Part shown: positions 1 to 42,338 of the stretch, one piece after another
How positions within the stretch are numbered: position 1 is the first letter of the stretch
How the letters are laid out: the number at the start of each line of letters is the position of its first letter
Virus record (IMG/VR): IMGVR_UViG_3300009360_000004
Origin: a virus
Direction: 5' to 3' (one strand)
DNA length: 42,338 nucleotides
The notes under the pieces: generated by a model
What the model saw: only the letters and a program-made list of their open reading frames with translations
The model's database searches: none
What the model was told of the DNA's origin: nothing
Program-made: the position numbers and the translations under genes

Positions 1-136
1 GACGAAGATCTCCCCTCGGCTCTCCAACTCACGGCCTGCGACATGGTGGATCACCAGATGCTGGAGATATCCGGTATCAAGTCTCAGAGTCTCGAAGGCG
101 CTTCGGTCACATACGAAAGTAGCTATTCTCAGAAGA
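1..136. repeat. Terminal direct repeat: bases 1-136 are identical to 42203-42338 (assembly overlap of a circular or circularly permuted genome; unit length 42202 bp)
   Basis: Read both ends directly; the first 136 nt and the last 136 nt are the same string (gacgaagatctcccc...ctcagaaga). Confidence 0.9.
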
Positions 137-180
137 TTCTCAACGCTCTCAACAGGTACAGGAGAGTCCGCTATGTTTAG
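1..180 (+). CDS. Head-tail connector/adaptor protein (gp6-like), 3-prime part; the 5-prime part of the same gene is 42074-42338
   Basis: Frame 1 open from base 1 to TAG at 178-180 and continuous with the ORF starting ATG 42074 through the terminal repeat; N-terminus MALLTLTQYKALRGI...DDDEDL resembles the gp6-like connector family; sits after capsid genes. Confidence 0.55.
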   Translation, partial: DEDLPSALQLTACDMVDHQMLEISGIKSQSLEGASVTYESSYSQKILNALNRYRRVRYV

Positions 181-511
181 CAAGTTCGCGACCCTGAATC
201 CTGCCTTCATTGACAAGCTGCCTCAGACCTCGTTCACTATCAAGTCGAATCCCACAGTCGCGATCGATCCGCTCACAGGCCTGCAAACAACGACATACGG
301 AACGGAGACGGAAACGACAGGCTACATCGGCACATGGAGACAGGACCAGATATCCAGCAGCAACGGCAAGCTTACACTCGAGTCTCTGAAGGTCATTCTC
401 ACGACTCAGGTTTCAGTATCAGACATACTGGAGATCAACAGTTCAGACTACCGCATCGACGTGCTGGAGATCAAGCAGGGCTACTTCGTTCTCGGAGTTA
501 ATCCCACATGA
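173..511 (+). CDS. Putative head-tail joining / head closure protein
   Basis: 112 aa ORF, ATG overlapping the upstream stop; position between connector and tail genes. Function by position only. Confidence 0.45.
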   Translation: MFSKFATLNPAFIDKLPQTSFTIKSNPTVAIDPLTGLQTTTYGTETETTGYIGTWRQDQISSSNGKLTLESLKVILTTQVSVSDILEINSSDYRIDVLEIKQGYFVLGVNPT

Positions 512-897
512 AACAGTACGGCGATCGAGATGCACACATACGCTCCAATGTGGATGAACTGAACAGATACCTTCAGATTCTCGCTGCGAAGATGGACCCT
601 GAGTGTGCGAAGTTTGTTGTTCGCGATCTTGCACTGGCAATACTTGCAGACTTGAAACTCAACTCGCCTGTCGTAACCGGGAATCTTCGAGGTAACTGGA
701 ATCTGGAAGAGATCGCAAACGCTATGGCCTATCACATCTACAACAACACGGAATATATCTTTGATGTCGAGTATGGTCAAGCAGCGAGCGCGGGATTCGT
801 CCGCAGGACACTCGAAGACTGGAGACTGAAAGCCCCTGAATTCATTCGCTCCAGGATCGAAGCCTGGATCGAAAAGAAAAGGAGGGAGGCACATTGA
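508..897 (+). CDS. HK97 gp10-like tail-completion protein (putative)
   Basis: 129 aa ORF, start overlaps upstream stop (ATGA); segment SPVVTGNLRGNWN is typical of the HK97 gp10 family. Confidence 0.5.
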   Translation: MKQYGDRDAHIRSNVDELNRYLQILAAKMDPECAKFVVRDLALAILADLKLNSPVVTGNLRGNWNLEEIANAMAYHIYNNTEYIFDVEYGQAASAGFVRRTLEDWRLKAPEFIRSRIEAWIEKKRREAH

Positions 898-1334
898 CGG
901 CCACTCTCTATCGCAACATTCAAGCGTCTCTGAGAATGTACTTCTCAGCCAAATACAGCTCGGGGACATGGTACATAGATCGAAAGAACGAGAACATGAC
1001 GGAGGACACCTTCATCGAACTTCAGACATCTCTAGGAAGGAGGCAGGATGAAAAGAAAGCGTATCAATATGATTTTGCGCAGCTCCTGGTACACAGCAAA
1101 AGCGTTGCGACGCTTGACACTGTCATTGGCACTCTCACAACGGCGATAGAAGGCGCCGGCGCGATCCCCGTCATGGACTATGTGGGTTACACGCCGCCTG
1201 AAGAGGGCGAGCCTCCGGCGGCACACACTCAAGTTGGAGAGCTTCAGATCTCCAGATACGAACTCTCCCAGCAATCGGCAATCAGCAACTACGCGGTGCG
1301 CGCAATCACCGTGTACTACGAATTCATCGAGTAA
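894..1334 (+). CDS. Putative tail component (tail terminator-like position)
   Basis: 146 aa ORF, TTG start overlapping upstream stop, preceded by GGAGGGAGG RBS. Confidence 0.4.
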   Translation: MTATLYRNIQASLRMYFSAKYSSGTWYIDRKNENMTEDTFIELQTSLGRRQDEKKAYQYDFAQLLVHSKSVATLDTVIGTLTTAIEGAGAIPVMDYVGYTPPEEGEPPAAHTQVGELQISRYELSQQSAISNYAVRAITVYYEFIE

Positions 1335-1348
1335 AGGAGGAACTTCTC

Positions 1349-1909
1349 ATGGGAAGACCATATCTTAGAAAGAAACACGTGACCATCTCGCTTTTTGATG
1401 CGACGACAACAACACCATTTACCCAGACCATCACCGGGTATGCCGACGTTCCGGAACTGCCCGAACCTGTCATAGACGCTCCGGCAGAAGGCTACGCCCC
1501 TCAAGGTGTGTTCAATTCGATCGAAGAAGGCGACGACACAATCAATCTGCCAGAGTTCTCAATCACAGTTGACATCAACGATGCAGATGTTGCGTCAAAC
1601 AAGTACGCGCTCAACGAATGGTTCAATAATCACAAAGATAGCACCGGCTCAACCACGCTCAAGTCCACGAATGACGGTTCGGCGTACCTGAAGAAGTCCA
1701 TCGACGGAAGCACTGTGTCTGCGAACCTTGCTACCGACTGGTTTACAATCGGTATGAAGATATTGTTTAACAACAGCGGAACTAGTAAAGCGTTTGGAAA
1801 GCAGTACAAGTATGTCAGACCTATTTCCGCAACTTTCAGTACCAGCAACAAGGCTCAGGTAACTCTCAGGATGCAGATAGTGGGCGCTCCGACCGACATC
1901 ACGTCGTAG
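1349..1909 (+). CDS. Putative major tail (tube) protein
   Basis: 186 aa ORF with AAAGGAGG RBS 7 nt upstream of ATG; T/S-rich beta-type composition; position in tail module. Confidence 0.4.
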   Translation: MGRPYLRKKHVTISLFDATTTTPFTQTITGYADVPELPEPVIDAPAEGYAPQGVFNSIEEGDDTINLPEFSITVDINDADVASNKYALNEWFNNHKDSTGSTTLKSTNDGSAYLKKSIDGSTVSANLATDWFTIGMKILFNNSGTSKAFGKQYKYVRPISATFSTSNKAQVTLRMQIVGAPTDITS

Positions 1910-1917
1910 GTGATGCT

Positions 1918-2157
1918 ATGAACATTGTTTATGAGATTGAACTGTACGACGGTAACGGAAAGCTGCTTGCAAAGTTTGAGAATCCGACAAAAACCACGAT
2001 CAAGGGTCCAATTACGATCGAGTCGGACAAGTTCATTGAGAACAACAAAGTCACTCTCCAATGCATTGCTACGAACGTTGTACTCGAAGAACTGAAAGAG
2101 GCTATCGTGAAGAGTCTTGGAACGAAAGAAGTAATCGACGACGAAAAAACTCTCTGA
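1918..2157 (+). CDS. Hypothetical protein (tail module)
   Basis: 79 aa ORF, ATG 1918, followed by a terminator hairpin. Confidence 0.45.
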   Translation: MNIVYEIELYDGNGKLLAKFENPTKTTIKGPITIESDKFIENNKVTLQCIATNVVLEELKEAIVKSLGTKEVIDDEKTL

Positions 2158-2186
2158 CGGAGGGGCTTCGGCCCCTTCGTTCTTTC
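2158..2186 (+). terminator. Rho-independent terminator (GGGGC-UUCG-GCCCC stem-loop plus T-rich tail)
   Basis: ggaggggcttcggccccttcgttcttt read directly; UUCG tetraloop hairpin followed by a T-rich run. Confidence 0.6.
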
Positions 2187-2198
2187 AGGAGGGATACT

Positions 2199-3557
2199 AT
2201 GGCATACAGAAAATGGCAGAAGAAAAAGACGAGTCTTAGCATAGAAGAACTCACAGAACAGGAAGTTCAAACAAGGATGCTGAATCGCACAAACAAAGGT
2301 CGATGCGGTTATACTCCTCACTTTTATGGTTCTCACTCTGGCCTTGTTGGAGCGAGAATAGGAGAGCTGGTAGCTCACAATATCCCAGACGATGCATATG
2401 GTGTGGAGTGGGATCTCAGCGACAGTTCTTCGGAGCTTACCAGGATAGGTCAAGCTGCAGGGATGGATTCTGATGACTTTGATCTTATTGAACCGTTTGC
2501 AAGTATAGAAAGAATGACTCTTGATAGTGACGGAAATTGGATAGCATCTTTTGGCGATGCGGGATTTGTTGAAGATGGTACAGCCGGTGATGTGGTATCA
2601 AGGTTCAAGAAAGCCTATTATTTTACATATTACTCGCCGGAAGACAAAAAAGTCAGAATGTACTTTTCACCTGAACCGCTGCCCGGGTTTGTACCGTTTG
2701 ACTGTTTTGTAACCGGCGGGCAAACACTCGAAGAAATATATCTAGGCGCATATGAAGGTACTGTTCAAAAAATATCAGACAGCTCATGGGTAGAAGACGC
2801 ATCAGACGGTTCGAATCCAATACAGATAGCTACTCTCGACCTTCCAGACCATATGTTACGTTCCGTCTCCGGAAGAAAGCCAAAAACTAACCAGAATTTA
2901 CCGGAGTTTCGTACTATGGCAGAGAACAGAGGCACTGGTTGGGGATTGGTTGATCTTAAACAGGCCGGAATGGTGAATCTGCTATATCTAATTAAATATG
3001 CTGATTTCGACGCTCAAACGACAGTGGGGCAGGGCATAACCGGAAAAGCATCTGGAACAGGGAACGAATCTGAATTGACTGGTGCAACAGCACTACTAGG
3101 AGCTGTGGACACAGGAGGAACCAACCTTGAAGCAGTCTCGCTATTCGGACTTGAAAACTGGTGGGGTAATATGTGGGAGTTCACAGACGGTGGTGGTATA
3201 AAGTCTGATGGGTTTTATGTAGCTCCAGATAGACCTTACAACGATACCCTAAGTGGATACACACAAATACCGTGTTCACCTCCATTGACAAACGGTTATC
3301 TGAAAGACTTTTACTGGACTCAGGACTCGAAAGGTCTGTTCCTGCCAAAAAGCGTTCAAACCGATGTTCCGTCTGCAAGCAAGTATGTGTGTGACTATCT
3401 ATATACTCCGGCAGCTTATACTACGAACTGCTTTCTACGGGGCGGCCGTTGGATTGACGGCTCGCATGCGGGGCCTTTCTATTGGCATCTGTATTATTCG
3501 TTTGCTTATCGGCATCGGAACGTCGGGGCGCGCGCCTGTTTTGTTCCTACGGTTTAA
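2199..3557 (+). CDS. DGR target protein: putative receptor-binding / tail protein with C-terminal variable region
   Basis: 452 aa from ATG 2199 (RBS caggaggg; the track ORF 2061-3557 reads through the terminator so the true start is 2199). C-terminus ...NCFLRGGRWIDGSHAGPFYWHLYYSFAYRHRNVGARACFVPTV matches the usual C-type-lectin-fold variable-region pattern of DGR targets (RGG-W...G.F...R.VGaR.C). Confidence 0.75.
   Translation: MAYRKWQKKKTSLSIEELTEQEVQTRMLNRTNKGRCGYTPHFYGSHSGLVGARIGELVAHNIPDDAYGVEWDLSDSSSELTRIGQAAGMDSDDFDLIEPFASIERMTLDSDGNWIASFGDAGFVEDGTAGDVVSRFKKAYYFTYYSPEDKKVRMYFSPEPLPGFVPFDCFVTGGQTLEEIYLGAYEGTVQKISDSSWVEDASDGSNPIQIATLDLPDHMLRSVSGRKPKTNQNLPEFRTMAENRGTGWGLVDLKQAGMVNLLYLIKYADFDAQTTVGQGITGKASGTGNESELTGATALLGAVDTGGTNLEAVSLFGLENWWGNMWEFTDGGGIKSDGFYVAPDRPYNDTLSGYTQIPCSPPLTNGYLKDFYWTQDSKGLFLPKSVQTDVPSASKYVCDYLYTPAAYTTNCFLRGGRWIDGSHAGPFYWHLYYSFAYRHRNVGARACFVPTV
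3428..3499 (+). repeat. DGR variable repeat (VR) at the 3-prime end of the target gene
   Basis: Aligns base for base with 3625-3696 (offset 197); 58/72 identical; all 14 mismatches sit where the other copy has A. Confidence 0.8.
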
Positions 3558-3624
3558 TGGTTTTCCGCGGTTTGTAACAATTTTGGTACATTAACATACA
3601 AGTTTGGTCTGTGATTGAAGGAAC

Positions 3625-3696
3625 CTGCTTTCAACAGGGCAGCAATTGGAATAACAGCTCGAATGCAGGGCCTTTCTATTGGAATCTGAATAATTA
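3625..3696 (+). repeat. DGR template repeat (TR), intergenic
   Basis: Non-coding copy of the VR carrying 22 adenines, 14 of which differ in the VR; seven AAY (Asn) codons in the VR reading frame, the classical TR signature. Confidence 0.8.
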
Positions 3697-3742
3697 CTCG
3701 TCTTACCGCATAATGACGTAAAGTGTAAAAAAAACAAACGAA

Positions 3743-3766
3743 GCAGCCTACAATAGGCTGTTTTTG
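3743..3766 (+). terminator. Rho-independent terminator immediately downstream of the TR
   Basis: cagccta-caa-taggctg hairpin followed by ttttt. Confidence 0.55.
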
Positions 3767-3809
3767 TTTATTAACGCAAATATCTTGAACCTCTACCGGA
3801 GGTGAATCT

Positions 3810-4715
3810 ATGAATGATTCAATGTATTTGGACTATGAGCTTTACGGCAATTCAGAAGCAAGAGATGAAATATACTATGACAATGGTTGGAAGTTGCTGA
3901 GACGCTGGCACAAAGAAACCGTTACTTTTGCCAGCAACACCGCAACGCTCTCAAAAGTCGGAAAAGGCGATTGTGAAGTCACGGGTGGTGTGGCAGGAGT
4001 CGTATCTGGCACCACCTGCACAGCAACCATCGCGGATGGAGACCATGAAGTTCTGTATATGCTTCTAATTCCTGAAACCACAGAAATTGGTGCGGGTGTT
4101 GGTTTTGCTACTGATAAAGACGGCGTAATGCTAGACCTTCATCAAGCCAAACAGGTCGATGTTTTTGTTGGTGATGGATATACAACCGAATTTACACTCA
4201 CTGAAACCCCGAATGGAACTGCAAGCATTAAGGCATTTGTAAATGGTCTTGAAGATACAGATGTAACCGTGACTACTACTAAGGTTACATTTACGACTGC
4301 CCCACGCCGCAAAGCGTTGGTTGAGGTTGAATATAGTCTTGCGGTCAAGTATCAGGAACCTTTGACGTATTTGGAATATCTCGAAGCCTCAGGAACCGTC
4401 GAAACAGTACCCGCTCTGGTAGATCTCACAGTCACAGAGAACGAAGAAAAGACAGGCTACGTCAACGTTGACGGTGCACCGCTCAAAGTCGCGGGTAACA
4501 AGACGTACACGGTCACAGTCAACAAAGATTTGATCGAGTCTCAGGACAATGTGCTGGAAGAATACAGAGACAAGAAATTCAGGCTCAAAGTTTCGAACTC
4601 AAGAGACTCAAGCAACGAATACCTCGGAGTCTGTCATATCGACCCCGACGCTTCTCTGGATTACCTGAACGGAACTGAATCAATCACGATAAAGTGTGGT
4701 GATCTCTATGATTAG
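3810..4715 (+). CDS. Putative structural (tail) protein, beta-rich, possible Ig-like C-terminal region
   Basis: 301 aa ORF, RBS cggaggtga before ATG 3810; T/V-rich segments (TVTVTTTKVTFTT, KTYTVTVNKD); no RT motifs. Confidence 0.45.
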   Translation: MNDSMYLDYELYGNSEARDEIYYDNGWKLLRRWHKETVTFASNTATLSKVGKGDCEVTGGVAGVVSGTTCTATIADGDHEVLYMLLIPETTEIGAGVGFATDKDGVMLDLHQAKQVDVFVGDGYTTEFTLTETPNGTASIKAFVNGLEDTDVTVTTTKVTFTTAPRRKALVEVEYSLAVKYQEPLTYLEYLEASGTVETVPALVDLTVTENEEKTGYVNVDGAPLKVAGNKTYTVTVNKDLIESQDNVLEEYRDKKFRLKVSNSRDSSNEYLGVCHIDPDASLDYLNGTESITIKCGDLYD

Positions 4716-5148
4716 CCTCGAATACGGCGTTGAAGTGATACAGCTCAAACCTAAAGACTACGAGAACTGGCTCTATTCTCCGAACGCTCCAACCGAGACA
4801 GACGCGGAATCAGGCGAAATCGTTGACAAGTGGGACACCGAGCAAGGTTCGACGTTTCAATACTTCTTGCTCACATGGGATGAGAACGGAGTGGCCACCC
4901 AGAGAGAAGTCTCGAAGCTCTACGACTTCCTGAAAGCGAAGCCGACCGTCGCAAACCCGATGACTCTCACATTCCCGATGTACCGGGAAGATGGTTCACA
5001 GTATCAGGGCAGGTTCTATGTGGTCTTTGCCGACACCGCGGGTGAGCAGCGTTGCCAATTTAATCAGGCTTTGCGCGCACCAGATGGCACGGCGTACTAC
5101 ACCGGAACGGTCGCATTGATCGAGATAGAAAGGAACGACGACGTGTAA
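4708..5148 (+). CDS. Hypothetical acidic protein (tail module)
   Basis: ORF 4696-5148; the ATG at 4708 overlaps the upstream stop; no recognisable motifs. Confidence 0.4.
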   Translation: MISLEYGVEVIQLKPKDYENWLYSPNAPTETDAESGEIVDKWDTEQGSTFQYFLLTWDENGVATQREVSKLYDFLKAKPTVANPMTLTFPMYREDGSQYQGRFYVVFADTAGEQRCQFNQALRAPDGTAYYTGTVALIEIERNDDV

Positions 5149-5167
5149 CACTCAGGGAGGGGATAAC

Positions 5168-6253
5168 TTGAAGGTCGCAGTTTACGCGATCGCAAAGAAC
5201 GAGGCTAAACACGTGCCTCGATGGTATGACTCCATCGCTGAAGCGGATGGAGTTTTTGTTACAGACACCGGTTCGACCGACAACACGGTTGAACTTCTCA
5301 AAGAACGTGGGGTCAATGTCTTTCATGCAGAGATCGAACCGTGGCGATTCGATGTAGCCAGAAACATCTCTCTTGAGAATGTACCTGAAGACTTCGACGT
5401 ATGTTTGTGCATTGATTTAGACGAAGTAATGGAGAAGGGCTGGAGAGAGAAGGTCGAGAGAATCTTTCGGCTTTACCCGCAGGCCACTCTCGTTCGCTGG
5501 CCGTTCGTGTTCAGCTGGTTCGATGAGAAATGCACGAAACCAAAGACTTCAATGTACCAGTGGAAGATTCACGTCAGACACGGTTATCACTGGGAGTCTC
5601 CCATTCACGAAATCTTGGTATGGCATGGGAATGGCGAGACTCTGGAAGTTTATTGCGAAGACATTCACAGCTGGCATTATCAGGATCTCTCGAAACCTAG
5701 AGAGTATCAGAAACTCATCGACAAGGCCGTCTCCGAAGATCCCACAGATCAACGTCTTTCATGGCTTCGTGCGAGAGAACTGATGATGCATAACAGATTT
5801 GAAGAGGCCATCGAAGAGGCCAAGAGGCACCTCGACCTCACCAAAGAGATCAAGGAAGGCGAGAACACGCTCGTTATTGAACAGCTCCGGGCGCTCTCAA
5901 TGCGGTATATCTCGCAGGCTCTCATGCAGAGACACAAGCAAGACAAGACAGTCGATGCGGGAGAAGTCATTGAATGGATGCTGAAGTCTGTGGCCGAGTG
6001 TCCCTGGCTCCGTGAATCGTGGGTGGCTCTCGCTCAAGCGTGGGCGCTCTTCGATCAGTGGGAACAGGTCTATGCGTGTGCGACTTTCGCGCAGACCATC
6101 AAGGCGAGAACGAATTCGATAGAAAACGACGAGCTGGCCTGGGGCGAGTACCCGGAAAAGCTCGCAAGAATAGCGTGGAAGCAGATCAGAAAAGGAGGGA
6201 AAAGATTTGAGCAACAAGCCAAAGACGGACGTTCAAAAAGCAGAAAAGTTTAA
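5168..6253 (+). CDS. Glycosyltransferase family 2-like protein with C-terminal helical (TPR-like) region
   Basis: 361 aa, TTG start after agggagggg RBS. N-terminus KVAVYAIAKNEAKHVPRWYDSIAEADGVFVTDTGSTDNTVELL plus downstream DLDEV (DxD) matches the GT-A fold pattern of GT2 enzymes. Confidence 0.6.
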   Translation: MKVAVYAIAKNEAKHVPRWYDSIAEADGVFVTDTGSTDNTVELLKERGVNVFHAEIEPWRFDVARNISLENVPEDFDVCLCIDLDEVMEKGWREKVERIFRLYPQATLVRWPFVFSWFDEKCTKPKTSMYQWKIHVRHGYHWESPIHEILVWHGNGETLEVYCEDIHSWHYQDLSKPREYQKLIDKAVSEDPTDQRLSWLRARELMMHNRFEEAIEEAKRHLDLTKEIKEGENTLVIEQLRALSMRYISQALMQRHKQDKTVDAGEVIEWMLKSVAECPWLRESWVALAQAWALFDQWEQVYACATFAQTIKARTNSIENDELAWGEYPEKLARIAWKQIRKGGKRFEQQAKDGRSKSRKV

Positions 6254-6773
6254 TCTCAAAGAGATGATGAAGGATCCCGGCAAGAAGGGATACTTCAGAT
6301 CTCACGGATACTCGGAAATCAAGGTCACGCGCATGAACGAAGAGGGCGAGATGGTCGTTGAGTATCCGAGAATTGAAATCTATCCTCTCGGGGATCACCC
6401 TGTGCTGAAACAATATCAAGATAAGTTCCCCGTTCCCGAGGCCCCAAAAACGATGCGGCTCATAAACAAGAACAACGGGAAAGAGTTCATCGACGAAGGG
6501 CTCTCGATCGAGCAGGCGAAGAACGACCCGAACTATGCCTGGGGCATGGTATATGACTACACCGACGGAGAATACCGCAAAGCAGTCGAGAAGCGAAGCA
6601 GCGATATCTCGATACTCATGATCATGATCTGTCTCGATATGGTCGAGGAGTTCGGGATCGAGAAGATAGAAGAGTTTCAGGAGGCTCTCAAAGATCTGGG
6701 CTTCACCGCAAATCAGCTCAACAAAATCGGGAGTGATATCAAGGCGCTGGATTTTTTGCCCAGCAAGAGCTAG
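6207..6773 (+). CDS. Tail assembly chaperone (gpG-like), upstream partner of a -1 frameshift pair
   Basis: 188 aa ORF immediately upstream of the tape measure gene, TTG start after aaaggaggg RBS; run of six T (6752-6757) near its 3-prime end; the -1 frame is open from 6737 to 7018. Confidence 0.55.
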   Translation: MSNKPKTDVQKAEKFNLKEMMKDPGKKGYFRSHGYSEIKVTRMNEEGEMVVEYPRIEIYPLGDHPVLKQYQDKFPVPEAPKTMRLINKNNGKEFIDEGLSIEQAKNDPNYAWGMVYDYTDGEYRKAVEKRSSDISILMIMICLDMVEEFGIEKIEEFQEALKDLGFTANQLNKIGSDIKALDFLPSKS

Positions 6774-7018
6774 AATACCGGGTACGTGACTGGTATGACT
6801 GGGACAGATTCGAGTACGAAGAGGAGTATGTCCCTGAAGCTCTGAAAGTGATGCTCTGCATACAGAAGTTTGGCCTCACGCTCGAGGAGTGGAGAGACCT
6901 GAAACGAGAGGACCAGCTGGTCTATCTCTACGGAATGACGGGAATCTCGATGCTCGAAAGGCGCGAAGCGGAGAGGGCAAAACAGGCAAGCCAGAATAGA
7001 GGGAGCGTTCTTGATTGA
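6752..7018 (+). other. Putative -1 programmed frameshift site (T TTT TTG) and gpT-like extension ORF
   Basis: Slippery heptamer at 6752-6758 in the zero frame of the chaperone; the -1 frame has no stop from 6737 to TGA 7016-7018 and no good start of its own; classic G/GT arrangement before a tape measure gene. Confidence 0.45.
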
Positions 7019-7036
7019 GCGCTCCTTTCTTTTGGA

Positions 7037-10000
7037 GTGATGACTATGGCTTTCGAAGGACTGAATTTTGATGTTGGCCTGAACTCGAGGCCGTTCACAG
7101 ACGGAATCAAGACGATGCAGACTCAGGCTGCCTCGTTTGATAATACAATCAAGAATATTGGCAGAACGCTTATGGGAGTCTTCGGGACCGTCTCTGTCGT
7201 CGCCACACTGAAGAAGTCTATCGAGTTGTGGGGCGAGCAGGAGCAAGCGATGATGAAACTCTCCATCGCCGCGCAGAGGTTCACGAGAGACGCGCAGGGT
7301 ACATACGACAGGGTCACAAAACTGTCGGGCAATCTCCAGCACCTCACGGGCATAGGGAACGAGACGTACCAATCCGTCGCGGCTCTGGGCCTCTCGCTCG
7401 GAATCACGGAGGAGAAGATCGAGAACGCCACGACCGCGGCGGCCCTCCTCTCGCAGGTGACGGGGATGGATCTGAACAGCGCCATGAAGAACCTGGCAAA
7501 GACTCAGGCGGGATTGACGGGTGAACTTGGAGAAGCTCTCCCGTTTCTCAGAGAACTGACGCAAGAACAATTGAAGAGTGGTGCAGCAATCGACCTCGTG
7601 ATTCAGAAGTATGACGGCTTTGCCGAGCAGCTTTCAGGCACAACGCAGGTGGCGATGAAGAGATTCTGGTCCGCGCTTGGAGATGTCGGGGAGGTCCTGG
7701 GCAAGTCGTTCAACCCCTTGATTCAAAAAGCCGCTGACTGGATGGAAGGCTTCAGCTCGAAGATCGAGAAACCGACCGACATTCTCAAGACACTAAAAGA
7801 CACGATCAAGGCAGGATACGAAGAACTCGGGCCGTTCGGCAAGGCTGTTGTAGGTGTAGGTGCTGCGTTCCTGACGCTCAAGGTTGCTGGCACTGCATGG
7901 AGCTTGCTCTCACAGATAGTTGTGGCTGGTGGTCATCTGATTGTAGGCGTGTTCAAGACGATATTCTCGTGGCCCACACTCTTAATTGCTGGTTTGTACA
8001 CCCTTCGTGTTGCATGGGATCACGACTGGTTCGGGATTCAGGGGACGGTTGAACACGTTTGGAAAGTGATTGAGCCTATATTTATAAAACTCAAAGACGG
8101 TCTCGTCTCAGCCTCCACATGGGCTATATCTCTGGTTTGGGAAGGCGTGAAGTGGGCTGGAGAAAAGATAGCCGTCACATACGAAACTATCAAAGACTGG
8201 GTGCTCGAAGAGCTTGCACTTGGGAAGTCCCCGCTTGAGATCGTCGTTGATGCCGCAAAGATTGCGGGCGGTGTTGTCTGGGATGGTCTTACATGGGTAG
8301 GAGAAAAAATCGCGCTAGGTACGCAAATAGTCTTTGACTGGGTAAAATCTCAATTTGGAGATGAAATAGAGGTTGTAATCAATGCAGCTAAAGTCTTCGG
8401 TGGTATGGTTTGGAAAGGGCTCAAATGGGCCGGAGAGAAAGCAATAGTTACTGCACAGATGATTTATGATTTTGCTCTTAAATATGTACCGCTTGGTATT
8501 GAGACTGTTATCAACGTTGCATCAGTGTTTGGTTCGGTGATTTGGTCCGGCTTAAAATGGATAGGTGAAAAAGCAGTTAATCTTGCGGTTCTTATCAAAG
8601 ACTTTGCAGAAAGTGAAATAGATACAGGCTTTGAACAAACAATACAGATTGCAAAAGTCTTCGGCTCTATCATATGGTCTGGTCTCAAGTGGGTTGGAGA
8701 AAAGATAGTTCTCGGTATCAAAGTGATAGAAGGTTGGGTGAGAGATCAACTTGATCTCCCAGAAACCGCAACGCTCCCTGAAATCTTCCTTGATATGGTC
8801 AGAGTAGTTGGCACGGCAGCGTGGGATGGCTTGAAATGGGTAGGCCAGAAGGTTGCTATTGGTGCCAAAGAAGTCTATGATTGGGCTTCCGAAGGGCTAG
8901 AAACAGGCTTTGAACTCACAATCGAAGTTGCTAAACTGTTTGGCGGGGTAGCCTGGCAAGGGTTGGTAAAACTCGGTGAATGGTCATATGATGTTGCTGT
9001 GTGGGCTAAGGACAATGTCCTCCCTGCTGTGATTGAGACTACGGTTGAAGTTGGAAAGGTAATCGGTGGCGTTAGCTGGCTAGGTCTCAAATGGGTAGGT
9101 TCACAGATTGCGATAGGTTTTGACACTCTCAGAAACTGGGTCTATTCGGAGCTTGGCCTTGACAAGTATGGAGCGACATCAAATATCCTGATCGAAGTTG
9201 CCAAAGTCTTCGGAGGTCTAGGCTGGCTCGGTTTGAAATGGACCGGAGAAACGATAATTCTCGGATACGAAGCGCTCAAGAAGTGGACTGAAGAGCAGCT
9301 AGGCACCACACCGGTTGACATCATTCTCAATGTTGCGAAAGTAACAGGCACGGCAATCTGGGAAGGTGTGAAGTGGATAGACGACAAACTCCCAAAGATT
9401 GATCTCGGTGCTGACGATGAACAGAAAGTAGATCAGGGCATCGTGGATGTAGTTGTGAGTGCGATAGCTAACATTGCATCGTGGCAGTGGAGGGGCTTTG
9501 TCTGGCTCACTGAGAAGGCTTCATTCGGGCTCGACTGGCTCGCAGATCAGATCCGACCGAAAATAAATGTTGAAGTAAACGGAGACGATAACTCGGGTTT
9601 TGATATTGGAGATATAGGAGTATTCGCAAAGGGAGTCGCGAAGGTATTCTCAATGAAGTGGGAAGCCGTCAAGTGGCTCTGGACGAAAGTCACACAGAGC
9701 ACTTTCATTGAGGACCTGAAAAACAGAATAAAGAAATCATCGGGCATAGATGATGAGGTCGAAGTCACCTGGAAAGACTTGTTAGTCCGGGGCTTCGGCT
9801 CTATTGGCTCTGCCGCGTGGGATGGTCTTACATGGTTTGCGGAAGGTCCGGTACATACATTTGCCGACTGGGTACGAAAGCAGATCGGTATGAGCGAAGC
9901 CGGAGAGATGAAAGTAAACCTCGGGGATGACATTAAAGTGATCCTCTCGGGTGCAGTCTCTGGTGCGACTTGGCTAGTTGATTGGGTCAAACAAGGGATA

Positions 10001-12346
10001 GGGGCCGCAACCGAATGGCTTCAAGATGTAGGAGCAGTCCTTCGTAGGGCTGTGGAAGGCGTAGAAATGAGCGCAGAGGATATAAAACTCTATGAAACCA
10101 CGGCTTCGTTTGGCGTAAAATTGGGTGAGTTCATAGGTGCTGGAATCAAAGCGGGCCTCAATCTTCTTGACATAATTCAGAGTGCGCTTGCTGGAGTAAT
10201 TGCAGAAATGACAGGCTCAAAAGAAGTTGGCCAAGTTGCTGGGACTGCAATTCCTTTGTTTTTCACTGCAAAGTGGCTCATGACTCCAATTGCTACACTT
10301 ACCCCATTTCTTGTTGCTGCAATGGGTTTCGCGGGATTGAAGCCTCTCACTTTCGGGACGTTCGGTGTGATGGTTGCGTTAAAAGTTGCGCAGGATCTTT
10401 CAACAGGCGAGGCCGAGTGGCAGGACATAGGGGCAAGGTTCGTTGCCGCCCTTGCCGTGGGTATGGGGATAGGAGCGTTTCTCGGCAGTCCGAGCGCGGG
10501 GGTGCTGACATTCGAGCTTCTCATGCTCGTCAAAGTTGAAAAGTTTGTTGACAGCATAGGAAATGTTGTGAAAGATCTTGTGGACGCTGTCCTGTTCCCT
10601 GAATTCGTCGATCTTCCTGTATCTGAGAAGATGGAGAAGACTATCGGCGCACTTGAAAAGCTCGATCAGACTCTTGACAGACCCGCAGACAATCTTGCAA
10701 CGTGGCTCATCACTGTGGATGAAGCACTCGGAAATTTTTACAATACATTCCCGACGAAAGTCGAACTCAATCAGATGGGCGAACTTGAACAGAGCTACTA
10801 TATGGCCGTGCTCGAATATGCTCATGCCCTTGAGGCGTCATCAAATGCGATACTCGATGCAGCAGATGATCTTGCAGCAACGGCTCAAATGATCGAGAAC
10901 ATGAGACAGATAGTTGTGCCGATACCTGGGAAAGCAGAAGGCGGTTACATCTCAGGCCCGGGCGGTCCTAAAGAGGATAGAATACCCGCCCTACTCTCGA
11001 ACGGTGAGTTCGTAGTCAATGCGAAGTCAACCGAAAAGTGGCTACCGTTCTTGAAAGCAATCAATGCTCAAGGCTTTGCAGACGGTGGAATAGCTCGGTT
11101 TGCCACAGGCACGGCAACGAAGATAGACGTTGGCAGTATTGGTGGTGGTCCGCTCACATGGTGGGATACAATTCTAAACACCCTTATGAGTGTGGTCGGA
11201 GACTATGCCGAGACCGCAAAGAAAGACTTCGGGATGATTAAGAACGTACTCGGAGACTTGCTCAGAACAATAGGTCTTGACATCGACGCGCCGCTAGACA
11301 ATCTGAACAAACTGCAAAGTGAGCTTGACGGTCTGACTCTTTCTACGAGCGATACAGGTGATACAGTAGAAGACTTCATGACCGCCATGTTCAGGGGATA
11401 TCGCAAAATCAATCAAATCTCTGAGGTTCTCAGTGAAGGCAAGATAGAGAACGTCAATAGACAGCTTGCGTTCCTTGATACTGCGATGAACGATCTTGAA
11501 AAACAGTTCATGGAAGGAACCATCCAGCTCGGAGAGTACACGGAAAGAATGACATATCTCAAGAATTTGACAGACAGTTTCTCTGACTCTCTCGGAGACC
11601 TCAAGAAGAAGATTGAACGCAGCTCGATAGTCGGTGACTCATCCGAGATATTCAAGGTTGACGAGAACACCGGCGAGCTGGTCTCTGTATTTGCAAAACT
11701 GAGGCCGGGCATGGAAGGACTCACAGATGTTGTGGGCAATTTAGCCACAGCGGGTGAAATGTTTGCCATGAGTCTGTTGAATCAGGTCGTGAACCTCGAA
11801 GCTATCAACATGCTCCTGAATCCGATCTCAACGATTCTCACAGGTGTGATGGAGATACTAGGTCCGATCATCAACCTCTTGAAACCTCTCGGCGACGCGC
11901 TGGTCAGCATAGGCAGAGTCTTCGCCCTGACGTTCAATCTCTTCGGTCAGGGCCTCCTGGTTCTCCAACCGTTCTTCAAGGCTCTAGGCTGGCTCGGTGC
12001 TACGATCTCGTATATCGCGGACCAGATAGTCCTGTTCGTCGATGGAATTTTCACCTGGTTAAGCACTCTGCCGTTCATAGGTGGTCTGTTCAGTCCTCTC
12101 CTAACAGAGGATCAGAGGCAGAGCATGAAGCGCACCATCCCGGAGAGGATGGAAGATATCGAGCTTCCACAGTCCACGACAGGGCAGGTCTTCCAGGCAG
12201 GGAGTTCCCAGCACATCACGAACAACTACCACTTCGAGTTCAGGGGAAACGACATTCTCACAGAAGACGACGAAAGCGCCCGACGGTTCGCAGATCTCAT
12301 CTACAAGAACCTTCGCGATCGCGGCGTTCAGTTGCAGGTAGGGTGA
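7037..12346 (+). CDS. Tail tape measure protein
   Basis: 1769 aa ORF (ATG at 7040 or 7046 more likely than GTG 7037); largest gene, after the chaperone pair; N-terminal coiled coil, hydrophobic central segments, at least ten tandem ~45 aa repeats carrying W-x-G-L-K-W-x-G-E-K. Confidence 0.85.
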   Translation: MMTMAFEGLNFDVGLNSRPFTDGIKTMQTQAASFDNTIKNIGRTLMGVFGTVSVVATLKKSIELWGEQEQAMMKLSIAAQRFTRDAQGTYDRVTKLSGNLQHLTGIGNETYQSVAALGLSLGITEEKIENATTAAALLSQVTGMDLNSAMKNLAKTQAGLTGELGEALPFLRELTQEQLKSGAAIDLVIQKYDGFAEQLSGTTQVAMKRFWSALGDVGEVLGKSFNPLIQKAADWMEGFSSKIEKPTDILKTLKDTIKAGYEELGPFGKAVVGVGAAFLTLKVAGTAWSLLSQIVVAGGHLIVGVFKTIFSWPTLLIAGLYTLRVAWDHDWFGIQGTVEHVWKVIEPIFIKLKDGLVSASTWAISLVWEGVKWAGEKIAVTYETIKDWVLEELALGKSPLEIVVDAAKIAGGVVWDGLTWVGEKIALGTQIVFDWVKSQFGDEIEVVINAAKVFGGMVWKGLKWAGEKAIVTAQMIYDFALKYVPLGIETVINVASVFGSVIWSGLKWIGEKAVNLAVLIKDFAESEIDTGFEQTIQIAKVFGSIIWSGLKWVGEKIVLGIKVIEGWVRDQLDLPETATLPEIFLDMVRVVGTAAWDGLKWVGQKVAIGAKEVYDWASEGLETGFELTIEVAKLFGGVAWQGLVKLGEWSYDVAVWAKDNVLPAVIETTVEVGKVIGGVSWLGLKWVGSQIAIGFDTLRNWVYSELGLDKYGATSNILIEVAKVFGGLGWLGLKWTGETIILGYEALKKWTEEQLGTTPVDIILNVAKVTGTAIWEGVKWIDDKLPKIDLGADDEQKVDQGIVDVVVSAIANIASWQWRGFVWLTEKASFGLDWLADQIRPKINVEVNGDDNSGFDIGDIGVFAKGVAKVFSMKWEAVKWLWTKVTQSTFIEDLKNRIKKSSGIDDEVEVTWKDLLVRGFGSIGSAAWDGLTWFAEGPVHTFADWVRKQIGMSEAGEMKVNLGDDIKVILSGAVSGATWLVDWVKQGIGAATEWLQDVGAVLRRAVEGVEMSAEDIKLYETTASFGVKLGEFIGAGIKAGLNLLDIIQSALAGVIAEMTGSKEVGQVAGTAIPLFFTAKWLMTPIATLTPFLVAAMGFAGLKPLTFGTFGVMVALKVAQDLSTGEAEWQDIGARFVAALAVGMGIGAFLGSPSAGVLTFELLMLVKVEKFVDSIGNVVKDLVDAVLFPEFVDLPVSEKMEKTIGALEKLDQTLDRPADNLATWLITVDEALGNFYNTFPTKVELNQMGELEQSYYMAVLEYAHALEASSNAILDAADDLAATAQMIENMRQIVVPIPGKAEGGYISGPGGPKEDRIPALLSNGEFVVNAKSTEKWLPFLKAINAQGFADGGIARFATGTATKIDVGSIGGGPLTWWDTILNTLMSVVGDYAETAKKDFGMIKNVLGDLLRTIGLDIDAPLDNLNKLQSELDGLTLSTSDTGDTVEDFMTAMFRGYRKINQISEVLSEGKIENVNRQLAFLDTAMNDLEKQFMEGTIQLGEYTERMTYLKNLTDSFSDSLGDLKKKIERSSIVGDSSEIFKVDENTGELVSVFAKLRPGMEGLTDVVGNLATAGEMFAMSLLNQVVNLEAINMLLNPISTILTGVMEILGPIINLLKPLGDALVSIGRVFALTFNLFGQGLLVLQPFFKALGWLGATISYIADQIVLFVDGIFTWLSTLPFIGGLFSPLLTEDQRQSMKRTIPERMEDIELPQSTTGQVFQAGSSQHITNNYHFEFRGNDILTEDDESARRFADLIYKNLRDRGVQLQVG

Positions 12347-12350
12347 TAGT

Positions 12351-12698
12351 ATGACAGTTGACATAGGATCTCTCAGTTTCACGGTGTACCCGAAGAAATA
12401 CAAGCACCCATACAGAACCAGAGTGATCGAGCCGGTGGAGGTCATAAACATTGCGCCCGACGGTTCGGCATATCACTATTGTGACGGCACGGTGAAGAGA
12501 TACAAAATACCTCTCTTCTTCACCGAGTCGGACAGAACCACGCTGGAATCATACAGGCAGACCGCGGCGACTTTGAAGATAGACTCGGAGTCTGCCGTGA
12601 ATGTGAAACTGATCGGGAACTACGAGTACAAAGAAAAGTGGATCAAAGGCGTGGCAATGTACGAAGAAACGCTTGAGTTCCTGGAGGTGGCCACATGA
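12351..12698 (+). CDS. Hypothetical tail protein (distal tail protein position)
   Basis: 115 aa ORF directly after the tape measure gene, overlapping the next gene by 4 nt. Confidence 0.4.
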   Translation: MTVDIGSLSFTVYPKKYKHPYRTRVIEPVEVINIAPDGSAYHYCDGTVKRYKIPLFFTESDRTTLESYRQTAATLKIDSESAVNVKLIGNYEYKEKWIKGVAMYEETLEFLEVAT

Positions 12699-15586
12699 GT
12701 TTTCAGGTCAACCTCAATAGTGTGGACATATCGGCCCGGATAGTCTCCGGGCCGGTTGTTCATAAGAACGACGTCCTTCACGGTCGGATCTCTCCGAACG
12801 AGTGCAGCTTCGATATAGACAACACGAATCTTGCCTATACCATCTCGAACCTCGACATTGAAGGCCAGCTCGTGGAAGTGTGGGTAGATTCAACGAAACA
12901 GTTTACAGGCTACGCAGAAAAGCCGACTCTCACGAGAAATGGTCGAACAGTCACAATCAAAGCGTTCGACAAGATGAAGCAGCTTCAGAAGCTCAAGTGC
13001 GACGACAAGATGTTCATCGGATCGACCGCGGACGACATTCTGACGTGGCTCGTGGAGACTTGCGGAGGCATAGGTTCGGGCAGTCATAGCCTCGACAGCA
13101 TACTCGTTGCGACCTCCGGCGGCACGACTCAGGCGGTCGTGGGGTACGCGTTGTATTCGGTCAAAGACAAACTCACGGATAGGCTTCAGGAGATCGTCGA
13201 TTCGTGCGGCGGGTCTATGTGGTTCGACGAGTCGGGGGTCCTCCAATTTCGGGCAGGATTCGCGGCCACCTGGTCAACGTCCACAGTCGGCACGATCACA
13301 GTCTCGAAACTGAAAGACATAGACTCTCTTCAATGGTTGCCGAGCGAGGGCGATCGAGTCATTGTCAAATCGAAGAACCGCAGTGTCAAGACCGAGAAAG
13401 AGCCCGTCTTCACCTGGTCCGGCGTGGTCACAAGTGACGGACTGCCGACCGGCAAGGACGAGAACGGCAACGCTATCACCGACGACCAGTGGCGCGCGAA
13501 GTTCGACTCTCCGGCCATTGAGATAGATGACTACGCAACCGTTGACGCGGCCAAAGAATTCGACTCCGGGCTGACACTCAATCAGACCGTGTACGACGCG
13601 AACTTCGACTCCGGCGTTCTGAAGTACCCGGACTTCATGTATCTCCAGATAGACAACAGCTCGGGCGTTGACAAGAACGTCACGAAGCTGGTTATCGAGG
13701 GGAAGCCGGTCGTGGAGAACTATCTGGAAGTGATTCACGACGCGGGTAGTTTCAACACGGAGAGGGAGGTCTCGAACGATCTGATCTCCTCGAAGGTCTG
13801 GGCTTCGTCTCTGGCGAAGTGGTTGTACGAAAACGGCAACGACAAGTTCGAAGCAGTCGTGCCGCTCGCGGACTTCTCACTTGGCTTGAGCTGGAGCGTC
13901 GGAGACAAGGTTAACATCGTCGATGCTTCGACGGGTCTTTCACACAGAGCGTGGGTCAGGGCGATAGACATAGACTACCGCAACAGGGATCTGACGGTCA
14001 CGCTCAGGAGCGACAGAGCCTCCGGGTTCGAGTACACGGCGCCTCCAGGTTCGATCACCGGTCCGGGAACGAATATACCCTACGAACCACAGTTCGGTGA
14101 CGGTTCGGCTCCGGCAACTCCTACGGGGCTCGCTCTCACGGCCTTCGCGGTCAAGAATAGAAGCTATGTCAAGGCCACGTGGGACGCGAACACCGAGGAG
14201 GACCTGATCGGGTACGAGGTGCAATGGAACTACGACAATGGTGCAACTTGGTACAACGCCGGGTTCGTGAACAACAACGAGCTGGTGATCGAGGTCACAA
14301 ATCAGTGGGTGTCGGGGACTTCATACACTGTTTACGTTCAGGTCAGGGCTGTGGATATCGAGAATCTTCGTTCCGACTGGTCGACTTCTGACAGCGAGAC
14401 TATTCTCTACGACACCACGGCACCGGCAATCCCCGGGAGCATCTCGGCGGTCGGTGGAGTCGGTTTGATTCACGTCGATTGGTCGCAGGTGTATGACTCG
14501 GACGTGGAGCAATACTATCTTTATCGAAAGGTTCAGACCTCGGACGGCGGCGCTTTCAGTGCAAATTGGACGTTCCTTGCCGCCGTGAAAGGCACTGACT
14601 TCGTAGACAAAGACGTCGAGTATCATATAACAGACTCGGACGACCCGAACTATCCGCAATGGCGAAAATATATCTACGCCGTCAGGGCGACCGATTATGC
14701 GAATAATGCTTCTGATCGCAGGGAAATGTCAACTGCAAACGCTGTCTATGCGACTCAAGCCACGGGCGATGACATAGCCGTAAACTCAATCACGGCAAAC
14801 CACATCAATGTGGCTCTGGATCTTTCGGTCGGTCGTCAGATAAAGGTCGGTTCTCAGATACAGATAGGAGCTGACGTTGGCCCTGTCGGCGATACGTTCG
14901 ACGGAATCTACGTAACAGACGGCACGAACTACGTCAGGCTCTCTGCCGATGAGGTCAAAATCAAAGGCGATTTAGTTATTGGCGCAGGAGACAACGTTAT
15001 AGAGTTCGAGGACTCGAACATCTCCCTGGGGGACACCACGACGGAAGTGGCAGGAAACCTGACGAGGTACTATCTTCAGTTCAAAGCCCTGACAGGGTGG
15101 GGGAGCGACCCTGACCGTCAGGTGTTGGCTGTCGGGTACGCCCTGAACACTACCGACGACGAGTACCATTCGTATCTGGAACTTCAGAATCGTTTCGACA
15201 ACTACTCGAATATGGCGAGATTTAACATCTATGCTAAGACCGGCTCGAATCTTTCCAGTGGTGCGCACGTCCAGCTAGGTTTCTACGCATACAACAATTC
15301 GGGGGCCAATCTTGCCGGAGGGATTCTCTCGTTCATCCGTGAGGCCGAGGCCTCTTCTAAAGGCTGGTTCTATACCGACTCGGCATTGGAGCAGGTTATC
15401 CCGTACTGGTATGGGACGAGCGGTTCGCCCACGGCTAAACTCCCGTCTTTCAGCACTTGGACGGACGCTGAAGATTGCCCGGCATCGAACATCTGGATAT
15501 GGAGAAATTCGGGGGATAGCAAATACTATCTCTATATTCGAGATGTGAATGGAGATGTTCTGAAATGTGAAATGACTTTGACATAG
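12695..15586 (+). CDS. Tail fibre / host-recognition protein with fibronectin type III-like repeats
   Basis: 963 aa; repeated beta-rich segments with the W...Y...V.A.D motif pattern of FN3 domains (e.g. KATWDANTEEDLIGYEVQWNYDNG...YTVYVQVRAVD); position after tape measure protein. Confidence 0.6.
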   Translation: MSFQVNLNSVDISARIVSGPVVHKNDVLHGRISPNECSFDIDNTNLAYTISNLDIEGQLVEVWVDSTKQFTGYAEKPTLTRNGRTVTIKAFDKMKQLQKLKCDDKMFIGSTADDILTWLVETCGGIGSGSHSLDSILVATSGGTTQAVVGYALYSVKDKLTDRLQEIVDSCGGSMWFDESGVLQFRAGFAATWSTSTVGTITVSKLKDIDSLQWLPSEGDRVIVKSKNRSVKTEKEPVFTWSGVVTSDGLPTGKDENGNAITDDQWRAKFDSPAIEIDDYATVDAAKEFDSGLTLNQTVYDANFDSGVLKYPDFMYLQIDNSSGVDKNVTKLVIEGKPVVENYLEVIHDAGSFNTEREVSNDLISSKVWASSLAKWLYENGNDKFEAVVPLADFSLGLSWSVGDKVNIVDASTGLSHRAWVRAIDIDYRNRDLTVTLRSDRASGFEYTAPPGSITGPGTNIPYEPQFGDGSAPATPTGLALTAFAVKNRSYVKATWDANTEEDLIGYEVQWNYDNGATWYNAGFVNNNELVIEVTNQWVSGTSYTVYVQVRAVDIENLRSDWSTSDSETILYDTTAPAIPGSISAVGGVGLIHVDWSQVYDSDVEQYYLYRKVQTSDGGAFSANWTFLAAVKGTDFVDKDVEYHITDSDDPNYPQWRKYIYAVRATDYANNASDRREMSTANAVYATQATGDDIAVNSITANHINVALDLSVGRQIKVGSQIQIGADVGPVGDTFDGIYVTDGTNYVRLSADEVKIKGDLVIGAGDNVIEFEDSNISLGDTTTEVAGNLTRYYLQFKALTGWGSDPDRQVLAVGYALNTTDDEYHSYLELQNRFDNYSNMARFNIYAKTGSNLSSGAHVQLGFYAYNNSGANLAGGILSFIREAEASSKGWFYTDSALEQVIPYWYGTSGSPTAKLPSFSTWTDAEDCPASNIWIWRNSGDSKYYLYIRDVNGDVLKCEMTLT

Positions 15587-15597
15587 GAGGGAATAGT

Positions 15598-15771
15598 TTG
15601 AACGACCTGAAGAGAAACTATGAGAACTTTAAGATGGCTCTAGTGGGAACAATGAATCTTGGCCTTGAGACTCTGGACAGAATGATTGCAAAAGCGGTCA
15701 CGGAGAACCAGGCGAAAGACCAGAGGATCAAGGAACTGGAAGCGAGAATCAAAGAGCTAGAGCAAAAGTAG
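15598..15771 (+). CDS. Small coiled-coil protein (XkdX-like position after the tail fibre)
   Basis: 57-codon ORF from TTG 15598, 5 nt after aggaggg RBS; too short for the ORF track; ends at TAG 15769-15771. Confidence 0.4.
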   Translation: MNDLKRNYENFKMALVGTMNLGLETLDRMIAKAVTENQAKDQRIKELEARIKELEQK

Positions 15772-15780
15772 ATATACGAA

Positions 15781-15812
15781 GAGGCCACCTGCCGGGGCGG
15801 CCTCTTCTCTTT
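15781..15812 (+). terminator. Rho-independent terminator after the tail genes
   Basis: gaggcc...ggcctc hairpin followed by ttctcttt. Confidence 0.5.
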
Positions 15813-15823
15813 GGAGGTACATC

Positions 15824-16249
15824 ATGGAGAGCTTGTACCACAACCCTATTTTAACAGTCTTTCTTTCCTTGCTGGCAATTATCATAATCGGCAACTCCGG
15901 GCTCCAACTCTATATGTTGAACGCTCCACCAGTCGTGATTGAGAAAGAGTTCGCCCATAACGGTGCCGCCGGTTGTCTTCACTGGGCGTTGCCTATCATC
16001 TATATCAACCCTACCGACCCTCCCACGACGAGCAGGGTACTCAGACACGAATATCAACACTATATGCAGAAAGCGATTCTCTCTCCGCTTGTTTTCAACA
16101 TAGCTTACTGTCTCGAAGACGCGTTGCACGGCTACGACGGCAACTGGTTCGAGCTTGACGCATACAGGGCGGAAGGTGATGGATTGGAGTTCAAGGTGTT
16201 CGGCTGGAACTTGAAAGGAATGATGGAGGTGAGACCGTGGACAAAGTAG
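15824..16249 (+). CDS. Membrane-anchored protein with HExxH motif (putative zinc metallopeptidase)
   Basis: 141 aa; N-terminal hydrophobic helix (ILTVFLSLLAIIIIG) and HEYQH motif; RBS tggaggt before ATG. Confidence 0.45.
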   Translation: MESLYHNPILTVFLSLLAIIIIGNSGLQLYMLNAPPVVIEKEFAHNGAAGCLHWALPIIYINPTDPPTTSRVLRHEYQHYMQKAILSPLVFNIAYCLEDALHGYDGNWFELDAYRAEGDGLEFKVFGWNLKGMMEVRPWTK

Positions 16250-16464
16250 TGCATGCAGGATTCGGATTCTTCTTCGCGCTCATATTTGGATTCATAATGC
16301 GCAACGCATGGCTTGGGTTCGCGATAGCTGTTCTAGCCGGGGCCACGAAAGAGGTTGTCTGGGACTGGTGGCTCAAGAAAGGGACGCCTGAGCTGTTAGA
16401 CTTCGTGGCGACACTCATCGGCGCGGCTCTAGGGTTTGCTATGCTGTTGCTCGTGCGCTTCTAG
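16237..16464 (+). CDS. Small multi-pass membrane protein (holin candidate)
   Basis: 75 aa, GTG start after ggaggt RBS; two to three hydrophobic helices (FGFFFALIFGFIM, LGFAIAVLAGA, FVATLIGAALGFAMLLLV). Confidence 0.45.
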   Translation: MDKVVHAGFGFFFALIFGFIMRNAWLGFAIAVLAGATKEVVWDWWLKKGTPELLDFVATLIGAALGFAMLLLVRF

Positions 16465-16474
16465 GGAGGTTGAT

Positions 16475-17599
16475 ATGAACAATCAATCGTGGACGGAATA
16501 CGAAGAAAAGAAAGCTGTCGAACTGCGAAACCGCGGGCTCACGTACCCGGAGATCGCGGCCGAGTTCCAGAAAGACGAACTTTGCCAGCCCAGGACCTCG
16601 GAGAGCATACGGCTCAGGACCTATGCCCTGACGGGGAAGACGCGTATCAAACCGAAACACAAAGAAAAACCAGCCTCAAAACCCACGGAAGAACCAGCCT
16701 CGAAGATCATCGACATACTCAAGCAACGCCGGGTAGCCACGCTGACCGAGCTGGCCGACGAGCTGGACACTTCTCCCCGTCGCACGAAAGAGGGCGTGCA
16801 GTCTCTCATCGCCGAGGGGAAGCGGCTGGAGCTGAAAGGCGAGACTGTGGAATTCATGGCCCCGAAAGGCGGAAAGACGACGACCTTGAAATCCGAGGAC
16901 GACGGCTGGTGCCGGTTCGGGCTGGTGTCGGACACGCATCTCGGTTCGAAGAAACAACAGATATCCGCGCTCAGGGACTTCTATCGTGAACTGAAGGCGC
17001 GCGGCATCACGAAGGCTTTCCACTCGGGCGACTGGGTGGCCGGGAAAAACATCTATCGTGGGCAGGAATACGAGCTTTTCTTGCACAGCATGAGAGAGCA
17101 GAAAGAGTATTTGATCCAGGAATACCCGGACGAGGGGATCGAGACAATCGGGATAGTGGGAAACCACGACTTTGCCTGGTCCGCGCTCGCGGGAGATTCG
17201 ATACTCGAAATGGCCGCGATGGTCCGCCCCGATATCAAGATCGTGGGTGAGTACCAGGCATTCGTCGAATGGAACGGCTTCAGGTTCTCGCTGCACCATC
17301 CAGACGGTGGGCAAGCATACGCGATCAGTTACAAACTTCAGAAACTCGTGGAGTCTTTCACAGCCGAGAACCTCCCCGACTTCGTGGTGATGGGCCACTT
17401 CCACCAAAAGGAATACGTGACCATCCGCGGTGTCGAGTGTTTCCAGCCAGGTTGCTTCGAGGCGCAGTCGCCGTACTTGATACGAAAGAACCTCCACCCA
17501 GCTATTGGAGGCTGGATTGTGGAGGCTCAGCGAAAAGAAAACCGCACACATATCATAGCAGAGTTTCTCAGTTATAAACCACTTGAACGGGACTGGTGA
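16475..17599 (+). CDS. HTH domain fused to calcineurin-like metallophosphoesterase
   Basis: 374 aa from ATG 16475 (RBS gggaggt). N-terminal HTH-like segments (LTYPEIAAEF; ATLTELADEL); C-terminal MPP motifs GLVSDTHLG, HSGDWVAG, GIVGNHDF, GHFHQ. Confidence 0.6.
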   Translation: MNNQSWTEYEEKKAVELRNRGLTYPEIAAEFQKDELCQPRTSESIRLRTYALTGKTRIKPKHKEKPASKPTEEPASKIIDILKQRRVATLTELADELDTSPRRTKEGVQSLIAEGKRLELKGETVEFMAPKGGKTTTLKSEDDGWCRFGLVSDTHLGSKKQQISALRDFYRELKARGITKAFHSGDWVAGKNIYRGQEYELFLHSMREQKEYLIQEYPDEGIETIGIVGNHDFAWSALAGDSILEMAAMVRPDIKIVGEYQAFVEWNGFRFSLHHPDGGQAYAISYKLQKLVESFTAENLPDFVVMGHFHQKEYVTIRGVECFQPGCFEAQSPYLIRKNLHPAIGGWIVEAQRKENRTHIIAEFLSYKPLERDW

Positions 17600-17886
17600 T
17601 AGACATGGCCGATGAATGCAAATATGCACACGATATTGAGCGAATGAAAACCGATACAACTGTTCTGTTGACAAAAATGGATGATGTTCAAAAGGATGTA
17701 GACAAGCTCGGCAATAAGATAGACAAACTCTCGGATGACTTGCATAACGGCCTAGTTGAAGAAAAGGTAGAAAAGGCCATAGATGCGAGAAACGGTAGAC
17801 TGCTGATGAAAATAATCTTTGCCGTAGTCAGCTCCACTTTCGGATTTGAGCTCGTTGCAAAATGGTTAAGCGGGTTGTTCAAATGA
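17596..17886 (+). CDS. Coiled-coil protein with C-terminal transmembrane helix (holin/spanin-like candidate)
   Basis: 96 aa ORF (GTG 17596 or ATG 17605); C-terminal hydrophobic segment IIFAVVSSTFGFELVAKWL. Confidence 0.4.
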   Translation: MIDMADECKYAHDIERMKTDTTVLLTKMDDVQKDVDKLGNKIDKLSDDLHNGLVEEKVEKAIDARNGRLLMKIIFAVVSSTFGFELVAKWLSGLFK

Positions 17887-17955
17887 AGTTTTTTCGTAGT
17901 TCTGCTCATAACTTTCCTAGCAGCTCAAGTTTCAACAATGGAGGTTGATACTCCA

Positions 17956-18420
17956 ATGGGCATAAAACTCGACTTCATCGAGAAGTACCGCAGCGACGCT
18001 ATTCTCGTCGGGCTGGCCTGTGACTTTCCTCCGATCATTCTTCTCGTGCAGGCCGCGCTCGAGACAGGCTGGGGGAGGCATATGGTCGGGAACAATCTGT
18101 TCGGTATCAAGGACGTTCCCTGGATTCCCGGGAGTGTGGAAAAAGAAACGACTGAATTTGATACTGTATGGAAAACTGAGACACACAGCTTTGAAACGTT
18201 CGACTCTCCTATCCAGTGCATGGTTGCGTATGTAGTAAAAATACGTACAGAACCAAGATATAGTACAGCCTGGAAATTCAGACATGAACCCACAACGTAC
18301 TTCGAAGAACTCCAGAAAGCAGGCTATGCCACAGATCCAGACTACGCTAAAAAACTTGTACGCATTTTTGATACATTCCCCGAATGGGAGGTGGATGATG
18401 CCAGCACCCAAAACGATTAA
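17956..18420 (+). CDS. Endolysin, glucosaminidase (N-acetylglucosaminidase-like) domain
   Basis: ATG 17956 preceded by ggaggt RBS (track ORF starts at 17938); motif VQAALETGWGRHMVGNNLFGIK typical of the glucosaminidase/FlgJ-type lysozyme family. Confidence 0.65.
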   Translation: MGIKLDFIEKYRSDAILVGLACDFPPIILLVQAALETGWGRHMVGNNLFGIKDVPWIPGSVEKETTEFDTVWKTETHSFETFDSPIQCMVAYVVKIRTEPRYSTAWKFRHEPTTYFEELQKAGYATDPDYAKKLVRIFDTFPEWEVDDASTQND

Positions 18421-18736
18421 GCTCGGAGCTTTCGAGTGGGGAGTCATGTTCAACGAAATCACGCAGGAGTGCGCCGAAGAATTCGACAACGAACCCCAGA
18501 ACGTTCTGGGATTCACGGACAGAAGAAACCTGGTCATGTACATCGACAAAACGCTCACACCGCAGGTGTTGAAGAGCACCTTCTTGCACGAGCTGGTCCA
18601 CGCGATGGGCGACTCGTTTGGACTCGGTTTCGAGGATACCGAGAATGAGGGTGCCGTCAACAAAATCGCGAATGCTTTCTACAACTTCATCAAACAAAAT
18701 CCAAAAGCCGTTGAGTGGCTGATAAAGGAGGAATAG
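18395..18736 (+). CDS. Small HExxH protein (putative zinc metallopeptidase)
   Basis: 113 aa from ATG 18395 (RBS gggaggtgg), overlapping the endolysin 3-prime end; motif FLHELVHAMGDSFGLGFED. Confidence 0.45.
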   Translation: MMPAPKTIKLGAFEWGVMFNEITQECAEEFDNEPQNVLGFTDRRNLVMYIDKTLTPQVLKSTFLHELVHAMGDSFGLGFEDTENEGAVNKIANAFYNFIKQNPKAVEWLIKEE

Positions 18737-18738
18737 AC

Positions 18739-19035
18739 GTGTTTGAAAAGATTCTAAATATCCTGAAACAGGGTGCCAAGTTTCTGAAAGATTCGGGCCT
18801 GGACATCACGGAAATAAAGGAGATAGTGAAAAAGAAGATAGAAGAGCTGGTCGAAAAGGCGATCGACTTCAAGATCGACTTTCTCGAATATCTGCTTGAG
18901 AGAATCATTATCATAGCGGTGAACATCGCGATCGACAGGTTCGTCGACGAGATCTTCGAGAACGACGAGAAAGCCGCAGCTCTTCCAGTTGATGCTCCCG
19001 AAGCCGAGATAGCCAAAGCCATATTCACAAAGTAG
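18739..19035 (+). CDS. Hypothetical protein
   Basis: 98 aa from GTG 18739, 8 nt after aaaggagg RBS; the GTG at 18715 lies inside the upstream gene. Confidence 0.4.
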   Translation: MFEKILNILKQGAKFLKDSGLDITEIKEIVKKKIEELVEKAIDFKIDFLEYLLERIIIIAVNIAIDRFVDEIFENDEKAAALPVDAPEAEIAKAIFTK

Positions 19036-19060
19036 TTACCCCTCCCGTGTTCTGGCACCG

Positions 19061-19090
19061 CGCCCCCTGGCGAAAGCTGGGGGGCTTTTC
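19061..19090 (+). terminator. Rho-independent terminator with GAAA tetraloop
   Basis: gccccctggc-gaaa-gctggggggc hairpin (about 10 bp stem) followed by ttttctt. Confidence 0.65.
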
Positions 19091-19204
19091 TTGTTGCTTA
19101 TCATATGTATAGATTCGTTACTTATACTTTACTCTACTTTTATTGTAGATAGCATTATATCATGATATACTTTAGTTAAGGAAGCACAAAGAGGAGGGGT
19201 AGAG

Positions 19205-19480
19205 ATGAAAGAGAGAAGAGATGTAGAAGAAATTCTGAAGGCTGGCGAACACGTTGGAGATTACGGAGTCCACTACGAATATAACCCAAAGGTTGAAGAA
19301 GTTGAAGAGAGTGTCTATGACTGGATTGAAAACAAAGGAAGCATCATGTTTCTCGACAGAGAGAAAATCGATTTTCTCAAGAACAGCAACGACAAGTCCA
19401 TAGCCGACGAAATTAACAAGAGAACCAACAACGGCGAAAACATTGGAACGGTTATTGCAGAGATTATGGAGAGGGCCTGA
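19205..19480 (+). CDS. Hypothetical protein (AT-rich island)
   Basis: 91 aa ORF, RBS gaggagggg before ATG; first gene after an AT-rich promoter-like region. Confidence 0.45.
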   Translation: MKERRDVEEILKAGEHVGDYGVHYEYNPKVEEVEESVYDWIENKGSIMFLDREKIDFLKNSNDKSIADEINKRTNNGENIGTVIAEIMERA

Positions 19481-19482
19481 AA

Positions 19483-19890
19483 ATGGCCCAGCTCCTTTTC
19501 AGAACTTCGGATGAACTAGCGAAAGAATACAAGGTATGGTTGGCAAAGAACGAAAGAACGATGAAAGAGCATCTGGAAGAGATAATACTGGCGGAGGTAT
19601 GGAAGATGAGATTCAACGAGAGAGCAAAGGAGGAACTGTTAGACAAAGTTATCTACGAAGGCGAAATCGAAGTCATTGAAAATCTGAAGGTTGAGCCGTG
19701 GTTTCAGGGAAGATTTAAGGAGGCTCCAAACGCTCCGGAAAGGTATTCTTTGTTTCAGGAAATAACCAAAAGAGGCATTGCCAAGCTTTGGGAAAAGGAA
19801 GAGTTCCCAGCGAAGGGTTCGTTCGTTCTTGAAGTTATTCACGAAATCAGCATTAATAACAGAGAGTTCAGACTGTTCTTTGTGGAATAG
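19483..19890 (+). CDS. Hypothetical protein, possible ribbon-helix-helix-like N-terminus
   Basis: 135 aa ORF; N-terminus LLFRTSDELAKEYKVWLAKNERTMKEHLEEIIL loosely resembles Arc/CopG-type RHH segments. Confidence 0.35.
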   Translation: MAQLLFRTSDELAKEYKVWLAKNERTMKEHLEEIILAEVWKMRFNERAKEELLDKVIYEGEIEVIENLKVEPWFQGRFKEAPNAPERYSLFQEITKRGIAKLWEKEEFPAKGSFVLEVIHEISINNREFRLFFVE

Positions 19891-19953
19891 CAACAGCTCA
19901 AATTGCTAGCCTCCCCGAAGGGAGGCTCCACAGAAAACAAAGGGGGAGTAGAA

Positions 19954-20229
19954 ATGACAAAGAGAGAACTGATTTCCATTGTTAGAAAAGAAAGAGAGAA
20001 CTGGGACAACTGCGATCTTGAACCCGCTATCGTGGCGGCACTTGACAGAGACAACTTGTGGGATGCTGCTAGAAAGCTGATCCCTGACGAGTGGCTCGCC
20101 GAAAACGGCGATCTGAACAGGGAAGAAGTGGAGAAAATGGTAGAAACCTACGGTGACGAAAACAGTTTCGATCGCTGGGCAGTCATCCTGTGGCTTTTCT
20201 CGGAGTTTGGCGAAGAGTACGACGCTTAA
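19954..20229 (+). CDS. Hypothetical acidic protein
   Basis: ATG 19954 after aaagggggag RBS (track ORF starts at 19903); ends convergent with the minus-strand gene. Confidence 0.4.
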   Translation: MTKRELISIVRKERENWDNCDLEPAIVAALDRDNLWDAARKLIPDEWLAENGDLNREEVEKMVETYGDENSFDRWAVILWLFSEFGEEYDA

Positions 20230-20849
20230 TCAGTTTCAGAATCATCGGGCGGCTTCGGTCGCCCTTTTATTTTTTCCTGGTAGTATTTTTTGTGATAGCC
20301 AGGGTTCTTTTCTTTGAATTGTTTCTGATACTCCCGGAATTTCTCTTTGTTCTCCCGATAATATTCTCTCATATACTGCCGACGCGCTTCGAGAAACGCT
20401 TCCGGGTTTTCGGCTTTTTTCTTTTGCGCCCAGCGAACGGCGAAGTACCCATGTATCGCGTTGTAGAGTTCAGGATTCTCAGCTCTCAATTTTCTGTCGC
20501 GCTTTCTGGTTCTCGCCTGTTCTTGTTCTCTATGCTCTGCATACCATCTCCGCCCACTCGCACGTTTTCGCTCAGCTCTGCAATCTTCGCACAGCCAGAT
20601 ACGAAAATATTTTGACATTTCAGAGACGTGGAGAATTTTTCCGCAATCTACACAGGCCCCATAGTCAGGTACTTCGCGTTTTTTTCTATGCTTTGCACGC
20701 CATTTGCGCGCGCTGACTCGGTTGCGCTCGGCCCGGCAGTCCTTGCATATCCAGATGCGAAATTGTTTCGGCATTTCGGAGACGTGGAGATTTTTTCCAC
20801 AGTCCATACAGGTTCCATATTCTTGCGTTTCTCGTTTTTTCTTGGCCAT
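20226..20849 (-). CDS. Tandem zinc-ribbon protein with basic C-terminal region (putative regulator)
   Basis: 207 aa, the only convincing minus-strand gene; two ~48 aa copies of YG.C.DCGK.LHVSEM.K.FRIW.C.DCRAER (C-x2-C...C-x2-C); TATAAT-type hexamer 6 nt upstream of the ATG and no Shine-Dalgarno. Confidence 0.6.
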   Translation of the reverse strand: MAKKKRETQEYGTCMDCGKNLHVSEMPKQFRIWICKDCRAERNRVSARKWRAKHRKKREVPDYGACVDCGKILHVSEMSKYFRIWLCEDCRAERKRASGRRWYAEHREQEQARTRKRDRKLRAENPELYNAIHGYFAVRWAQKKKAENPEAFLEARRQYMREYYRENKEKFREYQKQFKEKNPGYHKKYYQEKIKGRPKPPDDSETD

Positions 20850-21443
20850 AGAAAGATTATAGCAGCATCTCTGGCTTCGATAGAAGTAAGAAGATCACCC
20901 CCCAGGATCGCTCAGGTTGCATTTTTCTGTGTGCGGGTATGTATTTGTACCATGCGCCGGAGATCTTTCAACCTGGGGCGTTTTGCGAGGTCACCGGATT
21001 TTGGGAGTCGGTACAGCTTTCGACTGGCCGTCCCGTGGGGCTGCCAGTCTCAAAACCCCGGTTCTTAAATCATAGTCGAAAATAGTCACTTTTTGCCAAG
21101 TTGTGCCAAATTGTTAGAAATCTATGCGCAACTATACGAAACTAGGCGCAATCAGGCGAAACATATAGAAAGAAGTGTATAATCGCGCCTATTTGTGCAT
21201 AGTTGTCTGCAATTAACTTTGCATTACTTGACGCAACTGACTAGAATTGACTTGTAACGATCTTTGACATACACATATCAGGTTCGGGCGCATCCAAAAG
21301 GACGAGCGAGGACGAGGTTCCCTAGCGACTGATGTGTGACTATAAGTACCAAAAGGACGCTGAATCAAGGGTATCCCGCTTTTTTTATTGTGGGGCGCTT
21401 GATTGAGCGCCTTTTTTTATATCAATCGAAAGGAGTGATAAAC
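20850..21443. promoter_or_regulatory. Divergent regulatory region between the minus-strand regulator and the + strand early genes
   Basis: ~590 bp without a convincing ORF; TTGAC-type hexamers (21228-21269), TGTATAAT at 21176-21183, direct repeats ttgccaag / tgccaaattg and gcgcaa; the ORF-track reading frames here lack RBS. Confidence 0.5.
21394..21418 (+). terminator. Rho-independent terminator or attenuator upstream of the 21444 gene
   Basis: ggcgcttgattgagcgcc hairpin followed by seven T. Confidence 0.5.
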
Positions 21444-21632
21444 GTGGAAAGCACCGTGTTAGTCAGCGCCAGGGCGTTTGCGAAAAAGAACGGGATTGAC
21501 CCATGTGTGTTGAACGGCTTGATAAACCAGTACAAGATTAAGCCCGACGCACGATACGGCAAAGCCCGGCTCTTCAGGCCCGAACGCCTTCAGGGCATCG
21601 TCGATAATCTTGAAACCGTAATGAAAAGATAA
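21444..21632 (+). CDS. Small hypothetical protein (possible DNA-binding)
   Basis: 62 aa from GTG 21444, 5 nt after aaaggagtga RBS; the longer track ORF from 21336 spans the terminator hairpin. Confidence 0.4.
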   Translation: MESTVLVSARAFAKKNGIDPCVLNGLINQYKIKPDARYGKARLFRPERLQGIVDNLETVMKR

Positions 21633-21840
21633 CCCGACCTGCGAAACACCTCCTTGTGTTGAGTACCAACCCCCTTTCCGTCGGCAGCTTGAGACCCTGT
21701 CGGCGGTTTTTGAAACGAGTTTCGAAAGATAGCACCAAAAACTCAAGAAAGGAGGACCTCCTAAACCTATGTTCGGGCGCTGGAATGTGTCCGGCGCTCA
21801 ATTTTTGAAGTGAGAAAGCGAGATAGAAAGGAGGGGAAAG

Positions 21841-22140
21841 ATGAAAAGTATTGAAGTGAAGTTCGGAATTGGTGACATTGTATGCCCGACTCTTAATGCG
21901 GAGTTCGGCAAGATTGACAGAATGGCGGTGGAGCAAATCGAAATCAAGAAAGGGAGAAGGCGCTACCAAACAGACAACGGAGATTATTACCGTGAAGAGC
22001 AATTGGTTTCTGAAGCTGAGGCGTTCGACCTTGCCATTGCATACCACAAGCGGCAAGCCGAAATGCTCATCGAGGCAGCAACAGAAAAGCTGTGCCGGGT
22101 AGCAGAAGTAGAAGAACTCGTCCAGCAAGCAGAAGACTGA
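21841..22140 (+). CDS. Hypothetical protein
   Basis: 99 aa ORF with ggagggg RBS. Confidence 0.45.
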   Translation: MKSIEVKFGIGDIVCPTLNAEFGKIDRMAVEQIEIKKGRRRYQTDNGDYYREEQLVSEAEAFDLAIAYHKRQAEMLIEAATEKLCRVAEVEELVQQAED

Positions 22141-22411
22141 TTCTTTCTCACTGCCAGTCATCGCGGCTGGCAGTCGGAAACAATCAGTTCCAAAAATCAT
22201 GAAAGGAGGCTCCACTTGCGGCTATGCCGCTGGCAGCGTCCGGTTTCAGATGGGTTTCCGGGCGCATATCACAGTTCATAAGCAGTGGACGAAACACGAC
22301 GGCGTAGAGGCATGTAGCCTCCGCCGTCTTTTTGAGGAAAATTAAGACGATCAGACGCATCGTGAAGGTCGCGAAAGCGGCCAAAAAACTTACTGAGGGA
22401 GGAAGAAAAAG

Positions 22412-22597
22412 ATGACCAGAAGAGAGAGACCGTACCACGAGATCATAAGTAACGAGTACCCGCTGTACGAAGGCTCTAGCACCCAGCAGGCAATGAAGGT
22501 CTGGGAGGACGCGATCGCCGAACAGCTCGACGTCCAGTGGTACATAAACGGCGTTCGTTACAAGGTTAGCGGAAAGCCTTCGAGAGTTGCGGTATGA
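22412..22597 (+). CDS. Hypothetical protein
   Basis: 61 aa ORF with gggagg RBS. Confidence 0.4.
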   Translation: MTRRERPYHEIISNEYPLYEGSSTQQAMKVWEDAIAEQLDVQWYINGVRYKVSGKPSRVAV

Positions 22598-22767
22598 GCG
22601 GAAGAATCGAGGAGCTCAAGAACGAAATCAAGGACCTGATCGAGAGACAGGAAGCCGTGAAAGATCCTGTGGAGAAGATGGTTTATCAGGATCTCATAGC
22701 CGAGAAGGGCGCGGAACTGGAAGACCTGGAGCGGGAGTTCGGAGAACTGGCCCGCCAGTACGTATGA
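22594..22767 (+). CDS. Small coiled-coil protein
   Basis: 57-codon ORF, ATG overlapping the upstream stop (ATGA); below the ORF-track length cut-off. Confidence 0.35.
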   Translation: MSGRIEELKNEIKDLIERQEAVKDPVEKMVYQDLIAEKGAELEDLEREFGELARQYV

Positions 22768-22835
22768 AAAAAGCCGCTTTGCCGAGCGGCTCGAAACCTG
22801 AATATTCACAAGAAGTATAACACGAGGTGATCTAC

Positions 22836-24464
22836 ATGAGCAACGCGATAGTCAAGAACGGAAAGATCGGCCTCAAGTCCAGCATCAGCGAGTATCAGAA
22901 GTGCAAGCAGATACCCGGCGGGTACTGGAGCGGAAAGGCGAAGAGGTGGATCTACCCGGCTACGCCCGCCACAGCGAAGAGAATCCACGAACAGTTCAAG
23001 GAAGACCTTTCATACGACCTCGACTTTATGAACCTCCTCAAGGCAGCCGACGCGGTAGTCAGGAACCAGTCGTTCAAAGACGCGAACGACCTGCCCGATG
23101 TGCCGGTGTCGTTCACGAAGGCATGGCGGCACCAGAAACAGGCGTTCTGGTTTGCAAAGGATCTCAGAGCGGCGATGCTTGCTATGAGCATGGGCACTGG
23201 AAAGTCGAAAGTAGCCGTGGACCTGGTGGTCAACCGGAACCATAAGAAGACGCTCATAGTATGCCCGAAGTCGGTCGGGGCAGTCTGGCCCGACCAGTTC
23301 AAGATCCACAGCCCACAGACGAGAGTCATTGTATGCCTGGACCTGACGAGCGAGAAAGGCACGGTCGAGAAGAAGACGATCAAGGCCGGAGAGTTTCTCG
23401 AGCTGGCAAGAATCAAGGGCCAGCAAGCGGTAGTGATCATAAACTACGATTCTCTCTGGCGAAAGCCGTTCGGTGAATGGACAATGAAACAGGAATTCGA
23501 CCTCGTGATTCTCGACGAGTCGCACAGAATTAAGACCCCCGGATCTCAGGTCGGGAAGTTCGCGGCCAGGCTCGGTCGCACTGCAAAGTACAGGCTGGCC
23601 TTGACCGGAACGCCCATGCCCCACAGTCCGATGGATATCTATTCTCAGTATCGCTTCCTCGACACCGGGATATTCGGCACTTCGTTCGTGGCGTTCAAGA
23701 ACCGGTACGCGATCACGGGAGGCTTTCAGGGCCACGAGGTCATAGGCTGGCAGAACGAGGAGGAGATGAACAGGAAGTTCTTCTCCATCGCGTACAAGGC
23801 TGACAAATCGGTGATCCAACTCCCGGAGTACATGGACGTTTACAGGAAGGCCGAGCTTACGCCCAAAGCAATGAAAACTTACCGGGAATTGGAAGAAATT
23901 TTCTGGACTGATGTGGAGAAGGGCGAAGTAACAGCCGCGAATGCGCTTACCAGACTTCTCAGACTCCAGCAAGTCACTTCGGGGTACGTCACCACAGACG
24001 AGAGGGACGAAGTCGAGATCGACACGAGCAAGGCCGAGCTTCTGGCAGACATTATCGAAGACATTGAGATTGAAGAACCAGTCGCGGTGTTCGCCAGATT
24101 TCGGCACGATATCAGGACGATCAAGAAGACTTTCGAGAAGGCCGGGCGGTCCTGTGCGGAGCTGTCGGGTTCGGCAAATGAACTGAAGGACTGGCAGGAC
24201 GGAAAGTTCAACTCGATCGTGGTTCAGATCCAGTCCGGTGGCCTGGGCATCTCGCTGGTCCGCGCGAGGTACTGCATTTACTACTCGCTCGGATTCAGTC
24301 TCGGAGATTATGAGCAATCGAGGGCGAGAGTCCACAGACCGGGGCAGGAAAGAGAGGTCGTCTATATCCATCTGCTTATGAAAGACACGATAGACGAGAA
24401 GGTGTACGGAGCATTGAAAAAGAAGAGAGATGTTGTGCGAAGCATTCTCGACAGGGTGGTGTGA
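22836..24464 (+). CDS. SNF2-family helicase (DEAD/DEAH-box, SF2)
   Basis: ~543 aa from ATG 22836; Walker A MGTGKS, DEXH box LDESHRIK, SNF2-type LTGTPMPHSPMD, C-terminal helicase domain. Confidence 0.8.
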   Translation: MSNAIVKNGKIGLKSSISEYQKCKQIPGGYWSGKAKRWIYPATPATAKRIHEQFKEDLSYDLDFMNLLKAADAVVRNQSFKDANDLPDVPVSFTKAWRHQKQAFWFAKDLRAAMLAMSMGTGKSKVAVDLVVNRNHKKTLIVCPKSVGAVWPDQFKIHSPQTRVIVCLDLTSEKGTVEKKTIKAGEFLELARIKGQQAVVIINYDSLWRKPFGEWTMKQEFDLVILDESHRIKTPGSQVGKFAARLGRTAKYRLALTGTPMPHSPMDIYSQYRFLDTGIFGTSFVAFKNRYAITGGFQGHEVIGWQNEEEMNRKFFSIAYKADKSVIQLPEYMDVYRKAELTPKAMKTYRELEEIFWTDVEKGEVTAANALTRLLRLQQVTSGYVTTDERDEVEIDTSKAELLADIIEDIEIEEPVAVFARFRHDIRTIKKTFEKAGRSCAELSGSANELKDWQDGKFNSIVVQIQSGGLGISLVRARYCIYYSLGFSLGDYEQSRARVHRPGQEREVVYIHLLMKDTIDEKVYGALKKKRDVVRSILDRVV

Positions 24465-24465
24465 G

Positions 24466-24639
24466 ATGGAAGCACCCAGATTTGAAATCGGGAAAATACT
24501 GAAGCTGAACGGTCGGTTGGTCAGAATCGAAGATGTGGAACCGGGATGGGTTTACATACTCGATACCGGGGATTTCGCTTTCGAGCACGAACTGGAGGAA
24601 ACCGAAAATGAACTTTATTCTTCAGGTATACACAGGTAG
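24466..24639 (+). CDS. Small hypothetical protein
   Basis: 57 aa from ATG 24466, 2 nt after the SNF2 stop. Confidence 0.35.
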   Translation: MEAPRFEIGKILKLNGRLVRIEDVEPGWVYILDTGDFAFEHELEETENELYSSGIHR

Positions 24640-24734
24640 CCCATTCAGAGATTCGCCGTATTTCCCTATCTATATCGTTTCACAGAGAAAGTTACTTTAT
24701 AGAATCATGAATCTGAATTGAAGGAGGAATAGAC

Positions 24735-25166
24735 ATGAATATGACGAAAGTCAAGCAGTATGTGAACCTGCACGCGAAAAAGACGAAGCTCGAAGCCGAG
24801 CTCGCGAGTGTCAAGGAAAAGCTGAGCGAACTCGAGCCGTTCGTGCTCGAGCAATTTGAGAAGGCGGGGATTCAGAACATGAAGGTCGGAGACTGGAAGC
24901 CTTATGTCCACAGCCAGATCTGGGCCTCGGTCGACAAGAGCAATCCCCGGGCAATGGAGATCCTGAAAGCCAACGGGCTGGCAGACCTCGTGAGCGAGAC
25001 CGTGAACAGTCAAAGCCTCTCAGCCTACGTGCGCGAGCAGGTCAGGCTCTATGAAGACGCCGATTCGAAGAGCCTCGAAGAAGTATTGAAGGAAGCTATT
25101 TCACAGGAATTGCTAGAAGTGTTGAAAGTATCCGAGAAAACCAGCCTACGGGTTGTAAAGGCATAG
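24735..25166 (+). CDS. Hypothetical coiled-coil protein (replication/recombination module)
   Basis: 143 aa, RBS aaggagg; coiled-coil N-terminus. Confidence 0.45.
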   Translation: MNMTKVKQYVNLHAKKTKLEAELASVKEKLSELEPFVLEQFEKAGIQNMKVGDWKPYVHSQIWASVDKSNPRAMEILKANGLADLVSETVNSQSLSAYVREQVRLYEDADSKSLEEVLKEAISQELLEVLKVSEKTSLRVVKA

Positions 25167-25178
25167 GGAGGGAATGCA

Positions 25179-25901
25179 ATGAAGAAAGAAACAACTACCG
25201 CTATTGAAGTTGTGGAAAGCAAGTATCTTGTGTTGCAGGGAGATTCGGACATCGTCGAAATAGTCCAGGAAAACCTCGGCAGTGAAGGCGTTTCGGCATA
25301 CGATCTTGACCGCGTGAAGATCCCGGCGGGCGGAGCTACCGCGTTCGAAGTCCCCACGCTCGAGGGAGAGGAGAGCGTGAAGGAGATCGAGGGCATCATC
25401 ATTTTCTGGAAGACCGCTAGGGCCTACTGGCCCGAGAAGTTCAACGGCGAGAACAACCCGCCACAGTGCAGCTCGGTGGATGGCGAAGTCGGTCAGGGGA
25501 ACCCCGGAGGTTACTGCTCGAAGTGTCCGCTCGCTCAGTTCGGTTCGGCAGACAACGGTAAGGGTCAGGCGTGCAAGCAGATGAGACAGCTCTTCATCGT
25601 CCGCGAAAACGACATCCTGCCGCTGGTTCTCACGCTGCCACCCACAAGCATCAAGCCCGCGAAGCAGTATTTCATGAGACTGGCCAGCAAGGGTATAAAG
25701 TACACTCACGCAGTGACCAGAATCACCCTGGAGAAGGCCAAGAGTGGCGAGGGGATCACCTACTCCAAAGCGGCATTCGCGCTAGTGAAACAGCTTGAAC
25801 CGGCAGTCTGCACGAAGATCGATGCTTTCACGGAATCAATCAGACCGATGCTCGAGACCGTGGCAATAGAGAACGGCGAAGCCCCGGACTGGGACAACTG
25901 A
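25179..25901 (+). CDS. Hypothetical protein with central Cys cluster
   Basis: 240 aa, RBS gggaggg; segment CSSVDG...CSKCPLAQFG...CKQ suggests metal binding. Confidence 0.45.
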   Translation: MKKETTTAIEVVESKYLVLQGDSDIVEIVQENLGSEGVSAYDLDRVKIPAGGATAFEVPTLEGEESVKEIEGIIIFWKTARAYWPEKFNGENNPPQCSSVDGEVGQGNPGGYCSKCPLAQFGSADNGKGQACKQMRQLFIVRENDILPLVLTLPPTSIKPAKQYFMRLASKGIKYTHAVTRITLEKAKSGEGITYSKAAFALVKQLEPAVCTKIDAFTESIRPMLETVAIENGEAPDWDN

Positions 25902-25966
25902 ATCGAAGGGGAGGGGATGAAAGGGGCGTGCAATGAAGCACGCCCCATCTTTGAAGGAGTGATTCT

Positions 25967-27643
25967 ATGACCGAGTTTCTGCAAGAACTTTGGGGCTTCA
26001 AGCCGGAGAATTTGTTCGTGCTGGTCTGGCAGAAAAGAGGAAAGAAATCGAACTGGTTTCAGGATATAGGAAAGATCGAGAGCTTCGCCCAGAAGAACAG
26101 GGATCTGTCGGACCTGTACATCGGCGTGGGTTTGAGCCCGAAAGACTACGGATCGAAGAACCGCTGCCCCGCGAACGAGGTATCGGGGATCGCTGGATTT
26201 TGGGCCGACATTGACATTCTCGACGAGGTTCACAAGAAGGAGAACCTCCCTGCCTCGCTCGAAGAGGCAAAGAGTCTTTTCCCCGAACCGCCCACGTGCG
26301 TAATCCATTCGGGGCATGGCATACAGGCGTGGTGGTTGTTCAGAGAACCGTGGATCTTCGAGAACGAAGACGAAAGATTCAAGGCTCAGGCGATGTGTCA
26401 AGCCTGGCACCACAGGCTGTTGGAAAGGGCGACCGCCCGGGGCTGGGTGATCGACGCGACATTCGACCTGTCGAGGATTCTGAGAATCCCCGGGACGAAG
26501 AATCTCAAAGATCCGAAAGACGTTCGAGACGTGGAGCTGATCGAGCAAGAATGGACTACGAGGTACGAACCGGAAGATCTGGTCCCCGCGATCGTGGTCG
26601 AGAAGAAGGAAAGAGTCGAGACGGAGATCGGGAGGATCGCACTGCGGCCCGACGCCGCGCCGCCCACGGAGAAGTGGGAGGCCCTGATGAGCGCCGAGCC
26701 GAAATTCAAGAAATCGTGGAACCACGACAGGAAGGATCTCTCAGACCAGTCACCCAGTTCTTACGATTTTAGTCTTGCTTCGATCGCGTTTCAGGCCGAC
26801 TGGACGGACCAGGAGATCGTGGATCTTCTCATCGCCCACAGAAGGAAACACAAGGCAGATCTGAAGTTGCGAAAGGACTACTATCTCAGGACGCTTGAAA
26901 AGTTGAAGCTGGAAAGGAAGTACCAGGAAAAAATCAACGAGGCTCTGGAAACGCACAGCAAAAGAGCCACGGAAATAAAGGTAGCGCTCGCGAACGCCAA
27001 AGTCACATTGATCGAAGCGGAGAACAACGGCGCGAGCCTTGAGCGTGAAGAGATACTCAAAGAGCTGGAAAAGATTCTCGGCGTAAGAATCGAGAAGCTC
27101 CAGAAGTTCCTCTCCGAGCCTCCGTCGTACCGGCTTCAGACTCTGGCCACGAATATCAGCATCGAATCGGCCGGAGACATCATCTCGCAAACGAAATTCA
27201 GAATCAAGATCGCCGACGCTACCGGGGTCGTGATTCGACCGTTCAAGAAGGAAGAATGGTCGGACATAGCACAATTGATCCTAAACGCCTGCGAAGAGAT
27301 CGAGGTCGGTGAGGAGTCCACAGAGGCAGGATTCATAAACAGCCTACTAAGAAAATACCTGCACAGGAACACGAACTTAGTTTCGTTGCAGTCGGTGGAA
27401 GAGTACGGAGAGAAGATCCAGGAAGAGGGCTTTCCCTTTTCCCTAGAGGGCTACACGTACATTTCACTGTCGGAGATGCGAAAATTCATCCGCGTAACCA
27501 GCGGTGACGTACTAACGACCAAGCAGGTGGGTAAGTTGTTGAGAATAGCGGGGTGGAGCAACTGTGTAATCAACGTAAAGGTCGATGAAAAGAAGACTTC
27601 ACGCTCTCTGTTCAAGAAAAAAATCGAGCCTTCTGAAGTTTAA
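25967..27643 (+). CDS. Primase-polymerase (archaeo-eukaryotic primase superfamily) replication protein
   Basis: 558 aa; AEP-type motifs DIDILD (DxD), SGHGIQAWW (sGxGxH), RIPGTKN. Confidence 0.65.
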   Translation: MTEFLQELWGFKPENLFVLVWQKRGKKSNWFQDIGKIESFAQKNRDLSDLYIGVGLSPKDYGSKNRCPANEVSGIAGFWADIDILDEVHKKENLPASLEEAKSLFPEPPTCVIHSGHGIQAWWLFREPWIFENEDERFKAQAMCQAWHHRLLERATARGWVIDATFDLSRILRIPGTKNLKDPKDVRDVELIEQEWTTRYEPEDLVPAIVVEKKERVETEIGRIALRPDAAPPTEKWEALMSAEPKFKKSWNHDRKDLSDQSPSSYDFSLASIAFQADWTDQEIVDLLIAHRRKHKADLKLRKDYYLRTLEKLKLERKYQEKINEALETHSKRATEIKVALANAKVTLIEAENNGASLEREEILKELEKILGVRIEKLQKFLSEPPSYRLQTLATNISIESAGDIISQTKFRIKIADATGVVIRPFKKEEWSDIAQLILNACEEIEVGEESTEAGFINSLLRKYLHRNTNLVSLQSVEEYGEKIQEEGFPFSLEGYTYISLSEMRKFIRVTSGDVLTTKQVGKLLRIAGWSNCVINVKVDEKKTSRSLFKKKIEPSEV

Positions 27644-27650
27644 TAACAAC

Positions 27651-27672
27651 CCCTATATATAGGGATTTTTTT
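27651..27672 (+). terminator. Rho-independent terminator after the primase gene
   Basis: Palindrome ccctatatataggg followed by seven T. Confidence 0.55.
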
Positions 27673-27756
27673 CATTGATTTTTATTTTACTCATGATTTA
27701 GTTCCAGATCGTTAGTATAGTTAGTAACCCCCATCAATAGCCAAACACAGATTAGG

Positions 27757-27786
27757 GGAATGGTTAGGAATGGTTAGGAATGGTTA
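27757..27786. repeat. Three perfect tandem 10-bp direct repeats GGAATGGTTA (iteron-like)
   Basis: Read directly at 27757-27766, 27767-27776, 27777-27786 in an AT-rich gap between primase and helicase genes. Confidence 0.7.
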
Positions 27787-27999
27787 TTCTGACGGTTCGA
27801 CTGAAATAATGGAGCTGTTATTGATTAAAAGCCACTCGCACACAATAAAACAAAGAAAATTAGTATCTATTACTTACCAACGTGTCATATAACCGACCAT
27901 AAAACGCCGATTTGATGTAACTGATTTTACTACCCCGTGACAAATGTTACTGATTCGCGGCTGATGCAATGTAGTTTTAAGAAAAGGAGGTGATGTACT

Positions 28000-29688
28000 G
28001 TGGGCCAGGAATACAGAGTTTTCGGTCCTCCCGGGACGGGAAAGACCACGTATCTGAGTCGTCAAATTGAGAAAGCTGCCGGTGAATATAACGGCTCGGT
28101 GATAGTTTCTTCTTTCACAAGAGCCGCTGCCGTGGAGTTGGTTCAAAGAAAACTGCCGGTATCGCGCGAGAGTATCGGGACTCTCCACGCTCTATGTTAT
28201 CGGGCGCTGGGCCGACCGAAAATAGCGGAACTTTTCACGGAGGATTTCAACACGGAGCATCCGGGGTACAAGATCAGCCAGAGAGGGACGGCGATGGAGG
28301 ATATAGAGGCCGCGAAATCGAAGACGCAGGGCGATGAGATTTTCGCACAGATGCAGATCAAGCGCGCGCGAATGATACCGAAAAGCGTCTGGCCCGAGAC
28401 TCTTCTCGACTTCTCGCGAGTGTGGGAGGGCTGGAAAGAAGAAAACGGGTACATGGATTTCACGGACCTGATCGAGGAAGCTATCAGGTCCGTACCTGTG
28501 GCTCCTCAATCTCCCGCGGTAGGTTTCTTCGACGAGGTCCAGGACTTCACGCCCGTACAATTGAAGCTCGTGAGGCAGTGGGTGTCCCACATGGATTTTG
28601 CTATCTTGGCCGGAGACGACGATCAGTGCATATACTCTTTCGCGGGCGCTTCACCCGAGGCGTTCCTTGAACCCGAGCTTCCACAAGAATACGTCAGGGT
28701 GTTGAACCAGTCATGGAGACTCCCCAGAACGATTCAGGAGTACGCGGACTCGTGGATTCGCAAAGTCGCTGTCAGATACCCGAAGCAATACAGGCCCAAA
28801 GATTCCGAAGGTTTCGTGACTTTGTTTGACGCGAAATGGAAGAATCCTGAATTGTATATCCGTGAAATAGAACGGTATATACAGGGGGGTAAGACTGTGA
28901 TGATCCTCGCTACGTGTTCATACATGCTAGACCCTCTGAAGAAGATTCTCAAAGAAGCTGCTATCCCATTTCACAATCCGTACCGCAAGAGTCGAGGAGA
29001 CTGGAACCCATTAGGAAAAAGAAACGGCGTGTCGATGGTCGAGAGGATCATGGCCTTCCTTCTCCCCAGCTTCGAGGCGTGGGGTGAAGAGTCTCGCTGG
29101 TGGAGGCTGGACGACCTAAAGAAATGGATCATGGTTCTCAATTCCGCCGGAGTTCTCCAGCGCGGCGCGAAGAAGGCTTTGCTCGAGAAGCTCGAGACCA
29201 CAGAGGCCGTCGAGAAGAAAGAGGACGATTCCTTCGAGTTCGGCGCGAACATCATAGACGCCGAGTTCGAGTTCGGTGCAAACGAGAAGGAGGATCCCGC
29301 AATCGGCGTGGAGGAAATACTCTCGCAGTTCGAGCCGGAGGCTCGAAGGAGGGCCGAGGCTTCGGACCTGGACTGGTTCTACCACAATCTCTTGCCCGCA
29401 AAGAAGAAAATCGCGCAGTACCCGGTTTCCATCGTCCAGAAACACGGAGCAAGGGCGCTGGTGGAGAAGCCGCGACTAATTGTGGGGACGATTCACAGCG
29501 TGAAGGGCGGCGAGGCGGATATAGTCTATCTCTTCCCCGATCTCTCGCAGGAGGCATACCGCAACGCGATGACTGACAGGAGCAACAGAGACAGTATCAA
29601 ACGCCAGATGTACGTGGGCATGACGCGCGCGAGAGAGGGTCTCTATATCTGTGAGCCCTCGGATATGTGCCACGTGAAGTTTTCATAG
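28000..29688 (+). CDS. Superfamily 1 (UvrD/PcrA-like) DNA helicase
   Basis: 562 aa from GTG 28000 (RBS aaaggaggtga); Walker A GPPGTGKTT, FDEVQD, TIHSVKGGEAD, MYVGMTRAREGLYI. Confidence 0.75.
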   Translation: MGQEYRVFGPPGTGKTTYLSRQIEKAAGEYNGSVIVSSFTRAAAVELVQRKLPVSRESIGTLHALCYRALGRPKIAELFTEDFNTEHPGYKISQRGTAMEDIEAAKSKTQGDEIFAQMQIKRARMIPKSVWPETLLDFSRVWEGWKEENGYMDFTDLIEEAIRSVPVAPQSPAVGFFDEVQDFTPVQLKLVRQWVSHMDFAILAGDDDQCIYSFAGASPEAFLEPELPQEYVRVLNQSWRLPRTIQEYADSWIRKVAVRYPKQYRPKDSEGFVTLFDAKWKNPELYIREIERYIQGGKTVMILATCSYMLDPLKKILKEAAIPFHNPYRKSRGDWNPLGKRNGVSMVERIMAFLLPSFEAWGEESRWWRLDDLKKWIMVLNSAGVLQRGAKKALLEKLETTEAVEKKEDDSFEFGANIIDAEFEFGANEKEDPAIGVEEILSQFEPEARRRAEASDLDWFYHNLLPAKKKIAQYPVSIVQKHGARALVEKPRLIVGTIHSVKGGEADIVYLFPDLSQEAYRNAMTDRSNRDSIKRQMYVGMTRAREGLYICEPSDMCHVKFS

Positions 29689-29696
29689 GAGGCAGC

Positions 29697-29987
29697 ATGA
29701 GCGAAAAGTCGATAGTTAACTCGATACTGAAGTACCTGAACTCTCTTCCACAGTGCAGGGCCGAGAAGACCTGGGGCGGCGGGTACGGGAACGCAGGGAA
29801 ACCCGATATCACAGGGTGCCTGAGCGGGCGGCGCTTCGAGCTGGAGGTCAAGGTCCCCGGGGGTAAACTGACCCCGCTTCAAAAAGTCACGCTCGAGCAG
29901 TGGAAAGAGGCGGGCGCGATTGTGGCTGTGGTTCACAGTGTCGAAGAAGTGAAGGAGATATTGAAGGAGGCAAAATGCGAGAAATGA
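29697..29987 (+). CDS. VRR-NUC domain nuclease
   Basis: 96 aa from ATG 29697 (RBS taggagg); GKPDITG...ELEVKVPGGKLTPLQK matches the PD-(D/E)xK VRR-NUC pattern. Confidence 0.6.
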   Translation: MSEKSIVNSILKYLNSLPQCRAEKTWGGGYGNAGKPDITGCLSGRRFELEVKVPGGKLTPLQKVTLEQWKEAGAIVAVVHSVEEVKEILKEAKCEK

Positions 29988-30253
29988 TCGACTTCAACGG
30001 CGAAAAGCTGAGGGCAATCAGAGAAGAGAAGTGTCTGACGCAACGCGAACTGGCTTCTCGCGCGGGAGTTACGCAGGTGTATCTATCCAAGATGGAGTGC
30101 AATCACATCATCCCCAGACGGGCCGTGTGCGAGAAGCTGGCATGGGCTCTTCGTGTCGATCCCGATGAGTTTTTCGGACCTGCGGGCGAGACGCTCGACG
30201 ACATAGAAAATTACACCCGGATGTTCGAGAAAGTCCGGGCTATGGGGATGTGA
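29975..30253 (+). CDS. XRE-family helix-turn-helix transcriptional regulator
   Basis: ATG 29975 after gaaggagg RBS, overlapping the VRR-NUC 3-prime end; LRAIREEKCLTQRELASRAGVTQVYLSKMECN is a typical HTH_XRE segment. Confidence 0.65.
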   Translation: MREMIDFNGEKLRAIREEKCLTQRELASRAGVTQVYLSKMECNHIIPRRAVCEKLAWALRVDPDEFFGPAGETLDDIENYTRMFEKVRAMGM

Positions 30254-30266
30254 GGAGGGCCTAGAA

Positions 30267-31166
30267 ATGAGAATCGGTCTGATTGATGTTGATTCGAAGA
30301 TCCCTAACCTCGCCCTGATGAAGCTCTCGGCATGGCACAAAGCGAAAGGAGATAAGGTCGGGTTTTTCAATGCGCTTCAGAGATACGATCGTGTCTATGC
30401 CTCGAAAATCTTCGGCTTCACGGATGACTTCAAATACTGGCCTGGCTGCGAGATCGTAAAAGGCGGCAGCGGATATGACCTTGAGGCAAAACTCCCAGAA
30501 GAGATAGAGCATACTTACCCCGACTATGGGCTTTACGGTTGTGATTATGCTATGGGCTTCATCACTAGAGGTTGCATCCGAAACTGTCCTTTCTGCATTG
30601 TGCCGAGAAAAGAAGGCACGATACGCAAATCTGCTGATTTAGAAGAGTTCTGGAATGGGCAAAAGAGATTGATGCTTCTCGATAACAACATAACAGCAGC
30701 TCCAAAAGTGTTTGAAGAGACTATAAACAAAATTGTCGATTTGAAGATCAAAGTTGATTTTAGTCAAGGGTTGGACGCAAGACTCGTTGATGACAAAAAG
30801 TCGCTGCTGCTGTCGAAAGTCAGGTTGTGGAAGCAGATTCGTCTAGCTTGGGACAACGTAAAGGATGAGAGAGAAGTACTTCTAGGTTTGGAGATCCTTC
30901 TCAAATACAATTCCCCGAAACGCCTGATGATCTACGTCCTCATAGGCTTCGATTCCACGCCCGAGGAAGATCTCTATCGAGTAGAAAGGCTTCGAGAGAT
31001 GAAACTCGACTCTTTCGCTATGCCTTTCGACAGAAGAGATCCATACCAGAGGAACTTTGCGAGGTGGGTCAATCATAAGGCGATATTCAAGAGTGTTTCG
31101 TGGAATGAATACACTGCCAATAGAAAGAAGAGGAAAAGAAATCCGAGACAACTGGAGGTGAACTGA
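30267..31166 (+). CDS. Radical SAM protein with B12-binding-like N-terminal segment
   Basis: 299 aa, RBS gaggaggg; canonical C-x3-C-x2-C (CIRNCPFC) in GFITRGCIRNCPFCIV; N-terminus MRIGLIDVD...NLALMKLSAWHKAKGDKV resembles a Rossmann-like B12-binding segment. Confidence 0.65.
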   Translation: MRIGLIDVDSKIPNLALMKLSAWHKAKGDKVGFFNALQRYDRVYASKIFGFTDDFKYWPGCEIVKGGSGYDLEAKLPEEIEHTYPDYGLYGCDYAMGFITRGCIRNCPFCIVPRKEGTIRKSADLEEFWNGQKRLMLLDNNITAAPKVFEETINKIVDLKIKVDFSQGLDARLVDDKKSLLLSKVRLWKQIRLAWDNVKDEREVLLGLEILLKYNSPKRLMIYVLIGFDSTPEEDLYRVERLREMKLDSFAMPFDRRDPYQRNFARWVNHKAIFKSVSWNEYTANRKKRKRNPRQLEVN

Positions 31167-31339
31167 TGGAGATACAAGCGATAGAAGATTCGAAGCTGCT
31201 TAAGCGCGGGACGAAAGTGATCCACAACGGCCAGAAGTGTACGGTTCTGAACTTCAGGCACAACGGGAAGGGCTACGAATACTTCCTGAGCGACAGGAAG
31301 TGGGTGAAGAGACATCAGGTTAGGAGGGTGAGGGAATGA
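31166..31339 (+). CDS. Small basic hypothetical protein
   Basis: 57-codon ORF, ATG overlapping the radical SAM stop, RBS ctggaggtga; below the track cut-off. Confidence 0.35.
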   Translation: MEIQAIEDSKLLKRGTKVIHNGQKCTVLNFRHNGKGYEYFLSDRKWVKRHQVRRVRE

Positions 31340-31494
31340 AGAACGCAATCAAACCAAGCGGCATACCGATGTTTTGCTATTGCGTGGGTTGCAGAAAAAA
31401 GATATTTGACCTCTCCTCGGTATTGTTGTCGTTTGAGCATAAGGGAATTCTCTGCCATGATTGCTACTACAAAAAAGAGAGGAGGCAACAATGA
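31336..31494 (+). CDS. Small zinc-ribbon protein
   Basis: 52-codon ORF after taggagggtgaggga RBS; CYCVGC ... CHDC cysteine pairs. Confidence 0.35.
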   Translation: MKNAIKPSGIPMFCYCVGCRKKIFDLSSVLLSFEHKGILCHDCYYKKERRQQ

Positions 31495-31754
31495 CTGAAG
31501 ACATCACAGTAAAAGTCATACGTCACGATCCAAAAGACCCTTCCCTATACATCACCGGTGACATAGCCGATGCGTTGAGGGTGTTCGACGAGAGGGTAGC
31601 GGCACATTCGCAAACCGGTAGGCTTGTCGTTACAAAAGTCGAGCTGTGGGTCGGAGATAGACTCGTGAAGTATGCTGACAAAGAAGGAGTGTTCGATGTG
31701 AAATATACCAGAGCCGGTGTGTATCAAGGTGTTGAAAAGGAGGCCGCCGAATGA
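31491..31754 (+). CDS. Hypothetical protein
   Basis: ATG 31491 after agaggagg RBS (track ORF starts at 31461). Confidence 0.45.
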   Translation: MTEDITVKVIRHDPKDPSLYITGDIADALRVFDERVAAHSQTGRLVVTKVELWVGDRLVKYADKEGVFDVKYTRAGVYQGVEKEAAE

Positions 31755-32257
31755 GCGATAAGATCCAGGGTTTCAATCCTAACGTAGTTGACGAGATCCG
31801 CACGGTCTTCGACGCAGGAAAAGAGATCGACAGGATAGACATCGAAGATCTCTTCATCGCTATCGACTACTGGCGGCACGGTCAGCAGAAAGAACACGAG
31901 CTGGTAATCCAGGCTTTCAACGCTCAGAAACTCAGCTTCTTTGTGTACCAGTTGAAGTCCGAGCGGACGATGAACACCTCACTTTCACTGAAAGACCAGC
32001 TCAATAACTATGTCTTTGGGTTGGTGGGTGAAGTCGGTGAAGTCGTGGATCTCCTGAAGAAGTTCTTCTACCACGGCCACGAGGTTGATTCCAACAGGCT
32101 CAAAAGCGAACTCGGAGACATTCTCTGGTACGTCTCGGCTGTGGCAAGTCTGTTCGATATCAATCTTCAAGAGGTCGCACAACACAACATCGAGAAGCTG
32201 GAGAAGAGATATCCGAATGGGTTCTCAAGTGAAGCGAGCAAGGGAAGGGAGGGATAG
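31751..32257 (+). CDS. mazG: MazG-like nucleoside triphosphate pyrophosphohydrolase
   Basis: 168 aa; GLVGEVGEVVD and ELGDILWYV match the MazG/HisE EExxE-type motifs. Confidence 0.65.
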   Translation: MSDKIQGFNPNVVDEIRTVFDAGKEIDRIDIEDLFIAIDYWRHGQQKEHELVIQAFNAQKLSFFVYQLKSERTMNTSLSLKDQLNNYVFGLVGEVGEVVDLLKKFFYHGHEVDSNRLKSELGDILWYVSAVASLFDINLQEVAQHNIEKLEKRYPNGFSSEASKGREG

Positions 32258-32260
32258 AAG

Positions 32261-32749
32261 ATGAAAGATCAAGAAATTCGGGATCTGTCAGAAATTCTGG
32301 AACTTTATGAGAATTTGTCGGCAAACCAGAACCGCACCCAGGATGAGCAAGACAATCTCGATATGGCCGAGTATATCCTCATTCAGTCGATGAAACCTCT
32401 CCTGGAAGAGGCGAAGAAACTGAAATATGCGAGGTGTAAGAACTGCAAGTGGTTTAGCAGAGAGCCGATAGAGGGGAAATGGCCAAAATTCTCTAGTCGA
32501 ACCGATATCCAGGGTGAAAAGAAGCTACTCGACAAAGGTTTTGGAAGATGCGCCCACGACAAGGTGGACGAACAGGCGTTCTTCTACGATGACGAACAGG
32601 TCGGCTTCGGACAGCCCGGCTATCCCGAAAAGGTCGATTACACCGGAATGATGATCGATTGCAGCACGAATGAGTGTGGTTTCTTGCTCCACGAAACATT
32701 CGGGTGCGTGAACTTCGAGAAGAAGGAGGCAGGGAATGAAGAACGTTGA
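32261..32749 (+). CDS. Cysteine-rich hypothetical protein
   Basis: 162 aa; CKNCKW ... GRCAHD ... CSTNECG ... GC suggests metal binding. Confidence 0.45.
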   Translation: MKDQEIRDLSEILELYENLSANQNRTQDEQDNLDMAEYILIQSMKPLLEEAKKLKYARCKNCKWFSREPIEGKWPKFSSRTDIQGEKKLLDKGFGRCAHDKVDEQAFFYDDEQVGFGQPGYPEKVDYTGMMIDCSTNECGFLLHETFGCVNFEKKEAGNEER

Positions 32750-32906
32750 CAGATTCCTCAACAGACAGAAAGAAAAAGTAACCTCTCCCGAAAGGCTTGA
32801 GAAAAAGAGGATAAAGAAACAACTTCAAGAAGCGGCAAGAGCTGACGAAATCTATGGGCCTGAAGAAGAACGAGAGAATCGAAGGGAGGAGGCCACAAAT
32901 GATTAA
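32736..32906 (+). CDS. Small basic/acidic hypothetical protein
   Basis: 56-codon ORF with gaaggagg RBS; below track cut-off. Confidence 0.3.
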   Translation: MKNVDRFLNRQKEKVTSPERLEKKRIKKQLQEAARADEIYGPEEERENRREEATND

Positions 32907-33069
32907 GCGAACCTGCCCACTGTGCGGCTCTGTCTGGCACAGTGCAGTCGAGCAATGCCCCTGGAACTGCCAGAACTGCGGCTTCTTGCTCACGCCCGAC
33001 ATGAACGAGAATCCGGAGGAGAGAGATGCAGAGAGTCAACATGACGGTGTTCCGCAGAGTTTTCTTTGA
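32899..33069 (+). CDS. Small zinc-ribbon protein
   Basis: ATG 32899 after gggaggagg RBS; CPLCGS ... CPWNCQNCG. Confidence 0.4.
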   Translation: MIKRTCPLCGSVWHSAVEQCPWNCQNCGFLLTPDMNENPEERDAESQHDGVPQSFL

Positions 33070-33271
33070 ATCCGGTCTGAGCGTCGGGCAACTAACCAAA
33101 CACAGGATCAGACAAGAACTCACGCGCGGCATCTTGGACGGTGCAATTGACCGGATATCGTTCTCGTATGCCGCCAGCTACGCGAGGTTGTTCAAAGTGC
33201 CATATGACGAACTGTTTCCAAATACGAGAAAGATCGACAGGATCATTCGGGAATTTGCGGAGGTGGAATAA
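33026..33271 (+). CDS. Putative helix-turn-helix DNA-binding protein
   Basis: 81 aa, RBS cggaggag; GLSVGQLTKH ... RISFSYAASYARLFKVPYDELF resembles an HTH_XRE tail. Confidence 0.4.
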   Translation: MQRVNMTVFRRVFFESGLSVGQLTKHRIRQELTRGILDGAIDRISFSYAASYARLFKVPYDELFPNTRKIDRIIREFAEVE

Positions 33272-33486
33272 TGGGAATCTGGATATTTCTACTGGCTTCA
33301 GGGTGTTTTTGCGCGGGGTACTGCCTTTCCGGGATGCTCGGTTACGGCACCCGTGAAGATCTTGAGCGCGAGGCTGAAGAGTTGAGACGAGAGAACGCCC
33401 GACTGATGCGGAGTAATCTCACGCTTCAGGAAGAGATCGAACTGATGGAGAAAGAGACGAGATTCAGAGAGAAAACGAAGGTATGA
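33271..33486 (+). CDS. Small membrane/coiled-coil protein
   Basis: 71 aa; N-terminal hydrophobic helix (IWIFLLASGCFCAGYCLSGMLGYG) then coiled coil. Confidence 0.4.
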   Translation: MGIWIFLLASGCFCAGYCLSGMLGYGTREDLEREAEELRRENARLMRSNLTLQEEIELMEKETRFREKTKV

Positions 33487-33527
33487 GGGCCGCGGGGACG
33501 GCCCTTGCACCATTCAGGAGTGGGGCT

Positions 33528-33959
33528 ATGAATGATTCGTTGTGGGATATCGTTTTTCGAGTCGTGGAGGGTCGAATGCTGGCCCCGAAACAGGTCCATA
33601 AACTCTGGGCCTCACGCGAGACGATCGAGCGACACACCGAAAGTATGATCTTTTCCACCTCGTCCATAATATACCTCCAGAAGGACCGCATTGAACCAAA
33701 CGAGAAGATCACGAAAGACGCCTCAGCGGTCCGGGTGTTGGAAATCATGGACGGAGCGATGGAGTCTCTCGCGGATGAAGATCGCCGGGCATGGGGGTGG
33801 AGGTACTCCGAGGGGATGACACTTGAAGAGGTAGGCCAGATGATCGCCGATGCGCCGAGAGGGTGTGACAACGCAGGGAGGTTCTGGAGAGTGAAGGCGT
33901 TGCGAAAACTCGATCATATTGCGTTGATACTGGCCAGGAAGATGTGGAGAGGAGCATAA
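33528..33959 (+). CDS. Sigma-70 region-4-like HTH protein (putative late-gene regulator or small-terminase-like)
   Basis: ATG 33528 after caggagtgggg RBS; MTLEEVGQMIADA...RFWRVKALRKL resembles sigma-70 region 4. Confidence 0.45.
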   Translation: MNDSLWDIVFRVVEGRMLAPKQVHKLWASRETIERHTESMIFSTSSIIYLQKDRIEPNEKITKDASAVRVLEIMDGAMESLADEDRRAWGWRYSEGMTLEEVGQMIADAPRGCDNAGRFWRVKALRKLDHIALILARKMWRGA

Positions 33960-34032
33960 TTTCACCCACGCCACAGCCACTTGCTATTTTTGAAACAAGT
34001 GTGCTAAAATATGTTAGTGCTAAAAAACTGAG

Positions 34033-34066
34033 AAGGCCCGAGAGGGCCCGAGAGGGCCTTTTTTCA
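34033..34066 (+). terminator. Rho-independent terminator with tandemly duplicated hairpin
   Basis: ggcccgagagggcccgagagggcc followed by tttttt. Confidence 0.55.
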
Positions 34067-34131
34067 TGTAAACTCACACGGCTTTAATCCCGTGAAATAA
34101 GGCTCAGTAACTTACTAGAGGGAGGGTGCGA

Positions 34132-34518
34132 ATGAAAGTAACTATCGAGCAAGTTGCAGCAATTTGTCACGAAGTAAACAGGGCTTATGTTAATGCAACG
34201 GAGGGTAAAGACGTTCAACCGTGGCACTTAGCGCCACAGTGGCAAAAAGATTCCGCGATTGATGGCGTTAGGTATGCGTCTGAACATCCCGATAACACAC
34301 CAGAGAAAATGCACGATCGCTGGATGAAATATAGGCTGGCTAATGGTTGGGTTTATGGGGAGACTAAAGACGATGAAAAAAAGACCCATCCGTGTTTAGT
34401 TCCTTACTACGAGCTATCGGAGGCACAAAAGGCGAAAGACTATCTCTTTGATGCCGTTGTGAAAGCAGCTATGAATTATCTGAATTGCGACTTCTGCCCA
34501 CCAGCAGGTCGTCTATAA
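34132..34518 (+). CDS. RyR (ryanodine-receptor) domain protein
   Basis: ATG 34132 after agagggaggg RBS; HDRWMKYRLANGWVYGETKDDEKKTHPCLVPYYELSEAQKAKDY matches the RyR-domain signature (W...GW.YG...D..K.HP.LVP...L.E..K..D). Confidence 0.6.
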   Translation: MKVTIEQVAAICHEVNRAYVNATEGKDVQPWHLAPQWQKDSAIDGVRYASEHPDNTPEKMHDRWMKYRLANGWVYGETKDDEKKTHPCLVPYYELSEAQKAKDYLFDAVVKAAMNYLNCDFCPPAGRL

Positions 34519-34580
34519 TCACTACTGCTGGTTTGGTAAAGCCGAACAGGTTTATTCCACGGAAATAAAGTTATAAGGCT

Positions 34581-34652
34581 AGGCACGTAGCGCAATGGCA
34601 GCGCATCCGTCTCATAAACGGAAGGGTAGCGGTTCGAATCCGTTCGTGCCAC
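34581..34652 (+). tRNA. tRNA with CAU anticodon (tRNA-Met or lysidine-modified tRNA-Ile2 type)
   Basis: Hand-folded cloverleaf: 6 bp acceptor stem plus A1-A72 mismatch, D arm gcgc/aatggca/gcgc, anticodon arm tccgt-ctCATaa-acgga, variable loop agggt, T arm agcgg-ttcgaat-ccgtt. Confidence 0.6.
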
Positions 34653-34784
34653 GGCCTTTATTTGTGTTACCCACGTGGTGCGGCTGTGTTGGGGGGGTGC
34701 CCCACTCATGGTCGCAGCTGCTTGGAGCATATACTTTGCCAGATACGGCCAAGCACGTAGAAAAGCTGGCAGAACGCAGTGTTC

Positions 34785-34809
34785 GGGGAGCCTTCGGGCT
34801 CCCTTTTTA
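34785..34809 (+). terminator. Rho-independent terminator
   Basis: gggagcc-ttcg-ggctccc hairpin followed by ttttt. Confidence 0.55.
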
Positions 34810-34821
34810 TTGGAGGTCATT

Positions 34822-34998
34822 TTGAGTCAGGCCATACAATGCGACGAATGTGGAAAGACTGCACATATGACCCATCACTGGCACAAGCTCGACGGGCTGG
34901 ACTTCTGCTCGTGGAAGTGTGTGCGAAGGTTTGCGAATCGAAGGATCAAACAGGATCGGGAGTATCAGAGAGAGAAAGAAGGGATTGAATGCAGATAG
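34822..34998 (+). CDS. Small zinc-binding protein
   Basis: 58 aa from TTG 34822, 5 nt after tggaggt RBS; CDECGK ... CSWKC. Confidence 0.4.
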   Translation: MSQAIQCDECGKTAHMTHHWHKLDGLDFCSWKCVRRFANRRIKQDREYQREKEGIECR

Positions 34999-36155
34999 AA
35001 AAGAAGAAAGTCTCCGACTTAAAGTGTGCTCCATACAACCCGCGAAAGATTGACGACAAAGAGCTTGCAAAACTAAAACGAAGCATCACCGAGTTTGGTT
35101 ATGTAGAACCTATTGTCTGGAATAAACGCTCGGGCTTCGTTGTGGGAGGTAATCAGAGACTCAAGGCATTACGTGAGCTTGAAATAGAGGAAGCCGATGT
35201 CGTGGTTGTTGACCTTGACGACGCAAAGGAGAAAGCTCTCAATGTCGCCTTGAATAAAATCTCTGGCGAGTGGGACTTCATCAAGCTAAAGGACGTATTG
35301 ACTGACATTGACACAGGAGACTTTGACATAGAGCTGACTGGGTTTGATTTGGATGAGATAGGAGAATTGATAGCTTTCGACAAAGAACCTGAAGAAGATG
35401 GTTTCGACGTAGACGCTGCATTAGAAAACACAGAAGAACCCGTGACAAAACGCGGTGACATTTACCTGCTTGGAAAACATCGCCTGATGTGCGGGGACTC
35501 AACTATCAAAGAAGATGTCGAGAAGCTGATGGATGGTAAGAAAGCGGATATGGTGTTCACTGACCCGCCTTATGGGGTGAATTACGATGGCGGCACTAAA
35601 CTACGAAACAAATTAGCGGGCGATGATACCACCGATTTGTACGAGCCTTGCTGCAAAATGGCACGCGATTTCTCGACGAACGAAGCGGCTTTGTATCTTT
35701 GGCACGCAGGGGTGAAAGGGATAGCAGCCGCAGCCGCAGCCGCAGATTGGGTCATTCGTTGTGAGATAGTTTGGAATAAAAACCATGCACAATTCGGCGC
35801 GTTGTCGGCACAGTACAAACAAAAGCACGAGCCTTGTTATTATTGCTACAAAAAAGGAAAGACGGTAAATTGGTGTGGGCCGAAAAACGAAGTAACGGTG
35901 TGGGACGTTGACAGAGCGTTGGTGAATGAATACCATCCCACACAGAAGCCGGTGGAGTTGGCAAAACGCGCTATTCAAAACCACAAAGCGGATTTGGTAC
36001 TCGACTTATTCGGCGGCTCAGGCTCAACACTCATAGCTTGTGAACAGCTCAACCGCATCTGCTACATGATAGAAATTGACGAGCGATACTGCGATGTAAT
36101 CGTAAAGCGTTGGGAAGAATTCACAGGCAAGAAAGCTCAATTGATGAGGAAGTGA
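34989..36155 (+). CDS. ParB-like nuclease domain fused to DNA N6-adenine/N4-cytosine methyltransferase
   Basis: 388 aa; C-terminal motif IV FTDPPYG precedes motif I LDLFGGSGST; N-terminal ~120 aa is ParB/Srx-like. Confidence 0.7.
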   Translation: MQIEKKKVSDLKCAPYNPRKIDDKELAKLKRSITEFGYVEPIVWNKRSGFVVGGNQRLKALRELEIEEADVVVVDLDDAKEKALNVALNKISGEWDFIKLKDVLTDIDTGDFDIELTGFDLDEIGELIAFDKEPEEDGFDVDAALENTEEPVTKRGDIYLLGKHRLMCGDSTIKEDVEKLMDGKKADMVFTDPPYGVNYDGGTKLRNKLAGDDTTDLYEPCCKMARDFSTNEAALYLWHAGVKGIAAAAAAADWVIRCEIVWNKNHAQFGALSAQYKQKHEPCYYCYKKGKTVNWCGPKNEVTVWDVDRALVNEYHPTQKPVELAKRAIQNHKADLVLDLFGGSGSTLIACEQLNRICYMIEIDERYCDVIVKRWEEFTGKKAQLMRK

Positions 36156-36159
36156 TTTT

Positions 36160-36486
36160 ATGGCTGGCAGACCGAAAAAGAAAATAGACTATGAGCTTGT
36201 CGAGAAGCTGGCCTATATTCAGTGTACACAAGAAGAAATCAGCTCGATTCTTGGCATATCGACAAGGACTCTTCAGAGAGACAAAGAATTTTGTCGCATA
36301 TATAAAAACGGAATGGACAACGGGAAGATGTCTCTAAGGCGGTTACAGTGGAAGGCCGCAGAAAAAGGCAATAACACAATGCTAGTTTGGCTCGGTAAAC
36401 AGTACCTCGGCCAGACAGACAAGCAAGAGATGGCTCACTCTGGCAGCCTCGACATCACTGTGGACGTGGTTGAAGATGGCGATTAA
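36160..36486 (+). CDS. terS: Terminase small subunit
   Basis: 108 aa; MAGRPKKKIDYELVEKLAYIQCTQEEISSILGISTRTLQRD is a typical HTH-type small terminase N-terminus; directly upstream of the large subunit. Confidence 0.65.
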   Translation: MAGRPKKKIDYELVEKLAYIQCTQEEISSILGISTRTLQRDKEFCRIYKNGMDNGKMSLRRLQWKAAEKGNNTMLVWLGKQYLGQTDKQEMAHSGSLDITVDVVEDGD

Positions 36487-37684
36487 AATTCACACCCGCA
36501 TATTCAACAAGGCTTTCAAACCGTATCTCGACAACCGCTCGCGCTACGAGATCTTCTACGGTGGCGCAGGTTCGGGCAAGTCGATGTTTATCGCCCAGAG
36601 ACTCGTCCTTCGTGCAATGAAGGAGAAAGGTCACAAGTTTCTCATAGTCAGGAAGGTCGCAAAGACGAACCGGCATTCGACGTTCGCGCTTATCATGGGG
36701 ATTCTCAGGGTATGGAAGGTTCTCGGACTTTTCAAAGTCAACAAGTCCGACATGGAGATCGGCTGTCTGAATGGCAATCAAGTCATCTTCACCGGTCTTG
36801 ACGACGTGGAAAAGCTCAAGTCGATCGCGGGTATCACGGACATCTGGGTCGAAGAAGCGAGCGAGATCACGCAGGAAGACTTCCAGCAGCTTGACTTGCG
36901 ACTCAGGGGCAAGACTCAATGGCCGCTGCAAATCACAATGACATTCAATCCGGTGTCGGCTTTGAGCTGGTTGAAGGCTTTCTTCTTCGATGAACCGAAA
37001 GAGAACTGTGTCATCCACAAATCGACGTACAAAGACAATCGTTTCCTGGACGACGAATATAAGAAAGTCATAGAAGACTTGAAAAATCAGGATCACACGT
37101 ACTATCAGATATACGGACTCGGTGAATGGGGTGTTCTCGGAAACCTCGTCTTCCACAACTACGTGTTCGAAGACATTCCCTACAAAGAGCAAGACTTTGA
37201 CGCTGTTTATCAGGGCCTCGACTTTGGCTTCAATCATCCCTCGGCTCTCGTTCGTGTGGGATTCAAAGACGATGAACTCTACGTCTTCGACGAGCTGTAC
37301 GAGAAAGGGCTCACGAACGCGGAACTCATTCAGGAAGTCGGCAGGATGATCGACAAGCGTTCGCAGCTCATAGCGGACTCAGCCGAACCCGCGAGAATCA
37401 AAGAGTTTCAGCAGTCTGGTTTCAGAATCAGCGGTTCGGTCAAGGGCAAAGGTTCTGTGAAAGATGGTATCGACTGGCTCAAGAGACACAAGATCCACAT
37501 CTCGAAGAAGTGCCCAAACCTGCTTGCTGAGATTCAGCAATACAGCTACAAAGAAGACAAAGACGGCAATGTCTTGGATGAACCGATCGAATTCAAAGAC
37601 GACGCGATCGCGGCACTTAGATATGCGATCGAACCTGTGAGACTGAGACGCAAAATCACAGCCGGATACTCGGCGTGGAGGTAA
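36476..37684 (+). CDS. terL: Terminase large subunit (PBSX/Terminase_3-like)
   Basis: ATG 36476 (track ORF starts TTG 36470); Walker A YGGAGSGKS; acidic C-terminal nuclease-type region; followed by portal gene. Confidence 0.8.
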   Translation: MAIKIHTRIFNKAFKPYLDNRSRYEIFYGGAGSGKSMFIAQRLVLRAMKEKGHKFLIVRKVAKTNRHSTFALIMGILRVWKVLGLFKVNKSDMEIGCLNGNQVIFTGLDDVEKLKSIAGITDIWVEEASEITQEDFQQLDLRLRGKTQWPLQITMTFNPVSALSWLKAFFFDEPKENCVIHKSTYKDNRFLDDEYKKVIEDLKNQDHTYYQIYGLGEWGVLGNLVFHNYVFEDIPYKEQDFDAVYQGLDFGFNHPSALVRVGFKDDELYVFDELYEKGLTNAELIQEVGRMIDKRSQLIADSAEPARIKEFQQSGFRISGSVKGKGSVKDGIDWLKRHKIHISKKCPNLLAEIQQYSYKEDKDGNVLDEPIEFKDDAIAALRYAIEPVRLRRKITAGYSAWR

Positions 37685-37687
37685 ATC

Positions 37688-39046
37688 ATGGACCTTAACA
37701 CAATTCGCGAACTCATACGAATCAACGGTGAAGTAACTTCACAGATAATCACGGATCTCATAGATGAACACAGCGGCAGACATGAGACGATGAAGAGCCT
37801 GTATGAGAGATACAAAGCGTCCGAGGCCGGTGTCCCTATCTTCACGCGCTCATATTCGGTCGCGGACGACACGAAGATAAACAGAAAGCTGAACAACGAC
37901 TTCTTCTCGGAGATCATCGACACGAAGGTCGGGTACTTCATGGGGATCCCGACAGTGTACGAAGCGAACTCGAAAGACTTCGAGGACTTCGAGTTGAGAA
38001 ACCGGCTGGAACTTCTCGACTCGGAAACCGTGAAGCTGGCCACGATCTGTGGCACGGCCGCGAGACTTCTGTATGTCGATACCGAGGCGAAGATCCGCGC
38101 TATGAACACCTGGCCCTGGGAATGCATCTGGGTGATGGACCGCTCGATCGACGAGGTCCAGTTCGCTCTCAGATACTACGATATGGAGTATGTCAAACCT
38201 GACGGCTCGACAGAAACAAGGGAACGGGTCGAGTGGTATGACAAAGAGAAGGTAACATACTACACCAAGACCGAGAATGGCTACGTCCTGGACGACACGG
38301 AAAAACTTAATCCGCAGACTCACTTCTTCAGTTATGTTCCTCTGATCGAGTACCCAAACAACCTTGAACGTCTGGGTGACTCTGAGAAGGTTCTCAGTCT
38401 CATAGACGCTTACGACCGTAAAGAGTCAGACCTCGACTCCGAGCTTGAGCAATGGAGGCTGGCGTACATGAAGGCGATAGGTGCCGACATCACGAGGGAA
38501 GTTGTGGAGGTTGCGAAGCGCACGGGGGCTTTCAATCTCCCCGAAGGCGCGGATCTTGCCTTTATCGAGAAAAATATAAATGTTGCTGCGATAGACTCAC
38601 ATCTGAACAGACTTGAAGCCAACATTCTCAGATTCTCCAAGTCTGTCAACTTCGCCGACAAAGAATTCACCAGCGACATCTCGGGCGAGTCGAGAAAGTA
38701 CAAGCTCCTGTCGCTTGAGAACAAGTGCATCACGACAGAGCGACAGTTCTCGGCGAGCAATCAGAGAATGTTCAAGGTCCTGGCCTCGGCTCCGGCGTTC
38801 AACTTCGACTGGCTGAATGTCACGCAGAGGTTCACTCGAAACCTTCCCGTCAGTCTGGAGAAAGACGCTCAGATCCTCGCCGCGCTCAAGGGCATCGTGC
38901 CGGATGAGATTCTATACTCCCTCGCTTCGTTCATCGACGATCCGAAAGAGGTCATCAAAATGATGGACGAGCAGAGAGAGAAAGAAATGAGCTACTACCC
39001 GCCGGTAAACCTCGAAGAGGATGAGGAAGATGGCGCTAACAACTAA
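37688..39046 (+). CDS. Portal protein (SPP1 gp6-like)
   Basis: 452 aa, RBS ggaggt; size and position between terminase and head-morphogenesis genes. Confidence 0.7.
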   Translation: MDLNTIRELIRINGEVTSQIITDLIDEHSGRHETMKSLYERYKASEAGVPIFTRSYSVADDTKINRKLNNDFFSEIIDTKVGYFMGIPTVYEANSKDFEDFELRNRLELLDSETVKLATICGTAARLLYVDTEAKIRAMNTWPWECIWVMDRSIDEVQFALRYYDMEYVKPDGSTETRERVEWYDKEKVTYYTKTENGYVLDDTEKLNPQTHFFSYVPLIEYPNNLERLGDSEKVLSLIDAYDRKESDLDSELEQWRLAYMKAIGADITREVVEVAKRTGAFNLPEGADLAFIEKNINVAAIDSHLNRLEANILRFSKSVNFADKEFTSDISGESRKYKLLSLENKCITTERQFSASNQRMFKVLASAPAFNFDWLNVTQRFTRNLPVSLEKDAQILAALKGIVPDEILYSLASFIDDPKEVIKMMDEQREKEMSYYPPVNLEEDEEDGANN

Positions 39047-39950
39047 GGGCGCTTTCGACGACTTCGAGCGATGGTACGACGGCTTCACGAAGCGGCAGTT
39101 GAAGGAACTGGAGAAAGCCTACCGCGAGTCGCTCAAGGTCACAAAAGAGGAACTCGAGAAATACTACAAGACTTTCTCGAGAGGTGGCAAACTCACACTG
39201 GCCGAGATGCAGAAGTACGACCGGCTTCGAAAGATGCAGAAAGATCTCGACGCCGCGATTCTCGATCTCTCGCGTACCCAGGCGAAAGAGGTCCTGACTC
39301 TTCTATCTGAGGTTTATTTTGAAGGCTACAACCGCATGGGCTGGCTTGCAGAACAGGCGACAGGAATCAACCTCAGATGGTACGTACTGCCGAAAGACTT
39401 CATCAAGAAAGCGATTCAAAATCCGGTGTCTGGCCTGACCCTGAACGAAGTCCTCGAAAAGAACAGACAGGAGATCCTCTGGCGCATCCGCCAGGAAGTC
39501 ACGCAAGGTTTGATAAAAGGTGAGAGCTACTTCGACACGGCCAAACGGCTCAAGGAAGCGCTCGAAGGGAACTATGCGAAAGCCCAGAGAATAGTCTGGA
39601 CCGAGAGTCACAGGTGTAAGGAACAGGCGCAACTCGAAGCACACCAGAGGTTGAAAGAAAAAGGAGTCGATGTCAAGAGGATGTGGGTGGCCACCCTTGA
39701 TAATAAGACTCGCGACACCCACGGCGAACTTGATGGTCAGATAGATGACAAAGATGGATACTTTCACGTTCGGGGCATGACAACCAAAGCTCCTGGAATG
39801 TTTGGCATAGCGAGCGAGGATTGTAATTGCAGATGCGCTGCAATAGAGATCTTCGAGGGCAGCGAACCTCGCACGAGAATGATTCAGGGTAAGGGGATAA
39901 GCGATTACATAACATACAGTGAATGGAAGAGACAGCAAAAGGAGGGATAG
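39030..39950 (+). CDS. Head morphogenesis protein (SPP1 gp7 / Mu F-like minor capsid protein)
   Basis: ATG 39030 (or 39021); C-terminal RMWVATLDNKTRDTHGELDGQ...NCRC matches the Phage_Mu_F signature. Confidence 0.75.
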   Translation: MALTTKGAFDDFERWYDGFTKRQLKELEKAYRESLKVTKEELEKYYKTFSRGGKLTLAEMQKYDRLRKMQKDLDAAILDLSRTQAKEVLTLLSEVYFEGYNRMGWLAEQATGINLRWYVLPKDFIKKAIQNPVSGLTLNEVLEKNRQEILWRIRQEVTQGLIKGESYFDTAKRLKEALEGNYAKAQRIVWTESHRCKEQAQLEAHQRLKEKGVDVKRMWVATLDNKTRDTHGELDGQIDDKDGYFHVRGMTTKAPGMFGIASEDCNCRCAAIEIFEGSEPRTRMIQGKGISDYITYSEWKRQQKEG

Positions 39951-40042
39951 TGAGCGAAATTTAGAAAGGTCTTAGAGAAAATCACGATTTTTAATTACAA
40001 CACTCTGAGGGCATATGGCACTCGGAGGGACAGGAGATATAT

Positions 40043-40657
40043 ATGGAACTCAAAGAAGCATTGGAACTGATAGGCAAGAACCTCGAAGCACCTGAGGTCA
40101 AGGAATTCACGACGAAGTTCAACCCGTTGGCGACCGTCACCAAAGACAATGTGGGTGAATTTGTCGAGAAAAACGACGTGCTGAAAAGCTACCGCGATTC
40201 TCACGTCACAAAGGGGATCGAGACCTGGAAGAGCAACAACCTCGACAAGATCGTGGAAGAGAAGCTCAAGACGCTAAATCCTACCGAAACTCCAGAACAG
40301 AAGAAGATCAGGGAGTTGGAAGCCCGACTCAACGAAGAATCGGCAGCGAGAAAGAAGGAAAGCCTCAAGAATCTTGCCATCAAGAAGCTCACCGAAAAGA
40401 AGCTCCCTGTTGACATAGTCGACAACCTGATCGGTTCTGACGAGGAGAGCACGGAGAAGACACTCACGGCGTATGAGCAGGCTTTGGAGAGCTACAAAAA
40501 AGCGCTCACGGAGCAACTGCTCAAAAATAACGGTCGAGATCCCATCAACCCCGATCCCGCGCCGGGAATGATAACCCGCGAGCAGGCGAGGGAAATGGCC
40601 AAGAAAGACCCAGCCAAGTTCAACAAGTTGTTCGAAGAAGGAAAAATCAAACTCTAA
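40043..40657 (+). CDS. Scaffolding protein
   Basis: 204 aa, K/E-rich coiled coil, RBS ggagggacaggag; immediately upstream of the capsid gene. Confidence 0.6.
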   Translation: MELKEALELIGKNLEAPEVKEFTTKFNPLATVTKDNVGEFVEKNDVLKSYRDSHVTKGIETWKSNNLDKIVEEKLKTLNPTETPEQKKIRELEARLNEESAARKKESLKNLAIKKLTEKKLPVDIVDNLIGSDEESTEKTLTAYEQALESYKKALTEQLLKNNGRDPINPDPAPGMITREQAREMAKKDPAKFNKLFEEGKIKL

Positions 40658-40672
40658 GGAAGGTGAAAAGCA

Positions 40673-41515
40673 ATGCCAATTGACAACTTTATTCCCGAGA
40701 TATGGAGCACTAGACTCATGCGGCATCTCGACAAGAATCTCGTGTTCAAGCAACTCGTGAATACAGATTACGAAGGCGAGATTAAAGCCGCCGGAGATAC
40801 AGTTAGAATCAACCAGATAGGCAACATTACAGTAAAGCCTTACGTTAAAAACGTCGCGATCGCGGATCCCGACCAGCTCGATTCCGCCCAACAGCTCCTG
40901 CTCATCGACCAGCTCCACTATTACAACTTCTACGTCGATGACGTGGACGCCGCCCAGTCGAACGTGACGCTCATGGATAAAGCTATGGCCAGAGCGGCAT
41001 ACGCTCTTGCGGACCTGATCGACCAGGATGTCGCGGGTCTTCACGGAGACGCAGGCATAACGATGGACGACGGCGGGGCCGCCTACTCTGTGGGAAACGG
41101 AGCGGGAGATGAAAACCCCTACGACCTCATAGTCGATGTTGGTGTCGAGATGGATGAGCACAACGTTCCCAGAGAGGGCAGATGGATAGTCATTCCGCCC
41201 TGGTATCACGGAGTCCTTTTGAAGGATGACGACTACAAGCAGGCATGGCAGAACTACATGGCCACAGGAGTCGTCCCCGTAGTCGCCGGATTCTCTGTGC
41301 TCTGGTCCAACAACCTCGATATCGCAGCCGGAGGCACCGACTACCACGTCCTTGCCGGGACCAGAGAGGCCATCAGCTTCGCCGGTCAGGTCAACAAGAC
41401 CGAGGCGTACAGAGTCGAGAAGATGTTCGCGGACGCGATCAAGGGACTCTACGTGTACGGCCGCAAAGTCGTTCAGCCCACTTGCCTCGTCGATCTTCTT
41501 GTGGCAAAGGCTTAA
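40673..41515 (+). CDS. Major capsid protein (putative)
   Basis: 280 aa, RBS aaggaaggtga; position after scaffold and followed by a strong terminator one gene later; no family-specific motif recognised. Confidence 0.55.
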   Translation: MPIDNFIPEIWSTRLMRHLDKNLVFKQLVNTDYEGEIKAAGDTVRINQIGNITVKPYVKNVAIADPDQLDSAQQLLLIDQLHYYNFYVDDVDAAQSNVTLMDKAMARAAYALADLIDQDVAGLHGDAGITMDDGGAAYSVGNGAGDENPYDLIVDVGVEMDEHNVPREGRWIVIPPWYHGVLLKDDDYKQAWQNYMATGVVPVVAGFSVLWSNNLDIAAGGTDYHVLAGTREAISFAGQVNKTEAYRVEKMFADAIKGLYVYGRKVVQPTCLVDLLVAKA

Positions 41516-41526
41516 GAGGTGACATC

Positions 41527-42036
41527 ATGAGAAAACTTGCAACCCTGCTTGTTGTTATCGCCCTCCTGGTCGGAGGGCTTACTTTTGGCACGACCATCAC
41601 GGCCACGCCGGTTGAGGTTACGGGCCTCGATTTCGTGGAGTTTGACCTGAGCGGCATGACTTCCCTCACGCTGGTGGCTACGACCTCGACCAACGTCTCG
41701 ACGGACACATACGCCTGTACATTCAATTTCGCATATGACTCGCCGCGGATAGGTATTATGTTTGGAATCGATCCTGAGCTCTCTGATGCCTCGCCCACAG
41801 CTTACGCCACCAGTATAGTTATTGAAATTCTCCCGGGCGACTTTGGAGGTGCATCAAAAGGATCGCTGAGCACTACGCTCACCGGCACGGACACCACAAG
41901 TCTCCTGCTCGGGCCACTCGAAACCTTCCAGTTTTTGAAGTCGGGAGGCTATATTTCGGTGAAAGTCACCTGGAACGCAGTAGCTACGAACGGCGTGCCT
42001 ACTGTCGAGGTATATCTATTCAAGTTCGAATATTAA
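41527..42036 (+). CDS. Secreted/membrane-anchored protein with N-terminal hydrophobic signal-like segment (capsid-module accessory)
   Basis: 169 aa from ATG 41527 (RBS aagaggtga); N-terminus MRKLATLLVVIALLVGGLTFGTT; the track ORF from 41245 overlaps the capsid gene and is rejected. Confidence 0.5.
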   Translation: MRKLATLLVVIALLVGGLTFGTTITATPVEVTGLDFVEFDLSGMTSLTLVATTSTNVSTDTYACTFNFAYDSPRIGIMFGIDPELSDASPTAYATSIVIEILPGDFGGASKGSLSTTLTGTDTTSLLLGPLETFQFLKSGGYISVKVTWNAVATNGVPTVEVYLFKFEY

Positions 42037-42040
42037 CGAA

Positions 42041-42062
42041 GGGGCCTAGACGGCCCCTTTTT
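42041..42062 (+). terminator. Rho-independent terminator after the capsid operon
   Basis: ggggcc-tagac-ggcccc hairpin followed by ttttt. Confidence 0.6.
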
Positions 42063-42073
42063 GGAGGTGCTAT

Positions 42074-42338
42074 ATGGCACTCCTGACATTGACGCAATAC
42101 AAAGCACTCAGGGGAATCACAAGCTCGACTCAAGATACTCAACTCACGGCGATAATCTCGGCGGTCGAAGCAGAGATCAAGGGTGTCTGTGGGTACGACG
42201 ATGACGAAGATCTCCCCTCGGCTCTCCAACTCACGGCCTGCGACATGGTGGATCACCAGATGCTGGAGATATCCGGTATCAAGTCTCAGAGTCTCGAAGG
42301 CGCTTCGGTCACATACGAAAGTAGCTATTCTCAGAAGA
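42074..42338 (+). CDS. Head-tail connector/adaptor protein (gp6-like), 5-prime part; continues at 1-180
   Basis: ATG 42074 after ggaggtg RBS; reading frame continuous through the terminal repeat to the stop at 178-180 (about 102 aa in total). Confidence 0.55.
   Translation, partial: MALLTLTQYKALRGITSSTQDTQLTAIISAVEAEIKGVCGYDDDEDLPSALQLTACDMVDHQMLEISGIKSQSLEGASVTYESSYSQK

Follow-up and report, generated by a model that had tools for sequence, protein, structure and literature searches.

The window (the whole 42,338-nt stretch of viral DNA analysed here) harbours what is very probably a fossil diversity-generating retroelement (DGR). It represents one stage of a graded decay series in which the reverse transcriptase (RT) gene and part of the template repeat (TR) were deleted, apparently with displacement by an HNH cassette. 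A preliminary description had noted a variable repeat (VR) and a TR in a complete genome without RT or avd gene, and had offered a decaying DGR, an orphan cassette served in trans or another polymerase as explanations. The first of these is supported: a close relative retains an intact element, the deletion junctions are situated inside the TR and the RT ORF, and the VR still matches the part of the TR that was lost.

Target gene, repeats and remnants of the RT gene

The following features of the window are relevant to this conclusion.

1-136 (no strand): terminal overlap, identical to 42203-42338, closing a genome of 42,202 nt
2199-3557 (+): DGR target gene, tail protein of 452 aa (PHROG phrog_5302 'tail protein', E = 5e-73)
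3428-3544 (+): VR, 117 nt, aligning along its whole length with the complete TR of the RT-bearing relative L035
3558-3624 (+): leader from the target stop codon to the TR, by sequence comparison almost identical to the L035 leader
3625-3695 (+): TR remnant, nt 1-71 of 117 with the 3' 46 nt absent, 97% identical to L035 TR nt 1-71
3696-3774 (+): 79-nt filler, consisting of the HNH-cassette 5' junction ACTCGTCTTACCGCATAATG and an intrinsic terminator without the HNH ORF (junctions from L002, L040 and L041)
3775-3813 (+): relic of the RT gene, last 12 codons (RKYLEPLPEVNL) and stop, from tblastn with the L035 RT
3810-4715 (+): next structural gene, homologous to L035:5286-6194 and L029:1709-2908

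When compared by sequence with Pfam and the PDB, the target protein had no match, and it is identified through its predicted fold only. The best PDB folds for its AlphaFold model (pLDDT 84.9) are those of DGR variable proteins, namely TaqVP (5VF4, E = 5e-13), Mtd (1YU0-4) and TvpA (2Y3C), and its C-terminus is predicted to be a DGR-type C-type-lectin/FGE-like fold. The VR is found at the 3' end of the target ORF, in the last 43 codons. Positions 3428-3525 form its adenine-variable part; from 3525 onwards there is an IMH-like block of high GC content (GGGGCGCGCGCC). This block is unlike its counterpart in the TR (GGAGCACGCACC), and no stable hairpin is formed downstream (fold z = +0.8).

Comparison of 3428-3498 with 3625-3695 yielded mismatches at 14 of 22 TR adenines and at none of 50 other positions (Fisher p = 1e-9). 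With all 14 mismatches at template adenines, the VR/TR pair recognised earlier is genuine. An adenine-masked TR pattern matches the window at these two places only (0 matches expected by chance), and the TR read in frame displays the typical AAY codons. Relative to the full TR of L035, the window VR is changed at 15 of 27 TR adenine sites and at one of 71 other sites (p = 1e-9). Among ten distinct relatives, the VR is polymorphic at 24 of the 27 adenine sites and at nine of the 71 others.

Beyond 3695, homology to the L035 TR is lost. For VR nt 72-97, the non-adenine mismatches amount to 0/18 against the L035 TR, versus 11/18 against the window sequence 3' of the TR stump. Since the VR matches a full 117-nt TR that is now gone, it appears to have been last rewritten before the TR was truncated, and it probably preserves the outcome of earlier adenine mutagenesis in frozen form.

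Identity in the region 3500-3700 is 93-98%, compared to about 80% elsewhere, and the TR remnant is identical in L041 and near-identical in L002 and L040. As stated in the preliminary description, a terminator follows the TR: a terminator scan located a hairpin at 3740-3764 (fold z = -3.1), followed by a T-run. The 79-nt filler is present in identical form in the independent contigs L001, L006, L012, L013 and L022. A tblastn search with the L040 HNH protein detected no HNH ORF in the window and matched only L002, L011, L040 and L041. The spacer motif CTTGGCAAAAC, common to L029 and L035, is likewise absent from the window.

Downstream of the filler, colinear homology with L035 resumes at L035:5250, which is 40 nt before the RT stop. 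The best tblastn match of the L035 RT in the window is the relic itself, corresponding to RT residues 323-334 (RKYLEPLMEVKL) with 10 of 12 residues identical. It overlaps the ribosome-binding site (RBS) and the start of the gene at 3810-4715, the product of which weakly matches PHROG 'virion structural protein'.

Relatives and the proposed course of decay

The close relative L035, of which L042 is a second record of the same phage, shares about 84% nucleotide identity with the window. Its locus is ordered as target gene, 117-nt TR, spacer, 334-aa DGR RT and homologue of 3810-4715. The RT matches RVT_1 (E = 7e-17) and features the motifs IGNYTSQ and YMDD. Between target and RT of L035 only non-coding DNA was found, with no avd, and the next gene lies immediately downstream of the RT. 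The more distant L029 carries a TR, an RT, a small ORF and then the homologue of 3810-4715. An avd or equivalent accessory gene is not universal among DGRs, and the earlier expectation of an Avd in the window is inapplicable, since intact relatives also lack one.

Comparison with L035 establishes that the ancestral order was target with VR, 117-nt TR, spacer of about 120 nt, 334-aa DGR RT and next structural gene. This arrangement survives in L035/L042 and in L029. The window lineage has lost about 1.13 kb of it, which took away TR nt 72-117, RT codons 1-322 and the spacer between them. Left over are a 71-nt TR stump, the 79-nt terminator filler and the last 12 RT codons with the RBS of the next gene.

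Other relatives occupy further stages. At the former RT site, L002, L040 and L041 have a gene for a 229-aa HNH protein (Pfam HNH, E about 2e-7), equipped with an RBS and a terminator of its own. In all three it is preceded by the 5' junction that also begins the window filler, and in L040 it is followed by the same terminator as in the window. The TR is shortened to 23 nt in L005 and missing from L003, L004 and L034. Nested deletion alleles have a common right junction, ..(A)CGCAAATATCTTGAACC, which differs by a single base in L004. In this sample, eight RT-less genotypes stand against one RT+ genotype among the close relatives, and identity among the genomes is mosaic, with patches of 98-99% versus about 80%.

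Phages can carry free-standing genes for HNH homing endonucleases, which move into intergenic positions at the expense of adjacent DNA. The cassette resembles them in that the 229-aa ORF occupies one and the same junction in several relatives that are diverged elsewhere and in that the DNA flanking the site is unusually similar between genomes. It differs from them in the window, where only the 5' junction and the terminator are kept, and a homing role is putative. We infer that such a cassette took the place of the lost TR/spacer/RT segment and that the HNH ORF of the window was later deleted between short ATTATG/ATAATG repeats. Replacement of the RT by HNH followed by loss of HNH is the order suggested by the junction sequences; HNH may also have inserted into a window-like allele.

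Without RT, priming spacer and TR 3' end, the element is presumably unable to diversify on its own. The receptor-binding tail protein would then be fixed at one variant and would change by ordinary mutation or recombination only.

One finding counts against decay: the RT-less relatives all carry different VRs, and these vary at TR-adenine sites. A single RT loss combined with different VRs requires that VR diversity existed beforehand and that different genomes recombined or received the cassette by homing. Recombination is plausible as the source of the VR differences, although the mosaic identity patches do not prove it, and diversification after the loss explains these differences equally well. 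The consensus VR is identical to that of the window in near-identical genomes from other samples. Such identity argues only weakly for inactivity, as the VR is also the same in the two records of the RT+ phage, which may not be independent samples.

Search for an RT and alternative explanations

A Pfam scan of the 20 large genes yielded no RVT_* or Avd family. The same holds for 102 other plus-strand stop-to-stop segments of at least 66 aa, with nothing at E ≤ 0.0065, and for 142 of 156 other minus-strand segments of at least 66 aa, with nothing at E ≤ 0.05; the 14 segments omitted from the minus-strand scan were 66-68 aa long. DGR RTs of relatives were compared with all six frames by phmmer, hmmsearch --max and tblastn, the profile being a local one built from the DGR RTs of two relatives, and the best E value was about 0.5. 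As a positive control, the RTs of L035 and L029 match RVT_1 at 7e-17 and 2e-20, respectively. The claim that the genome encodes neither RT nor Avd is therefore upheld by the Pfam scans of these genes and segments and, for the RT, by the six-frame searches, with the amendment that a 12-codon 3' RT relic persists at 3775-3813.

Several RT candidates were rejected. YxDD-like motifs occur on both strands; the ORFs concerned encode non-RT proteins such as terminase and portal, or are antisense and Pfam-negative. In L033, a 333-aa ORF that comes after the target homologue is unmatched by the RT profile. Insertions near window position 39950 in L002 and L001 were considered as RT sites, and that of L002 is intein-like or an endonuclease, not an RT.

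The preliminary description had proposed a search for an RT with a matching TR elsewhere; no cognate emerged from viral, genome or metagenome collections. Exact 25-mer/22-mer patterns, which would miss diverged TRs, were used to look for a second, RT-linked TR copy; among viral contigs they matched the same phage family only. These exact patterns matched no GTDB genome and, among JGI metagenome contigs, the L001 contig only. An L035-type RT had one match in GTDB species-representative genomes, in a Bacteroidales MAG that encodes an RT of 48% identity, and no host-borne cognate DGR was found in these genomes.

It is unlikely, in our estimate, that the VR is a live recipient, rewritten with RT and full-length TR RNA from a co-infecting L035-type phage or from a co-resident prophage with a full cognate DGR, while the stump is uninvolved. 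RT-less phages would then be 'free riders', rewritten by RT+ siblings such as L035 at co-infection, on a DGR that most genomes had lost to a homing endonuclease, with VR variants that post-date the RT loss, a scenario that we hold to be equally improbable. The VR retains full-length homology to the L035 TR as well as a GC-rich 3' block, and a BPP-1 phage deleted for avd-TR-brt was diversified by a plasmid-supplied copy (PMC3240598, PMC5758913). RT+ and RT-less variants occur in IMG samples with neighbouring taxon numbers, which from the numbers may belong to the same study series, and each RT-less genome has a different A-site VR variant. However, recombination in a visibly mosaic population also explains this diversity, and one identical VR is shared by near-identical RT-less genomes from several samples. 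A BPP-1-type hairpin is not evident 3' of the VR, and rewriting in trans has no direct evidence in its favour.

The second option of the preliminary description was that the TR stump is an orphan cassette, transcribed as leader, stump and terminator and reverse-transcribed in trans by a host or prophage DGR RT. The stump is well conserved (97% identity to L035) and, with a conserved leader before it and an intrinsic terminator behind it, does resemble a small transcription unit. However, cDNA synthesis by the BPP-1 DGR requires the TR 3' end and the downstream spacer, and the stump lacks the 3' 46 nt and the entire spacer. VR nt 72-97, which are variable at adenine sites, lie outside the stump, no sigma-70-like promoter was found for it, and the terminator is part of the HNH cassette. 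The stump is also wholly lost in some relatives. The exact-match patterns turned up no other copy of this TR in the viral, genome or metagenome collections, and the nearest RT in species-representative genomes is only 48% identical. With no cognate RT found, service in trans is unsupported for the window's own TR and must be considered very improbable.

That the primase-polymerase at 25967-27643 or another polymerase of the genome performs reverse transcription merits almost no credence: the gene has PHROG 'DNA polymerase/primase' matches (E = 8e-18) and weak Pfam RepB primase matches, but shows no RT similarity and is part of a replication module of the usual kind that includes SNF2 and UvrD helicases, and the canonical DGR RT of the intact relative makes a substitute, for which there is no evidence, unnecessary.

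An RT on a missing or collapsed segment is hardly conceivable either, although the window is a metagenome assembly and VR/TR-like repeats can collapse. The genome is closed, as claimed before, by the 136-nt terminal identity, and its end and start are bridged without a break by two independent contigs from other samples (L007 and L001/L013); because these contigs cross both ends, no segment is missing at the window edge. The arrangement of TR stump, filler and next gene is identical in independent contigs from other samples, and a 33.8-kb contig is 100% identical across window positions 6926-39685. A megablast search of window positions 1-20000 against GenBank phages gave no match.

Comparison with known DGRs and implications

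Like the BPP-1 mtd-avd-TR-brt system, Thermus TaqVP and Treponema TvpA, the window features adenine-specific VR/TR mismatches, an AAY-rich TR and a VR in the 3'-terminal part of a tail protein gene, the product of which has a predicted DGR-type C-type-lectin fold. The VR also has GC-rich sequence towards its 3' end, and the intact relative L035 encodes a DGR-clade RT with both motifs named above, as in canonical phage DGRs. Unlike these, the window has neither RT nor spacer and keeps 71 of 117 nt of the TR. In the BPP-1 paradigm, the target site has a GC-rich IMH where the VR ends and a hairpin or cruciform further downstream (PMC3240598). No hairpin of this type was detected 3' of the window VR, and in contrast to BPP-1 even the intact relatives are devoid of avd.

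DGR surveys include targets distant from the RT as well as experimental trans-complementation (Wu et al. 2018, PMC5758913), and 'DGR fragments' were described by Paul et al. 2015 (PMC4372165). The window resembles such degenerate or partial DGRs and in-trans targets in that no functional RT adjoins the target bearing the VR, but differs from surveyed remote targets in that the entire closed genome is devoid of an RT. Alignment with an intact sibling resolves the deletion junctions to the single nucleotide and so indicates that the RT was lost, not encoded at a distance. In the literature on RT-less, orphan or HNH-displaced DGRs, no directly matching description was found.

Taken together, an RT-less DGR in a complete genome reflects ordinary gene decay in this case, and neither a trans-acting nor an unconventional polymerase is required. 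The relatives provide a clean natural series of phage DGR decay, from the intact element, presumably via replacement of the RT by HNH and loss of HNH, to truncation and then disappearance of the TR. Detection of DGRs from VR/TR pairs without an RT may thus recover fossils, which calls for caution. The RT-less majority among the close relatives suggests that a DGR may persist only briefly in populations of lytic-type phages and may be displaced by selfish endonuclease genes.

Genome closure, gene content and absence of the RT

The preliminary description had treated the window as a complete genome, and this was confirmed. Positions 1-136 are identical to 42203-42338, so that the window constitutes a closed unit of 42,202 nt, and two independent contigs from other samples (L007 and L001/L013) read continuously from its end into its start. 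Contig L018/L024 (33.8 kb) matches window positions 6926-39685 at 100% identity. The gene set, with nearly all clear genes on the + strand, is that of an ordinary tailed-phage genome:

Head and packaging: terminase, SPP1-type portal, MuF, scaffold, capsid
Tail and other functions: tape measure, tail protein, glycosyltransferase, glucosaminidase
Replication and other functions: SNF2 and UvrD helicases, AEP-type primase-polymerase, ParB-methylase, radical-SAM protein, MazG

No integrase family was seen in Pfam scans of the window. The only host hint is entry P0001, 89% identical to the target protein, whose NCBI source is a Synergistaceae bacterium MAG. A tRNA-Met (CAT) gene at 34581-34652 is the sole Rfam or ARAGORN match in the genome. 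The tape-measure gene (7037-12346) contains diverged in-frame repeats at 8129-9376, mostly with a 132-nt period, which encode a Trp/Gly-rich motif (..W.G.KW.GEK..) in at least six copies of 61-74% identity. A 156-nt tandem duplication (20523-20834, 73% identity) lies within 20226-20849, where a 207-aa minus-strand ORF competes with + strand ORFs. This ORF, which yielded a zinc-ribbon match (XPA_N, E = 5e-7, above Pfam's cutoff), may be the sole minus-strand gene.

The genome lacks both RT and Avd, as had been described. Neither family was found by Pfam in 20 large genes, in 102 other + strand stop-to-stop segments of at least 66 aa or in 142 of 156 such minus-strand segments (14 of 66-68 aa were omitted). 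Low-stringency searches of all six frames with the DGR RT of a distant relative (L010, filters off) and with a two-sequence RT profile (all filters off) gave nothing better than E about 2, and no RT domain was found. As a positive control, the RTs of relatives match Pfam RVT_1 at 7e-17 and 2e-20.

The VR/TR pair and its intact counterpart

The following features define the locus (all coordinates refer to the window):

2199-3557, +, target gene
3428-3544, VR
3625-3695, TR stump
3696-3774, 79-nt filler
3775-3813, RT 3' relic
3810-4715, next structural gene

The VR/TR pair is real, in agreement with the preliminary description. With adenines masked, the TR matches the window only at 3428-3498 and 3625-3695 (0 matches expected by chance), and the VR is mismatched to it at 14 of its 22 adenines and at none of the 50 remaining positions (p = 1e-9). 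In frame, the TR is a run of AAY codons. The target belongs to a PHROG 'tail protein' family, and its predicted structure (pLDDT 84.9) resembles in fold the DGR variable proteins TaqVP, Mtd and TvpA, which are its best matches.

Relatives of the target protein are present in IMG/VR and other assemblies. The 16.8-kb contig L035 (ENA ERZ773285), with about 84% nucleotide identity to the window and 87% identity of the target protein, carries a complete element and recurs identically in IMG/VR contig L042. Behind its target gene follow, in order:

L035 4049-4165, TR, 117 nt
L035, spacer between TR and RT, 119 nt
L035 4285-5289, RT of 334 aa (RVT_1; IGNYTSQ and YMDD motifs)
L035, homologue of window gene 3810-4715, its start lying 4 nt ahead of the RT stop

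In the more distant L029, the order is TR, spacer, RT, a small ORF and then downstream genes as in the window and L035. The spacers of L029 and L035, which have the motif CTTGGCAAAAC in common, are absent from the window; shortly before the RT start, L010, L029 and L035 have in common a motif that includes GTAGGT. No intact relative has an avd gene. An ORF of 116-117 aa directly 3' of the RT (L029:1358-1708, L010:12743-13096), absent from L035 and without a significant Pfam family, could be an uncharacterised accessory gene.

Comparison with L035 makes the scars in the window visible. Homology to its TR ends after nt 71 (window 3695), and colinear homology restarts at window 3774 (L035:5250), 40 nt before the RT stop; about 1.13 kb is therefore missing, comprising TR nt 72-117, the spacer and RT codons 1-322. 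Translation of 3775-3813 gives RKYLEPLPEVNL*, compared to RKYLEPLMEVKL* at the C-terminus of the L035 RT, and is the best tblastn match of that RT in the whole window. The window VR is alignable to the full 117-nt TR. Across its nt 72-97, mismatches to the L035 TR occur at 4 of 8 adenines and at none of the 18 other sites; compared with the window sequence that follows the stump, 11 of 18 non-A sites are mismatched. This indicates that the VR was last written from a full-length TR now gone from the genome.

The HNH cassette and the decay series

L002, L040 and L041 have the window's TR stump and junction (ACTCGTCTTACCGCATTATG) and, behind them, a gene for an HNH endonuclease of 229 aa (Pfam HNH, E about 2e-7). 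In L040, this gene precedes a terminator hairpin as at window 3740-3764 and then the RT 3' relic as in the window. Since junction and terminator are common to both, the filler probably represents the HNH cassette minus its ORF, with the break between short ATTATG/ATAATG repeats. L002 has kept the HNH ORF and lost the terminator, the TR is down to 23 nt in L005, and L003, L004 and L034 are without a TR; these last four retain the right-hand junction to within a base or two. The RT would thus have been displaced by the HNH cassette, with nested deletions following, and the reverse order for the HNH step is also conceivable.

The window locus has an ordinary explanation: it is a decayed DGR that lost its RT and TR 3' end by deletion, a homing-endonuclease cassette apparently having displaced them. 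Of the explanations proposed previously, it is decay that holds, and every junction is readable because an intact sibling exists.

Near window 39950, a region that looks like a second hotspot of selfish insertions in the phage family, L002 (4286-5610, window about 39805-39996) has a MuF-like head protein gene with a roughly 1.3-kb intein-like insertion that carries an antisense 230-aa ORF. A further insertion, of roughly 480 nt, lies at 39950 in L001 (L001:4045-4527), which elsewhere matches the window at 99.6-99.9% identity. Target homologues are also encoded by more distant phages, namely L030-L032 (jumbo-sized contigs of 125-161 kb), L033 and L036-L038. They are 62-66% identical to the window protein (alignment A3), and their 3' ends are still alignable with the window family's TR, with a GC-rich block kept in L030-L033. 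No TR or RT was found in their flanks, which span up to 8-10 kb on sufficiently long contigs; these targets may be further fossils or remote targets.

VR diversity and alternative explanations

Among ten distinct VRs of the phage group, 24 of the 27 columns with a TR adenine are variable, compared with 9 of the remaining 71, so the DGR of this lineage was once active. The VRs of the RT-less genomes are all different. The cassette may have entered genomes that had already diversified, by recombination or homing, which is plausible because the genomes are visibly mosaic (98-99% identity patches on a background of about 80%). Within window 2200-5000, stretches of 65-80% identity to L035, L005, L034 and L003 alternate with patches of 97-99% over distances of a few hundred bases. 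L006 differs from the window by 23 substitutions clustered in 2790-2957, with just one more, at 4730, across the remaining roughly 10.7 kb of alignment. These patterns point to frequent recombination among co-circulating relatives.

In other samples, near-identical genomes without an RT carry exactly the window's VR. This fits a frozen VR but is weak evidence for it, because the RT-positive phage likewise has one VR in two records. Rewriting of the intact VR in trans by RT-positive siblings during co-infection would fit the different VRs of the RT-less genomes, and in BPP-1 a donor in trans can bring about diversification of a phage without avd-TR-brt (PMC3240598), so that by analogy the window VR might act as recipient. 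We consider such rewriting improbable. Use of the window's own TR by an RT in trans, as suggested previously, is unsupported. The stump cannot account for VR variation at nt 72-97 and is without the flanking RNA that BPP-1 requires (bioRxiv 10.1101/2023.10.23.563531). Exact searches found no further TR copy outside the phage family, and in GTDB genomes the best match to the L035-type RT has an identity of only 48%. The primase-polymerase (25967-27643), also suggested as an RT substitute, is likewise unsupported in that role.

The window thus holds a degenerate DGR of a known kind, the example itself being new. Its interest is modest and lies in the clear decay series and in a warning for RT-independent DGR detection.

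Follow-up and report, generated by a model that had tools for sequence, protein, structure and literature searches.

The end of a tail protein gene and the intergenic DNA behind it share a pair of repeats that differ only at adenines, and this locus raises the question of whether the phage carries a working diversity-generating retroelement (DGR). We addressed this question in the window, which is the whole 42,338-nucleotide stretch of viral DNA that was analyzed, and in its sibling phages, which were recovered through a scan with a 24-mer from the core of the template repeat (TR) and through protein look-ups. Two siblings served as the main references: L029 (IMGVR_UViG_3300009680_000308) and L041 (ERZ773285 NODE_5618, 16.8 kb). 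We conclude that the element is very probably a DGR relic, in which an HNH cassette, itself now decayed, displaced the half that made cDNA, leaving the variable repeat (VR) frozen.

The repeat pair and its target gene

The features on the target side of the locus are as follows.

2199..3557, + strand: DGR target gene, encoding a 452-aa tail protein with a C-terminal C-type lectin (CLec) domain that contains the VR (open reading frame with ribosome-binding site; PHROG 5302)
3428..3538, + strand: VR, with adenine-only differences from its own TR, 20 differences at A and one at a polymorphic site from the L041 TR, and between-lineage variation mainly in TR-adenine columns
3525..3538, + strand: GC-rich VR 3′ end GGGGCGCGCGCCTG, near-invariant in VRs, with fixed differences from its TR counterpart at A positions

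Positions 3428-3499 and 3625-3696 aligned without gaps at an offset of 197, and 14 of the 72 positions differed, all of them where the downstream copy has A. The downstream copy is composed of 22 A, 20 T, 16 G and 14 C; eight of its adenines were unchanged, and no difference fell on a C, G or T. An earlier note on this DNA had claimed both the adenine-only mismatches and the unlikeliness of their chance placement, and realignment bore out the two claims, with a hypergeometric probability of 1.1e-9 that all 14 mismatches fall on A. Translated in the frame of gene 2199-3557, the TR reads CFQQGSNWNNSSNAGPFYWNLNN, and the note was also correct in that seven AAY codons stand opposite R, I, D, H, H, Y and Y of the protein. 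The 14th mismatch (C at 3499 against A at 3696) lies on a deletion junction, at a position where the full-length TRs of relatives have C. Therefore, we also evaluated the clean 71-nt stretch, 3428-3498 against 3625-3695, in which 13 of 13 mismatches fell on A (P = 3.5e-9).

The VR had been placed at 3428-3499. This segment is true VR, but comparison with the full-length TR of L041 moved the real end to 3538 and extended the repeat to 111 nt. In the same comparison, the window VR showed 20 mismatches at A; one more fell on a site that is polymorphic among TRs and carries A in the window's own copy. Among related phages, 27 of the 34 TR-adenine columns of the VR were variable compared with 12 of the 83 non-adenine columns (Fisher P = 3e-11). 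The repeat pair is a true DGR product, a TR with its VR. The core motif is matched a third time near 7024; this match adjoins terminator-like sequence and was dismissed as due to chance.

The 3′ end of the VR was nearly constant in the seven VRs compared, with the form GG[G/A]GCGCGCGCCTG (L020 has GGAG), and the TRs of relatives carry GGAGCACGCACCAG at the same place. This recognition-element feature is present in the window, where the VR has GGGGCGCGCGCCTG against GGAGCACGCACCAG in full-length TRs. By analogy with the initiation-of-mutagenic-homing elements IMH and IMH* of BPP-1 (PMC3240598), we infer that 3525-3538 is a putative IMH equivalent. Downstream of the VR, no significant DNA hairpin was found, and the fold was no better than that of shuffled sequences (z = 0.9).

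The target gene product matched the PHROG 5302 family "tail protein" with an E value of 5e-73. Its AlphaFold model, built with 31 homologues, reached a pLDDT of 84.8 and a pTM of 0.84. The nearest solved structures were TaqVP (5vf4; E = 3e-13, probability 1.0), followed by TvpA (2y3c) and Mtd (1yu4), and FGE/EgtB-type folds were matched as well. The match of the model to TaqVP, TvpA and Mtd upheld the C-type lectin fold that had been proposed for the C-terminus; the prediction supports a CLec fold of the kind found in DGR variable proteins, which would place the VR inside a ligand-binding scaffold. Distant homologues of the target carry the annotation of crAss-like tail protein. In L027 (IMGVR_UViG_3300042270_000186, 10001-12722), a distant homologue with 27% identity is directly followed by a DGR reverse transcriptase (RT); therefore, the target family is tied to DGRs well beyond this phage group.

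The closed genome and its missing reverse transcriptase

The window carries an exact terminal direct repeat of 136 bp (1-136 = 42203-42338), and contig L001, from a different sample, spans the junction of its ends. Therefore, the window is a closed circular phage genome of 42,202 bp (42.2 kb). Contigs of 42,329-42,430 bp were found in other samples. Pfam and PHROG scans of the window returned a siphophage layout. The packaging and head genes encode the large terminase, an SPP1-type portal, MuF, scaffold, capsid and head-tail connectors. The tail genes comprise the target, a 301-aa structural gene, a GT2 glycosyltransferase gene, a 1769-aa ORF and a 963-aa ORF, the last of which matches a PHROG virion structural protein family. 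The 1769-aa ORF has no family match and stands at the tape-measure position, so it is the presumed tape-measure gene. A glucosaminidase represents lysis, and helicases, a primase and a methylase represent replication and other functions.

Several minor features of the genome were also recorded. The gene for the family-2 glycosyltransferase (5168-6253) lies within the tail block, between the 301-aa gene and the 1769-aa ORF, and is present in all siblings. A tRNA-Met gene (anticodon CAT, 34581-34652) adjoins a gene with an RyR domain and a ParB-N/DNA methylase fusion (34989-36155); beyond one tRNA, an Rfam search of the whole window returned nothing. Contigs L006 and L023 are otherwise 99.99% identical to the window, and their differences from it are clustered in two patches, 7793-8230 inside the 1769-aa ORF and 2790-2957 in the N-terminal half of the target. 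The patchy differences suggest either that the lineage recombined with siblings or that contig ends were assembled as chimeras. In the host search, the nearest relative of the portal protein, found in Lysinibacillus, was only 40% identical, and the one host hint was that a protein of a sibling bears the MAG label "Synergistaceae bacterium". The TR 24-mer gave zero matches among 185,579 reference genomes.

Searches for an RT pointed to a single place in the window. The RVT_1 family was absent from the approximately 45 window ORFs in the Pfam scan, and six-frame tblastn with BPP-1 Brt (from NC_005357) found nothing better than E = 5.6. The RT of L029, from a phage related to the window at 83-86% nucleotide identity, gave one match, in which residues 323-334 align to 3775-3810 with 83% identity; nothing else in the window appeared at E < 0.9. 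The two features at this place are as follows.

3775..3810, + strand: RT remnant, the last 12 codons, which run into the 301-aa gene's ribosome-binding site and start
3810..4715, + strand: 301-aa virion structural gene (weak PHROG match), which directly follows the RT in L041, L029 and L044-L049

It could be supposed that an RT is present and was missed, either outside the window or of an unrecognizable type, as several window ORFs have no family assignment. However, the genome is circularly closed, the former RT site is known from relatives and now holds a 78-bp scar and the last 12 RT codons, and the RT of a close relative finds no other match at E < 0.9. We therefore regard a missed RT as extremely improbable.

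Avd was not found in the window, either by tblastn with BPP-1 Avd or by Pfam. The intact siblings also lack it, so Avd is not defining for this subtype; it is present in most DGRs, not in all (PMC5758913).

The reading of the locus as a working DGR was thus not sustained: the genome is closed and has no RT, the TR is truncated, and the spacer behind it is lost. Because the RT and a complete TR, two defining features, are missing, we classify the element as the remnant of a DGR and not as a DGR proper. For annotation, the lesson is that mismatches confined to adenines, however perfect the pattern between TR and VR, are no proof that a DGR works.

Sibling phages and the lesion at the former RT site

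The intact arrangement is preserved in L029 and L041, whose flanking genes are 79-88% identical to those of the window. In both, the order is the target with its VR, the same 67-nt spacer as in the window, a TR of approximately 111 nt, a second spacer of approximately 125 nt, a 334-aa RT and the 301-aa gene. The RT matches RVT_1 (7e-17) and Brt (1e-40) and contains the motifs IGNYTSQ and YMDD. The VR and TR of L029 differ at 19 positions, at A only, and the L041 pair likewise differs at A only; six contigs of another RT-bearing lineage showed 22-23 VR/TR mismatches, all at A. For the spacer between TR and RT, the consensus RNA structure of the RT-bearing relatives gave a covariation term of -0.44, which is too weak to claim and comes from only four sequences. 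A search of viral contigs for close relatives of the RT returned L029 itself and nothing more.

In comparison with these siblings, the window contains the following features between the VR and the 301-aa gene.

3558..3624, + strand: VR-TR spacer, 67 nt, unusually conserved between lineages
3625..3695, + strand: TR remnant, the 5′ 71 nt of a TR of approximately 111 nt (aligned to the complete TRs of L029, L041 and L035)
3696..3773, + strand: HNH-cassette scar, 78 bp, in place of approximately 1.1 kb that comprised the TR 3′ third, the spacer RNA and the RT gene

Homology to the full TR ends at 3695 after ...CTGAATAATT, and the window lacks the 3′ third of the TR and the downstream spacer of approximately 125 nt that L041, L035 and L046 have kept. 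The scar is 100% identical across all window-type contigs and includes a terminator-like hairpin at 3740-3764, detected by a terminator scan. Its origin can be traced through siblings (L019/L011/L012 and L040) that carry a gene for a 229-aa HNH endonuclease at the RT site (Pfam HNH, 2.7e-7). The left 20 nt of the scar are common to the HNH cassettes of L019 and L040, and its right part is the terminator hairpin that lies downstream of HNH in L040. Moreover, the left junction, ...AATAAT-CAY-TCGTCTTACCGCAT..., is the same in the window, in L019, L011 and L012, and in L040. The HNH ORF itself is absent from the window, where the cassette flanks alone remain.

Between L019 and L040, the HNH cassette is 95.9% identical at the nucleotide level, compared with 77.6% for the target genes and 76.9% for the spacer. 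The identity of the cassette, set against that of the target genes, argues that the cassette moved between lineages, which would also account for the different VRs found behind one shared junction. A further reading is that the cassette is a selfish homing element, for which the invariant and highly conserved TR serves as a recognition or recombination anchor, that converts co-infecting RT-bearing phages into RT-less ones, and that the homing-competent VRs of RT-less genomes are possibly rewritten now and then by RT-bearing siblings in trans. We consider this reading rather unlikely. If true, the loss of the DGR in this phage group would be the result of a conflict between two mobile elements and not of relaxed selection.

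Deletions at this site are not limited to the window. In the RT-less siblings, they share a right boundary, the 3′ end of the RT, which doubles as the ribosome-binding site of the next gene, and their left ends vary. The left breakpoint lies at approximately TR nt 84 in L036 and at TR nt 23 in L022, and the whole TR is gone in L020, L021 and L042. The sister lineages hold at least three other deletions; counting the window, the group shows one cassette replacement and no fewer than four distinct breakpoints. The L036 and the window/HNH junctions, at least, are independent; the shorter remnants could derive from longer ones. No new genomes emerged when viral contigs were scanned for the L036 junction and for more junctions of the window type.

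The conservation of the remnant invites a different explanation, that it has been retained because it serves some further function, such as that of a recombination cassette or of a piece of the tail gene's 3′ UTR and terminator region. Positions 3545-3696, which cover the VR-TR spacer and the TR remnant, are 96-99% identical to L019, L022 and L029, compared with 76-88% for the flanking genes, and the terminator-like hairpin follows at 3740-3764. Recent recombination or constraint acting on cis elements may account for this high identity. However, L022, L020, L021 and L042 have dropped the TR partly or wholly and kept the flanking genes, the TR remnant of L040 shows non-A drift, and the region has neither a promoter-like site (no sigma-70-like site in a scan of 3400-3900) nor a significant DNA fold. 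Another role for the remnant is therefore very unlikely in our view, and we retain the reading of a DGR relic.

Two observations on L040 stand apart. Its spacer is divergent, unlike those of L019, L022 and L029. Its TR remnant (L040 1836-2010) has three non-A mismatches to its own VR within 72 nt, which may represent drift after inactivation or a TR that was acquired together with the cassette.

The state of the variable repeat and its relation to known elements

Codons 434-442 (3500-3525) lie beyond the local TR and are variable among siblings. In the window, they differ from the L041 full-length TR at adenines only; therefore, the VR was last written from a full-length TR, before the truncation. 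The exact 452-aa protein occurs in 23 contigs from at least 10 samples, with one VR, and the 90% protein cluster of the target contains no VR-only variant. Contigs of the window lineage (99.1-99.99% identical) vary in scattered recombinant patches and never in the VR, the spacer or the TR. The population variability at the VR to which the earlier note had attached weight was thus absent among the assembled contigs, where 23 contigs hold one VR; these are consensus contigs of a nearly clonal lineage, in which low-level diversification would escape detection. In the L020 lineage, which has neither RT nor TR, proteins P0041 and P0048 differ by six changes outside the VR and none within it. In an RT-bearing lineage, P0050 and P0058 show no differences at 410 non-VR residues and three in the VR. 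Near-identical pairs involving P0040, P0044 and P0047 are 7-13 VR residues apart at the protein level.

The window VR shows zero non-A mismatches to the TR remnant, which indicates that the loss is recent or that the element is not fully dead. The intact GC-rich element at the 3′ end of the VR also counts against the death of the element. These points bear on the possibility that the DGR is active in trans, in which case mutagenized cDNA would reach the VR from a host DGR or from an RT-bearing sibling phage, co-infecting or resident, that supplies TR and RT, and the RT-less phage would be a free-rider. For BPP-1, complementation in trans has been demonstrated in the laboratory. There are RT-bearing siblings whose TRs are nearly identical, and RT-bearing relatives co-occur with the window type in sample ERZ778039 (L009 and L053), so supply in trans is physically possible. 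Additionally, the VR 3′ element is conserved, and the window and L019, which share one junction, have VRs that differ even at codons outside the truncated TR. However, lateral spread of the HNH cassette is a simpler account of different VRs behind a shared junction. No VR variant of the window lineage was seen in the 23 contigs or in the protein cluster, the non-A positions of the VR agree with the window's own TR type and not with the type of the co-occurring L053, and the TR 24-mer was without a match in the 185,579 reference genomes. Activity in trans therefore appears improbable to us, although less so than a further role for the remnant or a missed RT.

Samples that hold both RT-bearing and RT-less types apparently come from bioreactor or digester communities, as judged by database labels only. 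The RT-bearing contigs L044-L053 are all 4.5 kb or shorter, and several of them begin a short way ahead of the RT gene, within the TR or immediately behind it; the RT-less genomes, by contrast, assemble as complete circles. The short RT-bearing assemblies are consistent with VR heterogeneity breaking the assembly.

We propose the following putative history for the relic. The ancestor would have carried a cassette of target, TR and RT, without an accessory gene, that diversified the C-type lectin tip of a siphophage tail protein. An RNA covering the TR of approximately 111 nt and the spacer of approximately 125 nt would have been reverse-transcribed by the adjacent 334-aa RT, with template adenines misread, and the cDNA would then have replaced the VR at 3428-3538. 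Later, an HNH cassette would have taken the place of the TR 3′ third, the spacer and nearly all of the RT gene. Last, the HNH ORF would have been lost, leaving the 78-bp scar and the terminator; this order of events is our reconstruction. The window's own TR would now yield no cDNA, and the VR would be a frozen snapshot of the last homing event. Loss of function of the window DGR is likewise what we infer from the lesion.

A close parallel is the DGR of Bordetella phage BPP-1 (mtd VR1, avd, TR and brt). Both systems involve a phage tail receptor-binding protein with a C-terminal CLec VR, adenine-specific TR-to-VR differences and a GC-rich VR 3′ element unlike its TR counterpart, and the RT of the intact relatives aligns to Brt (E = 1e-40). 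In contrast to BPP-1, the window and its intact relatives have no avd, and the window has lost the RT and the TR 3′ end. TaqVP of Thermus aquaticus (PDB 5vf4) has the CLec/FGE-type fold that best matches the modeled target among solved structures; however, it is a cellular protein and not a phage tail protein, and it shares only 17-18% sequence identity with the target. Because they lack avd, the intact sibling DGRs (L041, L029 and L047) belong to architecture A1, which consists of target, TR and RT without an accessory gene (Wu et al. 2018, PMC5758913); architecture A, with A1 included, makes up 29% of catalogued DGRs (PMC5758913). Of this layout, just the target and a 71-nt piece of the TR are left in the window. 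By mechanism and descent, the window element is a CLec-type phage DGR of architecture A1 that is now decayed.

Fragmentary DGR cassettes have been reported in crAss-like phages, where components were lost and TR/VR traces were left (PMC12386605), as in the window. The difference is that close siblings here allow the junction, the HNH cassette and the series of independent deletions to be reconstructed base by base. The 229-aa HNH ORF of L019 and L040 resembles free-standing phage HNH homing endonuclease genes in being far more conserved than its flanks, as expected for a laterally spreading cassette, whereas in the window the ORF is gone and only the flanks are left. Loss of DGR activity has been treated mostly in theory (bioRxiv 10.64898/2026.02.18.706561), and our incomplete coverage of the literature returned no account of an RT displaced by an HNH cassette. 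Surveys of DGRs start from the RT, so RT-less relics are invisible to them. The value of the present locus lies in a reconstructable decay series and in co-occurring RT-bearing and RT-less siblings that can be compared base by base; this sibling set provides a natural system for studying the circumstances in which a hypermutation device is retained or given up.

An unrelated phage, L038/L031 (Ga0326511_10000290, a 42,420-bp contig), was also noticed to carry a TR/VR pair of approximately 105 nt with clean differences at adenines only; its TR lies near 7496 of the L038 reverse complement. No RT was detected by tblastn within this locus. Under the standard bacterial code, just three ORFs of at least 150 aa were found in 13 kb, and L038/L031 may be a stop-codon-recoded phage.

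Follow-up and report, generated by a model that had tools for sequence, protein, structure and literature searches.

A probable DGR relic with a recognisable IMH-like segment at the end of a phage tail protein gene

The window analysed here is the whole of IMG/VR record IMGVR_UViG_3300009360_000004, a stretch of 42,338 nucleotides. Its first 136 nt are identical to its last 136 nt, and an independent contig (L001) spans the junction, which indicates that the window is a complete (circular) genome. The gene content is that of a phage and includes a terminase (36470-37684), a Mu-F-like head protein and a major head protein. A blastn search with positions 2061-5200 against 50,697 phage records returned no match.

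The locus begins with the gene for a 498-aa tail protein (ORF 2061-3557), which matches PHROG phrog_5302, 'tail protein' (E=7.7e-73), and which we identify as the target gene of a DGR. Its 3′ end reads ...CGG AAC GTC GGG GCG CGC GCC TGT TTT GTT CCT ACG GTT TAA, with last codons V-G-A-R-A-C-F-V-P-T-V-stop and the stop codon at 3555-3557. The protein, C-terminus included, had no match in Pfam or PDB sequence searches. BLASTP of the C-terminus against Mtd gave a collinear pattern (GG.W..GS.A...SFA..GAR) with E=0.42, which is not significant.

An 84-nt direct repeat pairs 3428-3511 with 3625-3708. Up to positions 3498 and 3695 of the two copies, every mismatch (13/13) is an adenine in the downstream copy, which identifies the sequence from 3428 as VR and that from 3625 as TR. 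The features of the locus are collected in Table 1.

Table 1. Features of the target gene, the variable and template repeats and the replaced region in the window.
Feature	Coordinates	Strand	Description
DGR target gene, VR at C-terminus	2061..3557	+	ORF; PHROG phrog_5302
VR	3428..3522	+	TR homology from 3428; A-to-N differences from 3436 to 3522
IMH-like segment	3523..3544	+	VR/TR homology past the last hypervariable position, ending at ~3544
GC-only 13-mer CGGGGCGCGCGCC	3524..3536	+	Counterpart of BPP-1 (GC)14; holds the 10-bp palindrome GGCGCGCGCC at 3527-3536
Non-coding VR-TR spacer	3558..3624	+	Without avd gene and without GC-rich inverted repeat; nearly identical in L002, L005 and L011
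TR remnant	3625..3695	+	5′ 71 nt of a ~120-nt TR; ends before the template of VR 3499-3522 and before IMH*
78-nt replacement segment	3696..3773	+	A8 tract; intrinsic terminator (stem-loop 3740-3764 plus T-run)
RT ORF remnant, last 12 codons	3775..3810	+	tblastn of L011 RT: residues 323-334 only, 83% identity

Public contigs were scanned for relatives of this locus, the target protein and TR/VR patterns serving as queries. The scans yielded just two intact cassettes, L011 (also present as L015 and L016) and L018, the latter added by a metagenome pattern scan. An RT-based scan of viral contigs for further intact cassettes returned only L011 itself, and a genome scan yielded nothing but a 1.1-kb MAG contig without an RT. 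The intact layout consists of the target gene with its VR, a 67-nt spacer, a TR of ~120 nt, a second spacer of ~115 nt, and an RT of 334 aa with IGNYTSQYFANFYL and YMDD motifs. These motifs read IGNYTSQ and YMDD in L011/L015 and L018, and the L011 RT matches Pfam RVT_1 with E=7e-17. The spacer between TR and RT matches Rfam RF03020 (RT-17 RNA) at 43.4 bits in L018 and 39.7 bits in L015, the gathering score being 40.4. No ORF lies in the VR-TR or the TR-RT interval, either in the window or in the relatives.

Alignment with the intact cassette revealed that L011rc 1-399 is collinear with window 3297-3695 and L011rc 1530-5798 with window 3774-8038, the intervening 1130 nt (L011rc 400-1529) being replaced in the window by 78 nt (3696-3773). 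The replaced sequence comprises the TR 3′ end (about a third to 40%), the RT-17 spacer RNA and the RT gene minus its last 12 codons. These codons were retained because they overlap the ribosome-binding site and the start of the next gene (3810-4715). A 14-nt part of the 78-nt segment, TCGTCTTACCGCAT, is common to L002.

A motif scan, Pfam searches of 20 ORFs and a PHROG scan of the long ORFs identified no RT in the complete window genome, and tblastn with the relatives' RT found nothing beyond the last 12 RT codons. An Rfam scan of the window returned only a tRNA and no RT-17 RNA. Of the features of a functional DGR, TR-adenine differences between VR and TR are present in the window, and the RT, a complete TR and the spacer RNA are absent. 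Having no RT, no TR 3′ end and no priming RNA, the window element cannot make cDNA.

These observations bear directly on an earlier, sequence-only reading of the locus, which had described VR/TR similarity as decaying after the A-mutagenised core and had proposed that the asymmetry of the two 3′ flanks, IMH/IMH*-like, could set the direction of information transfer. The non-A mismatches and the indel are indeed there beyond VR 3498/TR 3695, and the TR flank in the window (3625-) does lack the GC stretch, but the similarity on which the decay was based is at chance level. By local alignment, the 78-nt segment resembles neither the 3′ end of the VR nor that of the intact TR significantly; its best score against VR 3499-3557 was equalled by 113 of 2000 shuffles, with a T-run as the best segment, whereas VR 3499-3557 and the intact TR align over 46 contiguous nt, a result equalled by 0/2000 shuffles. 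The mismatches and 1-nt indel after 3499 therefore represent chance resemblance across a replacement junction. The part of the idea that concerns the GC run as an IMH-type element stands, as set out below; the part that gives the flank asymmetry a directional role does not, since the flanks differ by a junction at 3695/3696 and a complete genome without RT means that nothing is being transferred in the window.

To locate the end of variability, the intact TR of the relatives has to be substituted for the truncated one. Against the L011 TR, the window VR shows additional A-to-N differences at 3507, 3513, 3517 and 3522, and up to 3537 nearly all mismatches (19/20) lie at TR adenines; the A-mutagenised core does not, as previously read, end at 3499. 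We compared eight distinct VRs column by column (the window, L002, L003, L004, L005, L011, L017 and L018) and read a ninth, L023, by eye. The nine VRs are related by descent, and the invariance of the GC run among them partly reflects shared ancestry or recent cassette spread.

Across the eight VRs, 27 of the 32 TR-adenine columns in 3429-3523 are variable, compared with 10 of the 63 other columns (Fisher p=8e-11). From 3524 to 3545, one of the four TR-adenine columns is variable, 3527, which is G in seven VRs and A in two. The other three, 3530, 3534 and 3537, show no variation in 9/9 VRs and carry G, G and T, respectively. Column 3530 is a synonymous site, with GCA in TR and GCG in VR both encoding Ala, and its invariance is therefore not explained by selection on the protein. 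Hypervariability therefore ends where the GC run begins, between 3522 and 3530: in related VRs it runs to 3522 and then stops, rather than stopping exactly at 3499 as had been anticipated.

The uninterrupted GC-only 13-mer cggggcgcgcgcc was found exactly where it had been reported, at 3524-3536 at the VR 3′ end, inside ORF 2061-3557, where it encodes (V)G-A-R-A. The run is largely dictated by the G-A-R-A codons. We dropped the rarity of the 13-mer or of its palindrome as evidence, both being at chance frequency. At 50.3% G+C the window contains three GC-only 13-mers (at 3524, 26653 and 41071) with ~2.6 expected, at least one occurs in 290 of 300 shuffles of the window, and GGCGCGCGCC is one of 26 perfect 10-bp palindromes in the window. 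Any significance of the 13-mer must consequently rest on its position and conservation.

With regard to position, the GC run follows directly after the last hypervariable TR-adenine position (3522). With regard to conservation, it is preserved in 9/9 related VRs except at 3527, and third codon positions are variable in only 3 of 11 columns in 3524-3554, against 241 of 317 elsewhere in the gene outside the VR (Fisher p=0.0012); within the 13-mer itself, one of five third-position columns varies among relatives. In four of the sequences the adjacent non-coding VR-TR spacer shows good conservation too, and recent cassette spread thus adds to the synonymous-conservation signal.

The counterpart of this segment in both intact TRs (L011 and L018), IMH*, is CGGAGCACGCACC followed by AGC, a sequence that rests on these two TRs and in which three adenines break the GC run and, with it, the GC palindrome of the VR. 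Beyond the run, the VR stays homologous to the relatives' TR as far as ~3544, apart from mismatches at 3537 and 3539. VR segment 3523-3544 differs from the relatives' IMH* at 3527, 3530, 3534, 3537 and 3539; because the TR counterpart of the run contains three adenines, TR adenines account for four of these five IMH/IMH* mismatches (3527, 3530, 3534 and 3537), the fifth being 3539. In the predicted fold of the TR RNA, GCACC of IMH* would pair with GGUGC of the spacer. The two sequences show no covariation at those pairs, and we offer this putative IMH*-spacer pairing as a lead only.

For comparison with a characterised IMH, the VR1 and TR annotated in BPP-1 (AY029185.2; L027) were aligned. VR1 reads ...TTC TTC GGG GCG CGC GGC GTC TGT GAC... 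and the TR reads ...AAC ATC GGG GCG CGC GGC GTC TGT GCC..., the (GC)14 element CGGGGCGCGCGGCG occupying TR positions 100-113. In this comparison, which the sequence-only reading had proposed, window 3523-3534, TCGGGGCGCGCG, is identical over 12 nt to positions 99-110 of VR1 and TR, including the start of (GC)14. The likeness extends to the codons, GGG GCG CGC encoding G-A-R directly after the last mutagenised AAC-type codon in both systems, and to the setting: in each, the element falls within the final codons of a C-terminal lectin-type VR and follows immediately on the last A-mutagenised position. Both segments open with GC only, for 13 bp in the window versus the 14 of (GC)14, the window's first 11 bases being identical, and in both the VR/TR homology continues beyond the GC run with fixed mismatches and then ends.

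The BPP-1 IMH consists of (GC)14, identical in TR and VR, and a further 21 bp with five mismatches that set directionality (Guo et al., PMC3240598). The BPP-1 coconversion boundary lies at TR 107-112, inside (GC)14 (PMC3240598), which corresponds to window 3531-3536 and is 1-9 nt from the boundary in the window's family (3522-3530). The boundary position, the synonymous-site conservation and the 12-nt BPP-1 identity mark the GC run as a genuine IMH-type element, and we infer that it acts as the cDNA-integration boundary in the intact relatives.

There are also differences from BPP-1. Whereas (GC)14 is the same in TR and VR of BPP-1, the intact relatives' TR has CGGAGCACGCACC and the window TR does not contain the segment at all. 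The five BPP-1 mismatches fall in the following 21 bp, whereas in the window's family four of five lie in or beside the GC run. As homology ends at ~3544, the IMH-like segment measures ~22 nt, compared with 35 in BPP-1. Unlike BPP-1, the window's family has no avd between target gene and TR, and the window has neither a TR 3′ end nor an RT. BPP-1 further carries a CGGGGCC-GAAA-GGCCCCG hairpin (8-bp GC, GRNA loop) after the stop codon, and the window carries none. No hairpin or cruciform, as had been suggested for the VR 3′ end, was detected in 3500-3625, where DNA folding was no better than in shuffles (z=+1.15); an inverted-repeat scan returned only the GC palindrome and CCGCGG at 3565-3570, the latter not conserved in L002, L003 and L018, and no GC-rich inverted repeat (7-10 bp stem, GRNA loop) occurs in 3537-3625. 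A downstream inverted repeat is present in only 34% of surveyed DGRs (PMC5758913).

A survey of 372 DGRs found IMH/IMH* pairs opening with a GC-rich segment to be predictable in nearly all of them, with the 3′ constant amino acids of VRs encoded by the IMH (Wu et al. 2018, PMC5758913). As in those DGRs, the 3′ mutagenesis boundary of the window lies directly upstream of the IMH (PMC5758913); unlike them, the window's pair becomes visible only by borrowing the relatives' TR. In BPP-1, the spacer RNA primes cDNA synthesis, which begins at TR G117, close to the 3′ side of the GC run (Handa et al., PMC6182149). The RT-17 RNA (RF03020) of L018 and L015, absent from the window, lies between TR and RT, which is the position of the BPP-1 Sp region that primes cDNA synthesis (PMC6182149).

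Two further strains, L001 and L014, from two IMG samples (3300026195 and 3300009122), show 21 and 24 substitutions relative to the window over 10-12 kb, but their sequence over 3300-3850 matches it at 100%. A VR that is identical in three strains differing elsewhere is consistent with a frozen VR in the window lineage.

The RT has been lost repeatedly in this group, as at least four distinct junctions show. One left junction is common to the window and L002, and in L002 a gene for a 229-aa HNH endonuclease takes the place of the RT. L005 has kept only 23 nt of the TR. In L003, L004, L022 and L023 nothing is left beyond the first 25 spacer nt (GTAACAAT), and L017 has lost the whole stretch from 3554 on. 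L022 comes from a bioreactor metagenome and is the only locus with a habitat label.

We consider it likely that the window's DGR is a relic, a defunct element with a frozen VR and a still recognisable IMH, and that the difference between its flanks is a replacement scar. That the window instead holds a working IMH/IMH* pair, with the VR GC run as recipient signal and the TR flank as IMH* jointly setting direction, strikes us as scarcely credible. The VR and TR flanks do differ, the GC run is found on the VR side only, and differences between IMH and IMH* do determine directionality in BPP-1 (PMC3240598). This reading is nevertheless contradicted by a complete genome without RT, a TR cut at 3695 relative to intact TRs, a flank after 3695 without significant similarity to VR or intact TR, the lack of any RT-17 or Sp-type RNA in the window, and a VR identical in three strains; its only rescue would be an outside RT priming on an RNA that lacks the TR 3′ end and the spacer. 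A highly improbable third reading holds that RT-less phages keep VR and IMH as a landing pad and are diversified in trans by co-infecting relatives or host elements that carry TR and RT. Conserved IMH synonymous sites in all RT-less relatives, whose VRs differ at TR-adenine positions, would fit such a scheme, as would the finding that avd-TR-brt supplied in trans is functional for BPP-1 (PMC3240598) and the origin of the related contig L022 in a bioreactor metagenome. In the window's lineage, however, three strains have an identical VR; diversification that preceded each loss of the RT explains the VR differences between lineages just as well, and IMH conservation is also explained by protein constraint together with recent descent. 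Were TR-cDNA nonetheless received in trans, repeated RT loss would be a cheating strategy rather than plain decay, which we regard as very unlikely.

A separate question is whether the GC run has any role at the DNA level, or merely encodes the invariant G-A-R-A of the lectin-fold scaffold, with protein intolerance halting variability. Gly, Ala, Arg and Ala force G or C at 8 of 12 codon bases, the 13-mer occurs at chance frequency, BPP-1 Mtd likewise ends in ..FGARGV, and the constant C-terminal residues of VRs are known to be IMH-encoded (Wu et al., PMC5758913). Against this purely coding explanation, the third base of GCG (3528-3530) is G in 9/9 VRs, even with GCA in the TR and Ala encoded whichever base stands there, and adenine mutagenesis reaching 3530 should yield synonymous variants. 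Furthermore, third positions are variable in 3/11 columns versus 76% elsewhere, and the codons are identical to those of BPP-1 despite a genome of 50% G+C. We therefore judge it unlikely that coding alone accounts for the run.

Under the relic interpretation, the ancestral cassette would have comprised a tail-protein gene with VR and IMH, the 67-nt spacer, a TR of ~120 nt with IMH* at its end, an RT-17-type spacer RNA and the RT. In this ancestor, cDNA made from TR RNA would have replaced the VR, with adenines randomised up to the equivalent of 3522. The GC run would have formed the 3′ limit of information transfer, like (GC)14 of BPP-1; it also encodes the G-A-R-A(-C) that is invariant in the lectin-type scaffold. 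In the window lineage, a 78-nt segment ending in a terminator took the place of 1130 nt, starting at TR nt 72 and stopping 36 nt short of the RT gene's end. What this left would be a frozen VR, an IMH that is intact but idle, and a TR stub of 71 nt. The 'divergent TR flank' without a GC stretch is the replacement junction at 3695/3696.

This interpretation corrects the annotation of the phage, which would carry a relic DGR (frozen VR, TR stub, no RT) and not an active one, and it illustrates that an apparent VR/TR flank 'asymmetry' beside a cassette can be a deletion junction. The locus also confirms the IMH concept by natural comparison beyond Bordetella, with the same 12 nt in the same place and a boundary at or within the GC run. 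That the RT was lost independently at least four times within one small group of phages suggests that a DGR is readily lost after a useful receptor-binding variant becomes fixed.

Besides this repeated RT loss, the feature most worthy of note is an IMH* with adenines inside the GC run. The three TR adenines at these sites could serve as the donor/recipient discriminator in the window's DGR family. In two unrelated DGRs (L010 and L013), TR adenines likewise lie opposite mainly guanines at the VR 3′ end.

Loss of the template repeat (TR) and reverse transcriptase (RT) of the diversity-generating retroelement (DGR) proved recurrent, with RT retained in only two of nine distinct relatives. At least four independent deletions with differing junctions removed both elements, as revealed by the variable repeat (VR) 3′ ends of the RT-less relatives L003, L004/L022, L005, L017 and L023, and the VR and its GC run were kept every time despite these deletions.

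In the window, a 78-nt filler follows the TR stub. From the stub into the filler, 3626-3721 is open in the VR frame and closes at an in-frame TAA (..NLNNYSSYRIMT*), 3′ of which lie an A8 tract and a terminator, an arrangement that gives this segment its likeness to the 3′ end of a gene. A parent sequence for the filler was sought by comparison with L002, the VR and the intact TR, and none was found. In L002, another RT-less relative, an HNH endonuclease gene occupies the exact site of the TR 3′ end and RT of intact relatives, and it shares the left junction TCGTCTTACCGCAT with the window filler. A homing endonuclease may be involved in RT replacement.

The two intact cassettes examined, L015 and L018, carry an RT-17 RNA motif in the same location as the cDNA-priming Sp region of Bordetella phage BPP-1. 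Pairing is predicted between IMH*, the TR 3′-end element (GCACC), and GGUGC of the TR-RT spacer, based on two sequences with no covariation at those pairs. At the VR 3′ ends of L010 and L013, TR adenines face mainly guanines, as in the window's DGR family, and several of these mismatches are synonymous sites; the TRs of the two contigs share the exact 24-mer CCTTTCTATTGGAATCTGAATAAT.

Locations and supporting details of the annotated features
Feature	Location	Details
Family-2 glycosyltransferase gene	window 5168-6253	phrog_13126, E=2.8e-80
1769-aa ORF	window 7037-12346	repeats at 8129-9264
tRNA-Met (CAT) gene	window 34581-34652	upstream of ParB-N/DNA-methyltransferase fusion gene and terminase gene
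ParB-N/DNA-methyltransferase fusion gene	window 34989-36155	
RT-17 RNA (Rfam RF03020), TR-RT spacer	L015 476-556	39.7 bits; gathering score 40.4
RT-17 RNA (Rfam RF03020), TR-RT spacer	L018 332-412	43.4 bits; gathering score 40.4
DGRs of L010 and L013, otherwise unrelated	L010 rc 2700-3010; L013 rc 960-1300	
HNH endonuclease gene, 229 aa	L002 11686-12375	Pfam HNH, E=2.7e-07

The window is a whole phage genome of ~42.2 kb, circular or terminally redundant, since its ends are an identical 136 nt (1-136 and 42203-42338) and contig L001 bridges the end-to-start junction. Within its 1769-aa ORF, a Trp/Gly-rich unit (..W..GLKW.GEK..) recurs in six to seven diverged copies, for the most part at intervals of 132 nt (44 aa); the product is probably an internal virion or tape-measure-like protein. 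The family-2 glycosyltransferase gene is embedded among the tail genes and comes two genes after the DGR target.

Follow-up and report, generated by a model that had tools for sequence, protein, structure and literature searches.

An SgtA-like GT2 and TPR glycosyltransferase in a phage tail operon, with a proposed role in virion-protein glycosylation

The glycosyltransferase gene and its neighborhood

The stretch of DNA analyzed here (the window, 42,338 nucleotides) represents a complete circular phage genome of 42,202 bp, with terminase, portal, capsid, tail and lysis genes. A megablast search of window positions 1–25000 against 50,697 phage records found no near-identical cultured phage. The host may be a bacterium of the Thermotogota, a hint at the level of binning. 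The gene under study, referred to below as GT, lies among the tail genes. The relevant features are as follows.

1349–1909, + strand: probable major tail (tube) protein, 186 aa, assigned by position after the Neck1/tail completion gene (508–897) and the gene at 894–1334
2199–3557, + strand: DGR target tail protein with the variable region at its 3′ end (PHROG 5302, E=8e-73; VR/TR repeat D5)
3810–4715, + strand: clade-restricted virion protein of 301 aa with a probable Ig-like middle domain (synteny; weak PHROG 11431 match)
4696–5148, + strand: 150-aa protein with no assigned function, immediately upstream of GT (synteny, identities)
5155–5162, + strand: Shine-Dalgarno sequence GGGAGGGG, 5 nt upstream of the GT TTG, read from the sequence
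5168–6253, + strand: GT, SgtA-like GT2 and TPR glycosyltransferase gene, 361 aa, TTG start (ORF list, Pfam, PHROG, AF2, dN/dS)
5168–5692, + strand: GT-A catalytic domain, residues 1–175 (invariant alignment columns, secondary structure of the model, GmaR/SunS/ThuS matches)
5264–5281, + strand: DTGSTD motif, residues 33–38, inside the GT-A domain
Residues 60–66 of GT, + strand: RFDxxRN motif, inside the GT-A domain
5414–5425, + strand: DxDE motif, residues 83–86, inside the GT-A domain
5606–5611, + strand: HE motif, residues 147–148, inside the GT-A domain
5705–6223, + strand: TPR-like helical domain, residues 180–352 (AF2 helices, family TPR profile matches, full-length SgtA alignment)
Residues ~353–361 of GT, + strand: basic, disordered C-terminal tail, overlapping the chaperone start, with low pLDDT at 356–361
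6207–6773, + strand: tail assembly chaperone (G-like), GGAGGG before TTG 6207, directly before the tape measure gene
6752–7018, + strand: −1 programmed frameshift giving the GT-like chaperone product, slippery T_TTT_TTG at 6752–6758, ending at TGA 7016–7018
7037–12346, + strand: tape measure protein, 1769 aa (PHROG tape-measure families)

An earlier note, made from the letters of the DNA, had placed a 361-aa glycosyltransferase at 5168–6253, and the ORF list contains exactly this frame on the + strand with a TTG start. The Shine-Dalgarno sequence before the start is strong, and the N-terminus aligns with homologs from residue 1–2 in the family alignment. The motifs that the note had named are all present, AKNE at residues 9–12, VTDTGSTDNT at 31–40, and DLDEV at 83–87. 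Residues D33, T34, G35, S36, D38, D83, D85, and E86 are invariant columns in the 42-sequence family alignment (A1), and all 31 invariant family residues are kept in GT, including those of DTGSxD, RFDxxRN, DxDE, and HE. The family's terminal P-x-x-ERL-x-x-N TPR cap is swapped for the basic disordered tail in the window clade.

GT is under strong purifying selection, with dN/dS about 0.04. The values range from 0.03 to 0.05 at dS 0.6–1.1, and dN (0.026–0.053) is the lowest of the compared module genes in three of four comparisons. Together with the 1129 homologs found at E≤1e-5, this dN/dS shows that GT is not a chance ORF.

The tail operon around GT

As the earlier note had it, GT lies within the tail module, immediately ahead of the genes for the chaperone and the tape measure. 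This position is kept in all of the approximately 12 related contigs, and it is the same throughout the window clade, including a lineage of about 65% identity. No relatives lacking GT were found; scans with the 150-aa protein and with the chaperone gave the same ~12 contigs, all with GT. The gene has the same orientation as the late tail operon and is unpunctuated within it. No +-strand promoter-like or terminator-like sites were identified between 3764 and 8853, the site counts being not above the shuffled expectation.

Upstream of GT lies a conserved cassette opened by the 301-aa gene. PHROG 11431, "virion structural protein", weakly matches residues 118–188 of the product. The protein has just 10 homolog clusters, all within the window clade, and its AF2 model is poor (pLDDT 58, pTM 0.32), with confident parts only at about residues 31–85 and 113–177. 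The 150-aa protein is the most conserved neighbor of GT, with 79% identity in the sister lineage. Some gene calls give it 146 aa. Pfam, PHROGs, NCBIfam, and PDB sequence searches returned no significant match for the 301-aa, 150-aa, or 186-aa proteins.

Downstream, the locus displays the lambda-like G/GT chaperone layout of two overlapping frames, a −1 slippery heptamer, and a tape measure start at 7037, and contig L007 of the sister lineage has the same layout. The ORF at 6848–7018 occupies the −1 frame of the chaperone, and a homologous extension ORF is found in L007. The tape measure gene carries internal 132-nt repeats (families D1/D2). The 47-nt overlap between GT and the chaperone gene (6207–6253) reported in the earlier note holds if TTG 6207, which GGAGGG precedes, is the chaperone start. 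At the homologous MSQK N-terminus of the chaperone, L007 has an ATG, which lies 38 nt within the glycosyltransferase gene of that lineage. Some automatic gene calls place the chaperone start at ATG 6267, which leaves no overlap.

Fold and enzyme class

GT is predicted from sequence and model to be a soluble, cytoplasmic, catalytically intact fusion of an inverting-type GT-A (GT2) domain and a TPR-like domain, and a homolog of SgtA. Enzymes of this type were already known. The profile search that had been proposed, against Glycos_transf_2 (PF00535), gives 32.3 bits at residues 8–102, above the Pfam gathering cutoff of 23.3. PHROG 13126 matches with E=2.8e-80 over profile positions 1–323 of 394. 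The PHROGs category of this family is "moron/auxiliary metabolic gene" (moron/host takeover).

The AF2 model, with pLDDT 93.2, consists of a beta/alpha N-terminal GT-A domain and a TPR-like domain. The helical C-terminal half anticipated in the earlier note is borne out by AF2 helices at residues 180–352 and by strong TPR profile matches. A GT fold was thus found by profile and by structure prediction alike, and the best PDB matches are GT-A plus TPR enzymes. The best Foldseek matches are SunS and ThuS (7msn/7msp), with E about 4e-16 and TMq 0.61–0.65, covering both domains. Foldseek also matches the model to TarS, SpsA, and TarP; for TarS and TarP, which are wall-teichoic-acid glycosyltransferases, E is about 1e-8 to 1e-6 and TM 0.35–0.39.

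Among the best 60 of 102 PDB matches of the family profile, GmaR is the top match to the GT domain (E=4e-11, profile positions 11–171), followed by SunS (1e-8) and ThuS (7e-7). A further weak GT-domain match in this set is 7x9r, "Glycosyl transferase family 2" (1.2e-4, profile positions 145–347), and the remainder are TPR proteins. With the GT sequence itself, SunS is the top PDB match, the similarity being detectable through residue 230. The sole NCBIfam match is the SunS family (equivalog TIGR04195), at 21.3 bits against a cutoff of 350, which places GT outside that family.

The sequence of SgtA was recovered from locus L183 (2004–3080), where it adjoins bclA3. GT and SgtA share 30% identity over 236 aa by BLASTP (E=1e-18), and hhalign aligns the two at full length over 342 columns with a probability of 99.8% (E=3e-29).

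Partner genes of GT homologs

The gene neighborhoods of 160 homolog loci were compared. In loci of 47 of 80 bacterial species, the GT homolog has a (G-x-T)n collagen-like ORF at a distance of 1.5 kb or less. The density of such ORFs in bacterial loci is 23.1 per 100 kb at 0–1.5 kb and falls to 1.5 per 100 kb at 3–6 kb; 48 are upstream of the GT homolog versus 3 downstream. Phage homologs show related arrangements. A collagen-like tail fiber gene is directly followed by the GT homolog in locus L012, and two collagen genes are followed by it in the Actinomycetia phage DSL-LC01. In loci P0003 and P0004 the homolog comes directly after RCC1-repeat proteins, upstream of lysis cassettes. The structural context is not clear in the jumbo phages PaBG and Dickeya JA11, where the homolog lies between DNA ligase and head protease. 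The ~360-aa GT2 and TPR proteins are tightly linked to (G-x-T)n collagen-like genes in Firmicutes and to fiber genes in phages. The earlier note had called glycosyltransferases unusual among virion genes; for this family that overstates the case, as at least four other phage lineages carry homologs in their structural modules.

The complete 42,202-bp genome contains no collagen-like ORF, even at four or more G-x-y repeats; therefore the usual partner of the family is absent. Ser/Thr-rich segments occur in several structural proteins of the window, and a scan for them placed one such loop near residues 98–117 of the 186-aa tube protein; these segments are too unspecific to nominate a site. No alternative acceptor motif was identified in the window genome.

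Possible substrates of the enzyme

The best overall explanation, which we regard as moderately probable, is that GT is a late-expressed O-glycosyltransferase of virion proteins. Enzymes related to GT glycosylate spore-surface, flagellar, and bacteriocin proteins, and therefore GT probably attaches sugars to one of the phage's own virion proteins. A virion protein is favored over a host surface polymer on the analogy of the close characterized relatives SgtA, SunS/ThuS, and GmaR, which all act on proteins or peptides, and on the setting in the late tail operon.

A host target is an unlikely alternative. GT could modify a component of the host cell envelope, such as wall or toga polysaccharide, an S-layer or other surface protein, flagellin, or a host collagen-like protein, thereby blocking superinfection or the trapping of progeny on debris. 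Prophage GT2 enzymes like TarP glycosylate wall teichoic acid, and TarP and TarS have the same GT-A fold. GmaR, a sequence relative of GT, glycosylates host flagellin. The PHROGs class is moron/host takeover, and the acceptor was not found within the phage genome. However, the TarS/TarP matches are weaker than those of SunS/ThuS by about 8 orders of magnitude and are not full-length. GT lies within an unpunctuated late tail operon, overlaps the chaperone gene, and is not moron-like in position or conservation. The GT model shows no apparent membrane segment or secretion signal. Neither an integrase nor a lysogeny module was found among the annotated genes, so lysogenic conversion is unlikely. 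Transfer of sugar to phage DNA, a nucleotide, or a small molecule, for instance to hypermodified bases as a defense against restriction, is very unlikely. Phage glycosyltransferases are classically DNA glucosyltransferases (review PMC12619734), genes for a radical SAM protein, a MazG-like pyrophosphatase, and a ParB-methyltransferase are present in the genome, and the jumbo-phage homologs adjoin DNA ligase. However, no gene of a hydroxymethyl-pyrimidine pathway was detected in the genome, and about 24 kb separate GT, in the tail operon, from the genes of nucleotide metabolism. SgtA and the named GT-domain relatives among the PDB profile matches listed act on proteins or peptides, and a DNA substrate leaves the TPR-like domain and the tight linkage to fiber and collagen genes unexplained.

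The structural matches raise the question of whether GT is a glycocin S-glycosyltransferase of the SunS type, acting on a small secreted, bacteriocin-like peptide of phage or host. SunS and ThuS are the top structural matches, SunS is the top PDB sequence match and the sole NCBIfam match, and SunS is itself encoded by the prophage SPbeta. The score on the SunS equivalog (21 versus 350 bits) and the structural identity of 14–17% argue against this function, in contrast to the full-length alignment with SgtA at 30% identity. The N-terminal extension of SunS, of about 55 residues, is missing in GT. No ABC transporter, thiol-disulfide oxidoreductase, or precursor peptide gene appears among the annotated genes, whose coverage of small ORFs is unsystematic. 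Genes linked to the family encode large collagen-like or fiber proteins, not small peptides. The glycocin function is therefore highly improbable. To a similar degree we doubt that GT is mainly a TPR-based tail assembly factor or scaffold whose glycosyltransferase activity is vestigial. GT is directly coupled to the G/GT chaperone gene, TPR domains commonly mediate protein–protein assembly, and the terminal TPR cap is replaced by a basic disordered tail in the window clade. Against a vestigial enzyme, all invariant catalytic and nucleotide-binding residues of the family are kept, and conservation of GT is high from end to end (dN 0.026–0.053).

Proposed role in virion-protein glycosylation

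Under virion-protein glycosylation, one late transcript would run from the 301-aa gene through the 150-aa gene, GT, and the G/GT chaperone gene to the tape measure gene, and translation of GT is probably coupled to that of the chaperone. The enzyme would take a host UDP-sugar together with a divalent metal bound by DxD(E). The donor may be UDP-GlcNAc or a UDP-hexose, by analogy with SgtA, GmaR, and SunS. GT would then O-glycosylate at least one phage virion protein on Ser/Thr residues, before or during tail assembly, and the benefit might be shielding, stability, or adhesion. The TPR-like domain may help to recognize the protein acceptor. In SunS the TPR-like domain also mediates dimerization, and thus the TPR half of the window GT need not bind the acceptor.

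The most likely acceptors, we infer, are the products of the upstream cassette (the 301-aa Ig-like protein and the 150-aa protein) or the tail tube protein. The 150-aa protein is a candidate acceptor or partner. Further candidates are the DGR target, the 169-aa protein encoded after the capsid gene (41527–42036), and the 963-aa distal tail protein (12695–15586). This assignment is by association of genes; the acceptor specificity of GT2 enzymes is not predictable from sequence, and GT is just 30% identical to SgtA. The earlier note had suggested the variable DGR target or the Ig-like tail protein as acceptor, and neither is singled out by any evidence. As a linked partner the DGR target was rejected, the DGR cassette varying in the clade while GT is constant. 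The DGR reverse transcriptase is present in contigs L204 and L007 and absent in the window, and L208 has no room for a TR or an RT.

If GT glycosylates a tail protein, phage-encoded virion glycosylation would extend beyond the mycobacteriophages, where it has been demonstrated, to a new host, which may be a member of the Thermotogota, and to a different enzyme family. It would also bear on the virion stability, adsorption, and immune recognition of phages. The comparative result provides a concrete hypothesis for a badly annotated family of ~360-aa GT2 and TPR proteins, now named "beta-1,4-glycosyltransferase" or "cell wall biosynthesis". These proteins are homologous to SgtA, the only member for which protein O-GlcNAc transferase activity is demonstrated. 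In the window clade the enzyme occurs without the collagen partner and offers a compact system, with about 2.5 kb of flanking genes, for acceptor recognition by the TPR domain.

A broader proposal can be put forward only tentatively, and we consider it rather doubtful at present. SgtA-like GT2 and TPR enzymes (PHROG 13126) might form a widespread, so far unrecognized phage system for glycosylating tail fibers and other virion surface proteins, borrowed from the spore-surface (BclA-type) machinery of Firmicutes. The acceptor would have switched repeatedly. Many phages would use collagen-like fibers and others RCC1 beta-propeller proteins, and the acceptor here would be an unrelated tail protein specific to the clade, its modification having become a fixed, translationally coupled step of tail assembly. 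Enzymes of the PHROG 13126 type match at least 541 stretches in IMG/VR, and homologs account for more than 521 in GTDB. The literature searched yielded no report linking SgtA-like glycosyltransferases to phages.

Comparison with known systems

SgtA (CD3350) of Clostridioides difficile, the spore-surface transferase for BclA3, transfers beta-O-GlcNAc in vitro from UDP-GlcNAc, with Mn2+, onto Thr in collagen-repeat peptides from BclA3 (PMC7157674). It is composed of a GT-A domain at aa 1–260 and TPRs at 262–358 (PMC7157674). The two proteins are alike in size (358 versus 361 aa) and in their N-terminal GT-A and C-terminal TPR halves, share the KNE, DTGSTD, F-x-x-ARN, DxD, PxHE, and RE(L/Y) motifs, and are both soluble and cytoplasmic. 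Homologs of GT lie beside (G-x-T)n collagen-like genes, as sgtA lies beside bclA3. However, sgtA is a cellular gene of sporulation that precedes the gene for its substrate, whereas GT is a phage gene in a tail operon of a genome without a collagen-like gene. The identity is just 30%, GT belongs to a distinct subfamily with about 40% identity to hundreds of Firmicute proteins, and a basic tail takes the place of its last TPR cap.

SunS and ThuS (PDB 7MSN, 7MSP, 7MSK) also combine a GT-A domain with a helical TPR-like domain and act on a polypeptide acceptor, and SunS is likewise phage-derived, being encoded by prophage SPbeta according to the PDB molecule name. Their structural identity to GT is only 14–17%, and alignment offsets show that GT does not have the ~55-residue N-terminal extension of SunS. 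SunS forms an S-linkage, joining the sugar to Cys in a small bacteriocin. GmaR, the flagellin O-GlcNAc transferase of Listeria monocytogenes (PDB 22ao/22ap), is again a GT2 and TPR enzyme and O-glycosylates Ser/Thr of a filament-forming structural protein. It differs in being encoded by a cellular, not viral, gene, and the PDB entry comprises only the 204-residue N-terminal domain. GmaR is longer than GT and bifunctional, acting also as the anti-repressor of MogR.

TarP and TarS share the GT-A (GT2) fold and UDP-GlcNAc-type chemistry with GT, and TarP is a prophage-encoded GT2, but they act on a polyol-phosphate polymer. Their C-terminal domains are oligomerization or carbohydrate-binding modules, not TPRs. 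The phage members of PHROG 13126, named "beta-1,4-glycosyltransferase" (PaBG gp263, Lu11, Erwinia/Dickeya jumbo phages, Synechococcus S-SRM01, and DSL-LC01), are 24–37% identical to GT. Those of jumbo phages lie in a mixed replication and head context rather than in a siphovirus tail operon. The literature searched held no experimental characterization of PHROG 13126 proteins, and the name is an annotation transferred by similarity.

Mycobacteriophages (Che8, Rita, and others) are reported to encode glycosyltransferases that add glycans to subunits of their own capsid and tail tube (Freeman et al. 2023, cited in PMC11256854 and PMC12619734). In Maravista, an F1 cluster phage closely related to Che8, the glycosyltransferase genes are near the 3′ end of the genome and not in the tail operon (PMC11256854). 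The hosts of these phages are Actinobacteria, and no mycobacteriophage is listed in the organism and host tallies of the 69 tblastn matches to GT. The proposed biology is nevertheless the same in both systems, and in both the glycosyltransferase is encoded by the phage itself.

Gene Order and Conservation around the Glycosyltransferase

The first 136 nt of the window (1–136) are a perfect copy of its last 136 nt (42203–42338), so that the record closes into a circle of 42,202 bp and is a complete assembly of a full siphovirus genome. Replication genes follow 3′ of the lysis region.

Genes of the window, by coordinate
508–897: Neck1/tail completion protein
1349–1909: probable tube protein, by position
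2199–3557: tail protein targeted by the DGR (PHROG 5302)
3810–4715: 301-aa protein
4696–5148: 150-aa protein
5168–6253 (+): glycosyltransferase
6207–6773: tail assembly chaperone, 188 aa
7037–12346: tape measure protein
12351–15586: distal tail proteins
17938–18420: glucosaminidase endolysin
30267–31166: radical SAM protein
31751–32257: MazG-like pyrophosphatase
34989–36155: ParB-domain DNA methyltransferase
36160–37684: small and large terminase
37688–39046: portal
39021–39950: Mu F-like minor head protein
40043–40657: scaffold
40673–41515: major capsid

The earlier note had placed a gene for a 361-aa protein at 5168–6253, between tail genes and the chaperone and tape measure genes; the ORF listing gives exactly these coordinates on the plus strand, with a TTG start, and the gene order agrees. 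The TTG is the first possible start after an in-frame stop, GGGAGGGG lies upstream of it at 5155–5162, and the N-terminus aligns with those of homologs from residue 1–2 in the family alignment. The 47-nt overlap claimed with the chaperone gene holds if TTG 6207, which has a GGAGGG Shine-Dalgarno, is the chaperone start, and is lost with ATG 6267, which some automatic gene calls prefer. In L007, the diverged sister lineage of the clade, the homologous N-terminus of the chaperone (MSQK) begins at an ATG codon that lies 38 nt inside the L007 glycosyltransferase gene. The 3′ end of the chaperone gene carries the slippery heptamer T_TTT_TTG (6752–6758), its −1 frame is open to 7018, and the tape measure start lies 19 nt further; the heptamer and open frame together are the signature of a lambda G/GT chaperone.

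No promoter-like or terminator-like site was found on the plus strand from the hairpin at 3740–3764 to 8853, and the genes for the 301-aa protein, the 150-aa protein, the glycosyltransferase, the chaperone and the tape measure therefore appear to form a single late transcription unit. The hairpin itself, an 11-bp stem followed by a T-run just 3′ of the DGR template repeat, could be a terminator parting the DGR target from this operon, or a DGR-associated hairpin.

The order of these five genes is kept in all of the clade's contigs in IMG/VR (about a dozen), extending to a lineage with only 54–79% protein identity. Scans with the proteins neighbouring the glycosyltransferase found no relatives that lack it. 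Against four orthologs (dS 0.6–1.1) its dN/dS is 0.03–0.05, its dN is the lowest among the compared module genes in three of the four comparisons, and all 31 residues invariant in the wider family are retained. The gene is under strong purifying selection with its position fixed in the late tail operon; judged by sequence, it is functional and matters to the phage. In the sister lineage, an extra 115-aa ORF (L007:3396–3743) lies between the 150-aa gene and the glycosyltransferase.

The large terminase (36470–37684) shows 93% identity to a partial protein of a Thermotogaceae MAG (NLT46171.1) and 58% identity to proteins of several Thermotogota MAGs; one cluster with 61% identity bears E. coli labels. 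By MAG binning alone, a Thermotogota host is tentatively suggested. The endolysin is single-domain and carries no wall-binding module, so a non-Gram-positive host is at least compatible.

The DGR and Other Features of the Window

The variable repeat (VR, 3428–3511) and template repeat (TR, 3625–3708) are 77% identical with differences mostly at TR adenines, which marks the DGR as real at the sequence level. The reverse transcriptase (RT) is absent from the window, where only its last 12 codons are left (3775–3810). A 334-aa RVT_1 gene occupies this spot in the sibling contig L204, 99.8% identical downstream (L204:159–1163), and in L007 (357–1361), and L208, another contig of the clade, has only a 59-nt gap there (5126–5185), with no room for TR or RT. 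Within a single phage clade, the DGR cassette is thus subject to ongoing gain or loss.

Inside the tape measure gene, a 132-nt (44-aa) repeat built around the core W-x-G-x-K-W-x-G-E-K occurs about six times (8129–9264); the protein differs in length between related contigs, possibly through repeat number. The only clear minus-strand ORF (20226–20849), with weak HNH/unknown PHROG matches, encloses a 156-nt tandem duplication of 73% identity (20523–20834), and the AT skew of its region is reversed. A 387-aa calcineurin-like metallophosphoesterase (16436–17599) is encoded after the distal tail genes and ahead of the endolysin, an unusual location for such an enzyme.

The Enzyme and Its Relatives

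The motifs quoted in the earlier note are all present (AKNE 9–12, VTDTGSTDNT 31–40, DLDEV 83–87), and the profile check it proposed gave 32.3 bits for Pfam Glycos_transf_2, above the gathering cutoff of 23.3. PHROG 13126 ('beta-1,4-glycosyltransferase') matches nearly the full protein length (E=2.8e-80). AlphaFold2, run on an alignment of 42 sequences, gave a model of very high confidence (pLDDT 93.2, pTM 0.87), with a beta/alpha GT-A domain at residues 1–175, an all-helical domain at 180–352 that bears out the expected helical C-terminal half, and then a short basic disordered tail. In the family profile search the helical half strongly matches consensus TPR proteins. Sequence and model show an intact GT-A/DxD catalytic domain joined to a TPR-like domain.

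A PDB search with the sequence matched only SunS, a SunS-like protein and GmaR. The family profile matched 102 PDB sequences; among the best 60, the named glycosyltransferase-domain matches were GmaR (4e-11), SunS (1e-8) and ThuS (7e-7), 7x9r was a weak unnamed 'Glycosyl transferase family 2' match (1.2e-4, profile positions 145–347), and the others were TPR proteins. The fold search placed SunS and ThuS on top over both domains (E about 4e-16, TM 0.61–0.65), with TarS, SpsA, chondroitin polymerase and TarP behind (1e-8 to 1e-6, TM 0.35–0.39). SunS and ThuS glycosylate bacteriocin peptides, and GmaR O-GlcNAcylates flagellin. Membership in the SunS family was rejected (a score of 21 bits where the cutoff is 350).

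A closer comparator than these relatives of solved structure is SgtA of C. difficile, whose gene we located through a published primer sequence (L183:2004–3080, with bclA3 immediately 3′). It is 30% identical to the window enzyme over 236 residues (E=1e-18) and aligns with 342 columns of the family profile across both domains (probability 99.8%, E=3e-29). SgtA has 358 residues, GT-A at 1–260 and four TPRs at 262–358; its gene adjoins the collagen-like exosporium gene bclA3, and in vitro it transfers beta-O-GlcNAc from UDP-GlcNAc (Mn2+) to Thr of GPT-repeat peptides (PMC7157674). The sequence comparison shows the window protein to be a full-length homolog of this proven protein O-GlcNAc transferase.

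Genomic Partners of the Family

Homologs of about 40% identity are GT2+TPR proteins of about 360 aa, mostly from Firmicutes. Collagen-like (GPT)n genes lay beside the homolog in the first contexts examined, and the pattern was therefore quantified in 80 bacterial loci (one per GTDB species) and 80 viral loci. A run of at least six G-x-y repeats occurs within 1.5 kb of the homolog in 47 bacterial and 29 viral loci. With farther distances in the same loci as control, collagen-like ORFs per 100 kb number 23.1 (bacterial) and 13.3 (viral) at 0–1.5 kb versus 1.5 and 3.3 at 3–6 kb, a bacterial excess of about 15-fold. Within 1.5 kb, 48 lie upstream versus 3 downstream in bacteria, usually right before the homolog and in the same orientation, and 18 versus 6 in viruses. 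Thr usually fills 45–100% of the repeat Y positions. Tight linkage to BclA-like collagen-repeat (G-x-T)n genes is a feature of the family and suggests a general O-glycosylation system for collagen-like proteins well beyond C. difficile SgtA/BclA3.

Phage contexts are diverse. In L012, a viral locus, a collagen-like tail fibre gene is followed directly by the homolog, then by virion and tail proteins, a fibre-assembly protein and a 2OG-Fe(II) oxygenase. The oxygenase gene (L012:14018–15133) lies about 5 kb 3′ of the fibre and glycosyltransferase genes, in a phage unrelated to the window. Animal and giant-virus collagens are both hydroxylated and glycosylated, an analogy hinting that the L012 fibre may be so too. 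In Actinomycetia phage DSL-LC01 the homolog ends a block with two collagen genes. P0003 (53%) and P0004 (46%), the two nearest relatives of the window clade, belong to temperate phages, where they are encoded in the distal-tail region just 5′ of the lysis cassettes, each immediately preceded by a gene for an RCC1-repeat protein of about 400 aa (Pfam RCC1 E=1e-46 and 1e-59). These beta-propeller genes (L205:1823–3040, L207:1208–2398) have Thr-rich products, which may be alternative glycosylation acceptors or receptor-binding proteins. In other phages the upstream gene varies; in jumbo phages the homolog sits between DNA ligase and head protease.

Acceptor and Possible Functions

The complete window genome contains no collagen-like ORF, not even four consecutive G-x-y triplets, and the family's usual partner is therefore missing. 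The acceptor candidates nearest the enzyme are the 150-aa and 301-aa proteins. The former shares 79% identity with its sister-lineage counterpart, and no homologs were detected outside the clade. The latter is confined to the clade: among 5.8 billion sequences it has no more than 10 clusters. PHROG gives it a weak 'virion structural protein' match at residues 118–188, and its model is confident only for two beta-rich segments. We propose that the enzyme would act in the cytoplasm, before the tail is assembled or as it is being assembled, O-linking sugar from a host UDP-sugar to Ser/Thr of at least one virion protein, with the TPR domain selecting the acceptor.

The enzyme could possibly modify a component of the host envelope instead. 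Three things speak against this: its place in the operon, a similarity to TarS/TarP that is much weaker, and annotated genes that include no lysogeny module. A glycocin-type peptide is a rival substrate in keeping with the fold match to SunS and ThuS, SgtA being the closer comparator. DNA is another: the radical SAM, MazG-like and ParB-methyltransferase genes suggest some nucleotide/DNA modification capacity, apart from the glycosyltransferase. A non-catalytic assembly role would suit the tail operon, and has to be set against the retained catalytic domain.

Comparison with Known Systems

Glycosylation of virion proteins by the window enzyme, as proposed here, is plausible biology and testable, and would not surprise a specialist. 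Proteomes of phages and giant viruses commonly contain the glycosyltransferase fold, and the enzyme belongs to GT2, PHROG 13126 and the SgtA-like GT2+TPR group. Mycobacteriophages provide a precedent for virion glycosylation by phage-encoded enzymes, as summarised in PMC11256854 and PMC12619734. New, within what was searched, are the homology that ties this phage family to SgtA, the measured association of the family with collagen-like or fibre genes, and a clade whose core tail-assembly operon has the glycosyltransferase built in, with no collagen partner.

What the first reader, a model, noticed from the sequence alone, without database searches (positions are those of the whole stretch)
6737..7018. 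Probable -1 programmed ribosomal frameshift joining the tail chaperone to a downstream ORF
The chaperone gene 6207-6773 contains T TTT TTG (6752-6758) 13 nt before its stop. The -1 frame is open from 6737 to 7018 with no plausible start or RBS of its own and ends 19 nt before the tape measure gene, the conserved G/GT layout of tailed phages. The predicted fusion is about 270 aa. UUUUUUG is not one of the best-characterised slippery heptamers, so the exact slip site is uncertain.
Basis: partly seen in the sequence, partly recalled or inferred. Interest (0 to 1): 0.45.

Follow-up and report, generated by a model that had tools for sequence, protein, structure and literature searches.

The report
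Phage tail chaperone G/GT frameshift
This is an ordinary but well-supported case of the "slip back one base" trick by which tailed phages make a short and a long tail-assembly chaperone from one gene, here in a chaperone family that the Pfam and PHROGs domain libraries do not hold.

Summary
ORF 6207-6773 (188 aa) ends 12 nt after an in-phase T_TTT_TTG (6752-6758). The -1 frame is open 6737-7018 and stops 18 nt before the tape measure gene.

Seventeen related loci (14 distinct sequences, G identity down to about 38%) all keep GAT TTT TT[G/A/T] and a 75-86-codon -1 extension that ends at the tape measure start. In three lineages a -1-frame stop abuts the T-run, which pins the shift to the heptamer.

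The extension is under purifying selection only in the -1 frame (dN/dS 0.06-0.09), including the 18-32 codons that precede any ATG/GTG/TTG. More distant family members use other in-phase sites (A_AAA_AAC, A_AAT_TTT, T_TTT_TTC).

No downstream RNA structure is conserved across the family. A junction specific to the window clade is only weakly supported.

Verdict: a new member of the known G/GT class. Ribosomal -1 slippage is inferred, not shown. Interest is low.

The parts
3810..4715 (+). Probable major tail protein (301 aa). It is the upstream anchor of the tail protein / G-T / tape measure gene order.
   Evidence: Its homologues lie directly upstream of the G homologue in distant relatives (L012, L013, L016, L026, L001, L020). 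The only family hit is a weak PHROG 'virion structural protein' match. The function is inferred from position.
6192..6199 (+). Shine-Dalgarno-like AAGGAGGG, seven nt upstream of the TTG start of G.
   Evidence: Read directly from the sequence. Homologues begin at the same N-terminus, MSNKPK.
6207..6773 (+). Gene G: the tail assembly chaperone candidate, 188 aa, the product of standard decoding.
6737..6773 (+). Overlap of the zero frame and the open -1 frame. A -1 shift must occur inside these 37 nt.
   Evidence: TGA at 6734-6736 closes the -1 frame upstream, and TAG at 6771-6773 closes the G frame. T_TTT_TTG is the only in-phase X_XXY_YYZ heptamer found in this overlap.
6752..6758 (+). Slippery heptamer T_TTT_TTG (P-site Phe UUU, A-site Leu UUG), the proposed -1 shift site.
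   Evidence: In phase. GAT TTT TT[G/A/T] is invariant in all 17 sequences although neighbouring third codon positions vary. P = 0.021 given this genome's codon usage, and about 9e-6 multiplied over six lineages treated as independent (window and L003 are close relatives, so this is a rough figure). A -1-frame stop abuts the T-run in L013/L014 and L021.
6758..7018 (+). T extension: 86 codons plus TGA, read in the -1 frame only after the shift. The fusion GT (6207-6758 joined to 6758-7018) is 270 aa.
   Evidence: dN/dS is 0.06-0.09 in this frame. Codons 6-30, upstream of any start codon, give pN/pS 0.03-0.08 in the -1 frame against at least 0.77 in the other frames where the ratio could be computed. 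There is no ATG/GTG/TTG for 18-32 codons in any locus. The ORF ends within 18 nt of the tape measure start, or overlaps it, in every locus where that start lies within the fetched DNA.
6766..6843 (+). Possible three-way RNA junction, specific to the window clade, starting 7 nt after the heptamer. Weak evidence.
   Evidence: MFE is -28.3 kcal/mol with z -3.07 against shuffles. 92% of cells are paired and three pairs carry compensatory changes across the window clade plus L011. However, 8% of native 90-nt windows of this genome fold at least as well, the family-wide consensus is only -2 kcal/mol, and the closing helix never covaries.
7037..12346 (+). Tape measure protein gene. It may start at ATG 7046. 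It is the downstream anchor of the module.
   Evidence: Matches to several tape measure PHROGs, best E 1e-18. It carries 11 protein repeats of about 44 aa with the motif W-x-G-L-K-W-x-G.

Best explanation
ORF 6207-6773 and the -1 ORF that follows it form the G/GT tail-assembly-chaperone pair of a tailed bacteriophage.

Most ribosomes translate G to its TAG stop and release a 188 aa protein. A minority slip back one nucleotide on U_UUU_UUG: tRNA-Phe moves from UUU to UUU and tRNA-Leu from UUG to UUU. They then read 86 more codons in the -1 frame and make a 270 aa GT fusion that ends just before the tape measure gene.

By analogy with phage lambda, the G part of both products coats the tape measure protein. 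The T part of the rare fusion recruits the major tail protein, so the shift efficiency sets the G:GT ratio needed for tail assembly.

Shown here: the sequence anatomy; family-wide conservation of the shift site and the -1 ORF; protein-coding selection on T in the -1 frame, including the stretch that has no start codon; the gene order; and a chaperone-like fold for G.

Inferred: that the slip is ribosomal, that it is a minority event, and what G and T bind.
For: 1. Anatomy confirmed.

2. All 16 close and mid-distance relatives, plus L020, L021 and L023, keep an in-phase T_TTT_TTN and a -1 ORF. Its extension is 81-89 codons where the whole ORF could be measured and, where the tape measure start lies within the fetched DNA, it ends at that start.

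3. In L013/L014 and L021 a -1-frame stop lies directly before the T-run, so entry into T is possible only at the heptamer or within the 10-25 nt after it.

4. T is under purifying selection in the -1 frame only, with dN/dS 0.06-0.09. This includes codons 6-30, which precede the first ATG/GTG/TTG.

5. There is synonymous constraint on GAT TTT TTR. P is 0.021 in this genome, where TTR makes up only 12% of Leu codons. Multiplied over six lineages it is about 9e-6.

6. More distant family members reach a homologous T ORF through other in-phase heptamers that lack a long homopolymer: A_AAA_AAC in L018, A_AAT_TTT in L026, and A_AAT_TTT or T_TTT_TTC in L024. L025 has only a U_UUA tetramer followed by a stop. 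This pattern is typical of ribosomal slippage.

7. G is the gene before the tape measure protein and after the probable major tail protein. Its best PDB fold match among 48,164 chains is the HK97 tail assembly chaperone.

8. Published knowledge of G/GT supplies the model (PMC5009743).
Against: - No product has been observed.
- U_UUU_UUG is not among the efficient heptamers in E. coli assays. There U_UU.U_UU.C and U_UU.U_UU.U are efficient, and the G-ending form is efficient only in the eukaryotic assay (PMC4066793).
- No stimulatory RNA structure or SD-like element is conserved across the family. A GGAGG lies 16 nt upstream of the heptamer in some lineages but is absent from the window's closest relatives (sequences).
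- A T6 run could in principle also support transcriptional slippage.
Confidence: 0.85

Rival explanations
1. Transcriptional slippage. RNA polymerase occasionally adds one extra U on the run of six U residues in the transcript. A subset of mRNAs then encodes G and T in one continuous frame, and the ribosome never shifts.
For: The site is a homopolymer: T6 here, and T7 in L015/L016. One added base gives exactly the -1 frame. Sequence alone cannot separate the two mechanisms. UUUUUUU is under-represented in E. coli genes in all frames, possibly because it causes transcriptional indels (PMC4066793).
Against: From my own knowledge of the field, productive transcriptional slippage in bacteria generally needs runs of about eight or more. 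Homologous genes reach the same T ORF from sites with no long homopolymer: A_AAT_TTT in L026, and ACT TTA TAA in L025. In lambda the G/GT event was described as a translational frameshift (PMC5009743).
Confidence: 0.07
2. T is an independent gene, initiated from an internal or non-canonical start such as GTG 6848 or ATG 6851. It is not fused to G.
For: GTG 6848 opens a 56 aa ORF. In distant relatives with a different frame arrangement (L022 and the Oceanotoga phage), T has its own ATG.
Against: No ATG/GTG/TTG occurs in the first 18-32 T codons in any of the 17 loci, and the first starts lack SD-like sequences. Those start-less codons are the best conserved part of T (EYRVRDWYDWDRF) and show pN/pS 0.03-0.08 in the -1 frame. 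In L013/L014 the frame opens exactly at the T-run.
Confidence: 0.03
3. Artefact. A homopolymer sequencing or assembly error split one continuous ORF of about 270 aa, or the -1 ORF is a decaying remnant.
For: Homopolymer runs are error-prone, and the window is probably a metagenomic contig.
Against: Fourteen distinct sequences from independent assemblies keep the same frame relationship. They keep a G-frame stop 9-15 nt after the heptamer, with T6 and T7 variants both in the -1 configuration. Gene callers found the 178-209 aa form in all 12 homologue clusters. T is under strong purifying selection.
Confidence: 0.02

Closest known systems
Phage lambda gpG / gpGT, and the conserved G/GT frameshift of long-tailed dsDNA phages (Levin et al. 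1993 and Xu et al. 2004, as reviewed in PMC5009743)
   Same: Two overlapping ORFs lie between the major tail protein gene and the tape measure gene. The second ORF is in the -1 frame and has no start of its own. An in-phase X_XXY_YYZ heptamer sits a few codons before the G stop. The arrangement is conserved although the sequences diverge.
   Different: The heptamer is T_TTT_TTG; from my own memory, lambda uses G_GGA_AAG. There is no detectable sequence similarity to known chaperone families. G is longer (188 aa) and has an extra beta-rich N-terminal part. In this clade a glycosyltransferase gene and a 150 aa ORF are inserted between the tail protein gene and G. Efficiency and binding partners are untested.
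HK97 tail assembly chaperone (PDB 2OB9) and B. subtilis YqbN (PDB 3KLU; XkdN-like, from my own memory)
HIV-1 gag-pol type U_UUU_UUA and other U6N -1 sites (PMC3458567; PMC4066793)
   Same: The same U6 tandem-slippage core. Relatives of the window use the U_UUU_UUA, U_UUU_UUU and U_UUU_UUC forms.
   Different: Those eukaryotic and viral sites depend on a downstream hairpin or pseudoknot 5-9 nt away. No such conserved element is found here.
Oceanotoga phage vB_OteS-UFV02 hypothetical proteins WNO30047 / WNO30046 (OR420712.1)
   Same: This is the only deposited phage record with a detectable G homologue (25% identity, E 3e-9). A T-sized ORF and a large downstream gene follow in the same order. 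Its T aligns weakly with the T profile.
   Different: Its T ORF is in the +1 frame and begins with an ATG directly after GGAG. There is no in-phase heptamer. Expression may therefore not use -1 slippage at all.

Membership tests
G/GT tail assembly chaperone pair with programmed -1 frameshift (lambda-like, Xu et al. 2004 class) | Two overlapping ORFs located between the major tail protein gene and the tape measure gene | tested here: met
   The tape measure gene is identified by PHROGs. The p301 homologue abuts G in distant relatives. The ORF layout is confirmed. In the window itself two extra genes (4696-5148 and 5168-6253) are inserted upstream of G.
G/GT tail assembly chaperone pair with programmed -1 frameshift (lambda-like, Xu et al. 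2004 class) | The downstream ORF is in the -1 frame and lacks its own start codon and RBS | tested here: met
   There is no ATG/GTG/TTG for 30 codons in the window, and for 18-32 codons in all 17 loci. No SD-like sequence precedes the first start.
G/GT tail assembly chaperone pair with programmed -1 frameshift (lambda-like, Xu et al. 2004 class) | An in-phase slippery sequence (X_XXY_YYZ) lies inside the overlap | tested here: met
   T_TTT_TTG at 6752-6758. It is conserved as T_TTT_TTN in the 17 sequences first compared and in L020, L021 and L023. Other in-phase heptamers occur in more distant members.
G/GT tail assembly chaperone pair with programmed -1 frameshift (lambda-like, Xu et al. 2004 class) | The extension is a real coding sequence conserved among relatives | tested here: met
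   dN/dS is 0.06-0.09 in the -1 frame. Variable codon positions number 34/17/65 for positions 1/2/3. The frame-specific test agrees.
G/GT tail assembly chaperone pair with programmed -1 frameshift (lambda-like, Xu et al. 2004 class) | Both G and GT are made, in a fixed ratio with G in excess, and both are needed for tail assembly | not testable with these tools
   This needs proteomics, reporters or genetics.
G/GT tail assembly chaperone pair with programmed -1 frameshift (lambda-like, Xu et al. 2004 class) | G binds the tape measure protein and the T domain binds the major tail protein | not testable with these tools
   Inferred only by analogy (PMC5009743).
Recognised tail assembly chaperone sequence families (Pfam Phage_TAC families, PHROG chaperone families) | A significant profile match of G or T | tested here: not met
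   No hit for G, T or 31 family members in PHROGs, and only chance-level hits in Pfam. No PDB relative by sequence.
Tail assembly chaperone fold (HK97 chaperone 2OB9, YqbN 3KLU) | Structural similarity of G to a solved chaperone | tested here: inconclusive
Stimulated -1 PRF cassettes (dnaX / IS3 type: heptamer plus downstream hairpin or pseudoknot, with or without an upstream SD) | A conserved stable structure 5-9 nt downstream of the heptamer, or an SD-like element 10-14 nt upstream | tested here: inconclusive
   In the window clade a junction starts 7 nt downstream and has three compensatory pairs. It is not unusual against the native background (8%) and is absent family-wide. The SD-like GGAGG lies 16 nt upstream, in some lineages only.
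Transcriptional slippage sites | A homopolymer run long enough for productive RNA polymerase slippage (about eight or more, from my own knowledge) | tested here: not met
   The run is T6 in the window and T7 at most in relatives. Some homologues have no homopolymer at all.

The most novel reading that the evidence does not exclude
This chaperone family matches no Pfam or PHROG model (45 clusters at 50% identity). Its recoding signal has been replaced repeatedly: T_TTT_TTG/A/T/C, A_AAA_AAC, A_AAT_TTT, and a bare U_UUA tetramer followed by a stop. In one clade (L022 and the Oceanotoga phage) T has moved to the +1 frame with an ATG immediately after GGAG(G). If that clade expresses T separately, or by +1 or -2 shifting, the family would be a natural series showing how G/GT recoding is gained, exchanged and lost. 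Conservation of U_UUU_UUG, a poor shifter in E. coli, might also point to host-specific tRNA-Leu properties.
Probability: 0.25. Interest if true: 0.4.

Novelty: new member of a known kind. Interest (0 to 1): 0.2.

Why it matters
The practical value is annotation. The 270 aa GT fusion is missing from all 12 homologue clusters found in the protein database, because gene callers cannot see it. The G family carries no functional label in Pfam or PHROGs. Adding the join, and labelling the roughly 45-cluster family as tail assembly chaperones, would improve annotation of a group of uncultured phages found in several metagenomes, probably phages of Bacillota-like bacteria. Biologically it is one more confirmation that G/GT recoding is nearly universal in long-tailed phages. 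It is not a new mechanism.

Tried and rejected
- Nucleotide search of 3800-12400 against 50,697 phage records found no match.
- A protein search of those records with the fusion found only one distant hit, in the Oceanotoga phage.
- Pfam and PHROG scans of G, T and 31 family members gave nothing usable.
- A profile search against PDB sequences gave chance-level hits only.
- Foldseek against BFVD gave one marginal hit (Bacillus phage Staley, E 6e-3). From its length, that protein is probably not the gene next to the largest gene in the Staley tail region, so I did not use it.
- The afdb50 fold library was unavailable.
- A family-wide RNA structure downstream of the heptamer was rejected. The RNAalifold consensus is -2 kcal/mol, and MFEs are unremarkable against native windows in 11 lineages.
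- An upstream SD-like stimulator was rejected as a conserved feature, because it is missing in the window's closest relatives.
- Locus searches with divergent alignments or single distant proteins in IMG/VR failed. Contigs for distant members came from exact-sequence look-ups instead.
- An archaeal host was suggested by the MAG labels of two relatives. I rejected it as unlikely: the window encodes a PF01832 glucosaminidase, a likely endolysin, and its portal is 42% identical to Bacillus and Staphylococcus phage portals.
- DNA-level tandem repeats in the tape measure gene: none.

Full report
**The observation**

- ORF 6207-6773 starts at TTG, seven nt after AAGGAGGG (6192-6199). It encodes 188 aa and stops at TAG 6771-6773.
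- The run TTTTTTG occupies 6752-6758 and is in phase as GA[T TTT TTG]. Twelve nt separate it from the stop.
- The -1 frame is closed by TGA at 6734-6736, open from 6737 and closed again by TGA at 7016-7018.
- The next gene, 7037-12346, matches several tape measure PHROGs (best E 1e-18). It more probably starts at ATG 7046, given the GGAG at 7034-7037.
- Reading through Leu184 and then stepping back one base gives a 270 aa fusion.

**Is it more than chance?**

On the window alone the case is only suggestive.

- A -1 frame open for 86 or more codons occurs at 9.5% of coding positions in this genome. Several ordinary neighbouring genes also follow their predecessor in the -1 frame.
- In-phase X_XXY_YYZ heptamers are rarer: 21 in 9399 codons, so about 0.03 are expected in the 12-codon overlap.
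- The codon choice is unusual for this genome. TTA and TTG make up only 12% of Leu codons and TTT 34% of Phe codons. Given the amino acids, P(GAT TTT TTG) is 0.021.

**Comparative evidence**

A protein search found 12 homologue clusters of G at 46-94% identity. All hold the short 178-209 aa form and none includes the extension. Pattern scans fetched 15 IMG/VR loci and one MAG contig.

- All 17 sequences (14 distinct) keep GAT TTT TT[G/A/T], although the third codon positions around it vary freely.
- In all of them the -1 frame stays open for 75-86 codons beyond the G stop. It ends within 18 nt of, or overlaps, the start of the long downstream ORF.
- In L013/L014 a -1-frame TGA lies immediately before the T-run. 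L021 shows the same.
- Multiplying the codon-usage probabilities over six lineages gives about 9e-6. Synonymous sites are saturated between most of them, although window and L003 are close relatives, so the figure is rough.

**Is T translated, and from where?**

- Nei-Gojobori comparisons of the extension give dN/dS of 0.06-0.09 between the window and L003, L004, L010 and L017. Variable sites fall mainly at the third codon position of the -1 frame (34/17/65 for positions 1/2/3).
- No locus has an ATG, GTG or TTG in the first 18-32 codons of T, and the first such codons lack SD-like sequences.
- Codons 6-30 after the slip lie downstream of the G stop and upstream of the first possible start. 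They show pN/pS of 0.03-0.08 in the -1 frame, against 0.77-1.6 or only non-synonymous changes in the other two frames.

This stretch, EYRVRDWYDWDRF, is therefore translated in the -1 frame, and it can only be reached from G.

**The wider family**

A profile search of 1.84 billion representative proteins found 45 clusters. Contigs for distant members show the same gene order with different recoding sites, all in phase:

| Locus | Site | Frame of T |
|---|---|---|
| L018 | A_AAA_AAC | -1 |
| L020, L021, L023 | T_TTT_TTG or T_TTT_TTA | -1 |
| L024 | A_AAT_TTT and T_TTT_TTC | -1 |
| L026 | A_AAT_TTT | -1 |
| L025 | ACT TTA TAA (10-nt overlap: a U_UUA tetramer next to the stop) | -1 |
| L022, Oceanotoga phage vB_OteS-UFV02 (L001) | ATG right after GGAG(G); no in-phase heptamer | +1 |

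Conserved recoding with changing signals is the hallmark of the G/GT class reviewed in PMC5009743. Homologues reach T from sites without a long homopolymer. That makes ribosomal slippage more parsimonious than transcriptional slippage, although sequence alone cannot exclude the latter for a T6 run.

**Is G a tail assembly chaperone?**

- By sequence it belongs to no known family. G, T and 31 family members have no Pfam or PHROG hit, and no PDB relative is found by profile.
- By position the label fits. The 301 aa protein at 3810-4715 has homologues that abut G directly in distant relatives, giving the classical order of tail protein, G/T, tape measure. The 150 aa ORF appears in only some other lineages, and the GT2 glycosyltransferase gene only in the window clade plus L011.

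**Stimulatory elements**

- The 90 nt after the heptamer fold into a three-way junction whose closing helix starts 7 nt downstream (-28.3 kcal/mol, z -3.07).
- Across the window clade plus L011, 92% of cells pair and three pairs carry compensatory changes.
- The structure was derived from the window itself, and its closing helix never covaries.
- About 8% of native 90-nt windows of this genome fold at least as well.
- Nothing is conserved family-wide (consensus -2 kcal/mol), and MFEs are unremarkable in the other lineages.
- A GGAGG lies 16 nt upstream of the heptamer in L013, L016 and L020, but not in the window's closest relatives.

I treat stimulators as unproven. That is compatible with a low-efficiency shift of the lambda type. 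In E. coli assays U_UU.U_UU.C and U_UU.U_UU.U are efficient. U_UU.U_UU.G is listed as efficient only in the eukaryotic system (PMC4066793).

**Context and host**

The window looks like a complete tailed-phage genome. It encodes the following:

- terminase (36470-37684)
- portal (37688-39046)
- minor head protein (39021-39950)
- scaffold (40043-40657)
- major head protein (40673-41515)
- helicases, a primase and a methyltransferase
- the tail module described above

The portal is 42% identical to Bacillus and Staphylococcus siphophage portals. ORF 17938-18420 carries a PF01832 glucosaminidase domain and is a likely endolysin. The host is therefore probably a bacterium. The Asgard and Methanomethylovorans MAG labels of two relatives are probably binning artefacts.

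**Verdict**

It is a new member of a well-known kind: the G/GT -1 programmed frameshift. It sits in a chaperone family that has no label in Pfam or PHROGs.

Still inferred rather than shown: that the slip is ribosomal, that it is a minority event, and that G and T bind the tape measure and tail proteins respectively.

Interest is low (0.2). The mildly novel aspect is the turnover of shift sites in this family, including a clade with T in the +1 frame.

Noticed in passing
window 5168-6253: A GT2 glycosyltransferase gene (phrog_13126 beta-1,4-glycosyltransferase, E 3e-80; PF00535) sits inside the tail module and overlaps the start of G by 47 nt. It is present at this position only in the window clade and L011. 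More distant relatives have the tail protein gene directly next to G. It may glycosylate virion proteins, but this was not examined.
   Followed up: partly
window 7037-12346 (protein residues 368-825): The tape measure protein carries 11 consecutive repeats of about 44 aa with the motif W-x-G-L-K-W-x-G. The repeats are too diverged to show at the DNA level. The gene more likely starts at ATG 7046 than at GTG 7037, because GGAG lies at 7034-7037.
   Followed up: partly
L022 2201-2512; L001 (Oceanotoga phage OR420712.1) 6548-6856: In these distant G homologues the T-like ORF is in the +1 frame. It begins with an ATG only 0-2 nt after GGAG(G), 8-14 nt before the G stop, and there is no in-phase slippery heptamer. 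The Oceanotoga T aligns weakly with the T profile (hhalign E 6e-4). Whether T is made separately, by +1 or -2 shifting, or by coupling is unexplained.
   Followed up: partly
L025 2552-2561: The G/T overlap is only 10 nt (GAC ACT TTA TAA). The -1 shift there would have to use a U_UUA tetramer next to the stop codon rather than a heptamer.
   Followed up: no
L020 (GCA_052584985.1, Candidatus Asgardarchaeia MAG) and L017 (Methanomethylovorans MAG JAHFZE010000110.1): Close relatives of this phage tail module are filed in archaeal MAGs. The window, however, encodes a PF01832 glucosaminidase (17938-18420) and a portal like those of Bacillota phages. These contigs are probably mis-binned phage DNA.
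   Followed up: partly
window 34581-34652: A single tRNA-Met gene (anticodon CAT) lies between the replication and methyltransferase genes.
   Followed up: no
window 34989-36155 and 30267-31166: A ParB-like domain fused to a DNA methyltransferase (phrog_498, E 8e-141) and a radical SAM protein (phrog_9298, E 5e-95) are encoded in the non-structural half of the genome.
   Followed up: no
window 6729-6733; the equivalent position in L013, L016 and L020: An SD-like GGGAG or GGAGG lies 16-18 nt upstream of the slippery heptamer in several lineages (codons for G-S-D or A-E-D). It is missing in L003-L010. The spacing is longer than the 10-14 nt that I recall as optimal for -1 stimulation.
   Followed up: partly

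Follow-up and report, generated by a model that had tools for sequence, protein, structure and literature searches.

A Viral Helix-Turn-Helix Metallophosphoesterase Related to the DP1 Subunit of Archaeal PolD and Encoded Among Late Genes

The gene and its setting in a late operon

The window, i.e., the whole stretch of viral DNA analysed here (42,338 nucleotides, IMG/VR record IMGVR_UViG_3300009360_000004), encodes a metallophosphoesterase (MPE) that carries a helix-turn-helix (HTH) and a winged helix-turn-helix (wHTH) at its N-terminus (Table 1; residue numbers refer to this protein). The ORF on the + strand extends from 16436 (TTG) or 16475 (ATG) to 17599. The ribosome binding site was graded as strong, and the TGA stop codon shares the sequence GTGA (17596–17599) with the GTG start codon of the downstream gene. 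Since a ribosome binding site precedes the ATG and the stop codon overlaps the next start, the coordinates given in the initial annotation (16475–17599) are right. The ORF is confirmed as a real gene and no chance ORF, because a search of 5.8 billion proteins returned 132 homologs, the family is present in at least 570 IMG/VR stretches, and the relatives form 1,681 clusters at 50% identity (E ≤ 1e-30). The protein is a member of a large uncharacterised viral family.

Table 1. Features of the MPE gene, its product and its surroundings, with positions in the window.
Feature	Position	Strand	Basis or remark
141-aa protein, N-terminal TM segment, HEYQH (HExxH-like) motif	15824..16249	+	hydropathy, sequence
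75-aa membrane protein, 2–3 TM segments, holin-like; immediate upstream neighbour	16237..16464	+	hydropathy
Shine-Dalgarno sequence AGGGAGG	16463..16469	+	5 nt before ATG 16475; overlaps TAG stop of upstream gene
HTH-wHTH-MPE gene, 374 aa	16475..17599	+	ORF list, Pfam, homologs, AlphaFold2 model
N-terminal three-helix HTH, aa 8–53	16496..16633	+	model helices 8–19, 24–33, 42–53
Lys/Pro/Glu-rich flexible linker, aa 54–73	16634..16693	+	pLDDT <50 for aa 58–71; gappy in alignment
Winged helix-turn-helix, aa 74–127	16694..16855	+	helices 74–85, 90–97, 101–113; strands 87–89, 118–121, 124–127
Calcineurin-like MPE core, DP1-like, aa 145–366	16907..17572	+	
MPE motif I, D153-T-H155, metal ligands	16931..16939	+	66-sequence alignment
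MPE motif II, G185-D186 with DP1-type extension GDWVAGKNIYRGQ	17027..17065	+	alignments to DP1 chains
MPE motif III, G229-N230-H231-D232	17159..17170	+	66-sequence alignment
MPE motif IV, H275	17297..17299	+	invariant
Family-specific motif S285-Y-K-L-Q-K290	17327..17344	+	S285, Q289 invariant; Y286 at least 90%
MPE motif V, G307-H308-F-H310	17393..17404	+	66-sequence alignment; H308, H310 invariant
F-E-A-Q-S-P segment, matching DP1 'W-Q-A-Q-T-E-F' after motif V	17456..17473	+	DP1 alignments
96-aa coiled-coil protein, C-terminal TM segment; immediate downstream neighbour	17596..17886	+	start overlaps MPE stop codon
Endolysin, glucosaminidase family	17938..18420	+	Pfam PF01832, E 5.8e-25; PHROG endolysin families
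Strong intrinsic-terminator-like hairpin	19062..19085	+	10 bp, 8 GC pairs, T-run; closes the late operon holding the MPE gene

The MPE gene is embedded in a late operon and, as read from the sequence, is translationally coupled on both sides. A promoter or terminator of its own, the signature of a moron, was sought and not found in the regions flanking it. As stated in the initial annotation, it lies between genes for small membrane proteins, with the endolysin gene downstream. The upstream neighbour matches phrog_35767 (E 3.9e-6), a PHROG family without function label, the coiled-coil protein gave a weak match to phrog_1193 'hemolysin' (E 1.6e-3), and no Pfam or PHROG match was obtained for the 141-aa protein. 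The suggestion that this is a place for accessory cargo does not fit the locus, because the gene lacks both a promoter and a terminator of its own, is apparently coupled on both sides, and is found at the same position in relatives of 53–60% identity. In these relatives the order tail–MPE–endolysin is retained despite a different endolysin type.

Family scans of the larger ORFs of the window detected helicases and a PrimPol-like protein besides genes for structure and lysis. The ORFs annotated in the window include no integrase, and a PADLOC search for known defence and anti-defence families gave no match for the MPE protein or four neighbours.

Domain architecture, active site and nearest relatives

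The AlphaFold2 model of the protein (mean pLDDT 92.4) has three parts, namely an HTH, a winged helix and an MPE core. The two N-terminal HTH-like segments noticed initially thus reappear in the model as a three-helix bundle and a winged helix. The first follows a Myb/SANT-like sequence pattern (W-x2-E...L...G...IA...R...R), and at its position relatives have Myb_DNA-bind_6, Sigma70_r4_2, HTH_23/29 or HTH_30. The second shows the order helix–strand–helix–helix–strand–strand of a canonical winged helix. The Pfam HTH matches of the protein itself (HTH_20, HTH_24) fall into this winged-helix region and are sub-threshold; homologs exceed the threshold with HTH_11 and HTH_24 (P0005), HTH_5 (P0024), or HTH_23 and HTH_29 (P0018).

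Residues 147–331 match Metallophos_2 (46.6 bits, cut-off 27) and Metallophos (33.1 bits, cut-off 21.5) in Pfam, and the protein has the two-layer beta-sandwich MPE fold. It belongs to the calcineurin-like metallophosphoesterase superfamily (PF00149/PF12850). No motif of the set is missing (D153-x-H155, G185-D186, G229-N230-H231-D232, H275, G307-H308-x-H310). An alignment of 66 homologs with 28–79% identity shows no variation at D153, D186, H231, H275, H308 and H310, and at least 90% of the sequences retain H155 and N230. With Pfam scores above cut-off and all eight ligands present, the complete phosphoesterase motif set reported in the initial annotation is corroborated; the loss of metal ligands on alignment, named there as grounds for rejection, was looked for in the 66 sequences, and the ligands are retained.

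The counterpart of the motif II extension in DP1 reads GDVVDGxGIYPGQ, and in this region D186 and G190 do not vary among the 66 sequences and G196 hardly does. H231 aligns with the proton-donor histidine of DP1, which is mutated in exonuclease-deficient PolD; the 6hms chain reads GNAD at this place. The role of this residue (H451) as proton donor was described for DP1 (PMC4996933). The family-specific motif around S285 is the insertion point of an intein in some relatives and is retained even in catalytically dead copies.

By every method used, the closest relative of the protein is DP1, the 3′-5′ proofreading exonuclease of PolD, followed by MJ0936 and Mre11. DP1 was matched at 2e-5 by phmmer against the PDB, at 1e-13 by the family profile against the PDB (MJ0936: 2e-4) and at 5e-15 by the NCBIfam DP1 model (YfcE: 1.8e-4), and the top 10 Foldseek matches were all DP1 (about 3e-12). 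The likeness to archaeal DP1 (PDB 5IHE, 6KNB, 8PPT) comprises the PDE core, the active catalytic residues and DP1-specific segments: beyond the five canonical motifs, GDxxxGxxIYxGQ and (A)Q(T/S) after GHxH are common to both. The best PHROG matches are nucleases ('DNA repair exonuclease', 6.6e-7; 'SbcD-like', 1.3e-5). Profile search and structure prediction, which had been proposed as checks, thus agree on an HTH, a winged helix and a complete MPE with DP1 as nearest relative. The GNHD motif had been read as more typical of Mre11/SbcD-type nucleases and cyclic-nucleotide phosphodiesterases than of PPP protein phosphatases. The nuclease side of this reading stands, with DP1, MJ0936 and Mre11 as best matches by sequence and structure, and so does the lack of PPP resemblance. 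Neither the GNHE motif nor a PPP-family profile (lambda PP type) was found in the protein.

Several features distinguish the phage protein from DP1. It has a Myb-like HTH and a winged helix instead of the DP1 N-terminal domain and the OB-fold insertion; the AlphaFold model contains only HTH, wHTH and MPE core, and no OB-fold insertion. The OB domain and the base-pocket residues of DP1 (Y415, K536, F589, V593) were described previously (PMC4996933). Because DP1 uses the OB domain for ssDNA, its absence argues against a DP1-like nuclease. Among the models for DP1 membership (NCBIfam NF003116–NF003120; COG1311), the best score was 55.4 bits for NF003118, compared to an equivalog cut-off of 445, and only the PDE part aligns. 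The SYKxQK motif gave no alignment to DP1. The phage family is viral and bacterial, whereas DP1 is archaeal and cellular, and the window encodes no DP2 partner, as no DP2-like protein appeared in the family scans of its larger ORFs. The similarity to Mre11/SbcD is clearly weaker than that to DP1. In contrast to these nucleases, the phage protein has no C-terminal capping domain and ends 8 residues past the last core strand of the model. The annotated genes of the window include no Rad50/SbcC ATPase, and such a gene does not recur next to the MPE gene in 70 related loci.

The second tier of matches is formed by MJ0936 and YfcE-type phosphodiesterases (COG0622). The MPE superfamily takes in cyclic-nucleotide phosphodiesterases and NAD+ diphosphatases, and the protein might be a small-molecule phosphodiesterase that destroys immune signals (cGAMP, cA3-6, cCMP/cUMP, gcADPR) or NAD+-related molecules. 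We consider this quite unlikely, and the analysis yielded nothing in favour of a cyclic-nucleotide phosphodiesterase. The sequence match to MJ0936/YfcE is much weaker than that to DP1 (2e-4 versus 1e-13), the TIGR00040 score (21.6 bits) is below the cut-off of 56.25, and these phosphodiesterases have neither DNA-binding domains nor DP1-type motifs. Compared to a signalling-nucleotide phosphodiesterase, a DNA-tethered nuclease is the most likely identity of the protein.

Family variants and gene position in relatives

Nearly all relatives have an N-terminal DNA-binding module, the type of which is swapped between Myb, sigma-70 region 4, HTH_23/29, HTH_30 and ArsR/MarR/HTH_11 winged helices. Such interchangeable heads would fit selection for DNA binding as such. 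Tandem fusions of the type [wHTH-MPE]x2 make up 21 of the 145 top representatives. Most of the metal ligands are missing from their first copy, the second copy is intact, and S285, Y286 and Q289 are kept in both. A dead copy joined to a live one is what a fused pseudo-dimer should look like and suggests a dimer; it is solely from these tandem fusions that we infer dimerisation. Mre11-type nucleases are dimers. In P0093 a LAGLIDADG intein is located directly before the invariant S285, and P0153, P0194 and P0263 have it at the same profile position. Inteins usually occupy conserved sites of proteins of DNA or nucleotide metabolism, and the insertion site at S285 appears to be a constrained one.

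These variants also bear on the view that the protein is mainly a transcription factor, with HTHs that bind phage promoters for late-gene or lysis-timing control and an MPE that serves as sensor or accessory enzyme module. The two bona fide DNA-binding domains (model, Pfam matches of homologs) would suit this role, as would the position of the gene directly upstream of terminase genes in about one quarter of the loci, where late activators often sit. However, the strict conservation of the catalytic residues points to enzymatic function as the selected trait, the intein is inserted into the catalytic domain, an intact active copy is kept in every tandem fusion, and it is the N-terminal DNA-binding modules that vary. 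Moreover, the MPE gene is located here at the end of the late operon and not ahead of it. A mainly regulatory function is therefore highly doubtful.

Over the wider family the gene can follow tail or lysis genes, precede the terminase, come after capsid genes or lie among early ones, and therefore genomic context pins down no process. No conserved partner gene recurred in 90 loci with crude ORF calls, in all-against-all BLAST clustering on 70 dereplicated loci, or in a Pfam scan of the flanking proteins. Certain tendencies were observed: TerL is encoded downstream in about 15 related loci, giant tail proteins are encoded upstream in many, and in several relatives the MPE gene is located at module boundaries, beside integrases or sugar-modification genes. 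Within ±10 kb, homologs of the PrimPol and the Dda-like helicase of the window were found in no related locus, and a homolog of its SNF2-like helicase in five.

In the window and in close relatives, the MPE gene lies within the lysis cassette; among 64 other loci, about 10 encode an endolysin at most four genes upstream. Teichoic acids can be cleaved by MPEs of the PhoD type. These observations would allow for a lysis-associated phosphodiesterase that acts on envelope polymers (phosphodiester polymers resembling teichoic acid) or on DNA released at lysis, which we regard as extremely improbable.

Only 1 of 50,697 phage records in GenBank, that of Halorubrum virus BLv36, was found to contain a member of the family (tblastn with the full protein and the MPE core). 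It is annotated as 'hypothetical', as is every gene in its neighbourhood. Beyond BLv36, the tblastn matches in cultured phages were marginal throughout (E ≥ 0.02); they comprised an unrelated 'endonuclease subunit' of a Vibrio phage and calcineurin-like phosphoesterases of Methylophilales phages. Considering the numbers of clusters and IMG/VR stretches given above, this single record reveals a sizeable gap in phage gene annotation.

Proposed function and evolutionary implications

The reading we favour, with a probability of about 0.5, is that of a DNA-tethered, probably dimeric, two-metal-ion nuclease of the DP1/Mre11 type for late DNA processing. We infer DNA as the substrate: the Myb/SANT-like HTH and the winged helix would hold the protein on DNA, and the C-terminal DP1/Mre11-type core would cleave phosphodiester bonds. 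It would most likely trim 3′ ends, or DNA that is unpaired or branched. The enzyme would most likely act as a homodimer. Produced late, it would share a transcript with the lysis genes and be coupled to them in translation, and its most likely job late in infection would be to trim intermediates of replication or recombination prior to packaging, or to degrade host DNA, or both. Some points speak against a nuclease. The substrate of an MPE cannot be read from its motifs alone, and small-molecule phosphodiesterases of the MJ0936/YfcE type rank second as structural neighbours. An HTH domain that is fused to an enzyme can also be there for autoregulation instead of substrate targeting. Furthermore, the window encodes no DP2, Rad50/SbcC or other obvious partner, and across the family the position of the gene is variable, with no conserved partner.

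The same evidence for a nuclease would also apply to a counter-defence or take-over enzyme that attacks the DNA of the host or of competing elements, shuts down host expression and defences, and recycles nucleotides. A precedent exists in gp48 of mycobacteriophage A10ZJ24, a cluster A MPE reported to disrupt the genomic DNA of the host and to silence defence genes (PMC12287305), and the module boundaries at which the gene is located in several relatives are sites where accessory genes accumulate. However, the precedent protein is expressed early, while the MPE gene is part of a late operon beside lysis genes and has no promoter of its own. There is also no detectable sequence relation to the gp47/gp48 family (hhalign probability 27%) and no match to PADLOC or anti-defence families. 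We therefore consider a take-over function unlikely. The idea of counter-defence put forward in the initial annotation is thus conceivable by the route of a host-DNA-damaging MPE (PMC12287305), but that MPE is of a different family, the Bxb1 gp47 type.

Bxb1 gp47, a recombination directionality factor (RDF), has limited exonuclease activity and is required for replication (PMC11795197). Like the phage protein, gp47 and gp48 are stand-alone phage MPEs with a DP1/Mre11-like structure (PMC11795197, PMC12287305). In contrast, proteins of the gp47 type have 255 aa, no HTH or winged helix, are encoded in the early/replication region and are paired with a serine integrase, none of which is true here. 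The hhalign match to gp47 covered 14 columns, BLASTP gave an E value of 6.4, and only the GHxH motif is shared; gp47 was therefore kept solely as a functional analogue. With regard to a serine-integrase RDF, no cognate large serine integrase was found in the window. An MPE of a Geobacillus phage (COG1407; PMC10459684) is of a different family.

The protein is of interest for the history of DP1, since no closer relative of this PolD proofreading subunit is known than its catalytic core. PolD has been described as the sole polymerase to proofread with an MPE (PMC4996933). A viral DP1 relative without OB domain and with an apparently intact active site bears on the origin of the DP1 domain, and hence on how the inactive B-subunits of replicative polymerases in eukaryotes arose. 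It is a decidedly unlikely extension that the viral family is the closest extant relative of the DP1 phosphodiesterase domain and acts as a stand-alone, DNA-tethered exonuclease for proofreading or 3′-end trimming that serves exonuclease-less polymerases. If true, the family would provide the first proofreader of the MPE type beyond Archaea, and it would become a candidate for the source, or for a sister lineage, of the DP1/B-subunit domain found in the replicases of archaea and eukaryotes. For the biochemistry of what is probably a new type of phage nuclease, handles are offered by the interchangeable DNA-binding heads, the dead/live tandems and the intein-containing members. The only polymerase-type gene encoded by the phage here is that for the PrimPol-like enzyme.

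MPE gene and domain architecture of its product

The ORF flagged as encoding the metallophosphoesterase (MPE) protein (374 aa) is real: an RBS-like AGGGAGG (16463-16469), overlapping the stop codon of the upstream gene, precedes the ATG at 16475, the TGA stop overlaps the GTG start of the downstream gene, and Pfam MPE families match the product. In the region of aa 147-331, Metallophos_2 scores 46.6 bits (against a cut-off of 27) and Metallophos 33.1 bits (against 21.5). The MPE motif set is complete, as the initial annotation had stated, with all eight metal/catalytic residues conserved in an alignment of 66 homologous sequences (28-79% identity); six of them (D153, D186, H231, H275, H308, H310) do not vary at all, and conservation of the other two, H155 and N230, is 90% or more.

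The AlphaFold2 model built on the same alignment is confident (mean pLDDT 92.4, pTM 0.72; domains in the table). Two N-terminal HTH-like segments had been proposed for the protein. This was correct, since the model supports them and relatives score above threshold at the matching positions for HTH_11, HTH_24, HTH_5, HTH_23 and HTH_29, while the HTH matches of the window protein itself lie below the Pfam threshold. Myb_DNA-bind_6 (22.7 versus 22.9 bits), Sigma70_r4_2 (25.0 versus 25.7) and HTH_30 (25.1 versus 27) are just under the cut-off in relatives. Judged from these profiles, the putative DNA-binding head is the exchangeable part across the family and the MPE the constant part.

Features of the window and of the MPE protein (positions in nucleotides unless marked aa)
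Feature	Position	Strand	Remarks
Tail genes	1-15586
Glycosyltransferase-like gene	5168-6253	+	within tail block; phrog_13126 'beta-1,4-glycosyltransferase', 2.8e-80
Tail fibre	12695-15586		first listed gene of late operon
57-aa ORF			after tail fibre
141-aa ORF	15824-16249	+	lysis region; N-terminal TM segment, HEYQH (HExxH-like, metalloprotease-type) motif; no match in Pfam, PHROG, NCBIfam or PADLOC
75-aa ORF			2-3 TM segments; directly before MPE gene
MPE gene	16475-17599	+
Three-helix bundle	aa 8-53		model; Myb/SANT-like sequence pattern
Linker	aa 58-71		model; Lys/Pro-rich, disordered
Winged helix	aa 74-127		model; canonical
MPE core	aa 145-366		model
96-aa ORF			directly after MPE gene; coiled coil, C-terminal TM segment
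Glucosaminidase endolysin			after 96-aa ORF
M78/IrrE-like HExxH protein	18284-18736	+	follows endolysin gene, overlapping its 3' end; phrog_1233, 2.7e-19; weak Peptidase_M78
106-aa ORF			after M78-like ORF
Strong terminator	19062-19085		after 106-aa ORF
207-aa zinc-ribbon protein	20226-20849	-	duplicated CxxC...CxxC modules, basic repeat-rich tail; XPA_N-like match, 4.6e-7
Early/replication block	22.8-31 kb
PrimPol-type 'DNA polymerase/primase'	25967-27643	+	phrog_2478, 8.4e-18; flanked by SNF2-like and Dda-like helicases
Radical SAM protein	30267-31166	+	phrog_9298, 4.5e-95; early region
MazG-like pyrophosphatase	31751-32257	+	early region
130-aa RyR-domain protein	34126-34518	+	PF02026, 1.8e-14
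ParB-like nuclease/DNA methyltransferase fusion	34989-36155	+	phrog_498, 7.8e-141; directly upstream of small ORF, then TerL
TerL	36470-37684		packaging/head set
Portal	37688-39046		packaging/head set
Major head protein	40673-41515		packaging/head set

Relationship to DP1 and variants of the family

DP1, the small subunit of archaeal DNA polymerase D, is a 3'-5' proofreading exonuclease. Every comparison made (sequence, profile, NCBIfam, Foldseek) picked it out. The single sequence found DP1 in the PDB with an E value of 2e-5, and the family profile did so at about 1e-13 (next best MJ0936, 2e-4). Among NCBIfam models, the DP1 model NF003118 (5e-15) was followed by YfcE (1.8e-4). The top ten Foldseek hits in the PDB were all DP1 (about 3e-12), followed by MJ0936 (8e-9) and Mre11 (about 3e-8). 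Profile search and structure prediction, which the initial annotation had called for, place the MPE core closest to DP1, as its nearest relative. Beyond the five canonical motifs, both proteins have GDxxxGxxIYxGQ following motif II, and in both an AQ(T/S) segment comes after GHxH. Unlike DP1, the MPE protein has no OB domain; it reaches 55 bits against a DP1 equivalog cut-off of 445, and family scans of the window's larger ORFs found no gene for DP2, the catalytic subunit. Orthology to DP1 was therefore rejected. The protein falls into the nuclease clade of metallophosphoesterases, and as a kind of system it is not new. The viral family is nevertheless uncharacterised and architecturally distinct: it has HTH/wHTH heads and a SYKxQK motif of its own, lacks an OB domain and a partner such as DP2 or Rad50, and includes tandem and intein-bearing forms.

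Tandem [wHTH-MPE]x2 proteins (640-874 aa) make up 21 of the 145 top family representatives; they lie outside the window, among homologs P0121-P0265 (e.g., P0121, P0125, P0139). Their N-terminal MPE copy lacks most metal ligands, while the C-terminal copy is intact, a pattern that in sequence terms marks a fused pseudo-dimer. Because the tandem proteins look like this, single-copy members, including that of the window, probably act as homodimers. S285-Y286-Q289 (S-Y-x-x-Q) is kept in both copies, which suggests a structural, interface or substrate-binding role of SYKxQK rather than a catalytic one. In homolog P0093 a LAGLIDADG-containing intein is inserted exactly before the invariant S285 of this motif. 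A large, similar insert splits P0153, P0194 and P0263 at the same profile position, and locus L064 may carry a related insertion.

Candidate activity of the MPE protein

The initial annotation had left the choice between a nuclease and a signalling-nucleotide phosphodiesterase. For the latter, which keeps a small probability, we found no positive support; the affinity to DP1 argues for the former. The evidence fits best with a two-metal nuclease of the DP1/Mre11 type that is tethered to DNA and probably dimeric. This reading builds on the observed architecture, intact active site, DP1 affinity, operon embedding and family variants; from these we infer DNA as substrate, dimerisation and biological role. 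Tethered to DNA, probably as a dimer, and made late in infection, the protein would cut DNA ends or unpaired DNA with its two-metal core. It could thereby trim or process intermediates of replication and recombination ahead of packaging, or degrade host DNA.

Published work offers precedents for nuclease activity in stand-alone phage MPEs: Bxb1 gp47 has limited exonuclease activity and is needed for replication (PMC11795197), and disruption of the host's genomic DNA by A10ZJ24 gp48 serves counter-defence (PMC12287305). Sequence comparison detected no relatedness between the gp47/gp48 family and the window protein. Action as a regulator only, or as an envelope phosphodiesterase, is less likely than the nuclease, since catalytic residues are strictly conserved, export signals are absent, and gene placement varies across the family. 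A further reading, in which the protein is a stand-alone viral exonuclease for proofreading or trimming and sister to DP1, seems quite improbable; if true, it would matter greatly for understanding how replicative polymerases evolved.

Spread of the family and gene position

The family is large and almost wholly uncultured. A word-indexed protein search gave 132 matches, and at least 570 IMG/VR stretches carry members. Two of these, L011 and L012 (UViGs from metagenomes 3300009122 and 3300009659), have a 100% identical MPE gene and map onto the window. Clustering at 50% identity gave 4,125 clusters at E<=1e-3, 3,093 at 1e-10 and 1,681 at 1e-30. Among species-representative genomes, members occur on MAG contigs only (CPR bacteria, Bacillota, Bacteroidaceae, Planctomycetes, Myxococcales, Brocadiaceae, Woesearchaeota, Methanosarcinales). 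Only Halorubrum tailed virus BLv36, among 50,697 GenBank phage records in INPHARED, has a member, labelled hypothetical. The nearest relative in a named genome, a Kosmotoga pacifica protein (P0010, 59% identity), may point to a host lineage of Thermotogota type.

At ~42 kb, the window represents the genome of a tailed phage in circularly permuted form. The MPE gene lies towards the 3' end of the late operon, and the gene order bears out the described placement between small membrane-protein genes ahead of the endolysin. No promoter-like or terminator-like site was found on either side of it, which speaks against an autonomous moron.

Related loci (L001, L013, L014; 53-60% identity) have the gene in an equivalent late region, after large genes taken as tail genes in L001 and after large ORFs in L013, a locus that stops at the MPE gene. 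The endolysin that follows in L001 and L014, after 1-2 small genes, is of the SLT type and not, as in the window, a glucosaminidase. No partner gene is conserved among the 70 dereplicated loci compared. In about 15 loci the MPE gene precedes the terminase by a few genes, and in about 10 it lies downstream of endolysins; it also recurs downstream of very large ORFs, probably encoding tail proteins, and beside tyrosine integrases or glycosyltransferase/sugar genes. Occasionally it follows capsid genes (L022) or lies amid early genes. Other loci repeatedly have glycosyltransferase and sugar-nucleotide genes downstream of it as well.

Related loci were compared over 10 kb to either side of the MPE gene: none has a homolog of the PrimPol or the Dda-like helicase of the window, five have one of the SNF2-like helicase, and 11 have ParB/MTase homologs. 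M78-like homologs are nearby in L001, L071 and L072. The PrimPol-type gene is the sole polymerase-like gene found in the window, and no PolA, PolB, PolC or integrase was detected among its annotated genes, including the early region. The radical SAM and MazG-like genes may form a nucleotide- or DNA-modification module. The zinc-ribbon protein is encoded by one of the few minus-strand genes, and the RyR domain is now and then met in phages.
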